Part shown: one piece after another, positions 1 to 64,000 of the stretch | Layout: the number at the start of each line of letters is the position of its first letter | Numbering within the stretch: the stretch's first letter is position 1 | NCBI GenBank assembly: GCA_964016885.1 | Contig: OZ024740.1 | Location: 296,174,001 to 296,238,000 of the forward strand | DNA length: 64,000 bases | Reading direction: 5' to 3' | From: Eledone cirrhosa | Lineage: Eukaryota | Translations under genes and position numbers: made by a program | The notes under the pieces: generated by a model | Told to the model about the DNA's origin: nothing | Seen by the model: only the letters and a program-made list of their open reading frames with translations | The model's database searches: none

Positions 1-186
1 TTTCTTCAAAAAAATCCGAAATTTTCGGCAAAAATTGACGATATTTTCGGGAAAAAACGCCGAAATTTTCGAGGAAAAATGAAAAGATTTTCGGCCAAAA
101 TGACGAAATTTTCGGGAAAAAACGACGAAATTTTCGTGAAAAAATGCCCAAATGTTCGGAAAAAATGACGAAATTTTCGGCAAAAA
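1..186 (+). repeat. Sat-B block (partial, 3' end)
   Basis: 22-bp units aaaaattgacgaaattttcggc; ends with the conserved ...atgcccaaatgttcgg...cggcaaaaa. Confidence 0.9.
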
Positions 187-272
187 TTAGGAGGTAGAAT
201 CTTAGGGGGTAGAACCTTAGGAGGTAAAACCTTAGGAGGTAGAACCAAGGGGTAGAACCTTAGGGGGAATCC
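187..272 (+). repeat. Linker C: 4x15-bp TTAGG[A/G]GGTAGAACC plus two 13-bp variants
   Basis: ttaggaggtagaatc ttagggggtagaacc ttaggaggtaaaacc ttaggaggtagaacc aaggggtagaacc ttagggggaatcc. Confidence 0.95.
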
Positions 273-1779
273 ATTTTTTATTTCGGTGATCCATTTTCTA
301 TTTGGGGGATCCATTTTTTATTTCGGTGATCCATTTTTTATTTGGGTGATCCACTTTTTATTTGATGGATCTCCCAAATAAAAAATGGATCACCCAAATA
401 AAAAATGGATCCCCCAAATAAAAAATGGATCACCCAAATAAAAAATGGATCACCCAAATAAAAACTTGATCCTCCAAATAAAAAATTGATCACCCAAATA
501 AAAAATGGATCCCCCAAATAAAAAATGGATCCCCCAAATAAAAAATGGATCCCCCAAATAAAAAATGGATCACCCAAATAAAAACTGGATCCCCCAAATA
601 AAAAATGGATCACCCAAATAAAAAATTGATCACCCAAATAAAAAATGGATCGCCCAAATAAAAAATGGATCCAAAAAATTAAAAATGGATCACCCAAATA
701 AAAAATGGATCACCCAAATAAAAAATGGATACCCCAAATAAAAAATGGATACCCAAATAAAAAATGGATCACGCAAATAAAAAATGGATCCCCCAAATAA
801 AAAATGGATCACCCAAATAAAAAATGGATCCCCCAAATAAAAAATGGATCACCCAAATAAAAAATGGATCCCCCAAATAAAAAATGGATCACCCAAATAA
901 AAAATGGATCCCCCAAATAAAAAATGGATCCCCCAAATAAAAAATGGATCCCCCAAATAAAAAATGGATCACCCAAATTAAAAATGGATCACCCAAATAA
1001 AAAATGGATCGCCCAAATAAAAAATGGATCACCCAAATAAAAAATGGATCACCCAAATAAAAAATGGATCCCCCAAATAAAAAATAGATCCCCCAAATAA
1101 AAAATGGATCCCCCAAATAAAAAATGGATCACCCTAATAAAAAATGGATCACCCAAATAAAAAATGGATCCCCCAAATAAAAAATGGATCACCCTAATAA
1201 AAAATGGATCCCCCCAAATAAAAAATGGATCACCCAAATAAAAAATGGATCCCTTTTTTATTTAGCGGATCCATTTTTTATTTCGGGCATCCATTTTTTA
1301 TTTGGCTGATCCATTTTTTATTTGGGTGATCCATTCTTTATTTGGGGGATCCATTTTTTATTTCGGTGATCCATTTTTAATTTGGGTGATCCATTTTTTA
1401 TTTGGGGGATCCATTTTTTATTTGGGTGATCCATTTTTTATTTGGGGGATCCATTTTTTATTTCGGTGATCCATTTTTTATTTGGGTGATCCATTTTTTA
1501 TTTGGGGGATCCATTTTTTATTTGGGTGATCCATTTTTTATTTGGTGGATCCAATTTTTATTTGGGGGATCCATTTTTTACTTGGGTGATCCATTTTTTA
1601 TTTGGGGTATCCATTTTTAATTTGGGTGATCCATTTTTTATTTGGGTGATCCATTTTTTATTTGAGGGATACATTTTTTATTTGGGGGATCCATTTTTTA
1701 TTTGATGGATCTCCCAAATAAAAAATGGATCACCCAAATAAAAAATGGATCACCCAAATAAAAAATGGATCACCCAAAT
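273..1779. repeat. Sat-A island, 3 orientation switches (~368, ~1248, ~1708)
   Basis: 20-bp monomers in rev-fwd-rev-fwd arms. Confidence 0.93.
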
Positions 1780-3206
1780 TGATGCTGAAATATTATGGAA
1801 AAAATGACGAAATTTTCTGGAAAAAATGACGAAATTTTTGGAAAAATTGACGAAATATTCTGGATAAATTGACGAAATATTCGTGAAAAATGTCGAAATT
1901 TTTTGGAAACAATGACGAAATTGTCGTCAAAAAATGACGAAATTTTCGGGAAATTTTGACGAAATTTTCTGTGAAAAATGCCGAAATTTTCGGGGAAAAC
2001 GTCGAAATTTTCGGCAAAAATTGTTGAAATTTTCGGCAGAAATTGTTGAAATTTTCGGCTGAAACTGACGAAATTTTCGGGAAAAAATGACGAAATTTCC
2101 GGCAAAAATTTACGAAATTTTCATGAAAAAAATGATGAAATTTTCTGTAAAAATTGACGAAAGTTTCGGGAAAAAATACTGAAATTTTCTGGAAAAAATG
2201 ACGAAATTTTTAGCAAAAATGACGAAATTTTCTGGAAAAATTGACGAAATATCCTGGATAAATTGACGAAATATTCGGCAAAAAATGTCGAAATTTTTTT
2301 GAAAAAATGACGAAATTATCGGCAAAAAATGATGAAATTTTCGGGAAAAATTGACGAAATTTTCTTTGATAAATGCCGAAATTTTCGGGAAAAAACGTCG
2401 AAATTTTCGGCTGAAACTGACGAAATTTTCGGGAAAAAATGATGATATTTTTGGCAAAAATTGACTAAATTTTCCGGAAAAAATGACGAAATATTCGGCA
2501 AAAAATGACGAAATTTTCGTGAAAAAATGCCGAAATTTTCCGCAAAAATTGACTAAATTTTCGGGGAAAATTGACGAAATTTTCGGTAAAAAATCAGGAA
2601 TTTTTAGGCAAAAATTGACGAAATTTTCGGGAAAAATTGACGAAATTTTCGGGGGAAAATGCCGAAACTTTAGGGAAAAAATGATAAAATTTTCGGCAAA
2701 AATTGACTACATTTTCGTGAAAAAATGCCGAAATTTTCCGCAAAAATTGACTAAATTTTCTGTAAAAATTGACGAAATTTTCGGTAAAAAATGAGGAATT
2801 TTTAGGCAAAAATTGACGAAATTTTCGGGAAAAAATGCCGAAATTTTAGGGGAAAAAATGATGAAATTTTCGGCAAAAATTGACGACATTTTCGGAAAAA
2901 AATGACGAAAGTTTCGGGAAAAAATGCCTAAATTTTCGGGAAAAAAGGACGAAATTTTCGGTAAAAAGTGACGAAATTTTCGGCAAAAATTGACGAAATT
3001 TTCGGCAGAATTTGACGAAATTTTCTTCAAAAAAATCCGAAATTTTCGGCAAAAATTGACGCTATTTTCGGGAAAAAACGCCGAAATTTTCAGGAAAAAT
3101 GAAAAAATTTTCGGCCAAAATGACGAAATTTTCGGGAAAAAACGACGAAATTTTCGTGAAAAAATGCCCAAATGTTCGGAAAAAATGACGAAATTTTCGG
3201 CAAAAA
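1780..3206 (+). repeat. Sat-B block
   Basis: ~22-bp units with CGAAATTTTCG core. Confidence 0.93.
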
Positions 3207-3292
3207 TTAGGAGGTAGAATCTTAGGGGGTAGAACCTTAGGAGGTAAAACCTTAGGAGGTAGAACCAAGGGGTAGAACCTTAGGGGGAATCC
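3207..3292 (+). repeat. Linker C
   Basis: Same sequence as 187-272, offset 3020. Confidence 0.95.
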
Positions 3293-4580
3293 ATTTTTTA
3301 TTTCGGTGATCCATTTTCTATTTGGGGGATCCATTTTTTATTTCGGTGATCCATTTTTTATTTGGGTTATCCATTTTTTATTTGATGGATCTCCCAAATA
3401 AAAAATGGATCACCCAAATAAAAAATGGATCACCCAAATAAAAAATGGATCACCCAAATAAAAACTTGATCCTCCAAATAAAAAATGGATCACCCAAATA
3501 AAAAATGGATCCCCCAAATAAAAAATGGATCCCCCAAATAAAAAATGGATCCCCCAAATAAAAAATGGATCACCCAAATAAAAACTGGATCCCCCAAATA
3601 AAAAATGGATCCCCCAAATAAAAAATTGATCACCCAAATAAAAAATGGATCGCCCAAATAAAAAATGGATCCAAAAAATTAAAAATGGATCACCCAAATA
3701 AAAAATGGATCACCCAAATAAAAAATGGATACCCCAAATAAAAAATAGATCACCCAAATAAAAAATGGACCCCCAAATAAAAAATGGATCACCCAAATAA
3801 AAAATGGATCCCCCAAATAAAAAATGGATCACCCAAATAAAAAATGGATCCCCCAAATAAAAAATGGATCCCCCAAATAAAAAATGGATCCCCCAAATAA
3901 AAAATGGATCACCCAAATTAAAAATGTATTACCAAATAAAAAATGGAACGCCCAAATAAAAAATGGATCGCCCAAATAAAAAATGGATCACCCAAATAAA
4001 AAATGGATCACCCAAATAAAAAATGGATCCCCCAAATAAAAAATAGATCCCCCAAATAGAAAATGGATCCCCCAAATAAAAAATGGATCACCCAAATAAA
4101 AAATGGATCCCCCAAATAAAAAATGGATCCCCCAAATAAAGAATGGATCACCCTAATAAAAAATGGATCCCCCCAAATAAAAAATGGATCACCCAAATAA
4201 AAAATGGATCCCTTTTTTATTTGGGGGATCCATTTTTTATTTGGGGGAACCATTTTTTATTTGGGTGATCCATTTTTTACTTGGGTGACCCATTTTTTAT
4301 TTGGGGTATCCATTTTTAATTTGGGTGATCCATTTTTTATTTGGGTGATCCATTTTTTTATTTGAGGGATCCATTTTTTATTTGAGGGATACATTTTTTA
4401 TTTGGGGGATCCATTTTTTATTTGGGAGATCCATTTTTTATTTGGGTTATCCATTTTTTTATTTGAGGGATCCATTTTTTATTTGAGGGATACATTTTTT
4501 ATTTGGGGGATCCATTTTTTATTTGATGGATCTCCCAAATAAAAAATGGATCACCCAAATAAAAAATGGATCACCCAAAT
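3293..4580. repeat. Sat-A island, 3 switches
   Basis: Junctions near 3388, 4208, 4530. Confidence 0.92.
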
Positions 4581-5900
4581 TAATGCTGAAATTTTCTGGA
4601 AAAAATGACGAAATTTTCTGGAAAAAATGACGAAATTTTCAGCAAAAATGACGAAATTTTCTGGAAAAATTGACGAAATATTCTGGATAAATTCACGAAA
4701 TATTCGTGAAAAAATGTCGAAATTTTTTGGAAACAATGACGAAATTATCGGCAAAAAATGACGAAATTTTCGGGAAATATTGACGAAATTTTCTGTGAAA
4801 AATGCCGAAATTTTCGGGAAAAAACGTCGAAATTTTCGGCAAAAATTGTTGAAATTTTCGGCTGAAACTGACGAAATTTTCGGGAAAAAATGACGAAATT
4901 TTTAGCAAAAATGACGAAATTTTCTGTAAAAATTGACGAAATATCCTGGATAAATTGACGAAATATTCGGTAAAAAATGTCGAAATTTTTTGGAAAAAAT
5001 GACGAAATTATCGGCAAAAAATGATGAAATTTTCGGAAAAAATTGACGAAATTTTCTTTGAAAAATGCCGAAATTTTCGGGAAAAAACGTCGAAATTTTC
5101 GCTGAAACTGACGAAATTTTCGGGAAAAAATGATGAAATTTTGGGCAAAAATTGACTAAATTTTCCGGAAAAAATCACGAAATTTTCGGCAAAAAATGAC
5201 GAAATTTTCGTGAAAAAATGCCGAAATTTTCCGCAAAAATTGACTAAATTTTCGGGGAAAATTGACGAAATTGTCGGTAAAAAATCAGGAATTTTTAGGC
5301 AAAAATTGACGAAATTTTCGGGAAAAATTGACGAAATTTTCGGGGGAAAATGCCGAAACTTTAGGGAAAAAAATGATAAAATTTTCGGCAAAAATTGACT
5401 ACATTTTCGGGAAAAAATGACGAAAGTTTCGGCAAAAAGTGACGAAATTTTCTTGGAAAAATGCCGAAATTTATCTGGAAAAAACGTCGAAATTTTCGGC
5501 AAAAATTGTTGAAATTTTCGGCTGAAATTGACGAAATTTTCGGGAAAAAATGATGAAATTTTCGGCAAAAATTGACTAAATTTTCCGGAAAAAATCACGA
5601 AATTTTCGGCAAAAAATGACGAAATTTTCGTGAAAAAATGCCGAAATTTTCCACAAAAATTGACTAAATTTTCGGCAAAAATTGACTAAATTTTCGGCAG
5701 AATTTGACGAAATTTTCTTCAAAAAAATCCGAAATTTTCGGCAAAAATTGACGATATTTTCGGGAAAAAATGCCGAAATTTTCAAGGAAAAATGAAAAAT
5801 TTTTCGGCCAAAATGACGAAATTTTCGGGAAAAAACGACGAAATTTTCGTGAAAAAATGCCCAAATGTTCGGCAAAAAATTACGAAATTTTCGGCAAAAA
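4581..5900 (+). repeat. Sat-B block
   Basis: Starts taatgctgaaattttctgg; 22-bp units. Confidence 0.93.
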
Positions 5901-5971
5901 TTAGGAGGTAGAATCTTAGGGGGTAGAACCTTAGGAGGTAGAACCAAGCGGTAGAACCTTAGGGGGAATCC
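5901..5971 (+). repeat. Linker C (one 15-bp unit shorter; ccaagcgg variant)
   Basis: 3x15-bp units plus tail. Confidence 0.93.
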
Positions 5972-7415
5972 ATTTTTTATTTCGGTGATCCATTTTCTAT
6001 TTGGGGGATCCATTTTTTATTTCGGTGATCCATTTTTTATTTGGGTGATCCATTTTTTATTTCATGGATCTCCCAAATAAAAAATGGATCCCCCAAATAA
6101 AAGATGGATCCCCCAAATAAAAAATGGATCACCCTAATAAAAAATGGATCCCCCCAAATAAAAAATGGATCCATTTTTTATTTGGGTGATCCATTTTTTA
6201 TTTGGGTGATCCATTTTTCATTTGGGTGATCCATTTTTTATTTGGTTGATCCATCTTTTATTAGGGGTATCCATTTTTAATTTGGGTGATCCATCTTTTA
6301 TTAGGGGTATCCATTTTTAATTTGGGTGATCCATTTTTTATTTGGGTGATCCATTTTTTATTTGAGGGATCCATTTTTTATTTGGGGGATCCATTTTTAA
6401 TTTGATGGATCTCCCAAATAAAAAATGGATCACCCAAATAAAAAATGGATCCCTCAAATAAAAAATGGATCACCCAAATAAAAAATGGATCACCCAAATA
6501 AAAAATGGATCCCCCAAATAAAAAATTGATCACCCAAATAAAAAATGGATCACCCAAATAAAAAATGGATCCCCCAAATAAAAAATGGTTCACCCAAATA
6601 AAAAATGGATCACCCAAATAAAAAATGGATCCCCTAAATAAAAAATGGATCACCAAATCAAAAATGGATCACCCAAATAAAAAATGGATCCCCCAAATAA
6701 AAAATGGATCACCCAAATAAAAAATGGATCCCCCAAATAAAAATGGATCACCCAAATAAAAAATGGATCACTCAAATAAAAAATGGATCCCCCAAATAAA
6801 AAATGAATCACCCAAATAAAAAATGGATCCCTTTTTTATTTAGAGGATCCATTTTTTATTTCGGGGATCCATTTTTTATTTGGGTGATCCATTTTTTATT
6901 TGGGTGATCCATTCTTTATTTGGGGCATCCATTTTTTATTTGGGTGATCCATTTTTCATTTGGGTGATCCATTTTTTATTTGGGGGATCCATTTTTTATT
7001 TCGGTGATCCATTTTTTATTTGGGTGATCCATTTTTTATTTGGGGGATCCATTTTTTATTTGGGTGATCCATTTTTATTTGGGGGTCCATTTTTTATTTG
7101 GGTGATCCATTTTTTATTTGGGTGATCCATTTTTTATTTGGTTGATCCATTTTTTATTAGGGGTATCCATTTTTAATTTGGGTGATCCATTTATTATTTG
7201 GGTGATCCATTTTTTATTTGAGCGATCCATTTTGTATTTGGGGGATCCATTTTTTATTTGATGGATCTCCCAAATAAAAAATGGATCACCCAAATAAAAA
7301 ATGGATCCCTCAAATAAAAAATGGATCACCCAAATAAAAAATGGATCCCCCAAATAAAAAATTGATCACCCAAATAAAAAATGGATCACCGAAATAAAAA
7401 ATGGATCACCCAAAT
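5972..7415. repeat. Sat-A island, 5 switches
   Basis: Junctions near 6067, 6170, 6408, 6828, 7264. Confidence 0.92.
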
Positions 7416-7746
7416 TAATGCTGAAATTTTCTGGAAAAAATGACGAAATTTTCTGGAAAAAATGACGAAATTTTCCGGAAGAAATCACGAAATTTTCGGC
7501 AAAAAATGACGAAATTTTCGTGAAAAAATGCCGAAATTTTCCGCAAAAATTGACTAAATTTTCGGCAAAAATTGACTAAATTTTCGGCAGAATTTGACGA
7601 AATTTTCGGGAAAAAACGCCGAAATTTTCGAGGAAAAATGAAAAAAATTTCGGCCAAAATGACGAAATTTTCGGGAAAAAACGACGAAATTTTCGTGAAA
7701 AAATGCCCAAATGTTCGGCAAAAAATTACGAAATTTTCGGCAAAAA
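7416..7746 (+). repeat. Short Sat-B block (internally deleted)
   Basis: Conserved first and last units retained. Confidence 0.92.
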
Positions 7747-7832
7747 TTAGGAGGTAGAATCTTAGGGGGTAGAACCTTAGGAGGTAAAACCTTAGGAGGT
7801 AGAACCAAGCGGTAGAACCTTAGGGGGAATCC
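7747..7832 (+). repeat. Linker C (ccaagcgg variant)
   Basis: 15-bp TTAGG units. Confidence 0.94.
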
Positions 7833-9359
7833 ATTTTTTATTTCGGTGATCCATTTTCTATTTGGGGGATCCATTTTTTATTTCGGTGATCCATTTTTTA
7901 TTTGGGTGACCCATTTTTTATTTCATGGATCTCCCAAATAAAAAATGGATCCCCCAAATAAAAGATGGATCCCCCAAATAAAAAATGGATCACCCTAATA
8001 AAAAATTGATCCCCCCAAATAAAAAATGGATCCATTTTTTATTTGGGTGATCCATTTTTTATTTGGGTGATCCATTTTTCATTTGGGTGATCCATTTTTT
8101 ATTTGGTTGATCCATCTTTTATTAGGGGTATCCATTTTTAATTTGGGTGATCCATCTTTTATTAGGGGTATCCATTTTTAATTTGGGTGATCCATTTTTT
8201 ATTTGGGTGATCCATTTTTTATTTGAGGGATCCATTTTTTATTTGGGGGATCCATTTTTTATTTGATGGATCTCCCAAATAAAAAATGGATCACCCAAAT
8301 AAAAAATGGATCCCTCAAATAAAAAATGGATCACCCAAATAAAAAATGGATCACCCAAATAAAAAATGGATCCCCCAAATAAAAAATTGATCACCCAAAT
8401 AAAAAATGGATCACCCAAATAAAAAATGGATCCCCCAAATAAAAAATGGTTCACCCAAATAAAAAATGTATCACCCAAATAAAAAATGGATCCCCTAAAT
8501 AAAAAATGGATCACCAAATCAAAAATGGATCACCCAAATAAAAAATGGATCCCCCAAATAAAAAATGGATCACCCAAATAAAAAATGGATCCCCCAAATA
8601 AAAACGGATCACCCAAATAAAAAATGGATCACCCAAATAAAAAATGGATCCCCCAAATAAAAAATGAATCACCCAAATAAAAAATGGATCCCTTTTTTAT
8701 TTAGAGGATCCATTTTTTACTTGGGTGACCCATTTTTTATTTGGGGTATCCATTTTTAATTTGGGTGATCCATTTTTTATTTGGGTGATCCATTTTTTTA
8801 TTTGAGGGATCCATTTTTTATTTGAGGGATACATTTTTTATTTGGGGGATCCATTTTTTATTTGGGAGATCCATTTTTTATTTGGGTGATCCATTTTTTT
8901 ATTTGAGGGATCCATTTTTTATTTGAGGGATACATTTTTTATTTGGGGGATCCATTTTTTATTTGGGAGATCCATTTTTTATTTGGGTGATCCATTTTTT
9001 TATTTGAGGGATCCATTTTTTATTTGAGGGATACATTTTTTATTTGGGAGATCCATTTTTTATTTCGGTGATCCATTTTTTATTTGGGTGATCCATTTTT
9101 TATTTGGGGGATCCATTTTTTATTTGGGTGATCCATTTTTATTTGGGGGTCCATTTTTTATTTGGGTGATCCATTTTTTATTTGGGTGATCCATTTTTTA
9201 TTTGGGGTATCCATTTTTAATTTGGGTGATCAATTTTTTATTTGGGTGATCCATTTTTTATTTGAGGGATACATTTTTTATTTGGGGGATTCATTTTTTA
9301 TTTGATGGATCTCCCAAATAAAAAATGGATCACCGAAATAAAAAATGGATCACCCAAAC
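7833..9359. repeat. Sat-A island, 5 switches
   Basis: Junctions near 7928, 8030, 8270, 8688, 9308. Confidence 0.92.
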
Positions 9360-10240
9360 TAATGCTGAAATTTTCTGGAAAAAATGACGATATTTTCTGG
9401 AAAAAATGACGAAATTTTCAGCAAAAATGACGAAATTTTCTGGAAAAATTGACGAAAAATTCTGGATAAATTGACGAAATATTCGTGAAAAAATGTCGAA
9501 ATTTTTTGGAAACAATGACGAAATTGTCGTCAAAAAATGACGAAATTTTCGGGAAATATTGACGAAATTTCCTGTGAAAAATGCCGAAATTTTCGGGAAA
9601 AAACGTCGAAATTTTCGGCAAAAATTGTTGAAATTTTCGGCTGAAACTGACGAAATTTTCGGGAAAAAATGACGAAATTTCCGGCAAAAATTTACGAAAT
9701 TTTCATGAAAAAATGATGAAATTTTCTGTAAAAATTGACGAAAGTTTCGGGAAAAAACGTCGAAATTTTCGGCTGAAACTGACGAAATTTTCGGGAAAAA
9801 ATGATGAAATTTTTGGCAAAAATTGACTAAATTTTCCGGAAAAAATGACGAAATATTCGGCAAAAATTGACGAAATTTTCGTGAAAAAATGCCGAAATTT
9901 TTCCGCAAAAATTGACTAAATTTTCTGTAAAAAATGCCGAAATTTTAGGGGAAAAAATGATGAAATTTTCGGCAAAAATTGACGACATTTTCGGGAAAAA
10001 ATGACGAAAGTTTCGGGAAAAAATGCCTAAATTTTCGGGAAAAAAGGACGAAATTTTCGGTAAAAAGTGACGAAATTTTCGGCAAAAATTGACGAAATTT
10101 TCGGGAAAAAATGCCGAAATTTTAGGGGAAAAATGAAAAAAATTTCGGCCAAAATGACGAAATTTTCGGAAAAAACGACGAAATTTTCGTGAAAAAATGC
10201 CCAAATGTTCGGCAAAAAATGACGAAATTTTCGGCAAAAA
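9360..10240 (+). repeat. Sat-B block
   Basis: 22-bp units. Confidence 0.92.
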
Positions 10241-10326
10241 TTAGGAGGTAGAATCTTAGGGGGTAGAACCTTAGGAGGTAAAACCTTAGGAGGTAGAACC
10301 AAGGGGTAGAACCTTAGGGGGAATCC
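10241..10326 (+). repeat. Linker C
   Basis: 15-bp TTAGG units. Confidence 0.94.
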
Positions 10327-11689
10327 ATTTTTTATTTCCGTGATCCATTTTCTATTTGGGGGATCCATTTTTTATTTCGGTGATCCATTTTTTATTTGGG
10401 TGATCCATTTTTTATTTGATGGATCTCCCAAATAAAAAATGGATCACCCAAATAAAAAATGGATCCCCCAAATAAAAAATGGATCACCCAAATAAAAAAT
10501 GGATCACCCAAATAAAAGCTTGATCCTCCAAATAAAAAATGGATCACCCAAATAGAAAATGGATCCCCCAAATAAAAAATGGATCACCCAAATAAAAACT
10601 GGATCCCCCAAATAAAAAATGGATCCCCCAAATAAAAAATTGATCACCCAAACAAAAAATGGATCGCCCAAATAAAAAATGGATCCAAAAAATTAAAAAT
10701 GGATCACCCAAATAAAAAATGGATCACCCAAATAAAAAATGGATACCCCAAATAAAAAATGGATCACCCAAATAAAAAATGGACCCCCAAATAAAAAATG
10801 GATCACCCAAATTAAAAATGGATCACCCAAATAAAAAATGGATCGCCCAAATAAAAAATGGATCGCCCAAATAAAAAATGGATCACCCAAATAAAAAATG
10901 GATCCCCCAAATAAAAAATGGATCACCCAAATAAAAAATGGATCACCGAAATAAAAAATGGATCCCCCAAATAAAAAATGGATCACCCAAATAAAAAATG
11001 GATCCCCCAAATGAAAAATGGATCACCGAAATAAAAAATGGATCAGCCAAATAAAAAATGAATCACCCAAATAAAAAATGGATCACCCAAATAAAAAATG
11101 GATCCCGCAAATAAAAAATGGATCACCCAAATAAAAAATGGATCCCTTTTTTATTTAGCGGATCCATTTTTTATTTGGGGGATCCATTTTTTATTTGGGT
11201 GATCCATTTTTTATTTGGGTGATCCATTTTTCATTTGGGGGATCCATTTTTTATTTGGGTGATCCATTTTTTATTTGGGGGATCCATTTTTTATTTCGGT
11301 GATCCATTTTTTATTTGGGTGATCCATTTTTTATTTACGGGATCCATTTTTTATTTGGGTGATCCATTTTATATTTGGTGGATCCATTTTTTATTTGGGG
11401 GATCTATTTTTTATTTGGGTGATCAATTTTTTATTTCGGTGATCCATTTTTTATTTGGTGATCTATTTTTTATTTGGGGGAACCATTTTTTATTTGGGTG
11501 ATCCATTTTTATTTGGGTGATCCATTTTTTATTTGGGTTATCCATTTTTAATTTGGGTGATCCATTTTTTATTTGGGTGATCCATTTTTTATTTGAGGGA
11601 TACATTTTTATTTGGGGGATCCATTTTTTATTTGATGGATCTCCCAAATAAAAAATGGATCACCCAAATAAAAAATGGATCACCCAAAT
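10327..11689. repeat. Sat-A island, 3 switches
   Basis: Junctions near 10422, 11142, 11638. Confidence 0.92.
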
Positions 11690-12064
11690 TAATGCTGAAA
11701 TTTTCTGGAAAAAATGACGAAATTTTCTGGAAAAAATGACGAAATTTTCCGGAAGAAATCACGAAATTTTCGGCAAAAAATGACGAAATTTTCGTGAAAA
11801 AATGCCGAAATTTTCCGCAAAAATTGACTAAATTTTCGGCAAAAATTGACTAAATTTTCGGCAGAATTTGACGAAATTTTCTTCAAAAAAATCCGAAATT
11901 TTCGGCAAAAATTGACGATATTTTCGGGAAAAAACGCCGAAATTTTCGAGGAAAAATGAAAAAAATTTCGGCCAAAATGACGAAATTTTCGGAAAAAAAC
12001 GACGAAATTTTCGTGAAAAAATGCCCAAATGTTCGGCAAAAAATTACGAAATTTTCGGCAAAAA
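11690..12064 (+). repeat. Short Sat-B block
   Basis: Shares the ccggaagaaatcacga join with 7416-7746. Confidence 0.92.
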
Positions 12065-12150
12065 TTAGGAGGTAGAATCTTAGGGGGTAGAACCTTAGGA
12101 GGTAAAACCTTAGGAGGTAGAACCAAGCGGTAGAACCTTAGGGGGAATCC
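12065..12150 (+). repeat. Linker C (ccaagcgg variant)
   Basis: 15-bp TTAGG units. Confidence 0.94.
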
Positions 12151-14511
12151 ATTTTTTATTTCGGTGATCCATTTTCTATTTGGGGGATCCATTTTTTATT
12201 TCGGTGATCCATTTTTTATTTGGGTGACCCATTTTTTATTTCATGGATCTCCCAAATAAAAAATGGATCCCCCAAATAAAAGATGGATCCCCCAAATAAA
12301 AAATGGATCACCCTAATAAAAAATTGATCCCCCCAAATAAAAAATGGATCCATTTTTTATTTGGGTGATCCATTTTTTATTTGGGTGATCCATTTTTCAT
12401 TTGGGTGATCCATTTTTTATTTGGTTGATCCATCTTTTATTAGGGGTATCCATTTTTAATTTGGGTGATCCATCTTTTATTAGGGGTATCCATTTTTAAT
12501 TTGGGTGATCCATTTTTTATTTGGGTGATCCATTTTTTATTTGAGGGATCCATTTTTTATTTGGGGGATCCATTTTTTATTTGATGGATCTCCCAAATCA
12601 AAAATGGATCACCCAAATAAAAAATGGATCCCTCAAATAAAAAATGGATCACCCAAATAAAAAATGGATCACCCAAATAAAAAATGGATCCCCCAAATAA
12701 AAAATTGATCACCCAAATAAAAAATGGATCACCCAAATAAAAAATGGATCCCCCAAATAAAAAATGGTTCACCCAAATAAAAAATGGATCACCCAAATAA
12801 AAAATGGATCCCCTAAATAAAAAATGGATCACCAAATCAAAAATGGATCACCCAAATAAAAAATGGATCCCCCAAATAAAAAATGGATCACCCAAATAAA
12901 AAATGGATCCCCCAAATAAAAACGGATCACCCAAATAAAAAATGGATCACCCAAATAAAAAATGGATCCCCCAAATAAAAAATGAATAACCCAAATAAAA
13001 AATGGATCCCTTTTTTATTTAGAGGATCCATTTTTTATTTCGGGGATCCATTTTTTATTTGGGTGATCCATTTTTTATTTGGGTGATCCATTCTTTATTT
13101 GGGGCATCCATTTTTTATTTGGGTGATCCATTTTTCATTTGGGTGATCCATTTTTTATTTGGGGGATCCATTTATTATTTCGGTGATCCATTTTTTATTT
13201 GGGGGATCCATTTTTTATTTCGGTGATCCATTTTTTATTTGGGTGATCCATTTTTTATTTGGGGGATCCATTTTTTATTTGGGTGATCCATTTTTATTTG
13301 GGGTTCCATTTTTTATTTGGGTGATCCATTTTTTATTTGGGTGATCCATTTTTTATTTGGTTGATCCATTTTTTATTAGGGGTATCCATTTTTAATTTGG
13401 GTGATCCATTTATTATTTGGGTGATCCATTTTTTATTTGAGCGATCCATTTTGTATTTGGGGGATCCATTTTTTATTTGATGGATCTCCCAAATAAAAAA
13501 TGGATCACCCAAATAAAAAATGGATCCCTCAAATAAAAAATGGATCACCCAAATAAAAAATGGATCCCCCAAATAAAAAATTGATCACCTAAATAAAAAA
13601 TGGATCACCGAAATAAAAAATGGATCCCCCAAATAAAAAATGGTTCACCCAAATAAAAAATGGATCACCCAAATAAAAAATGGATCCCCTAAATAAAAAA
13701 AGGATCACCCAAATCAAAAATGGATCACCCAAATAAAAAATGGATCCCCCAAATAAAAAATGGATCACCCAAATAAAAAATGGATCCCCAAATAAAAATG
13801 GATCACCCAAATAAAAAATGGATCACCCAAATAAAAGATGAATCACCCAAATAAAAAATGGATCACCCAAATAAAAAATGGATCCCCCAAATAAAAAAGT
13901 GATCACCCAAATAAAAAATGGATCCCTTTTTTATTTAGCGGATCCATTTTTTATTTCGGGGATCCATTTTTTATTTGGGTGATCCATTTTTTATTTGGGG
14001 TATCCATTTTTTATTTGGGTGATCCATTTTTTATTTGGGGGATCCATTTTTTATTTGGGTGATCCATTTTTTATTTGGGTGATCCATTTTTTATTTGGGG
14101 GATCCATTTTTTATTTGGGTGATCCATTTTTTATTTGGTGGATCCATTTTTTATTTGGGGGATCCATTTTTTATTTGGGTGATCCATTTTTTATTTGGGT
14201 GATCCATTTTTTATTTGGGGGATCTATTTTTTATTTGGGTGATCAATTTTTTATTTGGGTGATCCATTTTTTATTTGGTGATCCATTTTTTATTTGGGGG
14301 AACCATTTTTTATTTGGGTGATCCATTTTTTATTTGGGTGATCCATTTTTTATTTGGGGTATCCATTTTTAATTTGGGTGATCCATTTTTTATTTGGGTG
14401 ATCCATTTTTTATTTGAGGGATACATTTTTTATTTGGGGGATCCATTTTTTATTTGATGGATCTCCCAAATAAAAAATGGATCACCGAAATAAAAAATGG
14501 ATCACCCAAAC
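12151..14511. repeat. Sat-A island, 7 switches
   Basis: Junctions near 12247, 12348, 12588, 13006, 13483, 13921, 14460. Confidence 0.92.
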
Positions 14512-15568
14512 TAATGCTGAAATTTTCTGGAAAAAATGACGATATTTTCTGGAAAAAATGACGAAATTTTCAGCAAAAATGACGAAATTTTCTGGAAAAA
14601 TTGACGAAAAATTCTGGATAAATTGACGAAATATTCGTGAAAAAATGTCGAAATTTTTTGGAAACAATGACGAAATTGTCGTCAAAAAATGACGAAATTT
14701 TCGGGAAATATTGACGAAATTTTCTGTGAAAAATGCCGAAATTTTCGGGAAAAAACGTCGAAATTTTCGGCAAAAATTGTTGAAATTTTCGGCTGAAACT
14801 GACGAAATTTTCGGGAAAAAATGACGAAATTTCCGGCAAAAATTTACGAAATTTTCATGAAAAAATGCTGAAATTTTCTGTAAAAATTGACGAAAGTTTC
14901 GGGAAAAAATGCTGAAATTTTCTGGAAAAAATGACGAAATTTTTAGCAAAAATGACGAAATTTTCTGGAAAAATTGACGAAATATCCTGGATAAATTGAC
15001 GAAATATTCGGTAAAAAATGTCGAAATTTTTTTGAAAAAATGACGTAATTATCGGCAAAAAATTATGAAATTTTCGGGAAAAAACGTCGAAATTTTCGGC
15101 TGAAACTAACGAAATTTTCGGGAAAAAATGTTGAAATTTTTGCCAAAAATTGACTAAATTTTCCGGAAAAAATGACGAAATATTCGGCAAAAAATGACGA
15201 AATTTTCGTGAAAAAATGCCGAAATTTTTCCGCAAAAATTGACTAAATTTTCTGTAAAAAATGCCGAAATTTTAGGGGAAAAAATGATGAAATTTTCGGC
15301 AAAAATTGACGACATTTTCGGGAAAAAATGACGAAAGTTTCAGGAAAAAATGCCTAAATTTTCGGGAAAAAAGGACGAAATTTTCGGTAAAAAGTGACGA
15401 AATTTTCGGCAAAAATTGACGAAATTTTCGGGGAAAAATGCCGAAATTTTAGGGGAAAAATGAAAAAAATTTCGGCCAAAATGACGAAATTTTCGGAAAA
15501 AAACGACGAAATTTTCGTGAAAAAATGCCCAAATGTTCGGCAAAAAATTACGAAATTTTCGGCAAAAA
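14512..15568 (+). repeat. Sat-B block
   Basis: 22-bp units. Confidence 0.92.
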
Positions 15569-15654
15569 TTAGGAGGTAGAATCTTAGGGGGTAGAACCTT
15601 AGGAGGTAGAACCTTAGGAGGTAGAACCAAGCGGTAGAACCTTAGGGGGAATCC
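15569..15654 (+). repeat. Linker C (ccaagcgg variant)
   Basis: 15-bp TTAGG units. Confidence 0.94.
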
Positions 15655-17693
15655 ATTTTTAATTTGGGTGATCCATCTTTTATTAGGGGTATCCATTTTT
15701 AATTTGGGTGATCCATTTTTTATTTGGGTGATCCATTTTTTATTTGAGGGATCCATTTTTTATTTGGGGGATCCATTTTTTATTTGATGGATCTCCCAAA
15801 TAAAAAATGGATCACCCAAATAAAAAATGGATCCCTCAAATAAAAAATGGATCACCCAAATAAAAAATGGATCACCCAAATAAAAAATGGATCCCCCAAA
15901 TAAAAAATTGATCACCCAAATAAAAAATGGATCACCCAAATAAAAAATGGATCCCCCAAATAAAAAATGGTTCACCCAAATAAAAAATGGATCACCCAAA
16001 TAAAAAATGGATCCCCTAAATAAAAAATGGATCACCAAATCAAAAATGGATCACCCAAATAAAAAATGGATCCCCCAAATAAAAAATGGATCACCCAAAT
16101 AAAAAATGGATCCCCCAAATAAAAACGGATCACCCAAATAAAAAATGGATCACCCAAATAAAAAATGGATCCCCCAAATAAAAAATGAATCACCCAAATA
16201 AAAAATGGATCCCTTTTTTATTTAGAGGATCCATTTTTTATTTCGGGGATCCATTTTTTATTTGGGTGATCCATTTTTTATTTGGGTGATCCATTCTTTA
16301 TTTGGGGCATCCATTTTTTATTTGGGTGATCCATTTTTCATTTGGGTGATCCATTTTTTATTTGGGGGATCCATTTTTTATTTCGGTGATCCATTTTTTA
16401 TTTGGGGGATCCATTTTTTATTTCGGTGATCCATTTTTTATTTGGGTGATCCATTTTTTATTTGGGGGATCCATTTTTTATTTGGGTGATCCATTTTTAT
16501 TTGGGGGTCCATTTTTTATTTGGGTGATCCATTTTTTATTTGGGTGATCCATTTTTTATTTGGTTGATCCATTTTTTATTAGGGGTATCCATTTTTAATT
16601 TGGGTGATCCATTTATTATTTGGGTGATCCATTTTTTATTTGAGCGATCCATTTTGTATTTGGGGGATCCATTTTTTATTTGATGGATCTCCCAAATAAA
16701 AAATGGATCACCCAAATAAAAAATGGATCCCTCAAATAAAAAATGGATCACCCAAATAAAAAATGGATCCCCCAAATAAAAAATTGATCACCCAAATAAA
16801 AAATGGATCACCGAAATAAAAAATGGATCCCCCAAATAAAAAATGGTTCACCCAAATAAAAAATGGATCACCCAAATAAAAAATGGATCCCCTAAATAAA
16901 AAAAGGATCACCCAAATCAAAAATGGATCACCCAAATAAAAAATGGATCCCCCAAATAAAAAATGGATCACCCAAATAAAAAATGGATCCCCAAATAAAA
17001 ATGGATCACCCAAATAAAAAATGGATCACCCAAATAAAAGATGAATCACCCAAATAAAAAATGGATCACCCAAATAAAAAATGGATCCCCCAAATAAAAA
17101 AGTGATCACCCAAATAAAAAATGGATCCCTTTTTTATTTAGCGGATCCATTTTTTATTTCGGGGATCCATTTTTTATTTGGGTGATCCATTTTTTATTTG
17201 GGATATCCATTTTTTATTTGGGTGATCCATTTTTTATTTGGGGGATCCATTTTTTATTTGGGTGATCCATTTTTTATTTGGGTGATCCATTTTTTATTTG
17301 GGGGATCCATTTTTTATTTGGGTGATCCATTTTTTATTTGGTGGATCCATTTTTTATTTGGGGGATCCATTTTTTATTTGGGTGATCCATTTTTTATTTG
17401 GGTGATCCATTTTTTATTTGGGGGATCTATTTTTTATTGGGTGATCAATTTTTTATTTGGGTGATCCATTTTTTATTTGGTGATCCATTTTTATTTGGGG
17501 GAACCATTTTTTATTTGGGTGATCCATTTTTTATTTGGGTGATCCATTTTTTATTTGGGGTATCCATTTTTTATTTGGGTGATCCATTTTTTATTTGAGG
17601 GATACATTTTTTATTTGGGGGATCCATTTTTTTATTTGATGGATCTCCCAAATAAAAAATGGATCACCGAAATAAAAAATGGATCACCCAAAC
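15655..17693. repeat. Sat-A island, 5 switches
   Basis: Junctions near 15790, 16208, 16686, 17124, 17642. Confidence 0.92.
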
Positions 17694-18754
17694 TAATGCT
17701 GAAATTTTCTGGAAAAAATGACGATATTTTCTGGAAAAAATGACGAAATTTTCAGCAAAAATGACGAAATTTTCTGGAAAAATTGACGAAAAATTCTGGA
17801 TAAATTGACGAAATATTCGTGAAAAAATGTCGAAATTTTTTGGAAACAATGACGAAATTGTCGTCAAAAAATGACGAAATTTTCGGGAAATATTGACGAA
17901 ATTTTCTGTGAAAAATGCCGAAATTTTCGGGAAAAAACGTCGAAATTTTCGGCAAAAATTGTTGAAATTTTCGGCTGAAACTGACGAAATTTTCGGGAAA
18001 AAATGACGAAATTTCCGGCAAAAAATTACGAAATTTTCATGAAAAAATGCTGAAATTTTCTGTAAAAATTGACGAAAGTTTCGGGAAAAAAATGCTGAAA
18101 TTTTCTGGAAAAAATGACGAAATTTTTAGCAAAAATGACGAAATTTTCTGGAAAAATTGAACGAAATATCCTGGATAAATTGACGAAATATTCGGTAAAA
18201 AATGTCGAAATTTTTTTGAAAAAATGACGTAATTATCGGCAAAAAATTATGAAATTTTCGGGAAAAAACGTCGAAATTTTCGGCTGAAACTAACGAAATT
18301 TTCGGGAAAAAATGATGAAATTTTTGGCAAAAATTGACTAAATTTTCCGGAAAAAATGACGAAATATTCGGCAAAAAATGACGAAATTTTCGTGAAAAAA
18401 TGCCGAAATTTTTCCGCAAAAATTGACTAAATTTTCTGTAAAAAATGCCGAAATTTTAGGGGAAAAAAATGATGAAATTTTCGGCAAAAATTGACGACAT
18501 TTTCGGGAAAAAATGACGAAAGTTTCGGGAAAAAATGCCTAAATTTTCGGGAAAAAAGGACGAAATTTTCGGTAAAAAGTGACGAAATTTTCGGCAAAAA
18601 TTGACGAAATTTTCGGGAAAAAAATGCCGAAATTTTAGGGGAAAAATGAAAAAAATTTCGGCCAAAATGACGAAATTTTCGAAAAAAAACGACGAAATTT
18701 TCGTGAAAAAATGCCCAAATGTTCGGCAAAAAATGACGAAATTTTCGGCAAAAA
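17694..18754 (+). repeat. Sat-B block
   Basis: Near copy of 14512-15568 with several 1-bp indels. Confidence 0.92.
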
Positions 18755-18839
18755 TTAGGAGGTAGATCTTAGGGGGTAGAACCTTAGGAGGTAAAACCTT
18801 AGGAGGTAGAACCAAGGGGTAGAACCTTAGGGGGAATCC
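18755..18839 (+). repeat. Linker C (1-bp deletion in first unit)
   Basis: ttaggaggtagatcttagg... Confidence 0.93.
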
Positions 18840-20340
18840 ATTTTTAATTTGGGTGATCCATCTTTTATTAGGGGTATCCATTTTTAATTTGGGTGATCCA
18901 TTTTTTATTTGGGTGATCCATTTTTTATTTGAGGGATCCATTTTTTATTTGGGGGATCCATTTTTTATTTCGGTGATCCATTTTTATTTGGGTGATCCAT
19001 TTTTTATTTGATGGATCTCCCAAATAAAAAATGGATCACCCAAATAAAAAATGGATCCCCCAAATAAAAAATGGATCACCCAAATAAAAAATGGATCACC
19101 CAAATAAAAACGTGATCCTCCAAATAAAAAATGGATCACCCAAATAGAAAATGGATCCCCCAAATAAAAAATGGATCACCCAAATAAAAACTGGATCCCC
19201 CAAATAAAAAATGGATCCCCCAAATAAAAAATTGATCACCCAAACAAAAAATGGATCGCCCAAATAAAAAATGGATCCAAAGAATTAAAAATGGATCACC
19301 CAAATAAAAAATGGATCACCCAAATAAAAAATGGATACCCCAAATAAAAAATGGATCACCCAAATAAAAAATGGACCCCCAAATAAAAAATGGATCACCC
19401 AAATTAAAAATGGACACCCAAATAAAAAATGGATCGCCCAAATAAAAAATGGATCGCCCAAATAAAAAATGGATCACCCAAATAAAAAATGGATCCCCCA
19501 AATAAAAAATGGATCACCCAAATAAAAAATGGATCACCGAAATAAAAAATGGATTCCCCAAATAAAAAATGGATCACCAAAATAAAAAATGGATCCCCCA
19601 AATGAAAAATGTATCACCGAAATAAAAAATGGATCAGCCAAATAAAAAATGAATCACCCAAATAAAAAATGGATCACCCAAATAAAAAATGGATCCCGCA
19701 AATAAAAAATGGATCACCCAAATAAAAAATGGATCCCTTTTTTATTTAGCGGATCCATTTTTTATTTGGGGATCCATTTTTTATTTGGGTGATCCATTTT
19801 TTATTTGGGTGATCCATTTTTTCATTTGGGGGATCCATTTTTTATTTGGGTGATCCATTTTTTATTTGGGGGATCCATTTTTTATTTCGGTGATCCATTT
19901 TTATTTGGGTGATCCATTTTTTATTTGGGGGATCCATTTTTTATTTGGGTGATCCATTTTTTATTTGGTGGATCCATTTTTTATTTGGGGGATCCATTTT
20001 TTATTTGGGTGATCCATTTTTTATTTGGGTGATCCATTTTTTATTTGGGGGATCTATTTTTTATTTGGGTGATCAATTTTTTATTTCGGTGATCCATTTT
20101 TTATTTGGTGATCTATTTTTTTATTTGGGGGAACCATTTTTTATTTGGGTGATCCATTTTTATTTGGGTGATCCATTTTTTATTTGGGTTATCCATTTTT
20201 AATTTGGGTGATCCATTTTTTATTTGGGTGATCCATTTTTTATTTGAGGGATACATTTTTATTTGGGGGATCCATTTTTTATTTGATGGATCTCCCAAAT
20301 AAAAAATGGACCACCCAAATAAAAAATGGATCACCCAAAT
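18840..20340. repeat. Sat-A island, 3 switches
   Basis: Junctions near 19014, 19732, 20290. Confidence 0.92.
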
Positions 20341-21752
20341 TAATGCTGAAATTTTCTGGAAAAAATGACGAAATTTTCTGGAAAAAATGACGAAATTTTC
20401 AGCAAAAATGACGAAATTTTCTGGAAAAATTGACGAAATATTCTGGATAAAGTGACGAAATATTCGTGAAAAAATGTCGAAATTTTTTGGAAACAATGAC
20501 GAAATTGTCGTCAAAAAACAACGAAATTTTCGGGAAATATTGACGAAATTTTCTGTGAAAAATGCCCGAAATTTTCGGGAAAAAAGGTCGAAATTTTCGG
20601 AAAAAAACTGTTGAAATTTTCGGCAAAAATTGTTGAAATTTTCGGCTGAAACTGACGAAATTTTCGGGAAAAAATGACGAATTTTCCGGCAAAAATTTAC
20701 GAAATTTTCATGAAAAAATGATGAAATTTTCTGTAAAAATTGACGAAAGTTTCGGGAAAAAATGCTGAAATTTTCTGGAAAAAATGACGAAATTTTCTGG
20801 AAAAATTGACGAAATATCCTGTATAAATTGACGAAATATTCGGTAAAAAATGTCGAAATTTTTTTGAAAAAATGACGAAATTATCGGCAAAAAATGATGA
20901 AATTTTCGGGAAAAATTGACGAAATTTTCTTTGATAAATGCCGAAATTTTCGGGAAAAAACGTTCGAAATTTTCGGCTGAAACTGACGAAATTTTCGGGA
21001 AAAAATGATGAAATTTTGGGCAAAAATTGACTAAATTTTCCGGAAAAAATGACGAAATATTCGGCAAAAAATGACGAAATTTTCGTGAAAAAATGCCGAA
21101 ATTTTCCGCAAAAATTGACTAAAATTTCGGGAAAAATTGACGAAATTTTCGGGAAAAAATGCCGAAACTTTCGGGAAAAAAATTACGAAATTTTAGGGCA
21201 AAAAATGATGAGATTTTCGGCAAAAATTGACTACATTTTCGGGAAAAAATGACGAAAGTTTCGGCAAAAAGTGACGAAATTTTCTTGAAAAAATGCCGAA
21301 ATTTTCGGCAAAAACTGACGAAATTTTCGTGAAAAAATGCCGAAATTTTCCGCAAAAATTGACGAAATTTTCTGTAAAAATTGACGAAATTTTCGGTAAA
21401 AAATGAGGAATTTTTAGGCAAAAATTGACGAAATTTTAGGGGAAAAATGAAAAAATTTTCGGCAAAAATTGACGACATTTTCGGGAAAAAATGACGAAAG
21501 TTTCGGGAAAAAATGCCTAAATTTTCGGGAAAAAAGGACGAAATTTTCGGTAAAAGTGACGAAATTTTCGGCAAAAATTGACGAAATTTTCGGCAGAATT
21601 TGACGAAATTTTCGGGAAAAAACGCCGAAATTTTCGGGGGAAAATGAAAAAGTTTTCGGCCAAAATGACGAAATTTTCGTGAAAAAACGAGGAAATTTTC
21701 ATGAAAAAATGCCCAAATGTTCAGCAAAAAATGACGAAATTTTCGGCAAAAA
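20341..21752 (+). repeat. Sat-B block
   Basis: 22-bp units. Confidence 0.92.
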
Positions 21753-21838
21753 TTAGGAGGTAGAATCTTAGGGGGTAGAACCTTAGGAGGTAAAACCTTA
21801 GGAGGTAGAACCAAGGGGTAGAAGCTTAGGGGGAATCC
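21753..21838 (+). repeat. Linker C (gaagctt variant)
   Basis: 15-bp TTAGG units. Confidence 0.94.
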
Positions 21839-22785
21839 ATTTTTTATTTCGGTGATCCATTTTCTATTTGGGGGATCCATTTTTTATTTCGGTGATCCAT
21901 TTTTTATTTGGGTGATCCATTTTTTATTTGATGGATCTCCCAAATAAAAAATGGATCACCCAAATAAAAAATGGATCCCCCAAATAAAAAATGGATCACC
22001 CAAATAAAAAATGGATCACCCAAATAAAAACTTGATCCTCCAAATAAAAAATGGATCACCCAAATAAAAAATGGATCCCCCAAATAAAAAATGGATCCCC
22101 CAAATAAAAAATGGATCCCCCAAATAAAAAATGGATCACCCAAATAAAAACTGGATCCCCCAAATAAAAAATGGATCCCCCAAATAAAAAATTGATCACC
22201 CAAATAAAAAATGGATCGCCCAAATAAAAAATGGATCCAAAAAATTAAAAATGGATCCCCCAAATAAAAAATGGATCCCCCAAATAAAAAATGGATCCCC
22301 CAAATAAAAAATGGATCACCCAAATTAAAAATTGATCACCCAAATAAAAAATGGATCGCCCAAATAAAAAATGGATCGCCCAAATAAAAAATGGATCACC
22401 CAAATAAAAAATGGATCACCCAAATAAAAAATGGATCCCCCAAATAAAAAATAGATCCCCCAAATAAAAAATGGATCGCCCAAATAAAAAATGGATCCAA
22501 AAAATTAAAAATGGATCCCCCAAATAAAAAATGGATCCCCCAAATAAAAAATGGATCCCCCAAATAAAAAATGGATCCCCCAAATAAAAAATGGATCACC
22601 CAAATTAAAAATTGATCACCCAAATAAAAAATGGATCGCCCAAATAAAAAATGGATCGCCCAAATAAAAAATGGATCACCCAAATAAAAAATGGATCACC
22701 CAAATAAAAAATGGATCCCCCAAATAAAAAATAGATCCCCCAAATAAAAAATGGATCACCCAAATAAAAAATGGATCACCCAAAT
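21839..22785. repeat. Sat-A island, 1 switch
   Basis: Junction near 21934. Confidence 0.93.
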
Positions 22786-25180
22786 TAATGCTGAAATTTT
22801 CTGGAAAAAATGACGAAATTTTCTGGAAAAAATGACGAAATTTTCAGCAAAAATGACGAAATTTTCTGGAAAAATTGACGAAATATTCTGGATAAATTGA
22901 CGAAATATTCGTGAAAAATGTCGAAATTTTTTGGAAACAATGACGAAATTTTCGGGAAATATTGACGAAATTTTCTGTGAAAAATGCCGAAATTTTCGGG
23001 AAAAAACGTCGAAATTTTGGTCAAAAATTGTTGAAATTTTCGGCAAAAATTGTTGAAATTTTCGGCTGAAACTGACGAAATTTTCGGGAAAAAATGATGA
23101 AATTTTCGGCAAAAATTGACTAAATGTTCAGGAAAAAATGACGAAATTTCCGGCAAAAATTTACGAAATTTTCATGAAAAAATGATGAAATTTTCTGTAA
23201 ATTTGACGAAAATTTCGGGAAAAAATGCTGAAATTTTCTGGAAAATATGACGAAATTTTTAGCAAAAATGACGAAATTTTCTGGAAAAATTGACGAAATA
23301 TCCTGGATAAATTGACGAAATATTCGGGAAAAAATGTCGAAATTTTTTTGAAAAAATGACGAAATTATCGGCAAAAAATGATGAAATTTTCGGGAAAAAT
23401 TGACGAAATTTTCTTTGAAAAATGCCGAAATTTTCGGGAAAAAACGTCGAAATTTTCGGGAAAAAATGATGAAATTTTTGGCAACAACTGACTAAATTTT
23501 CCGAAAAAAATGACGAAATATTCGGCAAAAAATGACGAAATTTTCGTGAAAAAATGCCGAAATTTTCCGCAAAAATTGACTAAATTTTCGGGAAAAATTG
23601 ACGAAATTTTCGGTAAAAAATCAGGAATTTTTAGGCAAAAATTGACGAAATTTTCGGGAAAAATTGACGAAATTTTCGGGAAAAAATGCCGAAACTTTAG
23701 GGAAAAAAATGATAAAATTTTCGGCAAAAATTGACGACATTTTCGGGAAAAAATGACGAAAGTTTCGGCAAAAAGTGACGAAATTTTCTTGGAAAAATGC
23801 CGTAATTTTCTGGAAAAAACGTCGAAATTTTCGGCAAAAATTGTTGAAATTTTCGGCTGAAATTGACGAAATTTTCGGGAAAAAATGATGAAATTTTCGG
23901 CATAAATTGACTAAATTTACGGAAAAAATGACGAAAATATCGGCAAAAATTGACGAAATTTTCGTGAAAATATGCCGAAATTTTCCGCAAAAATTGACTA
24001 AATTTTCTGTAAAAATTGACGAAATTTTCGGTAAAAAATGAGGAATTTTTAGGCAAAAATTGACGAAATTTTCGGGTAAAAATGCCGAAATTTTAGGGGG
24101 GAAAATGATGAAATTTTCGGCAAAAATTGACGACATTTTCGGGAAAAAATGACGAAAGTTTCGGGAAAAAAGGACGAAATTTTCGGGAAAAAAGGACGAA
24201 ATTTTCTGTGAAAAATGCCGAAATTTTCGGGAAAAAAGGTCGAAATTTTCGGCAAAAACTGTTGAAATTTTCGGCAAAAATTGTTGAAATTTTCGGCTGA
24301 AACTGACGAAATTTTCGGGAAAAAATGACGAACTTTCCGGCAAAAATTTTCGAAATTTTCATGAAAAAATGATGAAATTTTCTGTAAAAATTGACGAAAG
24401 TTTCTGGAAAAAATGCTGAAATTTTCTGGAAAAAATGACGAAATTTTCTGGAAAAATTGACGAAATATCCTGGATAAATTGACGAAATATTCGGTAAAAA
24501 ATGTCGAAATTTTTTTGAAAAAATGACGAAATTATCGGCAAAAAATGACGAAATTTTCGTGAAAAAATGCCGAAATTTTCCGCAAAAATTGACTAAAATT
24601 TCGGGAAAAATTGACGAAATTTTCGGGAAAAAATGCCGAAACTTTAGGGAAAAAATGATGAGATTTTCGGCAAAAATTGACTACATTTTCGGGAAAAAAT
24701 GACGAAAGTTTCGGCAAAAAGTGACGAAATTTTCGGCAAAAACTGACGAAATTTTCGTGAAAAAATGCCGAAATTTTCCGCAAAAATTGACGAAATTTTC
24801 TGTAAAAATTGACGAAATTTTCGGTAAAAAATGAGGAATTTTTAGGCAAAAATTGACGAAATTTTAGGGGAAAAATGAAAAAATTTTCGGCAAAAATTGA
24901 CGACATTTTCGGGAAAAAATGACGAAAGTTTCGGGAAAAAATGCCTAAATTTTCGGGAAAAAAGGACGAAATTTTCGGTAAAAGTGACGAAATTTTCGGC
25001 AAAAATTGACGAAATTTTCGGCAGAATTTGACGAAATTTTCGGGAAAAAACGCCGAAATTTTCGGGGAAAAATGAAAAAGTTTTCGGCCAAAATGACGAA
25101 ATTTTCGGGAAAAAACGAGGAAATTTTCATGAAAAAATGCCCAAATGTTCAGCAAAAAATGACGAAATTTTCGGCAAAAA
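22786..25180 (+). repeat. Longest Sat-B block (~2.4 kb)
   Basis: 22-bp units. Confidence 0.93.
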
Positions 25181-25266
25181 TTAGGAGGTAGAATCTTAGG
25201 GGGTAGAACCTTAGGAGGTAAAACCTTAGGAGGTAGAACCAAGGGGTAGAAGCTTAGGGGGAATCC
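25181..25266 (+). repeat. Linker C (gaagctt variant)
   Basis: 15-bp TTAGG units. Confidence 0.94.
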
Positions 25267-27013
25267 ATTTTTTATTTCGGTGATCCATTTTCTATTTGGG
25301 GGATCCATTTTTTATTTCGGTGATCCATTTTTTATTTGGGTGATCCATTTTTTATTTGATGGATCTCCCAAATAAAAAATGGATCACCCAAATAAAAAAT
25401 GGATCCCCCAAATAAAAAATGGATCACCCAAATAAAAAATGGATCACCCAAATAAAAACTTGATCCTCCAAATAAAAAATGGATCACCCAAATAAAAAAT
25501 GGATCCCCCAAATAAAAAATGGATCCCCCAAATAAAAAATGGATCCCCCAAATAAAAAATGGATCACCCAAATAAAAACTGGATCCCCCAAATAAAAAAT
25601 GGATCCCCCAAATAAAAAATTGATCACCCAAATAAAAAATGGATCGCCCAAATAAAAAATGGATCCAAAAAATTAAAAATGGATCCCCCAAATAAAAAAT
25701 GGATCCCCCAAATAAAAAATGGATCACCCAAATTAAAAATTGATCACCCAAATAAAAAATGGATCGCCCAAATAAAAAATGGATCGCCCAAATAAAAAAT
25801 GGATCACCCAAATAAAAAATGGATCACCCAAATAAAAAATGGATCCCCCAAATAAAAAATAGATCCCCCAAATAAAAAATGGATCGCCCAAATAAAAAAT
25901 GGATCCAAAAAATTAAAAATGGATCCCCCAAATAAAAAATGGATCCCCCAAATAAAAAATGGATCCCCCAAATAAAAAATGGATCACCCAAATTAAAAAT
26001 TGATCACCCAAATAAAAAATGGATCGCCCAAATAAAAAATGGATCGCCCAAATAAAAAATGGATCACCCAAATAAAAAATGGATCACCCAAATAAAAAAT
26101 GGATCCCCCAAATAAAAAATAGATCCCCCAAATAAAAAATGGATCCCCCAAATAAAAAATTGATCACCCAAATAAAAAATGGATCGCCCAAATAAAAAAT
26201 GGATCCAAAAAATTAAAAATGGATCCCCCAAATAAAAAATGGATCCCCCAAATAAAAAATGGATCACCCAAATTAAAAATTGATCACCCAAATAAAAAAT
26301 GGATCGCCCAAATAAAAAATGGATCGCCCAAATAAAAAATGGATCACCCAAATAAAAAATGGATCACCCAAATAAAAAATGGATCCCCCAAATAAAAAAT
26401 AGATCCCCCAAATGAAAAATGGATCGCCCAAATAAAAAATGGATCCAAAAAATTAAAAATGGATCCCCCAAATAAAAAATGGATCCCCCAAATAAAAAAT
26501 GGATCCCCCAAATAAAAAATGGATCACCCAAATTAAAAATTGATCACCCAAATAAAAAATGGATCGCCCAAATAAAAAATGGATCGCCCTAATAAAAAAT
26601 GGATCACCCAAATAAAAAATGGATCACCCAAATAAAAAATGGATCCCCCAAATAAAAAATAGATCCCCCAAATAAAAAATGGATCCCCCAAATAAAAAAT
26701 TGATCACCCAAATAAAAAATGGATCGCCCAAATAAAAAATGGATCCAAAAAATTAAAAATGGATCCCCCAAATAAAAAATGGATCCCCCAAATAAAAAAT
26801 GGATCCCCCAAATAAAAAATGGATCACCCAAATTAAAAATTGATCACCCAAATAAAAAATGGATCGCCCAAATAAAAAATGGATCGCCCAAATAAAAAAT
26901 GGATCACCCAAATAAAAAATGGATCACCCAAATAAAAAATGGATCCCCCAAATAAAAAATAGATCCCCCAAATAAAAAATGGATCACCCAAATAAAAAAT
27001 GGATCACCCAAAT
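25267..27013. repeat. Sat-A island, 1 switch, internal 540-bp higher-order repeat
   Basis: Marker ggatccaaaaaattaaaaat at 25661, 25901, 26201, 26441, 26741. Confidence 0.92.
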
Positions 27014-28617
27014 TAATGCTGAAATTTTCTGGAAAAAATGACGAAATTTTCTGGAAAAAATGACGAAATTTTCAGCAAAAATGACGAAATTTTCTGGAAA
27101 AATTGACGAAATATTCTGGATAAATTGACGAAATATTCGTGAAAAATGTCGAAATTTTTTGGAAACAATGACGAAATTTTCGGGAAATATTGACGAAATT
27201 TTCTGTGAAAAATGCCGAAATTTTCGGGAAAAAACGTCGAAATTTTGGTCAAAAATTGTTGAAATTTTCGGCAAAAATTGTTGAAATTTTCGGCTGAAAC
27301 TGACGAAATTTTCGGGAAAAAATGATGAAATTTTCGGCATAAATTGACTAAATTTACGGAAAAAATGACGAAAATATCGGCAAAAATTGACGAAATTTTC
27401 GTGAAAATATGCCGAAATTTTCCGCAAAAATTGACTAAATTTTCTGTAAAAATTGACGAAATTTTCGGTAAAAAATGAGGAATTTTTAGGCAAAAATTGA
27501 CGAAATTTTCGGGTAAAAATGCCGAAATTTTAGGGGGGAAAATGATGAAATTTTCGGCAAAAATTGACGACATTTTCGGGAAAAAATGACGAAAGTTTCG
27601 GGAAAAAAGGACGAAATTTTCGGGAAAAAAGGACGAAATTTTCTGTGAAAAATGCCGAAATTTTCGGGAAAAAAGGTCGAAATTTTCGGCAAAAACTGTT
27701 GAAATTTTCGGCAAAAATTGTTGAAATTTTCGGCTGAAACTGACGAAATTTTCGGGAAAAAATGACGAACTTTCCGGCAAAAATTTTCGAAATTTTCATG
27801 AAAAAATGATGAAATTTTCTGTAAAAATTGACGAAAGTTTCTGGAAAAAATGCTGAAATTTTCTGGAAAAAATGACGAAATTTTCTGGAAAAATTGACGA
27901 AATATCCTGGATAAATTGACGAAATATTCGGTAAAAAATGTCGAAATTTTTTTGAAAAAATGACGAAATTATCGGCAAAAAATGACGAAATTTTCGTGAA
28001 AAAATGCCGAAATTTTCCGCAAAAATTGACTAAAATTTCGGGAAAAATTGACGAAATTTTCGGGAAAAAATGCCGAAACTTTAGGGAAAAAATGATGAGA
28101 TTTTCGGCAAAAATTGACTACATTTTCGGGAAAAAATGACGAAAGTTTCGGCAAAAAGTGACGAAATTTTCGGCAAAAACTGACGAAATTTTCGTGAAAA
28201 AATGCCGAAATTTTCCGCAAAAATTGACGAAATTTTCTGTAAAAATTGACGAAATTTTCGGTAAAAAATGAGGAATTTTTAGGCAAAAATTGACGAAATT
28301 TTAGGGGAAAAATGAAAAAATTTTCGGCAAAAATTGACGACATTTTCGGGAAAAAATGACGAAAGTTTCGGGAAAAAATGCCTAAATTTTCGGGAAAAAA
28401 GGACGAAATTTTCGGTAAAAGTGACGAAATTTTCGGCAAAAATTGACGAAATTTTCGGCAGAATTTGACGAAATTTTCGGGAAAAAACGCCGAAATTTTC
28501 GGGGAAAAATGAAAAAGTTTTCGGCCAAAATGACGAAATTTTCGGGAAAAAACGAGGAAATTTTCATGAAAAAATGCCCAAATGTTCAGCAAAAAATGAC
28601 GAAATTTTCGGCAAAAA
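27014..28617 (+). repeat. Sat-B block
   Basis: 22-bp units. Confidence 0.93.
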
Positions 28618-28703
28618 TTAGGAGGTAGAATCTTAGGGGGTAGAACCTTAGGAGGTAAAACCTTAGGAGGTAGAACCAAGGGGTAGAAGCTTAGGGGGAA
28701 TCC
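28618..28703 (+). repeat. Linker C (gaagctt variant)
   Basis: Copy of 25181-25266 at offset 3437. Confidence 0.94.
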
Positions 28704-30450
28704 ATTTTTTATTTCGGTGATCCATTTTCTATTTGGGGGATCCATTTTTTATTTCGGTGATCCATTTTTTATTTGGGTGATCCATTTTTTATTTGATGGA
28801 TCTCCCAAATAAAAAATGGATCACCCAAATAAAAAATGGATCCCCCAAATAAAAAATGGATCACCCAAATAAAAAATGGATCACCCAAATAAAAACTTGA
28901 TCCTCCAAATAAAAAATGGATCACCCAAATAAAAAATGGATCCCCCAAATAAAAAATGGATCCCCCAAATAAAAAATGGATCCCCCAAATAAAAAATGGA
29001 TCACCCAAATAAAAACTGGATCCCCCAAATAAAAAATGGATCCCCCAAATAAAAAATTGATCACCCAAATAAAAAATGGATCGCCCAAATAAAAAATGGA
29101 TCCAAAAAATTAAAAATGGATCCCCCAAATAAAAAATGGATCCCCCAAATAAAAAATGGATCACCCAAATTAAAAATTGATCACCCAAATAAAAAATGGA
29201 TCGCCCAAATAAAAAATGGATCGCCCAAATAAAAAATGGATCACCCAAATAAAAAATGGATCACCCAAATAAAAAATGGATCCCCCAAATAAAAAATAGA
29301 TCCCCCAAATAAAAAATGGATCGCCCAAATAAAAAATGGATCCAAAAAATTAAAAATGGATCCCCCAAATAAAAAATGGATCCCCCAAATAAAAAATGGA
29401 TCCCCCAAATAAAAAATGGATCACCCAAATTAAAAATTGATCACCCAAATAAAAAATGGATCGCCCAAATAAAAAATGGATCGCCCAAATAAAAAATGGA
29501 TCACCCAAATAAAAAATGGATCACCCAAATAAAAAATGGATCCCCCAAATAAAAAATAGATCCCCCAAATAAAAAATGGATCCCCCAAATAAAAAATTGA
29601 TCACCCAAATAAAAAATGGATCGCCCAAATAAAAAATGGATCCAAAAAATTAAAAATGGATCCCCCAAATAAAAAATGGATCCCCCAAATAAAAAATGGA
29701 TCACCCAAATTAAAAATTGATCACCCAAATAAAAAATGGATCGCCCAAATAAAAAATGGATCGCCCAAATAAAAAATGGATCACCCAAATAAAAAATGGA
29801 TCACCCAAATAAAAAATGGATCCCCCAAATAAAAAATAGATCCCCCAAATGAAAAATGGATCGCCCAAATAAAAAATGGATCCAAAAAATTAAAAATGGA
29901 TCCCCCAAATAAAAAATGGATCCCCCAAATAAAAAATGGATCCCCCAAATAAAAAATGGATCACCCAAATTAAAAATTGATCACCCAAATAAAAAATGGA
30001 TCGCCCAAATAAAAAATGGATCGCCCTAATAAAAAATGGATCACCCAAATAAAAAATGGATCACCCAAATAAAAAATGGATCCCCCAAATAAAAAATAGA
30101 TCCCCCAAATAAAAAATGGATCCCCCAAATAAAAAATTGATCACCCAAATAAAAAATGGATCGCCCAAATAAAAAATGGATCCAAAAAATTAAAAATGGA
30201 TCCCCCAAATAAAAAATGGATCCCCCAAATAAAAAATGGATCCCCCAAATAAAAAATGGATCACCCAAATTAAAAATTGATCACCCAAATAAAAAATGGA
30301 TCGCCCAAATAAAAAATGGATCGCCCAAATAAAAAATGGATCACCCAAATAAAAAATGGATCACCCAAATAAAAAATGGATCCCCCAAATAAAAAATAGA
30401 TCCCCCAAATAAAAAATGGATCACCCAAATAAAAAATGGATCACCCAAAT
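28704..30450. repeat. Sat-A island, 1 switch (copy of 25267-27013)
   Basis: Same private variants at offset 3437. Confidence 0.93.
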
Positions 30451-32119
30451 TAATGCTGAAATTTTCTGGAAAAAATGACGAAATTTTCTGGAAAAAATGA
30501 CGAAATTTTCAGCAAAAATGACGAAATTTTCTGGAAAAATTGACGAAATATTCTGGATAAATTGACGAAATATTCGTGAAAAATGTCGAAATTTTTTGGA
30601 AACAATGACGAAATTTTCGGGAAATATTGACGAAATTTTCTGTGAAAAATGCCGAAATTTTCGGGAAAAAACGTCGAAATTTTGGTCAAAAATTGTTGAA
30701 ATTTTCGGCAAAAATTGTTGAAATTTTCGGCTGAAACTGACGAAATTTTCGGGAAAAAATGATGAAATTTTCGGCAAAAATTGACTAAATTTTCCGGAAA
30801 AAATGACGAAATTTCCGGCAAAAATTTACGAAATTTTCATGAAAAAATGATGAAATTTTCTGTAAATTTGACGAAAATTTCGGGAAAAAATGCTGAAATT
30901 TTCTGGAAAATATGACGAAATTTTTAGCAAAAATGACGAAATTTTCTGGAAAAATTGACGAAATATCCTGGATAAATTGACGAAATATTCGGGAAAAAAT
31001 GTCGAGATTTTTTTGAAAAAATGACGAAATTATCGGCAAAAAATGATGAAATTTTCGGGAAAAATTGACGAAATTTTCTTTGAAAAATGCCGAAATTTTC
31101 GGGAAAAAACGTCGAAATTTTCGGGAAAAAATGATGAAATTTTTGGCAACAACTGACTAAATTTTCCGGAAAAAATGACGAAATATTCGGCAAAAAATGA
31201 CGAAATTTTCGTGAAAAAATGCCGAAATTTTCCGCAAAAATTGACTAAATTTTCGGGAAAAATTGACGAAATTTTCGGTAAAAAATCAGGAATTTTTAGG
31301 CAAAAATTGACGAAATTTTCGGGAAAAATTGACGAAATTTTCGGGAAAAAATGCCGAAACTTTAGGGAAAAAAATGATAAAATTTTCGGCAAAAATTGAC
31401 GACATTTTCGGGAAAAAATGACGAAAGTTTCGGCAAAAAGTGACGAAATTTTCTTGGAAAAATGCCGTAATTTTCTGGAAAAAACGTCGAAATTTTCGGC
31501 AAAAATTGTTGAAATTTTCGGCTGAAATTGACGAAATTTTCGGGAAAAAATGATGAAATTTTCGGCATAAATTGACTAAATTTACGGAAAAAATGACGAA
31601 AATATCGGCAAAAATTGACGAAATTTTCGTGAAAATATGCCGAAATTTTCCGCAAAAATTGACTAAATTTTCTGTAAAAATTGACGAAATTTTCGGTAAA
31701 AAATGAGGAATTTTTAGGCAAAAATTGACGAAATTTTCGGGTAAAAATGCCGAAATTTTAGGGGGAAAAATGATGAAATTTTCGGCAAAAATTGACGACA
31801 TTTTCGGGAAAAAATGACGAAAGTTTCGGGAAAAAAGGACGAAATTTTCGGGAAAAAAGGACGAAATTTTCGGTAAAAAGTGACGAAATTTTCGGCAAAA
31901 ATTGACGAAATTTTCGGCAGAATTTGACGAAATTTTCTTCAAAAAAATCCGAAGTTTTCGGCAAATATTGACGATGTTTTCGGGAAAAAAGCCCGAAATT
32001 TTCGAGGAAAAATGAAAAAATTTTCGGCCAAAATAACGAAATTTTCGGGAAAAAACGACGAAATTTTCGTGAAAAATGCCCAAATGTTCGGCAAAAAATG
32101 ACGAAATTTTCGGCAAAAA
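30451..32119 (+). repeat. Last Sat-B block
   Basis: First ~1.4 kb matches the block starting at 22786 at offset ~7665. Confidence 0.92.
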
Positions 32120-32175
32120 TTAGGAGGTAGAATCTTAGGGGGTAGAACCAAGGGGTAGAACCTTAGGGGGAATCC
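32120..32175 (+). repeat. Last, shortest linker C (2x15-bp plus tail)
   Basis: ttaggaggtagaatc ttagggggtagaacc aaggggtagaacc ttagggggaatcc. Confidence 0.93.
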
Positions 32176-35100
32176 ATTTTTTATTTCGGTGATCCATTTT
32201 CTATTTGGGGGATACATTTTTTATTTCGGTGATCCATTTTTTGTTTGGGTGATCCATTTTTTATTTGATGGATCTCCCAAATAAAAAATGGAACACCCAA
32301 ATAAAAAATGGATCCCCCAAATAAAAATTGGATCACCCAAATAAAAAATGGATCACCCAAATAAAAACTTGGTCCTCCAAATAAAAAATGGATCACCCAA
32401 AAAAAAAATGGATCCCCCAAATAAAAAAAGGATCCCCCAAATAAAAAATGGATCCCCCAAATAAAAAATGGATCACCCAAATAAAAACTGGATCCCCCAA
32501 ATAAAAAATGGATCCCCCAAATAAAAAATTGATCACCCAAATAAAAAATGGATCGCCCAAATAAAAAATGAATCCAAAAAATTAAAAATGGATCACCCAA
32601 ATAAAAAATGGATCACCCAAATAAAAAATGGATCCCCCAAATAAAAAATAGATCACCCAAATAAAAAATGGATCCCCCAAATAAAATATGGATCACCCAA
32701 ATAAAAAACGGATCACCCAAATAAAAAATGGATCACCCAAATAAAAAATGGATCCCCCAAATAAAAAATGGTTCACCCAAATAAAAAAGGATCCATTTTT
32801 TATTTGGGTGATCCGTTTTTTATTTGGGTGATCCATTTTTTATTTGGGGGATCCATTTTTTATTTCGTAGATCCATTTTTTTATTTGGGCCATCCATTTT
32901 TTATTTGGGTGATCCATTTTTTATTTGGGTGATCCATTTTTTATTTGATGGATCTCCCAAATAAAAAATGGATCACCCAAATAAAAAATGGATCCCCCAA
33001 ATATAAAATGGATCACCCAAATAAAAAATGGATCACCCAAATAAAAACTTGATCCTCCAAATAAAAAATGGATCACCCAAATAAAAAATGGATCACCCAA
33101 ATAAAAAATGGATCCCCCAAATAAAAAATGGATCCCCCAAATAAAAAATGGATCACCCAAATAAAAACTGGATCCCCCAAATAAAAAAATGGATCCACCA
33201 AATAAAAAATGGATCGCCCAAATAAAAAATGGATCCAAAAAATTAAAAATGGATCACCCAAATAAAAAATGGATCACCCAAATAAAAAATGGATCCCCCA
33301 AATAAAAAATAGATCACCCAAATAAAAAATGGATACCCCAAATAAAAAATGGATCCCCCAAATAAAAAATGGATCCCCCAAATAAAAAAAGGATTACCCA
33401 AATAAAAAATGGATCACCCAAATAAAAAATGGATCACCCAAATAAAAAATGGATCCCCCAAATAAAAAATGGATCACCCAAATAAAAAATGGATCACACA
33501 ATTAAAAAATGAATCCCCCAAATAAAAAATGGATCACCCAAATAAAAAAAGGATCCATTTTTTATTTGGGGGATCCATTTTTTATTTGTGTGATCCATTT
33601 TTTATTTGGGTGATCCATTTTTTATTTGGGGGATCCATTTTTTATTTGGGTGATCCATTTTTTATTTGGGGGATCCATTTTTTATTTGGGTGATCCATTT
33701 TTTATTTTGGGGATCCATTTTTTATTTGGGGGTTCCATTTTTTCTTTGGGGGATCCATCAAATAAAAAATGGATCAGCCAAATAAAAAATGGATCACCCA
33801 AATAAAAAATGGATCCCCCAAATAAAAAATGGATGACCCAAATAAAAAATGGACCACAAATAAAAAATGGATCACCCAAATAAAAAATGGATCACCCAAA
33901 TAAAAAATGGATCCCCCAAATAAAAAATGGACCACCCAAATAAAAATGGATCACCCAAATAAAAAATGGATCCCCCAAATAAAAATGGATCACTCAAATA
34001 AAAAAGGATCCATTTTTTATTTGGGGGATCCATTTTTTATTTGGGTGATCCATTTTTTATTTGGGCGATCCATTTTTTATTTGGGGGATTCATTTTTTAT
34101 TTGGGGGATCCATTTTTTATTTGGGTGATCAATTTTTAATTGGGTGATCCATTTTTTATTTGGGTGATCCATTTTTTATTTGGGTGATCCATTTTTTATT
34201 TGGGGGATCCCTTTTTTATTTGGGTGATCCATTTTTTATTTGGGTGATCCATTTTTTATTTGAGTGATCCATTTTTTATTTGGGGGATCCATTTTTTATT
34301 TGGGTGATCCATTTTTTATTTGGGGTATCCATTTTTTATTTGGTGGATCCATTTTTTATTTGGGTGATCCATTTTTTATTTGGGTGATCCATTTTTTATT
34401 TGGGTGATCCATTTTTTATTTCGGTGATCCATTTTTTATTTGGGTGATCCATTTTTTATTTGATGGATCTCCCAAATCAAAAATGGATCACCCAAATCAA
34501 AAATGGATCACCCAAATAAAAAATGGATCACCCAAATAAAAAATGGATCCCCCAAACAAGAAATTGATCACCCAAATAAAAACTTGATCCTCCAAATAAA
34601 AAATGGATCCCCCAAATAAAAAATGGATCACCCAAATAAAAAATGGACCACAAATAAAAAATGGATCACCCAAATAAAAAATGGATCACCCAAATAAAAA
34701 ATGGATCCCCCAAATAAAAAATGGACCACCCAAATAAAAAATGGATCACCCAAATAAAAAATGGATCCCCCAAATAAAAATGGATCACCCAAATAAAAAA
34801 GGATCCAATTTTTTATTTGGGCGATCCATTTTTTATTTGGGGGATCCATTTTTTATTTGGGGCATCCATTTTTTATTTGGGTGATCAATTTTTTATTTGG
34901 GTGATCCATTTTTTATTTGGGTGATCCATTTTTTATTTGGGTGATCCATTTTTTATTTGGGGGATCCCTTTTTTATTTGGGCGATCCATTTTTTATTTGG
35001 GTGATTCATTTTTTATTTGGGTGATCCATTTTTTATTTGGGGGATCCATTTTTTATTTCGGTGATCCATTTTTTATTTGGGGGATCCATTTTTTATTTCG

Positions 35101-38100
35101 GTGATCCATTTTTTATTTGGGTGATCCATTTTTAAATTGATGGATCACCCAAATAAAAAATGGATCCCCCAAATAAAAAATGGATCGCCCAAATAAAAAA
35201 TGGATCGCCCAAATAAAAATGGATCCAAAAAATTAAAAATGGATCACCCAAATAAAAAATGGATCACCCAAATAAAAAATGAATCCCCCAAATAAAAAAT
35301 AGATCACCCAAATAAAAATTGGATACCCCAAATAAAAAATGGATCCCCCAAATAAAAAATGGATCCTCCAAATAAAAAATGGATCCCCCAAATAGAAAAT
35401 GGATCCCCCAAATAAACAATGGATGACCCAAATAAAAAATTGATCACCCAAATAAAAAATGGATCGCCCAAATAAAAAATGGATCCAAAAAATTAAAAAT
35501 GGATCACCCAAATAAAAAATGGATCACCCAAATAAAAAATGAATCCCCCAAATAAAAAATAGATCACCCAAATAAAAATTGGATACCCCAAATAAAAAAT
35601 GGATCCCCCAAATAAAAAATGGATCCCCCAAATAAAAAATGGATCACCCAAATAAAAAATGGATCACCCAAATAAAAAATGGATCACCCAAATAAAAAAT
35701 GGATCCCCCAAATAAAAAATGGATCACCCAAATAAAAAATGGATCACCCAAATAAAAATGGATCCCCCAAATAAAAAATGGATCCTTTTTTTATTTGGGT
35801 GATCCATTTTTTATTTGGGTAATCCATTTTTCATTTGGGGGATCCATTTTTTATTTCGGTGATCCATTTTTTATTTGGGGGATCCATTTTTTATTTCGGT
35901 GATCCATTTTTTATTTGGGTGATCCATTTTTAAATTGATGGATCATCAAAATAAAAAATGGATCCCCCAAATAAAAAATGGATCGCCCAAATAAAAAATG
36001 GATCCAAAAAATTAAAAATGGATCACCCAAATAAAAAATGGATCACCCAAATAAAAAATGGATACCCCAAACAAAAAATGGATCCGCCAAATAAAAAATT
36101 GATCCCCCAAATAAAAAATGGATTACCCAAATAAAAAATGGATCACCCAAATAAAAAATGGATCACCCAAATAAAGAATGGATCCCCCAAATACAAAATG
36201 GATCACCCAAATAAAAAATGGATCACCCAAATAAAAAATGGATCACCCAATAAAAAATGGATCCCCCAAATAAAAAATGGATCCTTTTTTTATTTGGGTG
36301 ATCCATTTTTTATTTGGGTGATCCATTTTTTATTTGGGGGATCCATTTATTATTTCGGTGATCCATTTTTTATTTGGGTGATCCATTTTTTATTTGATGG
36401 ATCCCCCAAATAAAAAATGGATCCCCCAAATAAATAATGGATCCCCCAAATAAAAAATGGATCACCCAAATAAAAACTGGATCCCCCAAAATAAAAAATG
36501 GATCCCCCAAATAAAAAATTGATCACCCAAATAAAAAATGGATCCCCCAAATAAAAATGGATCACCCAAATATAAAATGGATCCCCAAATAAAAAAGGAT
36601 CACCCAAATAAAAAAGGGATCACCCAAATAAAAAATAGATCACCCAAATAAAAAATGGATCACCCAAATATAAAATGGATACCCCAAGTAAAAAATGGAT
36701 CACCCAAATTTAAAATGGATGCCCCAAATAAAAAAATGGATCACCCAAATAAAAAATGGATCCCCCAAATAAAAAATGGATCACCCAAATAAAAAATGGA
36801 TCCCCCAAATAAAAAATGGATCACCCAAATAAAAAATGGATCACCCAAATAAAAAATGGATCACCCAAATAAAAAATGGATCCCCCAATAAAAAAATGGA
36901 TCACCCAAATAAAAAATGGATCACCCAAATAAAAAATGGATCACCCAAATAAAAAATGGATCACCCAAATAAGAACTGGATCCCCCAAATAAAAAATGGA
37001 TCACCCAAATAAAAAATGGATCACCCAAATATAAAATGAATCACCCAAATAAGAAATGGATCACCCAAATAAAAAATGGATCTACCAAATAAAAAATGGA
37101 TCGCCTAAATAAAAAATGGATCCAAAAAATTAAAAATGGATCACCCAAATAAAAAATGGATCCCCCAAATAAAAAATAGATCACCCAAATAAAAAATGGA
37201 TACCCCAAATAAAAAATGGATCCCCCAAATAAAAAATGGATCCCCCAAATCAAAAATGGATTCCCCAAATAAAATATGGATCACCCAAATAAAAAATGGA
37301 TCACCCAAATAAAAAATGGATCCCCCAAATAAAAAAAGGATCACCCAAATAAAAAATGGATCACCCAAATAAAAAATGGATCCCCCAAATAAAAAATGGA
37401 TCCTTTTTTTATTTGGGTGATCCATTTTTTATTTGGGTGATCCATTTTTTATTTGGGGGATCCATTTTTTATTTGGTGGATCCATTTTTTATTTGGGTGA
37501 TCCATTTTTTATTTGGGTGATCCATTTTTTATTTGGGGGATCCATTTTTTATTTCGGTGATCCATTTTTTATTTGGCTGATCCATTTTTTATTTGATGGA
37601 TCTACCCAATAAAAAATGGATCACCCAAATAAAAAATGGATCCCCCAAATAAAAAATTGATCACCCAAATAAAAAATGGATCACCCAAACAAAAAATGGA
37701 TCACCCAAATAAAAATGGATCCCCCAAATAAAAAATGGATCCCCCAAATAAAAAATGGATCACCCAAATAAAAAATGGATCCCCCAAACAAAAAATGGAT
37801 CACCCAAATAAAAACTTGATCCTCCAAATAAAAAATGGATCACCCAAATAAAAAATGGATCCCCCAAATAAAAAATGGATCCCCCAAATAAAAAATGGAT
37901 CCCCCAAATAAAAAATCGATCACCCAAATAAAAACTGGATCCCCCAAATAAAAAATGGATCCCCCAAATAAAAAATTGATCACCCAAATAAAAAATGGAT
38001 CGCCCAAATAAAAAATGGATCCAAAAAATTAAAAGTGGATCACCCAAATAAAAAATGGATCACCCAAATAAAAAATGGATCACCCAAATATAAAATGAAT

Positions 38101-41100
38101 CACCCAAATAAAAAATGGATCACCCAAATAAAAAATGGATCCCCCAAATAAAAAAATGGATCACCCAAATAAAAAAGGATCCATTTTTTATTTGGGTGAT
38201 CCATTTTTTATTTGGGTGGTAGATTTTTTATTTGGGGGATCCATTTTTTATTTGGGTGATCCATTTTTTATTTGGGGGATCCATTTTTTATTTGGGGGAT
38301 CCATTTTTTATTTGGGTGATCCATTCTTTATTTGGGGGATCCATTTTTATTTGGGGGATCCATTTTTTGTTTGGGTGATCCATTTTTTATTTGGGGGATC
38401 CATTTTTTATTTGGGGGATCCATTTTTTATTTGGGTGATCCATTTTTTATTTGGGGCATCCATTTTTTATTTGGGTGATCCATTTTTTATTTGGGGGATC
38501 CATTTTTTATTTGGAGGATCCATTTTTTATTTGGGTGATCCATTTTTTATTTGGGTGATCCACTTTTAATTTTTTGGATCCATTTTTTATTTGGGCGATC
38601 CATTTTTTATTTGGGTGATCAATTTTTTATTTGGGGGATCCATTTTTTATTTGGGGGATCCAGTTTTTATTTGGGTGATCGATTTTTTATTTGGGGGATC
38701 CATTTTTTATTTGGGGGATCCATTTTTTATTTGGTGGATCCATTTTTTATTTGGGTGATCCATTTTTTATTTGGGGGTTCCATTTTTTATTTGGGGGATC
38801 CATCAAATAAAAAATGGATCAGCCAAATAAAAAATGGATCACCCAAATAAAAAATGGATCCCCCAAATAAAAAATGGTTCACCCAAATAAAAAATGGACC
38901 ACAAATAAAAAATGGATCACCCAAATTAAAAATGGATCACCCAAATAGAAAATGGATCCCCCCCCAAAAAATGGATCACCCAAATAAAAATGGATCCCCC
39001 AAATAAAAAATGGATCCTTTTTCATTTGGGTGATCCATTTTTTATTTTGGGGATCCATTTTTTATTTGGGCGATCCATTTTTTATTTGGGGGACCCATTT
39101 TTTATTTGGGGGATCCATTTTTTATTTGGGCGATCCATTTTTTATTTGGGGGACCCATTTTTTATTTGGGGGATCCATTTTTTATTTGGGTGATCCATTT
39201 TTTATTTGGGTGATCCATTTTTTATTTGGGTGATCCATTTTTTATTTGGGGGATCCATTTTTTATTTAGGGGATCCATTTTTTATTTGGGTGATCCATTT
39301 TTTATTTGGGTGATCCATTTTTTATATGGGTGATCCATTTTTTATTTGGGGGATCCATTTTTTATTTAGGGGATCCATTTTTTATTTGGGTGATCCATTT
39401 TCTATTTGGGTGATCCATATTTTATTTGAGGGATTCATTTTTTATTTGGGTGATCCATTCTTTATTTGGGTGATCCATTTTTTATTTGGGTGATCCATTT
39501 TTTATTTGGGTGATCCATTTTTTATTTGATGGATCTCCCAAATAAAGAATGGATCACCCAAATAAAAAATGGATCCCCCAAATAAAAATTAGATCACCCA
39601 AATAAAAAATGGATACCCCAAATAAAAAATGGATCCCCCAAATAAAAAATGGATCCCCCAAATAAAAAATGGATCACCCAAATAAAAAATGGATCACCCA
39701 AATAAAAAATGGATCACCCAAATAAAAAAAGGATCCATTTTTTATTTGGGGGAACCATTTTTTATTTGGGGGATCCATTTTTTATTTGGGGGATCCATTT
39801 TTTATTTGTGGGATCCATTTTTTATTTGGGGGATCCATTTTTTATTTGGGTGATCCATTTTTTGTTTGGGTGATCCATTTTTTATTTGGGTGATCCATTT
39901 TTTATTTGGGTGATCCATTTTTTATTTGGGTGATCCATTTTTTATTGCGGGATCCATTTTTTATTTTGGTGATCCATTTTTAATTTGGGGGATCCATTTT
40001 TTATTTGGAGGATCCATTTTTTATTTTGGTGATCCATTTTTTATTTAGGGGATCCATTTTTTATTTGGGTGATCCATTTTCTATTTGGCTGATCCGTATT
40101 TTATTTGAGGGATCCATTTTTTATTTGGGTGATCCATTCTTTATTTGGGTGATCCATTTTTTATTTGGGTGATCCATTTTTTATTTGCTGGATCCATTTT
40201 TTATTTGGGGGATCCATTTTTTTTTTGGTGGATCCATTTTTTATTTGGGGTATCCATTTTATATTTGGGTGATCCATTTTTTATTTGGGTGATCCATTTT
40301 TTATTTGGGGGATCCATTTTTTATTTGGGTGATCCATTTTTTATTTGGGGGATCCATTTTTTATTTGGGTGATCCATTTTTTATTTGGGGGATCCATTTT
40401 TTATTTGGTGGATCCATTTTTTATTTGGGTTATCCATTTTTTATTTGCGTGATCCACTTTTTATTTGGTGTATACATTTTTTATTTCGGTGATCCATTTT
40501 TTATTTGGGGGGTCCATTTTTTATTTCGGTGATCCATTTTTTATTTGGGTGATCCATTTTTTATTTGGGGTTTCCATTTTTTATTTGGGTGATCCATTTT
40601 TTATTTGGGAGTTCCATCAAATAAAAAATGGATCACCCAAATAAAAAATGGATCGCCCAAATAAAAAATGGATCCAAAAAATAAAAAATGGATCACCCAA
40701 ATAAAAAATGGATCCCCCAAATAAAAAAATGGATCCCCCAAATAAAAAATGGAACCCTTTTTTATTTGGCGGATCCATTTTTTATTTGGGGGATCCATTA
40801 TCTATTTGGGTGATCCATTTTTTATTTGGGGGATCCATATTTTATTTGGGTGATCCATTTTTTATTTGGTGATACATTTTTTATTTGGGGGATCCAGTTT
40901 TTATTTGGGGGATCCATTTTTTATTTGGGTGATCCCTTTTTTATTTGGATGATCCATTTTTTATTTGGGGGATCCATTTTTTATTTGGGTGATCCATTTT
41001 TTATTTGGGGGATCCATTTTTTATTTGGGGGATACATTTTTTATTTGGGTGAGCCATTTTTTATTTGGGGGATCCATTTTCTATTTGGGTGATCCATTTT

Positions 41101-44100
41101 TTATTTGTGGGATCCATTTTTTATTTGGGGGATCCATTTTTTATTTGGGTGATCCATTTTTTATTTGGGTAATCCATTTTTTATTTGGGTGATCCATTTT
41201 TTATTTGGGTGATCCATTTTTTATTTGGGTGATCCATTTATGTTTTGGGTGATCCATTTTTTATTTGGGGGACCCATTTTTTATTTGGGTGATCCATTTT
41301 TTATTTGGGAGATACATCAAATAAAAAATGGATCCCCCAAATAAAAAATGGATCACCAAATAAAAAATGGATCACCCAAATAAAAAATGGATCCCCCAAA
41401 TAAAAAATGGATCCCCCAAATAAAAAATGGATCCCTCAAATAAAAAATGGATCACCCAAATAAAAACTGGATCCCCCAAATAAAAAAATGGATCCACCAA
41501 ATAAAAAATGGATCGCCCAAATAAAAAATGGATCCAAAAAATCAAAAATGGATCACCCAAATAAAAAATGGATCCCCCAAATAAAAAATAGATCACCCAA
41601 ATAATAAATGGATACCCCAAATAAAAAATGGATCCCTCAAATAAAAAATGGATCCCCCAAATAAAAAATGCATTACCCAAATAAAAAATGGATCACCCAA
41701 ATAAAAAATGGATCACCCAAATAAAAAATGGATCCCCCAAATAAAAAATGGATCGCCCAAATAAAAAATGGATCACACAAATAAAAAATGGATCCCCCAA
41801 ATAAAAAATGGATCACCCAAATAAAAAAAGGACCCCCCAAGTAAAAAATGGATCCCCCAAATAAAAAATGGATCACCCAAATAAAAAATGGATCACCCAA
41901 ATAAAAAATGGATCGCCCAAATAATAAATGGATCACCCAAATAAAAAATGGATCCCCCAAATAAAAAATAGATGACCCAAATAAAAAATGGATACCCCAA
42001 ATAAAAAATGGATCGCCCAAATAAAAAATGGATCCAAAAAATAAAAAATGGATCACCCAAATAAAAAATGGATCACCCAAATAAAAAATGGACCCCCAAA
42101 TAAAAAATGGATCACCCAAATAAAAAATGGATCCCCGAAATAAAAAATGGATCACGCAAATAAAAAATGGATCCCCCAAATAAAAAATGGATCCCCCAAA
42201 TAAAAAATGGATCCCCCAAATAAAAAATGGATCCCCCAAATAAAAAATGGATCACCCAAATAAAAAATGGATCACCCAAATAAAAAATGGATCGCCCAAA
42301 TAAAAAATGTATCCAAAAAATAAAAAATGGATCACCCAAATAAAAAATGGATCCCCCAAATAAAAAATGGATCACCCAAATAAAAAATGGATCACCCAAA
42401 TAAAAAATGGATCACCCAAATAAAAAATGGATCACCCAAATAAAAAATGGATCGCCCAAATAAAAAATGGATCCCCAAATAATAAATGGATCACCCAAAT
42501 AAAAAATAGATCCCCCAAATAAAAAATGGATCCCCCAAATAAAAAATGGATCACCCAAATAAAAAAAGGACCCCCCAAGTAAAAAATGGATCCCCCAAAT
42601 AAAAAATGGATCACCCAAATAAAAAATGGATCACCCAAATAAAAAATGGATCGCCCAAATAAAAAATGGATCACCCAAATAAAAAATGGATCCCCCAAAT
42701 AAAAAATAGATGACCCAAATAAAAAATGGATACCCCAAATAAAAAATGGATCGCCCAAATAAAAAATGGATCCAAAAAATAAAAAAATGGATCACCCAAA
42801 TAAAAAATGGATCACCCAAATAAAAAATGGACCCCCAAATAAAAAATGGATCACCCAAATAAAAAATGGATCCCCGAAATAAAAAATGGATCACGCAAAT
42901 AAAAAATGGATCCCCCAAATAAAAAATGGATCCCCCAAATAAAAAATGGATCCCCCAAATAAAAAATGGATCCCCCAAATAAAAAATGGATCACCCAAAT
43001 AAAAAATGGATCACCCAAATAAAAAATGGTTCGCCCAAATAAAAAATGTATCCAAAAAATAAAAAATGGATCACCCAAATAAAAAATGGATCCCCCAAAT
43101 AAAAAATGGATCACCCAAATAAAAAATGGATCACCCAAATAAAAAATGGATCACCCAAATAAAAAATGGATCACCCAAATAAAAAATGGATCGCCCAAAT
43201 AAAAAATGGATCCCCAAATAATAAATGGATCACCCAAATAAAAAATAGATCCCCCAAATAAAAAATGGATCCCCCAAATAAAAAATGGATCACCCAAATA
43301 AAAAAAATGGACCCCCAAATAAAAAATGGATCACCCAAATAACAAGTGGATCACCCAAATAAAAAATGGATCCCCCAAATAAAAAATGGATCACCCAAAT
43401 AAAAAATGGATCACCCAAATAAAAAATGGATCCCCCAAATAAAAAATGGATCACCCAAATAAAAAATGGATCACCCAAATAAAAAATGGATCGCCCAAAT
43501 AAAAAATGGATCCCTCAAATAAAGAATAGATCACTCAAATAAAAAATGGATCACCCAAATAAAAAAGGGATCCCCCAAATAAAAAATGGATCACCCAAAT
43601 AAAAAATGGATCCCCCAAATAAAAAATGGATCCCCCAAATAAAAAATGGATCACCCAAATAGATCACAAATAGATAATGGATCCCCCAAATAAAAAATGG
43701 ATCCGCCAAATAAAAAAGGGATCCATTTTTTATTTGGGGGATCCATTTTTTATTTGGGTGATCCATTTTTTATTTGGGTGATTCATTTTTTATTTGGGTG
43801 ATCCATTTTTTATTTGGGTGATCCATTTTTTATTTGGGGGATCCATTTTTTATTTGGGTGATCCATTTTTTATTTGGGGGATCCATTTTTTATTTGGGGG
43901 ATCCATTTTTTATTTGGGTGATCCATTTTTTATTTGCGGGATCCATTTTTTATTTGGGTGATCCATTTTTTATTTGAGTGATCCATTCTTTATTTGAGGG
44001 ATCCATTTTTTATTTGGGGGATCCATTTTTTATTTGATGGATCACCCAAATAAAAAATGGATCCCCCAAATAAAAAATGGATCACCAAATAAAAAATGAA

Positions 44101-47100
44101 TTACCCAAATAAAAAATGGATCACCCAAATAAAAAATGGATCACCCAAATAAAAAATGGATCACCCAAATAAAAAATGGATACCCCTAATAAAAAATGGA
44201 TCAACCAAATAAAAAATGGATAACCCAAATAAAAAATGGATCCCCCAAATAAAAAATGGATCATCCAAATAAAAAATGGATCACCCAAATAAAAAATGGA
44301 CCCCCCAAATAAAAAATGGATCACACAAATAAAAAATGGATCCCCCAAATAAAAAATGGATCACCCAAATAAAAAATGGATCACCCAAATAAAAAATGGA
44401 TCACCCAAATAAAAAATGGATCACCCAAATAAAAAATGGATCACCCAAATAAAAAATGGATCACCCAAATAAAAAATGGATCGCCCAAATAAAAAATGGA
44501 TCTAAAAAATAAAAAATGGATCACCCAAATAAAAAATGGATCACCCAAATAAAAAATGGACCCCCAAATAAAAAATGGATCACCCAAATAAAAAATGGAT
44601 CCCCGAAATAAAAAATGGATCACGCAAATAAAAAATGGATCCCCCAAATAAAAAATGGATCCCCCAAATAAAAAATAGATCCCCCAATTAAAAAATGGAT
44701 CCCCCAAATAAAAAATGGATCACCCAAATAAAAAATGGATCACCCAAATAAAAAATGGATCGGCCAAATAAAAAATGGATCCAAAAAATTAAAAATGGAT
44801 CACCCAAATAAAAAATGGATCCACCAAATAAAAAATGGATCCCCCAAATAAAAAATGGATCACCCAAATAAAAAATGGGCCCCAAATAAAAAATGGATCA
44901 CCCAAATAAAAAATGGATCACCCAAATAAAAAATGGATCCCCCAAATAAAAAATGGATCACCCAAATAAAAAATGGATCACCCAAATAAAAAATGGATCA
45001 CCCAAATAAAAAATGGATCGCCCAAATAAAAAATGGATCACCCAAATAAAAAATGGTTCACCCAAATAAAAAATGGATCACCCAAATAAAAAATGGATCC
45101 CTCAAATAAAAAATAGATCACTCAAATAAAAAATGGATCACCCAAATAAAAAATGGATCCCCCAAATAAAAAATGGATCACCCAAATGAAAAATGGATCA
45201 CCCAAATAAAAAATGGATCCCCCAAATAAAAAATGGATCACCCAAATAGATCACAAATAGATAATGGATCCACCAAATAAAAAATGGATCCGCCAAATAA
45301 AAAAGGGATCCATTTTTTATTTGGGGGATCCATTTTTTATTTGGGTGATCCATTTTTTATTTGGGTGATTCATTTTTTATTTGGGTGATCCATTTTTTAT
45401 TTGGGTGATCCATTTTTTATTTGGGGGATCCATTTTTTATTTGGGTGATCCATTTTTTATTTGGGGGATCCATTTTTTATTTGGGGGATCCATTTTTTAT
45501 TTGGGTGATCCATTTTTTATTTGCGGGATCCATTTTTTATTTGGGTGATCCATTTTTTATTTGAGTGATCCATTCTTTATTTGAGGGATCCATTTTTTAT
45601 TTGGGGGATCCATTTTTTATTTGATGGATCACCCAAATAAAAAATGGATCCCCCAAATAAAAAATGGATCACCAAATAAAATATGAATTACCCAAATAAA
45701 AAATGGATCACCCAAATAAAAAATGGATCACCCAAATAAAAAATGGATCACCCAAATAAAAAATGGATACCCCTAATAAAAAATGGATCAACCAAATAAA
45801 AAATGGATAACCCAAATAAAAAATGGATCCCCCAAATAAAAAATGGATCATCCAAATAAAAAATGGATCACCCAAATAAAAAATGGACCCCCCAAATAAA
45901 AAATGGATCACACAAATAAAAAATGGATCCCCCAAATAAAAAATGGATCACCCAAATAAAAAATGGATCACCCAAATAAAAAATGGATCACCCAAATAAA
46001 AAATGGATCACCCAAATAAAAAATGGATCACCCAAATAAAAAATGGATCACCCAAATAAAAAATGGATCGCCCAAATAAAAAATGGATCTAAAAAATAAA
46101 AAATGGATCACCCAAATAAAAAATGGATCACCCAAATAAAAAATGGACCCCCAAATAAAAAATGGATCACCCAAATAAAAAATGGATCCCCGAAATAAAA
46201 AATGGATCACGCAAATAAAAAATGGATCCCCCAAATAAAAAATGGATCCCCCAAATAAAAAATAGATCCCCCAATTAAAAAATGGATCACCCAAATAAAA
46301 AATGGATCACCCAAATAAAAAATGGATCCCCCAAATAAAAAATGGATCACCCAAATAAAAAATGGATCACCCAAATAAAAAATGGATCACCCAAATAAAA
46401 AATGGATCGCCCAAATAAAAAATGGATCACCCAAATAAAAAATGGTTCACCCAAATAAAAAATGGATCACCCAAATAAAAAATGGATCCCTCAAATAAAA
46501 AATAGATCACTCAAATAAAAAATGGATCACCCAAATAAAAAATGGATCCCCCAAATAAAAAATGGATCACCCAAATGAAAAATGGATCACCCAAATAAAA
46601 AATGGATCCCCCAAATAAAAAATGGATCACCCAAATAGATCACAAATAGATAATGGATCCACCAAATAAAAAATGGATCCGCCAAATAAAAAAGGGATCC
46701 ATTTTTTATTTGGGGGATCCATTTTTTAAATGGATGATCCATTTTTTATTGGAGGGATCCATTTTTTATTTGGGTGATCCATTTTTTATTTGGGGATCCA
46801 TTTTTTATTTGCGGGATACATTTTTTATTTGGGTGATCCATTTTTTATTTGGGGGATCCATTTTTTATTTGGGTGATCCAGTTTTTATTTTTCGGATCCA
46901 TTTTTTATTTGGTAATCCATTTTTTATTTGGGGGATCCATTTTTTATTTGGGTGATCCATTTTTTATTTGGGTGATCCATTTTTTATTTGGGGTTTCCAT
47001 TTTTTATTTGGGTGATCCATTTTTTATTTGGGAGATCCATCAAATAAAAAATGGATCACCCAAATAAAAAATGGATCGCCCAAATAAAAAATGGATCCAA

Positions 47101-47879
47101 AAAATAAAAAATGGATCACCCAAATAAAAAATGGATCCCCCAAATAAAAAATGGATCCCCCAAATAAATAATGGATCCCTTTTTTATTTGGCGGATCCAT
47201 TTTTTATTTGGGGGATCCATTATCTATTTGGTTGATCCATTTTTTATTTGGGGGATCCATTTTTTATTTGGGTGATCCATTTTTTATTTGGGTGATCCAT
47301 ATTTTATTTGGGTGATCCATTTTTTATTTGGTGATACATTTTTTGTTTGGGGGATCCATTTTTTATTTGGGGGATCCATTTTTTATTCGGGTGATCCCTT
47401 TTTTATTTGGATGATCCATTTTTTATTTGGGGGATCCATTTTTTATTTGGGTGATCCATTTTTTATTTGGGGGATCCATTTTATATTTGGGGGATACATT
47501 TTTTATTTGGGTGAGCCATTTTTTATTTGGGGGATCCATTTTTTATTTGGGTGATCCATTTTTTATTTGGGTAATCCATTTTTTATTTGGGTGATCCATT
47601 TTTTATTTGGGTGATCCATTTTTTATTTGGGTGATCCATTTTTTACTTGGTGATCCATTTTTTATTTGGGGGATCCATTTTTGATTTGGGTGATCCATTT
47701 TTTATTTGGGGGACCCATTTTTTATTTGGGAGATACATCAAATAAAAAATGGATCACCAAATAAAAAATGGATCACCCAAATAAAAAATGGATCCCCCAA
47801 ATAAAAAATGGATCCCCCAAATAAAAAATGGATCCCCCAAATAAAAAATGGATCACCAAAATAAAAACTGGATCCCCCA

Positions 47880-50800
47880 AATAAAAAAATGGATCCACCA
47901 AATAAAAAATGGATCGCCCAAATAAAAAATGGATCCAAAAAATTAAAAATGGATCACCCAAATAAAAAATGGATCACCCAAATAAATAATGGATCCCCCA
48001 AATAAAAAATAGATCACCCAAATAAAAAATGGATACCCCAAATAAAAAATGGATCCCCCAAATAAAAAATGGATTACCCAAATAAAAAATGGATCACCCA
48101 AATAAAAAATGGATCACCCAAATAAAAAATGGATCCCCCAAATAAAAAATGGATCACCCAAATAAAAAATGGATCACACAAATAAAAAATGGATCCCCCA
48201 AATAAAAAATGGATCACCCAAATAAAAAAAGGATCCATTTTTTATTTGGTGGATCCATTTTTTATTTGGGTGATCCATTTTTTATTTGGGTGATCCATTT
48301 TTTATTTGGGGGATCCATTTTTTATTTGGGTGATCCATTTTTTATTTGTGGGATCCATTTTTTATTTGGGTGATCCATTTTTTATTTTGGGGATCCATTT
48401 TTTATTTGGTGGTTCCATTTTTTATTTGGGGGATCCATCAAATAAAAAATGGATCAGCCAAATAAAAAATGGATCACCCAAATAAAAAATGGATCCCCCA
48501 AATAAAAAATGGATCACCCAAATAAAAAATGGACCACAAATAAAAAATGGATCCCCCAAATAAAAAATGGATCACCCAAATAAAAAATGGATCCCCCAAA
48601 TAAAAAATGGATCACCCAAATAAAAAATGGATCACCCAAATAAAAAATGGATCCCCCAAATAAGAATGGATCACTCAAATAAAAAAGGATCTATTTTTTA
48701 TTTGGGGGATCCATTTTTTATTTGGGTGATTCATTTTTTATTTGGGCGATCCATTTTTTATTTGGGTGATCCATTTTTTATTTGGGTGATCCATTTTTTA
48801 TTTGGGGGATCCTTTTTTTATTTGGGTGATCCATTTTTTATTTGGGTGATCCATTTTTTATTTGAGTGATCCATTTTTTATTTGGGGGATCCATTTTTTA
48901 TTTGGGTGATCCATTTTTTATTTGGGGTATCCATTTTTTATTTGGTGGACCCATTTTTTATTTGGGTGATCCATTTTTTATTTGGGTGATCCATTTTTTA
49001 TTTGAGTGATCCATTCTTTATTTGAGGGATCTATTTTTTATTTGGGGGATCCATTTTTTATTTGATGGATCACCCAAATAAAAAATGGATCCCCCAAATA
49101 AAAAGTGGATCACCCAAATAAAAAATGGATCCCCCAAATAAAAAATGGATCATCAAATAAAAAATGAATCACCCAAATAAAAAATGGATCACCCAAATAA
49201 AAAATCGATCACCCAAATAAAAAATGGATCACCCAAATAAAAAATGGATACCCCTAATAAAAAATGGATCAACCAAATAAAAAAGGGATCACCCAAATAA
49301 AAAATGGATCCCCCAAATAAAAATTGGATCACCCAAATAAAAAATGGATCACCCAAATAAAAAATGGATCACCCAAATAAAAAATGGATCCCCCAAATAA
49401 AAAATGGATCACCCAAATAAAAAATGGATCACCCAAATAAAAAATGGATCACCCAAATAAAAAGTGGATCACCCAAATAAAAAATGGATCGCCCAAATAA
49501 AAAATGGATCCCCAAATAATAAATGGATCACCCAAATAAAAAATGGATCCCCCAAATAAAAAATGGATCCCCCAAATAAAAAATGGATCACCCAAATAAC
49601 AAATGGATCACCCAAATAAAAAATGGATCCCCCAAATAAAAAATGGATCACCCAAATAAAAAATGGATCACCCAAATAAAAAATGGATCACCCAAATAAA
49701 AAATGGATCGCCCAAATAAAAAATGGATCCCTCAAATAAAAAATAGATCACTCAAATAAAAAATGGATCACCCAAATAAAAAATGGATCCCCCAAATAAA
49801 AAATGGATCACCCAAATAAAAAATGTATCACCCCAATAAAAAATGGATCCCCCAAATAAAAAATGGATCACCCAAATAGATCACAAGTAGATAATGGTTC
49901 CCCCAAATAAAAAATGGATCCGCCAAATAAAAAAGGGATCCATTTTTTATTTGGGGGATCCATTTTTTATTTGGGTGATCCATTTTTTATTTGGGTGATC
50001 CATTTTTTATTTGGGGGATCCATTTTTTATTTGGGTGATCCATTTTTTATTTGGGGGATCCATTTTTTATTTGGGGGATCCATTTTTTATTTGGGTGATC
50101 CATTTTTTATTTGGGTGATCCATTTTTTATTTGGGTGATCCATTTTTTATTTGGGTGATCCATTTTTTATTTGTGGGATCCTTTTTTTATTTGGGTGATC
50201 CATTTTTTATTTGGGTGATCCATTTTTTATTTGAGTGATCCATTTTTTATTTGGGGGATCCATTTTTTATTTGGGTGATCCATTTTTTATTTGGGGTATC
50301 CATTTTTTATTTGGTGGATCCATTTTTTATTTGGGTGATCCATTTTTTATTTGGGTGATCCATTTTTTATTTGAGTGATCCATTCTTTATTTGAGGGATC
50401 CATTTTTTATTTGGGGGATCCATTTTTTATTTGATGGATCACCCAAATAAAAAATGGATCCCCCAAATAAAAAGTGGATCACCCAAATAAAAAATGGATC
50501 CCCCAAATAAAAAATGGATCATCAAATAAAAAATGAATCACCCAAATAAAAAATGGATCACCCAAATAAAAAATGGATCACCCAAATAAAAAATGGATCA
50601 CCCAAATAAAAAATGGATACCCCTAATAAAAAATGGATCAACCAAATAAAAAATGGATCACCCAAATAAAAAATGGATCCCCCAAATAAAAATTGGATCA
50701 CCCAAATAAAAAATGGATCACCCAAATAAAAAATGGATCACCCACATAAAAAATGGATCCCCCAAATAAAAAATGGATCACCCAAATAAAAAATGGATCA

Positions 50801-53800
50801 CCCAAATAAAAAATGGATCACCCAAATAAAAAGTGGATCACCCAAATAAAAAATGGATCGCCCAAATAAAAAATGGATCCCCAAATAATAAATGGATCAC
50901 CCAAATAAAAAATGGATCCCCCAAATAAAAAATGGATCCCCCAAATAAAAAATGGATCACCCAAATAACAAATGGATCACCCAAATAAAAAATGGATCCC
51001 CCAAATAAAAAATGGATCACCCAAATAAAAAATGGATCACCCAAATAAAAAATGGATCACCCAAATAAAAAATGGATCACCCAAATAAAAAATGGATCGC
51101 CTAAATAAAAAATGGATCCCTCAAATAAAGAATAGATCACTCAAATAAAAAATGGATCACCCAAATAAAAAATGGATCCCCCAAATAAAAAATGGATCAC
51201 CCAAATAAAAAATGGATCACCCCAATAAAAAATGGATCCCCCAAATAAAAAATGGATCACCCAAATAGATCACAAATAGATAATGGTTCCCCCAAATAAA
51301 AAATGGATCCGCCAAATAAAAAAGGGATCCATTTTTTATTTGGGGGATCCATTCTTTATTTGGGTGATCCATTTTTTATTTGGGTGATCCATTTTTTATT
51401 TGGGGGATCCATTTTTTATTTGGGTGATCCATTTTTTATTTGGGGGATCCATTTTTTATTTGGGGGATCCATTTTTTATTTGGGTGATCCATTTTTTATT
51501 TGGGGGATCCATTTTTTATTTGGGTGATCCATTTTTTATTTGGGTGATCCATTTTTTATTTGGGTGATCCAATTTTTATTTGGGTGATCCATTTTTTATT
51601 TGGGTGATCCATTTTTTATTTGTGGGATCCTTTTTTTATTTGGGTGATCCATTTTTTATTTGGGTGATCCATTTTTTATTTGAGTGATCCATTTTTTATT
51701 TGGGGGATCCATTTTTTATTTGGGTGATCCATTTTTATTTGGGGTATCCATTTTTTATTTGGTGGATCCATTTTTTATTTGGGTGATCCATTTTTTATTT
51801 GGGTGATCCATTTTTTATTTGAGTGATCCATTCTTTATTTGAGGGATCCATTTTTTATTTGGGGGATCCATTTTTTATTTGATGGATCACCCAAATAAAA
51901 AATGGATCCCCCAAATAAAAAGTGGATCACCCAAATAAAAAATGGATCCCCCAAATAAAAAATGGATCATCAAATAAAAAATGAATCACCCAAATAAAAA
52001 ATGGATCACCCAAATAAAAAATGGATCACCCAAATAAAAAATGGATACCCCTAATAAAAAATGGATCAACCAAATAAAAAATGGATCACCCAAATAAAAA
52101 ATGGATCCCCCAAATAAAAATTGGATCACCCAAATAAAAAATGGATCACCCAAATAAAAAATGGATCACCCAAATAAAAAATGGATCCCCCAAATAAAAA
52201 ATGGATCACCCAAATAAAAAATGGATCACCCAAATAAAAAATGGATCACCCAAATAAAAAGTGGATCACCCAAATAAAAAATGGATCGCCCCAATAAAAA
52301 ATGGATCCCCAAATAATAAATGGATCACCCAAATAAAAAATGGATCCCCCAAATAAAAAATGGATCCCCCAAATAAAAAATGGATCACCCAAATAACAAA
52401 TGGATCACCCAAATAAAAAATGGATCCCCCAAATAAAAAATGGATCACCCAAATAAAAAAATGGATCCACCAAATAAAAAATGGATCGCCCAAATAAAAA
52501 ATGGATCCAAAAAATTAAAAATGGATCACCCAAATAAAAAATGGATCACCCAAATAAATAATGGATCCCCCAAATAAAAAATAGATCACCCAAATAAAAA
52601 ATGGATACCCCAAATAAAAAATGGATCCCCCAAATAAAAAATGGATTACCCAAATAAAAAATGGATCACCCAAATAAAAAATGGATCACCCAAATAAAAA
52701 ATGGATCCCCCAAATAAAAAATGGATCACCCAAATAAAAAATGGATCACACAAATAAAAAATGGATCCCCCAAATAAAAAATGGATCACCCAAATAAAAA
52801 AAGGATCCATTTTTTATTTGGGGGATCCATTTTTTATTTGGGTGATCCATTTTTTATTTGGGTGATCCATTTTTTATTTGGGGGATCCATTTTTTATTTG
52901 GGTGATCCATTTTTTATTTGTGGGATCCATTTTTTATTTGGGTGATCCATTTTTTATTTTGGGGATCCATTTTTTATTTGGTGGTTCCATTTTTTATTTG
53001 GGGGATCCATCAAATAAAAAATGGATCAGCCAAATAAAAAATGGATCACCCAAATCAAAAATGGATCCCCCAAATAAAAAATGGATCACCCAAATAAAAA
53101 ATGGACCACAAATAAAAAATGGATCCCCCAAATAAAAAATGGATCACCCAAATAAAAAATGGATCCCCCAAATAAAAAATGGATCACCCAAATAAAAAAT
53201 GGATCACCCAAATAAAAAATGGATCCCCCAAATAAGAATGGATCACTCAAATAAAAAAGGATCTATTTTTTATTTGGGGGATCCATTTTTTATTTGGGTG
53301 ATTCATTTTTTATTTGGGCGATCCATTTTTTATTTGGGTGATCCATTTTTTATTTGGGTGATCCATTTTTTATTTGGGGGATCCTTTTTTTATTTGGGTG
53401 ATCCATTTTTTATTTGGGTGATCCATTTTTTATTTGAGTGATCCATTTTTTATTTGGGGGATCCATTTTTTATTTGGGTGATCCATTTTTTATTTGGGGT
53501 ATCCATTTTTTATTTGGTGGACCCATTTTTTATTTGGGTGATCCATTTTTTATTTGGGTGATCCATTTTTTATTTGAGTGATCCATTCTTTATTTGAGGG
53601 ATCTATTTTTTATTTGGGGGATCCATTTTTTATTTGATGGATCACCCAAATAAAAAATGGATCCCCCAAATAAAAAGTGGATCACCCAAATAAAAAATGG
53701 ATCCCCCAAATAAAAAATGGATCATCAAATAAAAAATGAATCACCCAAATAAAAAATGGATCACCCAAATAAAAAATCGATCACCCAAATAAAAAATGGA

Positions 53801-56800
53801 TCACCCAAATAAAAAATGGATACCCCTAATAAAAAATGGATCAACCAAATAAAAAATGGATCACCCAAATAAAAAATGGATCCCCCAAATAAAAATTGGA
53901 TCACCCAAATAAAAAATGGATCACCCAAATAAAAAATGGATCACCCAAATAAAAAATGGATCCCCCAAATAAAAAATGGATCACCCAAATAAAAAATGGA
54001 TCACCCAAATAAAAAATGGATCACCCAAATAAAAAGTGGATCACCCAAATAAAAAATGGATCGCCCAAATAAAAAATGGATCCCCAAATAATAAATGGAT
54101 CACCCAAATAAAAAATGGATCCCCCAAATAAAAAATGGATCCCCCAAATAAAAAATGGATCACCCAAATAACAAATGGATCACCCAAATAAAAAATGGAT
54201 CCCCCAAATAAAAAATGGATCACCCAAATAAAAAATGGATCACCCAAATAAAAAATTGATCACCCAAATAAAAAATGGATCGCCCAAATAAAAAATGGAT
54301 CCCTCAAATAAAGAATAGATCACTCAAATAAAAAATGGATCACCCAAATAAAAAATGGATCCCCCAAATAAAAAATGGATCACCCAAATAAAAAATGGAT
54401 CACCCCAATAAAAAATGGATCCCCCAAATAAAAAATGGATCACCCAAATAGATCACAAATAGATAATGGTTCCCCCAAATAAAAAATGGATCCGCCAAAT
54501 AAAAAAGGGATCCATTTTTTATTTGGGGGATCCATTTTTTATTTGGGTGATCCATTTTTTATTTGGGTGATCCATTTTTTATTTGGGGGATCCATTTTTT
54601 ATTTGGGTGATCCATTTTTTATTTGGGGGATCCATTTTTTATTTGGGGGATCCATTTTTTATTTGGGTGATCCATTTTTTATTTGGGTGATCCATTTTTT
54701 ATTTGGGTGATCCATTTTTTATTTGGGTGATCCATTTTTTATTTGTGGGATCCTTTTTTTATTTGGGTGATCCATTTTTTATTTGGGTGATCCATTTTTT
54801 ATTTGAGTGATCCATTTTTTATTTGGGGGATCCATTTTTTATTTGGGTGATCCATTTTTTATTTGGGGTATCCATTTTTTATTTGGTGGATCCATTTTTT
54901 ATTTGGGTGATCCATTTTTTATTTGGGTGATCCATTTTTTATTTGAGTGATCCATTCTTTATTTGAGGGATCCATTTTTTATTTGGGGGATCCATTTTTT
55001 ATTTGATGGATCACCCAAATAAAAAATGGATCCCCCAAATAAAAAGTGGATCACCCAAATAAAAAATGGATCCCCCAAATAAAAAATGGATCATCAAATA
55101 AAAAATGAATCACCCAAATAAAAAATGGATCACCCAAATAAAAAATGGATCACCCAAATAAAAAATGGATCACCCAAATAAAAAATGGATACCCTAATAA
55201 AAAATGGATCAACCAAATAAAAAATGGATCACCCAAATAAAAAATGGATCCCCCAAATAAAAATTGGATCACCCAAATAAAAAATGGATCACCCAAATAA
55301 AAAATGGATCACCCAAATAAAAAATGGATCCCCCAAATAAAAAATGGATCACCCAAATAAAAAATGGATCACCCAAATAAAAAATGGATCACCCAAATAA
55401 AAAGTGGATCACCCAAATAAAAAATGGATCGCCCAAATAAAAAATGGATCCCCAAATAATAAATGGATCACCCAAATAAAAAATGGATCCCCCAAATAAA
55501 AAATGGATCCCCCAAATAAAAAATGGATCACCCAAATAACAAATGGATCACCCAAATAAAAAATGGATCCCCCAAATAAAAAATGGATCACCCAAATAAA
55601 AAATGGATCACCCAAATAAAAAATGGATCACCCAAATAAAAAATGGATCACCCAAATAAAAAATGGATCGCCTAAATAAAAAATGGATCCCTCAAATAAA
55701 GAATAGATCACTCAAATAAAAAATGGATCACCCAAATAAAAAATGGATCCCCCAAATAAAAAATGGATCACCCAAATAAAAAATGGATCACCCCAATAAA
55801 AAATGGATCCCCCAAATAAAAAATGGATCACCCAAATAGATCACAAATAGATAATGGTTCCCCCAAATAAAAAATGGATCCACCAAATAAAAAAGGGATC
55901 CATTTTTTATTTGGGGGATCCATTTTTTATTTGGGTGATCCATTTTTTATTTGGGTGATCCATTTTTTATTTGGGGGATCCATTTTTTATTTGGGTGATC
56001 CATTTTTTATTTGGGGGATCCATTTTTTATTTGGGGGATCCATTTTTTATTTGGGTGATCCATTTTTTATTTGGGTGATCCATTTTTTATTTGGGTGATC
56101 CATTTTTTATTTGGGTGATCCATTTTTTATTTGTGGGATCCTTTTTTTATTTGGGTGATCCATTTTTTATTTGGGTGATCCATTTTTTATTTGAGTGATC
56201 CATTTTTTATTTGGGGGATCCATTTTTTATTTGGGTGATCCATTTTTATTTGGGGTATCCATTTTTTATTTGGTGGATCCATTTTTTATTTGGGTGATCC
56301 ATTTTTTATTTGGGTGATCCATTTTTTATTTGAGTGATCCATTCTTTATTTGAGGGATCCATTTTTTATTTGGGGGATCCATTTTTTATTTGATGGATCA
56401 CCCAAATAAAAAATGGATCCCCCAAATAAAAAGTGGATCACCCAAATAAAAAATGGATCCCCCAAATAAAAAATGGATCATCAAATAAAAAATGAATCAC
56501 CCAAATAAAAAATGGATCACCCAAATAAAAAATGGATCACCCAAATAAAAAATGGATACCCCTAATAAAAAATGGATCAACCAAATAAAAAATGGATCAC
56601 CCAAATAAAAAATGGATCCCCCAAATAAAAATTGGATCACCCAAATAAAAAATGGATCACCCAAATAAAAAATGGATCACCCAAATAAAAAATGGATCCC
56701 CCAAATAAAAAATGGATCACCCAAATAAAAAATGGATCACCCAAATAAAAAATGGATCACCCAAATAAAAAGTGGATCACCCAAATAAAAAATGGATCGC

Positions 56801-56920
56801 CCCAATAAAAAATGGATCCCCAAATAATAAATGGATCACCCAAATAAAAAATGGATCCCCCAAATAAAAAATGGATCCCCCAAATAAAAAATGGATCACC
56901 CAAATAACAAATGGATCACC
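47880..56920. repeat. ~4.57-kb tandem segmental duplication within Sat-A
   Basis: Identical repeat-derived ORFs at offset 4572 (48627/53199, 49469/54041, 49914/54486); ggatccacc marker at 47891 and 52463. Confidence 0.85.
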
Positions 56921-59900
56921 CAAATTGGGTGATCCATTTTTTAATTGCGGGATCCATTTTTTATTTGGGTGATCCATTTTTTATTTGAGTGATCCATTCT
57001 TTATTTGAGGGATCCATTTTTTATTTGGGGGATCCATTTTTTATTTGATGGATCACCCAAATAAAAAATGGATCCCTTTTTTATTTAGCGGATCCATTTT
57101 TTTATTTCGGTGATCCATTTTTTATTTGGTGGATCCATTTTTAATTTGGGGGATCCATTTTTTATTTGGGTGATCCATTTTTTATTTGGGGGATCCATTT
57201 TTTATTTGGGGGATCAATTTTTTATTTGGGTGATCCATTTTTCATTTGGGTGATCCATTTTTTATTTGGTGATCCATTTTTTATTTGGGGGATCCATTTT
57301 TTATTTGGGTGATCGATTTTTTATTTGGGTGATCTATTTTTTATTTGGGGTATCCATTTTTAATTTGGGTGATCAATTTTTTATTTGGGTGATCCATTTT
57401 TTATTTGGGTGATCCATTTTTTATTTGGATGATCCATTTTTTATTTGGGGGATCCATTTTTTATTTGGGGGATCCATTTTTTATTTGGGGGATCCATTTT
57501 TTATTTGGGTGATCCATTTTTTATTTGTGGGATCCATTTTATATTTGGGGGATCCATTTTTTATTTGGGGATCTATTTTTTATTTGGGTGATCCATTTTT
57601 TATTTGGGTGATCCATTTTTTATTTGAGGGATCCATTTTTTATTTGGGGGATCCATTTTTTATTTGATGGATCTCCCAAATAAAAAATGGATCATCCAAA
57701 TAAAAAATGGATCCCCCAAATAAAAAATGGATCACCCAAATAAAAAATGGAACACCCAAATAAAAAATGGATCCCCCAAATAAAAAATGGATCCCCCAAA
57801 TAAAAAATGGATCCCCAAAATAAAAAATGGATCACCCAAATAAAAAATGGAGCCCCCAAATAAAAAATGGATCACCCAAATTAAAACTGGTTCCCCCAAA
57901 TAAAAAATGGATCACCCAAGTAAAAAATGGATCCCCCAAATAAAAAATGGATCCCCCAAATAAAAAATGGATCCTCCAAATAAAAAATGGATCACCCAAA
58001 TAAAAAATGGATCCCCAAATAAAAAATGGATCCCCAAATAAAAAATGGATCCTCCAAATAAAAAATGGATCACCCAAATAAAAAATGGATCACCCAAATA
58101 AAAAATGGATCACCCAAATAAAAAATGGATCGCCCAAATAAAAAATGGATCCCCAAATAAAAAATGGATCACCCAAATAAAAAATGGATCCCCCAAATAA
58201 AAAATGGATCCCCCAAATAAAAAATGGATCACCCAAATAAAAAATGGACCCCCAAATAAAAAATGGATCACCCAAATAACAAATGGAACACCCAAATAAA
58301 AAATGGATCCCCCAAATAAAAAATGGATCACCCAAATAAAAAATGGATCACCCAAATAAAAAATGGATCCTCCAAATAAAAAATGGATCACCCAAATAAA
58401 AAATGTATCACCCAAATAAAAACTGGATCACCCAAATAAAAACTGGATCAGCCAAATAAAAAATGGATCGCCCAAATAAAAAATGGATCCCCCAAATAAA
58501 AAATGGATCACCCAAATGAAAAATGAATCACCCAAATAAAAAATGGATCCCTCAAATAAAGAATGGATCACTCAAATAAAAAATGGATCACCCAAATAAA
58601 AAATGGATCCCCCAAATAAAAAATGGATCACCCAAATAAAAAATGGATCACCCAAATAAAAAATGGATCCCCCAAATAAAAAATGGATCACCCAAATAAA
58701 AAATGGATCCCCCAAATAAAAAAGGATCACCCAAATAAAAAATGGATCATTCAAATAAAAAATGGATCACCCAAATAAAAAATGGATCCCCCAAATAAAA
58801 AATGGATCACCCAAATAAAAAATAAATCACCCAAATAAAAAATGGATCACCCAAATAAAAAATTGATCCCCCAAATAAAAAATGGATCACCCAAATAAAA
58901 AATGGATCACCCAAATATAATATGGATCCCCCAAATAAAAAATGGATCCCCCAAATAAAAAATGGATCCCCCAAATAAAAAATGGATCCCCCAAATAAAA
59001 AATGGATCACCCAAATAAAAAATGGATCCCCAAATAAAAAATGGATCCCCAAATAAAAAATGGATCCTCCAAATAAAAAATGGATCACCCAAATAAAAAA
59101 TGGATCACCCAAATAAAAAATGGATCACCCAAATAAAAAATGGATCGCCCAAATAAAAAATGGATCCCCAAATAAAAAATGGATCACCCAAATAAAAAAT
59201 GGATCCCCCAAATAAAAAATGGATCACCCAAATAAAAAATGGATCACCCAAATAAAAAATGGATCGCCCAAATAAAAAATGGATCCCCAAATAAAAAATG
59301 GATCACCCAAATAAAAAATGGACCCCCAAATAAAAAATGGATCACCCAAATAACAAATGGAACACCCAAATAAAAAATGGATCCCCCAAATAAAAAATGG
59401 ATCACCCAAATAAAAAATGGATCACCCAAATAAAAAATGGATCCTCCAAATAAAAAATGGATCACCCAAATAAAAAATGTATCACCCAAATAAAAACTGG
59501 ATCATCCAAATAAAAACTGGATCAGCCAAATAAAAAATGGATCGCCCAAATAAAAAATGGATCCCCCAAATAAAAAATGGATCACCCAAATGAAAAATGA
59601 ATCACCCAAATAAAAAATGGATCCCTCAAATAAAGAATGGATCACTCAAATAAAAAATGGATCACCCAAATAAAAAATGGATCACCCAAATAAAAAATAA
59701 ATCACCCAAATAAAAAATGGATCACCCAAATAAAAAATTGATCCCCCAAATAAAAAATGGATCACCCAAATAAAAAATGGATCACCCAAATAAAAAATGG
59801 ATCCCTTTTTTATTTGGCGGATCCATTTTTTTGGGGGGGATCCATTATCTATTTGGGTGAACCATTTTATGTTTGGGGGATCCAGTTTTTATTTGGGTGA

Positions 59901-60239
59901 TCCATTTTTTATTTGGGGGATCCATTTTTTATTTGGGTGATCCATTTTTTATTTGGTGATCCATTTTTTATTTGGGGGATCCATTTTTATTTGGGTGATC
60001 CATTTTTTATTTGGTTGATCCATTTATTATTAGAGGTATCCATTTTTAATTTGGGTGATCCATTTTTTAATTGTGTGATCCATTTTTTATATGAGGGATC
60101 CATTTTTTATTTGGGGGATCCATTTTTTATTTGATGGATGTCCCAAATAAAAAATGGATCACCCGAATAAAAAATGGATCCCCCAAATAAAAAATGGATC
60201 CCCCAAATAAAAAATGGATCCCCCAAATAAAAAATGGAT

Positions 60240-63200
60240 CACCCAAATAAAAAATGGATCACCCAAATAAAAAATGGATCACCCAAATAAAAAATGGATC
60301 GCCCAAATAAAAAATGGATCCCTCAAATAAAGAATAGATCACTCAAATAAAAAATGGATCACCCAAATAAAAAATGGATCCCCCAAATAAAAAATGGATC
60401 ACCCAAATAAAAAATGGATCACCCCAATAAAAAATGGATCCCCCAAATAAAAAATGGATCACCCAAATAGATCACAAATAGATAATGGTTCCCCCAAATA
60501 AAAAATGGATCCGCCAAATAAAAAAGGGATCCATTTTTTATTTGGGGGATCCATTTTTTATTTGGGTGATCCATTTTTTATTTGGGTGATCCATTTTTTA
60601 TTTGGGGGATCCATTTTTTATTTGGGTGATCCATTTTTTATTTGGGGGATCCTTTTTTTATTTGGGGGATCCATTTTTTATTTGGGTGATCCATTTTTTA
60701 TTTGGGTGATCCATTTTTTATTTGGGTGATCCATTTTTTATTTGGGTGATCCATTTTTTATTTGTGGGATCCTTTTTTTATTTGGGTGATCCATTTTTTA
60801 TTTGGGTGATCCATTTTTTATTTGAGTGATCCATTTTTTATTTGGGGGATCCATTTTTTATTTGGGTGATCCATTTTTTATTTGGGGTATCCATTTTTTA
60901 TTTGGTGGATCCATTTTTTATTTGGGTGATCCATTTTTTATTTGGGTGATCCATTTTTTATTTGAGTGATCCATTCTTTATTTGAGGGATCCATTTTTTA
61001 TTTGGGGGATCCATTTTTTATTTGATGGATCACCCAAATAAAAAATGGATCCCCCAAATAAAAAGTGGATCACCCAAATAAAAAATGGATCCCCCAAATA
61101 AAAAATGGATCATCAAATAAAAAATGAATCACCCAAATAAAAAATGGATCACCCAAATAAAAAATGGATCACCCAAATAAAAAATGGATCACCCAAATAA
61201 AAAATGGATACCCCTAATAAAAAATGGATCAACCAAATAAAAAATGGATCACCCAAATAAAAAATGGATCCCCCAAATAAAAATTGGATCACCCAAATAA
61301 AAAATGGATCACCCAAATAAAAAATGGATCACCCAAATAAAAAATGGATCCCCCAAATAAAAAATGGATCACCCAAATAAAAAATGGATCACCCAAATAA
61401 AAAATGGATCACCCAAATAAAAAGTGGATCACCCAAATAAAAAATGGATCGCCCAAATAAAAAATGGATCCCCAAATAATAAATGGATCACCCAAATAAA
61501 AAATGGATCCCCCAAATAAAAAATGGATCCCCCAAATAAAAAATGGATCACCCAAATAACAAATGGATCACCCAAATAAAAAATGGATCCCCCAAATAAA
61601 AAATGGATCACCCAAATAAAAAATGGATCACCCAAATAAAAAATGGATCACCCAAATAAAAAATGGATCACCCAAATAAAAAATGGATCGCCTAAATAAA
61701 AAATGGATCCCTCAAATAAAGAATAGATCACTCAAATAAAAAATGGATCACCCAAATAAAAAATGGATCCCCCAAATAAAAAATGGATCACCCAAATAAA
61801 AAATGGATCACCCCAATAAAAAATGGATCCCCCAAATAAAAAATGGATCACCCAAATAGATCACAAATAGATAATGGTTCCCCCAAATAAAAAATGGATC
61901 CGCCAAATAAAAAAGGGATCCATTTTTTATTTGGGGGATCCATTTTTTATTTGGGTGATCCATTTTTTATTTGGGTGATCCATTTTTTATTTGGGGGATC
62001 CATTTTTTATTTGGGTGATCCATTTTTTATTTGGAGGATCCATTTTTTATTTGGGGGATCCATTTTTTATTTGGGTGATCCATTTTTTATTTGGGTGATC
62101 CATTTTTTATTTGGGTGATCCATTTTTTATTTGGGTGATCCATTTTTTATTTGTGGGATCCTTTTTTTATTTGGGTGATCCATTTTTTATTTGGGTGATC
62201 CATTTTTTATTTGAGTGATCCATTTTTTATTTGGGGGATCCATTTTTTATTTGGGTGATCCATTTTTATTTGGGGTATCCATTTTTTATTTGGTGGATCC
62301 ATTTTTTATTTGGGTGATCCATTTTTTATTTGGGTGATCCATTTTTTATTTGAGTGATCCATTCTTTATTTGAGGGATCCATTTTTTATTTGGGGGATCC
62401 ATTTTTTATTTGATGGATCACCCAAATAAAAAATGGATCCCCCAAATAAAAAGTGGATCACCCAAATAAAAAATGGATCCCCCAAATAAAAAATGGATCA
62501 TCAAATAAAAAATGAATCACCCAAATAAAAAATGGATCACCCAAATAAAAAATGGATCACCCAAATAAAAAATGGATACCCCTAATAAAAAATGGATCAA
62601 CCAAATAAAAAATGGATCACCCAAATAAAAAATGGATCCCCCAAATAAAAATTGGATCACCCAAATAAAAAATGGATCACCCAAATAAAAAATGGATCAC
62701 CCAAATAAAAAATGGATCCCCCAAATAAAAAATGGATCACCCAAATAAAAAATGGATCACCCAAATAAAAAATGGATCACCCAAATAAAAAGTGGATCAC
62801 CCAAATAAAAAATGGATCGCCCCAATAAAAAATGGATCCCCAAATAATAAATGGATCACCCAAATAAAAAATGGATCCCCCAAATAAAAAATGGATCCCC
62901 CAAATAAAAAATGGATCACCCAAATAACAAATGGATCACCCAAATAAAAAATGGATCCCCCAAATAAAAAATGGATCACCCAAATAAAAAATGGATCACC
63001 CAAATAAAAAATGGATCACCCAAATAAAAAATGGATCACCCAAATAAAAAATGGATCGCCTAAATAAAAAATGGATCCCTCAAATAAAGAATAGATCACT
63101 CAAATAAAAAATGGATCACCCAAATAAAAAATGGATCCCCCAAATAAAAAATGGATCACCCAAATAAAAAATGGATCACCCCAATAAAAAATGGATCCCC

Positions 63201-64000
63201 CAAATAAAAAATGGATCACCCAAATAGATCACAAATAGATAATGGTTCCCCCAAATAAAAAATGGATCCGCCAAATAAAAAAGGGATCCATTTTTTATTT
63301 GGGGGATCCATTTTTTATTTGGGTGATCCATTTTTTATTTGGGTGATCCATTTTTTATTTGGGGGATCCATTTTTTATTTGGGTGATCCATTTTTTATTT
63401 GGAGGATCCATTTTTTATTTGGGGGATCCATTTTTTATTTGGGTGATCCATTTTTTATTTGGGTGATCCATTTTTTATTTGGGTGATCCATTTTTTATTT
63501 GGGTGATCCATTTTTTATTTGTGGGATCCTTTTTTTATTTGGGTGATCCATTTTTTATTTGGGTGATCCATTTTTTATTTGAGTGATCCATTTTTTATTT
63601 GGGGGATCCATTTTTTATTTGGGTGATCCATTTTTATTTGGGGTATCCATTTTTTATTTGGTGGATCCATTTTTTATTTGGGTGATCCATTTTTTATTTG
63701 GGTGATCCATTTTTTATTTGAGTGATCCATTCTTTATTTGAGGGATCCATTTTTTATTTGGGGGATCCATTTTTTATTTGATGGATCACCCAAATAAAAA
63801 ATGGATCCCCCAAATAAAAAGTGGATCACCCAAATAAAAAATGGATCCCCCAAATAAAAAATGGATCATCAAATAAAAAATGAATCACCCAAATAAAAAA
63901 TGGATCACCCAAATAAAAAATGGATCACCCAAATAAAAAATGGATACCCCTAATAAAAAATGGATCAACCAAATAAAAAATGGATCACCCAAATAAAAAA
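60240..64000. repeat. ~1.37-1.39-kb higher-order repeat of Sat-A (one forward plus one reverse arm per unit)
   Basis: Marker agatcacaaatagataatgg at 60469, 61858, 63226. Confidence 0.88.

Follow-up and report, generated by a model that had tools for sequence, protein, structure and literature searches.

A probable composite dyad satellite with frequent strand switches and embedded one-way B-C cassettes

The window, i.e. the whole 64,000-nt stretch of DNA analysed here, consists of non-coding satellite DNA. Its 20-bp repeat, A, reverses direction about every half kilobase, and the same few kinds of junction recur at these reversals. We consider it to be a composite dyad satellite (probability roughly 70%): a few palindrome-anchored strand switches would have founded it, in-register direct duplication would have enlarged it, and occasional exchange between inverted arms would have flipped individual junctions. 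The ordered three-part pattern of forward A, B, C and reverse A likely goes back to a single composite A-B-C unit that was copied repeatedly, and not to a jumping element. Of the two origins offered by the first-pass annotation, a composite macrosatellite and a tandemly amplified non-autonomous foldback element, the former is the one supported by our analysis.

Repeat segmentation over the whole window, together with junction searches, defined arms, blocks and switches; one 8-bp minus-strand B call inside B was treated as noise and merged into B. Three repeat units were found, A (20 bp), B (22 bp) and C (about 15 bp). Satellite A spans positions 1-64000 with 96 strand switches, about 2 per kb of A, and is divided into 108 arms, 54 per strand, with lengths of 20-2409 bp (median 405 bp). 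Since 12-mers occurring at least three times cover 99.8% of the window, the pattern is far beyond chance; the longest stretch outside repeated 12-mers measures 15 bp. The first-pass annotation had confined the structure to 1-32175. This holds for the B-C part, but it covers only half of the A structure, as the A array and its switching go on from 32172 to 64000 on both strands without any B or C. This A-only domain has the same monomer and junction types as the left half, 59 switches and junctions in both orientations; its higher-order periodicities lie near 1.37-1.39, 1.59 and 4.57 kb.

Twelve B-C cassettes lie in 1-32171, all on the plus strand and each between a forward A arm and a reverse A arm. 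The first one (1-268) is cut by the window start and retains the end of a B array (1-186) and C (187-268). The eleven complete cassettes are located at 1780-3288 (B 1780-3206, 65 units; C 3207-3288), 4581-5967 (B 4581-5900, 60 units; short C 5901-5967), 7416-7828 (B 7416-7746, 15 units), 9360-10322 (B 9360-10240, 40 units), 11690-12146 (B 11690-12064, 17 units), 14512-15650 (B 14512-15568, 48 units; a recombinant of two B-end types), 17694-18835 (B 17694-18754, 48 units), 20341-21834 (B 20341-21752, 64 units), 22786-25262 (B 22786-25180, 109 units), 27014-28699 (B 27014-28617, 73 units) and 30451-32171 (B 30451-32119, 76 units; short C 32120-32171), each B block being followed by C. At the A|B junction, T(A/G)ATGCTGAAA follows in 11/11 cases, the final 16 bases of B before C are identical in 12/12, and the 13 bases at which C meets reverse A are likewise common to 12/12. 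The reverse arm after C comprises 5 monomers in ten of the 12 cassettes and 7 and 9 in the remaining two; the forward arm before B has 2-82 monomers, and B has 15-109 units in the complete cassettes. The uniform orientation, first unit and terminal units of B that had been reported are thus confirmed (12/12 on the plus strand, 11/11 starts and 12/12 ends), as is the succession of B, C and a short reverse A arm (12/12). Invariant boundaries around a variable interior had also been proposed; the edges are indeed fixed and the C-to-C period of 1824-3504 bp is exact, but C itself is not fully invariant, measuring 82 bp in 9/12 cases and 81, 67 and 52 bp in the rest. C begins with TTAGG, the telomere motif of insects, and might conceivably have a telomeric origin.

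Between the cassettes, eleven complete A islands (269-30450, both strands) contain 37 strand switches. The counts given before for the individual islands (3, 3, 5, 5, 3, 7, 5, 3, 1, 1 and 1) were reproduced exactly. It is important to note that every island starts with reverse A and ends with forward A, and the number of switches must therefore be odd. Odd parity is not independent evidence, and we rejected it on logical grounds as the sign of an element. Odd counts combined with a uniform B orientation do not require any element boundary. In a toy simulation allowing in-register direct events only, 5241 of 5241 islands were odd, which is true by construction and serves as a demonstration of the logic only.

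The A/A switches themselves are highly ordered. In 95/96 cases they centre on the palindromic GATC of the A unit, a register with a 6-bp self-complementary run (vs at most 3 in the other 19 registers); GGATCC is the sole 6-bp self-complementary register of the unit. The reverse-to-forward junction, J1, carries the same diagnostic bases in 54/54 switches. As exemplified at 21931-21940, it has a 10-nt unpaired centre between paired arms, and this centre is plain A sequence that keeps the register of the adjoining arm; 46 of the 54 copies share the orientation of this example and 8 are reversed. The 42 forward-to-reverse switches comprise J2a (24), J2b (14), a perfect palindrome (3) and a centre deletion (1). 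J2a, e.g. at 13918-13927, shows one mismatch adjoining the GGATCC palindrome and occurs 14 times in this orientation and 10 times reversed. Left of 32300 all 25 J1 and all 10 J2a junctions have one orientation, so the uniform orientation of B belongs to a wider pattern. Over the window all four pairings of J1 and J2 orientation occur (31, 29, 11 and 5), and reversed junctions retain their linked variants. J1 copies, which are not independent of one another, diverge somewhat less than bulk monomers (0.35 vs 0.61 differences per 23 bp); this could reflect constraint. Predicted hairpins at the junctions reach -42 to -51 kcal/mol per 120 nt, compared with -5.6 kcal/mol within an arm. One unusual junction, near 56920, was examined as a possible empty B-C site. 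This reading was discarded, as the flanks fit the local higher-order unit of about 1.38 kb; the junction is a deletion across a J2 centre.

Variants within the monomers help to trace how the array was copied. Long near-exact duplications cross a cassette edge in 8/11 cases. In an exact tandem duplication at 23864-30776 on the plus strand (3476 bp at an offset of 3437), both ends lie inside B; it repeats the entire B-C-A unit in circularly permuted form and matches its neighbour at 100%. None of 22 duplication ends coincides with a cassette edge, yet about one would be expected at random, which makes this a weak test of edge avoidance. Markers are linked across A|B in 11/11 cassettes and across B|C in 12/12, and the B blocks are colinear, with best ordered matches of 67-100% of units vs 23-46% when the order was shuffled. 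The 5' and 3' types of B are found in all four combinations, indicating recombination inside B. Both C variants are paired with both arm types that follow C, which places one exchange no more than about 30 bp from the C|A edge. The best partner of an arm has the same orientation for 99 of the 108 arms, and a mirrored variant tract is common to adjacent arms in just one of 96 adjacent pairs. An exact inverted match of 218 bp joins adjacent arms at 37864-38734 (37864-38081 vs 38517-38734); it shares two monomer variants absent from the rest of the window and exceeded the maximum of 179 obtained in a set of only 15 shuffles.

From the junction classes, their register and two orientations, the colinearity of B, the linkage at cassette edges and the recombination inside B, all of which are directly observed, we infer a history of switching, B-C joining, duplication and inversion. 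Two same-sense strands would have paired at GGATCC, with synthesis proceeding on the other strand and 0-2 extra native bases being kept; J1 would have been made once and J2 a few times. A single joining-in of B and C, at short shared stretches, may then have replaced a forward-to-reverse junction. Subsequently, blocks would be duplicated or deleted between monomers on the same strand, whether by slippage, by unequal exchange or by rolling-circle copying. Such events would alter the internal copy number, gain or lose switches only in pairs and leave unique edges unmoved, and it is this combination of paired gain or loss with immovable edges that could give rise to the A-B-C-A 'grammar'. Finally, in the right half, which would be the older one, single junctions probably became inverted where arms of opposite strand underwent crossover or conversion. 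Because the founding switches would amount to some 3-5 lineages, the argument for palindrome anchoring draws on few events.

The notion of an amplified foldback element deserves closer consideration. Foldback elements (Tetris, FB, TFB1 and FARE) are described in PMC4079207 as having tandem-repeat inverted arms and a non-coding middle of variable size, and here, too, tandem-repeat A arms enclose B-C in 11/11 complete cassettes. The view of B-C as a loop between inverted A arms is correct insofar as opposite-strand arms flank it, but the arms are not mirror copies: across the flanking arms 3/35 mirrored monomer positions are identical, just one of the three being a rare variant, and flank pairs reach mirror scores of 0-4, which does not exceed the level of opposite-strand pairs elsewhere (mean about 3). 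In the two cassettes tested, the ends have no inverted repeat in common (end-to-end score 4 vs a shuffled mean of 5.4-5.5), and the best direct repeats flanking a cassette are 3 bp long, with no unique flanks in the window. With unmirrored arms, no terminal inverted repeat on the cassette and duplications that cross its edges, we do not uphold this option. Foldback elements also carry a non-repetitive outer flanking domain at their termini, according to PMC4079207; in contrast, no such domain occurs in the 64-kb window, where no non-repeated stretch exceeds 15 bp, and neither does the array, known from this one window, have matched arms. A Pfam scan of six among the 26 longest open frames gave 0 matches. 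Minus-strand open frames of 150-277 codons were rejected as genes, as they are the repeats read in translation without a stop, and the scan of 6/26 frames gave no Pfam match.

Under an older foldback ancestry, the array would descend from a foldback-type transposon with A-array inverted arms. J1 would then join tandem copies head to tail, its 10-nt centre would represent one target-site duplication, B-C would be the middle domain, and the J2 types would have arisen by internal deletion. The one form of J1 in 54/54 copies, with arms paired round a 10-nt centre, and the several forms of the opposite junction, including B-C, would fit, and an invariant head-to-head J1 facing varied opposite junctions is also expected from tandem dimers of an inverted-repeat element. 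Foldback elements with 8-10-bp duplications and variable middles are described in PMC4079207, and tandem transposon dimers, which retain one duplication between copies and can grow into arrays, in PMC5932611. However, the in-register A sequence of the J1 centre is predicted by a strand switch and not by random insertion; together with the unmirrored arms, the missing outer domain (longest stretch outside repeated 12-mers 15 bp) and the lack of Pfam matches in the 6/26 frames, this renders such a descent improbable. We regard it as very unlikely that the alternating arms are still generated by hairpin-primed (dog-bone or rolling-hairpin) replication with head-to-head and tail-to-tail junctions and flip/flop forms. 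The strict alternation of junctions, their two isomers and the long predicted hairpins into which they fold would agree with it, but this process would copy an arm into its neighbour, and neither the single mirrored tract nor the same-orientation best matches conform to that; as the main engine it is largely refuted. Similarly doubtful is a repeated insertion into A of B-C on its own, as a small Helitron- or MITE-like module, mobile or captured, with tandem repeats inside it. Fixed ends around a variable internal array speak for it, and satellite-carrying non-autonomous Helitrons with ordered arrays are known (PMC13085455), but B-C occupies one A position in one orientation, is co-inherited with flanking A variants, lacks inverted termini and has a matching empty site in 0/42 forward-to-reverse junctions. 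That the inversions are sequencing or assembly artefacts, such as fold-back chimeric reads or over-expanded repeats, is hardly credible. The perfect identity of the 3476-bp copy to its neighbour might suggest so, but chimeras should show mirrored arms and scattered breakpoints, whereas here the arms are unmirrored and junctions recur carrying their own accumulated mutations.

The composite dyad satellite appears to have its closest known analogue in the macro-dyad satellites of Tribolium, namely TmSat1/TmSat2 of T. madens (PMC13081366) and TfSat01/TfSat03 of T. freemani (PMC12581902), from which it differs by shorter arms and a one-way cassette. As far as these accounts describe them, both systems have a major satellite in alternating inverted subarrays (here 108 arms and 96 switches), few conserved types of inversion junction (here one J1 and four J2), a minor satellite that forms an embedded cassette, its transition zones being fixed and its copy number variable, and a predominance of even subarray numbers, i.e. 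odd switch counts. The monomers, however, are 20, 22 and about 15 bp long vs 225 and 704 bp in T. madens, and the arms have a median of 405 bp vs several kb. Here the cassette is one-way, with B and C on one strand, and stands in the place of an A inversion junction; that of Tribolium contains a dyad of its own. The array junctions lie on an intra-monomer palindrome and exist as flip/flop isomers, a distinction from Tribolium drawn from text description only. In Tribolium, macro-dyads make up (peri)centromeric domains of megabase size on most chromosomes; as of 2026 they were said to be documented in that genus only, with their origin unexplained (PMC13081366, PMC12581902). Our array repeats their logic at a roughly ten-fold finer scale, and its monomer variants make the history readable as few founding palindrome switches, a direct duplication engine and occasional junction flips. 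Fixed junctions and odd switch counts can arise without selection or transposition, and such a selection-free origin provides a null model that functional claims would have to beat. A role in structural heterochromatin is likely, and a (peri)centromeric one possible. More tentatively, and on balance we doubt it, the array could be a convergent centromere-type dyad satellite of 20-bp units, in which the monomer palindrome seeds in-register switches, imperfect junctions, about 2 per kb, are retained as putative sites of cruciforms or protein binding, and exchange between neighbouring arms drives active flip-flop isomerisation. If true, this would extend macro-dyad architecture beyond its genus and add a sequence-level mechanism.

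Searches for relatives gave 0 matches to the pattern scans in GTDB genomes and 0 in Rfam. Nothing matched positions 2900-3700 in a distant blastn search of plasmids and phages, although the low-complexity filter may have concealed a match, and full-text searches with unit motifs and keyword searches found no description of the array among the listings and titles returned. Partial resemblances exist elsewhere. The holocentromere satellites Chio1/Chio2 of Chionographis japonica (PMC10264360), whose monomers have internal dyads, share short monomers (23 and 28 bp) and mixed forward and reverse arrays with ours; compared by description, they are closely related variants, with no fixed cassette or junction typing in the portion of the account available. 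Many strand switches also occur in human HSat3B5 and beta-satellite arrays (bioRxiv 10.1101/2021.07.12.452052), where more than 200 breakpoints are reported; these are distributed across pericentromeric arrays of very large size, vs about 2 switches per kb of A here.

Tandem repeat fills all 64 kb of the window (G+C about 31%), and the whole of it is accounted for by three repeat units, A, B and C; 12-mers occurring at least three times cover 99.8%, the longest uncovered stretch being 15 bp. The 2470 monomers of A, a 20-bp repeat, form 108 single-strand arms (54 per strand, median 405 bp); B is a 22-bp repeat with a mean pairwise identity of about 80%, and C a unit of about 15 bp in three to five copies. 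A repeat array of this type suggests a eukaryotic source. Each unit has a small internal palindrome or near-palindrome. The dyads are not balanced in length, forward A adding up to 31.1 kb and reverse A to 18.3 kb over the window. Most C units start with TTAGG (e.g. 3207-3288) and their strand is G-rich, a loose resemblance to an insect-type telomere motif. An Rfam search gave no match. The minus strand carries all 26 of the stop-free frames that reach 150 codons or more, and a Pfam scan of 6 of them found no family.

The first-pass annotation had described an order of forward A, B, C and reverse A. This observation is real, precisely described and accurate in every number that we checked. All 12 B-C cassettes (a B array followed by C, between a forward and a reverse A arm) lie on one strand as claimed, with fixed junctions at the A-to-B (11/11), B-to-C (12/12) and C-to-A edges (12/12). 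The period of 1824-3504 bp was reproduced, as were, exactly, the switch counts of the islands, the A stretches between cassettes (3, 3, 5, 5, 3, 7, 5, 3, 1, 1 and 1). Internal length does vary, with 15-109 B units per cassette; C measures 82 bp in nine of the 12. The odd switch counts carry no extra information, since any island with a reverse start and a forward end necessarily switches an odd number of times. The structure reaches past the earlier finding, as the A array runs on through positions 32172-64000, where it switches strand another 59 times and contains no cassette. The three-part grammar likely records the tandem copying of a single composite unit. More notable than this grammar is the satellite that surrounds the cassettes, a dense array of dyads that are anchored on a palindrome and flip-flop.

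The GATC of the A monomer is the centre of 95 of the 96 A/A switches, and the flanking monomers measure 20/20 bp at 84 of the 96, are off by one base at 11 and measure 17 bp at one. In the commonest monomer the GATC register yields a 4-bp self-complementary run and in the second-commonest a 6-bp run (GGATCC); the other registers (19 in the latter) give at most 3. One junction type, J1, accounts for all 54 reverse-to-forward switches. Its arms pair around a 10-nt centre, and none of the 54 copies is a perfect palindrome. The 42 forward-to-reverse switches (J2) comprise 24 J2a, 14 J2b, three perfect 34-bp palindromes and one centre deletion near 56920; the B-C cassette takes the position of a J2. 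The junctions therefore go back to a few original events and were not remade each time. Strand switching that followed pairing at the palindrome would have created them. J1 is slightly less diverged than bulk A, at 0.35 versus 0.61 differences per 23 bp, but its copies are related to one another. The junction hairpins (-42 to -51 kcal/mol per 120 nt versus -5.6 within an arm) follow directly from the inversion. The perfect palindromes lie at 6168, 8029 and 12347, the remaining 93 junctions being imperfect; perfect centres may be scarce because they are short-lived, or the three may simply reflect one recent event. The sole switch off GATC, a near-perfect palindrome at 56915-56935, is the product of a deletion across the J2 centre of the local higher-order unit of about 1.38 kb. 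Its left side ends, by coincidence, at the same base as the A-to-B junction.

Of the origins proposed earlier, a foldback-like element or a composite macrosatellite, the composite unit copied in tandem is supported and the foldback part is not. In the outline of foldback elements excerpted from PMC4079207, the terminal inverted repeats are long and include a tandem domain as well as an outer flanking one, the middle varies and the duplications measure 8-10 bp. The arms flanking a cassette are not mirrored (identical at only 3/35 positions) and an outer flanking domain is absent from the window; the two cassettes tested have no inverted repeat at their ends and direct repeats of only 3 bp. The strongest case left for an element takes the 10-nt centre of J1 as a target-site duplication between tandem copies, in parallel with the P-element and hobo dimers in the excerpted part of PMC5932611, but such an origin is unlikely, as the centre is in-register A sequence, just as strand switching predicts.

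The best match of an arm has the same orientation for 99 of the 108 arms (opposite 5, tie 4), and a mirrored variant tract joins only one of 96 pairs of adjacent arms. The B blocks are colinear deletion/duplication derivatives of one ordered array, with ordered matches of 67-100% versus 23-46% in shuffled order. Variants are linked across the A-to-B edge in 11/11 cassettes and across B-to-C in 12/12, and the 5' and 3' types of B occur in all four combinations; the cassette therefore moves together with its flanking sequence and undergoes recombination within B. Counter to this, one exchange lies no more than about 30 bp from the C-to-A edge. Positions 1-32300 contain 11 near-exact direct matches of 700 bp or more; eight of these cross a cassette edge, and 0 of 22 match ends fall near one, which is weak evidence since about one was expected. 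The longest, an exact 3476-bp tandem copy at 23864-30776 with both ends inside B, is three times the length of the second-longest exact match (1177 bp) and reflects either a duplication that is very recent or local over-expansion in the assembly. A toy model restricted to in-register direct duplication and deletion, which reproduces the grammar by construction, gave odd islands in 5241/5241 cases and left the grammar intact in 200/200 runs.

Junctions also flip. The two orientations number 46 and 8 for J1, 14 and 10 for J2a, and 4 and 10 for J2b, with linked diagnostic bases retained in the reversed copies. As neighbouring J1 and J2 junctions pair in all four combinations of orientation (31, 29, 11 and 5), exchange between arms of opposite strand is required; whole-block inversion alone is insufficient. 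Flips are rare, as the eight J1 copies in reversed orientation seem to represent about three lineages. Exchange between arms has left one direct trace, a 218-bp exact inverted match between the adjacent arms 37864-38081 and 38517-38734, which includes two monomers absent from the rest of the window; the maximum in a control of only 15 shuffles was 179. Left of 32300, 25/25 J1 and 10/10 J2a copies share a single orientation, and the uniform orientation of B thus forms part of a domain that grew by direct copying alone.

Among described systems, the macro-dyad satellite of Tribolium comes closest. In the passages available from PMC13081366 and PMC12581902, its subarrays are inverted, with a small number of conserved inversion types, and a minor satellite is embedded in it as a cassette whose transition zones are fixed; T. 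freemani arrays have mostly even subarray numbers (PMC12581902), the parity of our islands. On the same partial accounts the window differs in its very short units and sub-kilobase arms, in a one-way cassette that stands in for an inversion junction, in switches anchored on a monomer-internal palindrome and in flip/flop junction isomers. Excerpted sources also have short satellites in mixed orientation in Chionographis and more than 200 strand switches in human arrays. The repeat found no sequence match in mainly prokaryotic collections and open-access text, which says little about novelty.

One-off monomers make up 11% of 32271-41310 and 8% of 57071-60136, against 3% in the left half, 2% in 48232-57070 and 0.5% in 60137-64000, which suggests that the first two are older layers between younger expansions. 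Within 48232-57070, a 4572-bp higher-order repeat with several switches, including a reversed J1, is copied in tandem.

Follow-up and report, generated by a model that had tools for sequence, protein, structure and literature searches.

Nearly all strand switches of the 20-bp satellite Sat-A in Eledone cirrhosa are copies of one or the other of two types of junction, which likely derive from one inversion. These junctions were duplicated and were likely flipped again afterwards, and the 20-bp register of the GATC motif across them was likely inherited from the first event. A probability of about 75% is assigned to this reading. The analysis covers a stretch of 64,000 nucleotides, hereafter the window, on contig OZ024740.1 (C1), together with related arrays elsewhere in the assembly.

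Repeat composition of the window

On the best reading, the Sat-A monomer consists of a 10-bp A-tract core and a 10-bp linker with GATC at its centre. The orientation of the commonest Sat-A monomer is called F and its reverse complement R, and phases 0–19 are counted from the G of GATC in F. Sat-A1 contributes 31,085 bases in F orientation and 18,337 bases in R orientation to the window (Table 1). It is split into cassettes up to about 32.1 kb and runs unbroken from 32167 to the window end. The cassettes, each in the order Sat-B, Sat-C and Sat-A, are arranged head to tail throughout 1–32 kb. Sat-B forms 13 blocks between positions 9 and 32119, and Sat-C sits between Sat-B and Sat-A in every cassette. 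The 231-bp cassette transition is 99–100% identical among 40 full-length scored copies. No strand change was found in Sat-B, where 1105 of 1105 strand-specific words lie on the plus strand. Strand switching of Sat-B at 295.22–295.24 Mb, considered on the basis of reverse 14-mer matches, was rejected because these matches are Sat-C.

Strand switches and the GATC lattice

Strand switches were detected with a hidden Markov model (HMM), in which a switch could lead to any of the 20 phases at equal prior. The model found 96 Sat-A switches in the window (54 R>F and 42 F>R), which is a density of 96 switches per 49 kb of Sat-A. The distribution, with 37 switches in 1–32 kb and 59 in 32–64 kb, exactly matches the manual tally of the preliminary description. 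The 84 internal blocks measure 29–2400 bp, with a median of 463 bp.

The GATC lattice continues across the switch with offset 0 in 88 of the 96 cases, with offset -1 in seven, and with offset -3 in one (at 56926). A random phase would place about 5 of 96 switches at offset 0; the keeping of the lattice is far from random if the junctions were independent. Treating the 96 switches as independent trials was rejected, as their breakpoints and variants are held in common. The preliminary description had claimed that GATC stays on a 20-bp register at the switches. The motif is present at 308, 328, 348, 368, 388, 408, 1228, 1248, and 1268 as it stated, whereas the actual letters at 1288 are CATC. 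The register holds at most of the switches, but it slips inside the blocks, and the switches do not count as separate observations of it. Within single-strand blocks of the window, the lattice slips 161 times (0.065 per monomer), and GATC is found in all 20 phases across the window. Thus, the 20-bp GATC lattice is local only.

Junction families

All 54 R>F switches in the window represent one breakpoint, J1, in two orientations. J1 is an intact F-type 10-bp linker between inverted arms. It takes the form R12|F17 in 43 copies and a one-SNP variant of it in three, while the exact reverse complement R2|F7 accounts for eight (33759, 38804, 40618, 41318, 47041, 47739, 48439, and 53011). Of the 42 F>R switches, 41 belong to a second family, J2, composed of 14 J2a, 10 reversed J2a, 14 J2b, and three J2sym junctions. 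A single substitution separates J2a from the junction exactly reciprocal to J1, and the J2a linker also exists as an ordinary monomer variant. J2b carries further substitutions or a 1-bp slip beside the dyad and includes all seven -1 offsets. The remaining switch, J3, turns within the AT-rich core and not at GATC.

The count on C1 covers stretches with a total of about 568 kb of the satellite family; its arrays lie at 279.48–279.70, 295.21–295.54, and 296.15–296.64 Mb on this chromosome and at 64.3–65.6 Mb on C5. The HMM returned 740 switches in these stretches, of which 52 belong to a sibling array at 295.44–295.54 Mb and were set aside before the Sat-A1 count. These 52 comprise 24 artefacts (9-bp R calls, palindromic linker), 22 copies of a junction with offset -4, one with offset -2, and five others. 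One switch call on C5 was judged spurious and left out; it consisted of an R stretch of 10 bp at the edge of an array. The other 688 switches on C1 lie within Sat-A1 arrays, and 657 of them are J1 or J2. According to the preliminary description, descent of all junctions from only two events would make the conserved register weak evidence of mechanism. This is essentially the situation found, since 95 of the 96 window junctions and these 657 of 688 C1 junctions fall into two lineages.

Table 1. Coordinates of the repeats, junctions, and duplication discussed in the text (window positions, except in the first row).
Feature	Position	Strand	Remarks
Window	296,174,001-296,238,000 of C1		C1 = 443 Mb; genome 3.0 Gb; tandem repeats only
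Sat-A1	264..64000	both	20-bp satellite
Sat-B, one block	1797..3206	+	22-bp quasi-palindromic satellite
Sat-C, one block	3207..3284	+	15-bp repeat, ~5 copies
Full cassette	1780..4583	+	Sat-B, Sat-C, Sat-A blocks R, F, R, F
J1, R>F	365..374	+	R phase 12 joined to F phase 17; first of 46 copies
J1 from other strand	33749..33758	-	R2|F7
J2a, F>R	1245..1254	+	F5|R2; 14 copies in this orientation
J2a from other strand	43708..43727	-	F17|R14; 10 copies between 43718 and 63283
J2sym, F>R	6160..6180		perfect palindromic centre; 3 copies: 6172, 8033, 12351
J2b	32780..53270		span of 14 junctions
J3	56915..56935		sole off-lattice switch in window (-3)
Direct duplication	47757..55194	+	47757-50622 vs 52329-55194; 2866 bp, 99.5%; holds 6 junctions

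Multiplication of junctions by copying

Both families carry linker variants that are rare in ordinary monomers. A TCC linker was found in 158 of 286 R>F junctions compared with 22 of 13,282 ordinary linkers, and a CCCT linker in 120 of 210 F>R junctions compared with 152 of 13,282. The sharing of these rare variants marks the junctions as descendants of a common source. The 2866-bp duplication with its six junctions is direct evidence that junctions multiply by copying. Direct duplications of at least 500 bp at an identity of at least 98.5% number 23, all on the plus strand, and 21 of them have junctions inside. An exact twin of at least 40 bp exists for 66 of the 96 window junctions. The longest minus-strand match at an identity of at least 97% in the window spans 239 bp and contains no junction. 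The J1/J2 pair is also present on C5, where it makes up 12 of the 13 switches at 64.41–64.44 Mb, and on C195 (two of two). J1 has 239 exact matches in the genome; about 201 of them extrapolate to C1 arrays, and the 100 matches listed all lie in one array.

Over 100 bp, the arms of J1 show an identity of 0.896 (0.902 in controls) and those of J2 an identity of 0.878 (0.880 in controls). Mirror-copy arms at 99% over 100 bp were found in none of the 203 J1 pairs and none of the 226 J2 pairs. Recent fold-back (hairpin-primed) synthesis was rejected, as the arms are not mirror copies and their means match the controls. Sat-C has one type of inverted junction, which occurs in six identical copies within 20 kb at 295.22–295.24 Mb. 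Counted from the printed sequence, its dyads are 25 bp apart, which is 5 off the 15-bp lattice. Sat-C repeats the Sat-A pattern of one junction that was copied, in this case off its own dyad.

Proposed founding inversion and later flipping

The proposed history begins with a segment of a head-to-tail Sat-A array that would have been turned over in place, both of its ends lying symmetrically to GATC dyads; the agent was probably a template switch or a crossover using the GGATCC dyad. Direct duplication of junction-holding segments and their transfer to other loci, both observed here, would form the second step. Subsequently, homologous exchange between F and R blocks would have turned single junctions round. 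The last step would be the breaking of the lattice by slips and by new or eroded junctions, which are seen to persist.

The sequences of J1 and J2 agree with what a single in-place inversion would leave at its two ends, and this is the likely relationship between them. If the cuts of an in-place inversion fall after F phases p and q, both junctions lie on the lattice if and only if p+q = 2 mod 20. Since both ends obey the same rule, the presence of both junctions on the lattice is a single coincidence and not two. For J1, p=6 and q=16 follow, with F6|R3 as the predicted partner. This junction, predicted beforehand, was then found in three copies at the edge of the 279.47-Mb array. An alternative single-event route fits equally well, in which a crossover would have taken place in the 8 bp common to a normal monomer and a palindromic-linker monomer. 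This route yields J1 and the symmetric J2, which together delimit 78 of the 82 blocks at 296.30–296.58 Mb. The palindromic-linker variant is rare in Sat-A1 (3/13,282) but predominates among the strict 10-bp linkers in a sibling array at a distance of 0.7 Mb (339/424).

On either route, the founding event would have been symmetric about GATC. The GATC dyad is the longest self-complementary stretch of the monomer (4–6 bp), and guidance of the founder by this dyad is favoured because a blind event would fall on the lattice only once in 20. The pivot on the monomer's dyad that was proposed earlier is thus plausible for the founding event, but recurrent pivoting is not supported. The lineages are unrooted and may reflect one event or two or three, both being compatible with them. 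The symmetric J2 (83 of 688 junctions) has no marker and may have arisen repeatedly by a true GATC pivot.

Blocks in 1–32 kb are bounded only by unflipped pairs (20 J1f-J2f and six with the symmetric J2). Those in 32–64 kb include mixed pairs (18 J1f-J2r and four J1r-J2f) and also two J1r-J2r. A mixed pair can arise only if blocks of opposite orientation exchange sequence, and recombination between such blocks appears to act on the array. Exchange between aligned monomers would keep the register without any constraint. In-place and reversible inversion of a spacer between inverted arms is a process already described (PMC8604942).

Alternative explanations

One of the earlier suggestions amounts to repeated switching at the GGATCC dyad, where template switching or recombination would keep making on-lattice inversions. 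The self-match of the monomer is longest (4–6 bp) at offset 0, and the symmetric J2, with its 83 copies, is the product expected from a dyad switch and could be recurrent. One R>F junction in L109, at offset -1, resembles a GATC pivot, and in the sibling Sat-A3, which lacks GATC, 48,857 bases (296.59–296.64 Mb) contain no switch. However, none of the 286 strict R>F linkers shows ordinary monomers joined by a clean GATC pivot, and the product of such a pivot has no exact match in the genome compared with 239 for J1. The GATC-bearing Sat-A monomer on C5 also shows no switches in the 300 kb sampled (30 stretches of 10 kb over about 1.17 Mb, with about 450 GATC sites each, all in one orientation). 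This switch-free array takes the force from the Sat-A3 contrast and indicates that GATC is not sufficient. Most of the satellite in the assembly lies outside the C1 arrays and runs one way: exact Sat-A dimers in the genome number 1,091 forward and 8,018 reverse, and about 5,900 of these 9,109 extrapolate to C5 and C195. The 12 minor junction classes, which were grouped by eye and several of which may be centre deletions of J1 or J2, comprise one at offset 0, two at +-1, and nine off the lattice, which is near chance (0.6 expected at 0 and 1.8 within 1). The sole on-lattice class among them turns exactly on the second (TA) dyad and is an independent insertion with 11 copies; together with the L109 junction, it counts against the single-founder reading. 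Repeated switching at GATC is considered unlikely on the strength of the absent pivot products and the switch-free 300 kb on C5. It was also suggested that a symmetric binder sees an unbroken 20-bp lattice regardless of strand, so that selection would remove off-lattice junctions. An offset of 0 in 654 of the 688 Sat-A1 junctions on C1 agrees with such a binder, but the 161 slips inside blocks outnumber the switches in the window. Off-lattice junctions also persist and are amplified (-4 in 22 copies in the sibling array, +4 in eight, and +5 in three), and one sibling array is almost entirely without GATC. These slips and the 22-fold amplification make the binder highly improbable. The array had been regarded as a candidate for an undescribed system; most likely, its register is instead a founder effect preserved by homologous processes.

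The inverted blocks could also be kept by selection for hairpins, cruciforms, or loops that organise heterochromatin or the centromere. This explanation is compatible with a history of copying. Such an organising role has been proposed for the macro-dyad symmetries of Tribolium, although the authors regard the function as untested in the available text (PMC13081366, PMC12581902). The layout of Sat-A resembles that of Tribolium in its conserved inversion sites and its cassettes with a second satellite, as far as the accessible parts of these papers describe them (PMC13081366, PMC12581902). For 80-mers across junctions, the predicted folding energy is -21 to -32 kcal/mol compared with about -3 inside blocks, and at least 688 junctions persist. 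On the other hand, the one-way state of most of the satellite, centred on C5 and C195, does not agree with a need for inverted blocks; five-monomer exact runs are found only on C1, C5, and C195 and not on all chromosomes, junction centres vary, and the arms are not homogenised. C1, C5, and C195 account for about 90% of dimers in the assembly, beside which unassembled arrays are possible, and a pan-centromeric location in this assembly looks unlikely. Selection for structure is thus a doubtful and quite improbable explanation, but neutral copying alone leaves the persistence of hundreds of kb-scale inverted repeats unexplained. Arm divergence at the junctions is 10–12%, and arm divergence and imperfect centres likely lower the instability of inverted repeats. 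A broader proposal, tentative and rather unlikely, is that a dyad-bearing satellite, once seeded by one on-lattice inversion, inverts itself: blocks of opposite strand recombine and turn junctions round in register, and the dense palindromic state spreads between chromosomes and is kept for its structure (cruciform or loop chromatin). If true, macro-dyads of the Tribolium type would have their first example beyond Tribolium, and the one-way array of the same monomer in this genome would be its built-in control. The switches could hardly be artefacts of the library or assembly, such as amplification chimeras or fold-back reads. It is true that none of the short-read pieces listed spans a junction with 31 bases to either side and that two arrays adjoin scaffold gaps. 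However, chimeras would give scattered breakpoints or mirror arms, whereas hundreds of junctions have common breakpoints and rare variants, lie in diverged duplications and on two chromosomes, and have non-mirror arms. Of the evidence against chimeras, this sharing of breakpoints and variants among diverged copies from two chromosomes weighs more than the reads. Raw Illumina reads, possibly from a different species, continue past the end of the matched stretch in two runs (eight and five reads), and the depth at the right end is 0; these observations suggest that the F>R junction J2 at 4213 is crossed. The monomer is present at very high depth in the short-read contigs X5 and X8 of organism D, which may not be the same species, and the short-read runs X1-X4, with 5–7% of words in common, were left out. 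Nor is it credible, beyond a very slight chance, that the array descends from a cluster of foldback transposons, now decayed, whose inverted arms consist of tandem repeats. Foldback elements have modular inverted arms and internal tandem repeats and can seed satellites, according to the available text (PMC4079207), and the sibling array at 295.44–295.54 Mb is built of repeated units, each with one R block, one F block, and other sequence of about 1.09 kb. The middle domain of a foldback element is absent, however, as the arms meet directly at the monomer linker. The edges inspected adjoin other tandem repeats or scaffold gaps, and copies appear to be clustered in a few large arrays and not dispersed, as far as the 100 J1 matches listed, all in one array, and the share of about 201 of 239 extrapolated to C1 show.

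Comparison with known systems

The preferred reading, one founding inversion followed by copying and flipping, can be compared with three kinds of described systems. Spacer inversion by template switching between short inverted repeats agrees with the founding event of Sat-A as well as with its flipped junction centres; the inversions described in the available text concern a few bases of unique sequence, whereas satellite blocks of hundreds of bases are turned in Sat-A (PMC8604942). Foldback transposons (Tetris and relatives) have inverted arms of short tandem repeats in common with Sat-A, in which neither a middle domain nor dispersed copies were seen, unlike these elements as they are described in the available text (PMC4079207).

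Macro-dyad symmetries are the third kind. In Tribolium freemani, the satellites TfSat01 and TfSat03 contain no foreign sequence at the turn, and their arms pair almost to the tip, according to the available text (PMC12581902). A short loop at the turn (9–27 bp in T. freemani and the 10-bp linker in Sat-A) and identical junction copies on different chromosomes are common to both. In contrast, the same text gives six junction types with different truncation points for T. freemani, whereas Sat-A has one dominant reciprocal pair (PMC12581902). The macro-dyads of Tribolium madens (TmSat1/TmSat2) are inverted subarrays with a few conserved types of inversion site in thousands of copies, according to the available text (PMC13081366). 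Inverted subarrays, few conserved inversion sites, cassettes with a second satellite, and flexible block length are common to T. madens, as described there, and Sat-A. Sat-A displays macro-dyad features in its inverted subarrays, its few junction types without foreign sequence, its conserved cassette transitions, and its J1/J2 pair common to C1, C5, and C195.

Several differences were also found. The T. madens element of about 110 bp forms mostly two subarrays, with symmetries of kb to tens of kb, and its arrays are putatively (peri)centromeric on all chromosomes, as given in the available text (PMC13081366). Sat-A has a 20-bp monomer, a median block of 463 bp, and many alternating blocks; unlike in T. 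madens, its junctions occur in both orientations, a one-way array of the same monomer exists, and long runs were found only on two chromosomes and one unplaced contig. The monomer register is kept in Sat-A and is not discussed in the available text on T. madens (PMC13081366). In the literature searched, no report of register-keeping satellite inversions was found, and the supplementary junction alignments of the Tribolium studies could show register effects.

According to the available text, macro-dyad symmetries are documented only in Tribolium, and their conservation could reflect the spread of sites and not function (PMC13081366). Conserved satellite inversion sites have been taken as a hint of function in the accessible parts of both studies (PMC13081366, PMC12581902). 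The present locus indicates that conservation, even with perfect register, can come from one event and copying, and it offers simple tests: whether the two junctions are reciprocal, whether junctions have rare variants in common, and whether the monomer also forms a one-way array. The range of dense satellite macro-dyads is widened to a 3.0-Gb genome of a very different kind, some ten times the size of Tribolium genomes. As the flipping array on C1 and the one-way array on C5 have the same monomer, the two can be compared, and a role in chromatin or stability is testable at constant sequence. The Sat-A array is very probably a real satellite architecture, and an unusual one. Tribolium macro-dyad symmetry is the closest known system, and Sat-A is denser, has a shorter monomer, and includes a non-flipping control array; its value is that of a non-Tribolium macro-dyad case with an internal one-way control.

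Related arrays on the same contig

A second junction-rich array of 224 kb is located 17 Mb away on the same contig (C1), at 279.476-279.700 Mb (stretches L052-L065 and L100-L105). Junction lineages are common to this array and the one at 296.15-296.58 Mb, and its right end is similar to the 296.3-296.57 Mb part in reversed orientation. Cassettes at C1 295.24-295.37 Mb, which lies 0.9 Mb upstream, have 99-100% identity to those in 1-32 kb of the window. Gaps of 200 N lie at the end of that upstream array and at the start of the window's (gaps in L047 and L074), so the two may be a single array that was divided during scaffolding.

Sibling satellites of Sat-A1

Two siblings of the 20-bp satellite Sat-A1 were found. 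Sat-A2, at C1 295.44-295.54 Mb (L034-L043), has a linker that is a perfect 10-bp palindrome, and its layout is an R block followed by a short F block and then by about 1.09 kb of other sequence. An off-lattice (-4) junction of its own occurs 22 times. The linkers of Sat-A2 resemble recombinants between halves of J1, the main R>F junction, and J2, the main F>R junction family; therefore, Sat-A2 may be an amplified scar or an ancestral donor. Sat-A3 retains the A-tract core and has lost the GATC. It adjoins Sat-A1 on C1 and on contigs C5 and C195, and it runs one-way across every stretch examined.

Insertion and deletion variants within Sat-A1

At L053:40-160, direct duplicates of the R sequence flank an F insertion of about 80 bp that is independent of the main junctions. 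One of its ends is on the TA dyad, the second dyad of the monomer, and the other is off-lattice; the insertion resembles the product of a template switch. A recurrent 7-bp deletion variant, which gives a GATC spacing of 13 bp (10 cases in the window), marks one lineage among the duplicated F blocks.

Locations of variant, sibling and inverted-junction features
Feature	Stretch	Contig position
7-bp deletion variant	window 43616-43712, 45203-45299, 46592-46688	
Sat-A3	L091-L095, L087, L088	C1 296.572-296.639 Mb
Sat-A3	L140	
Sat-A3	L162-L168	C195
Sat-C inverted junction	L049:561-577, plus five further copies in L049 and L050	C1 295.22-295.24 Mb

Raw reads, Sat-C and flanks

About three quarters of the raw reads placed on Sat-A (runs X9 and X10) continue into dissimilar sequence, which suggests either that Sat-A tracts are short and lie beside other DNA, or that the library fragments end at restriction sites. 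Like Sat-A, the 15-bp repeat Sat-C has an inverted junction that has been amplified; it is positioned off Sat-C's own dyad lattice, and the R blocks that follow it are each about 1 kb long. Sat-C blocks also contain TTAGG/TTAGGG-like words (window 3207-3284 and others), which we take to be similar to telomere motifs. The flanks carry a short dispersed SINE-like repeat (L016:1620-1720, L017 and L073) that presumably resembles one from octopod genomes.
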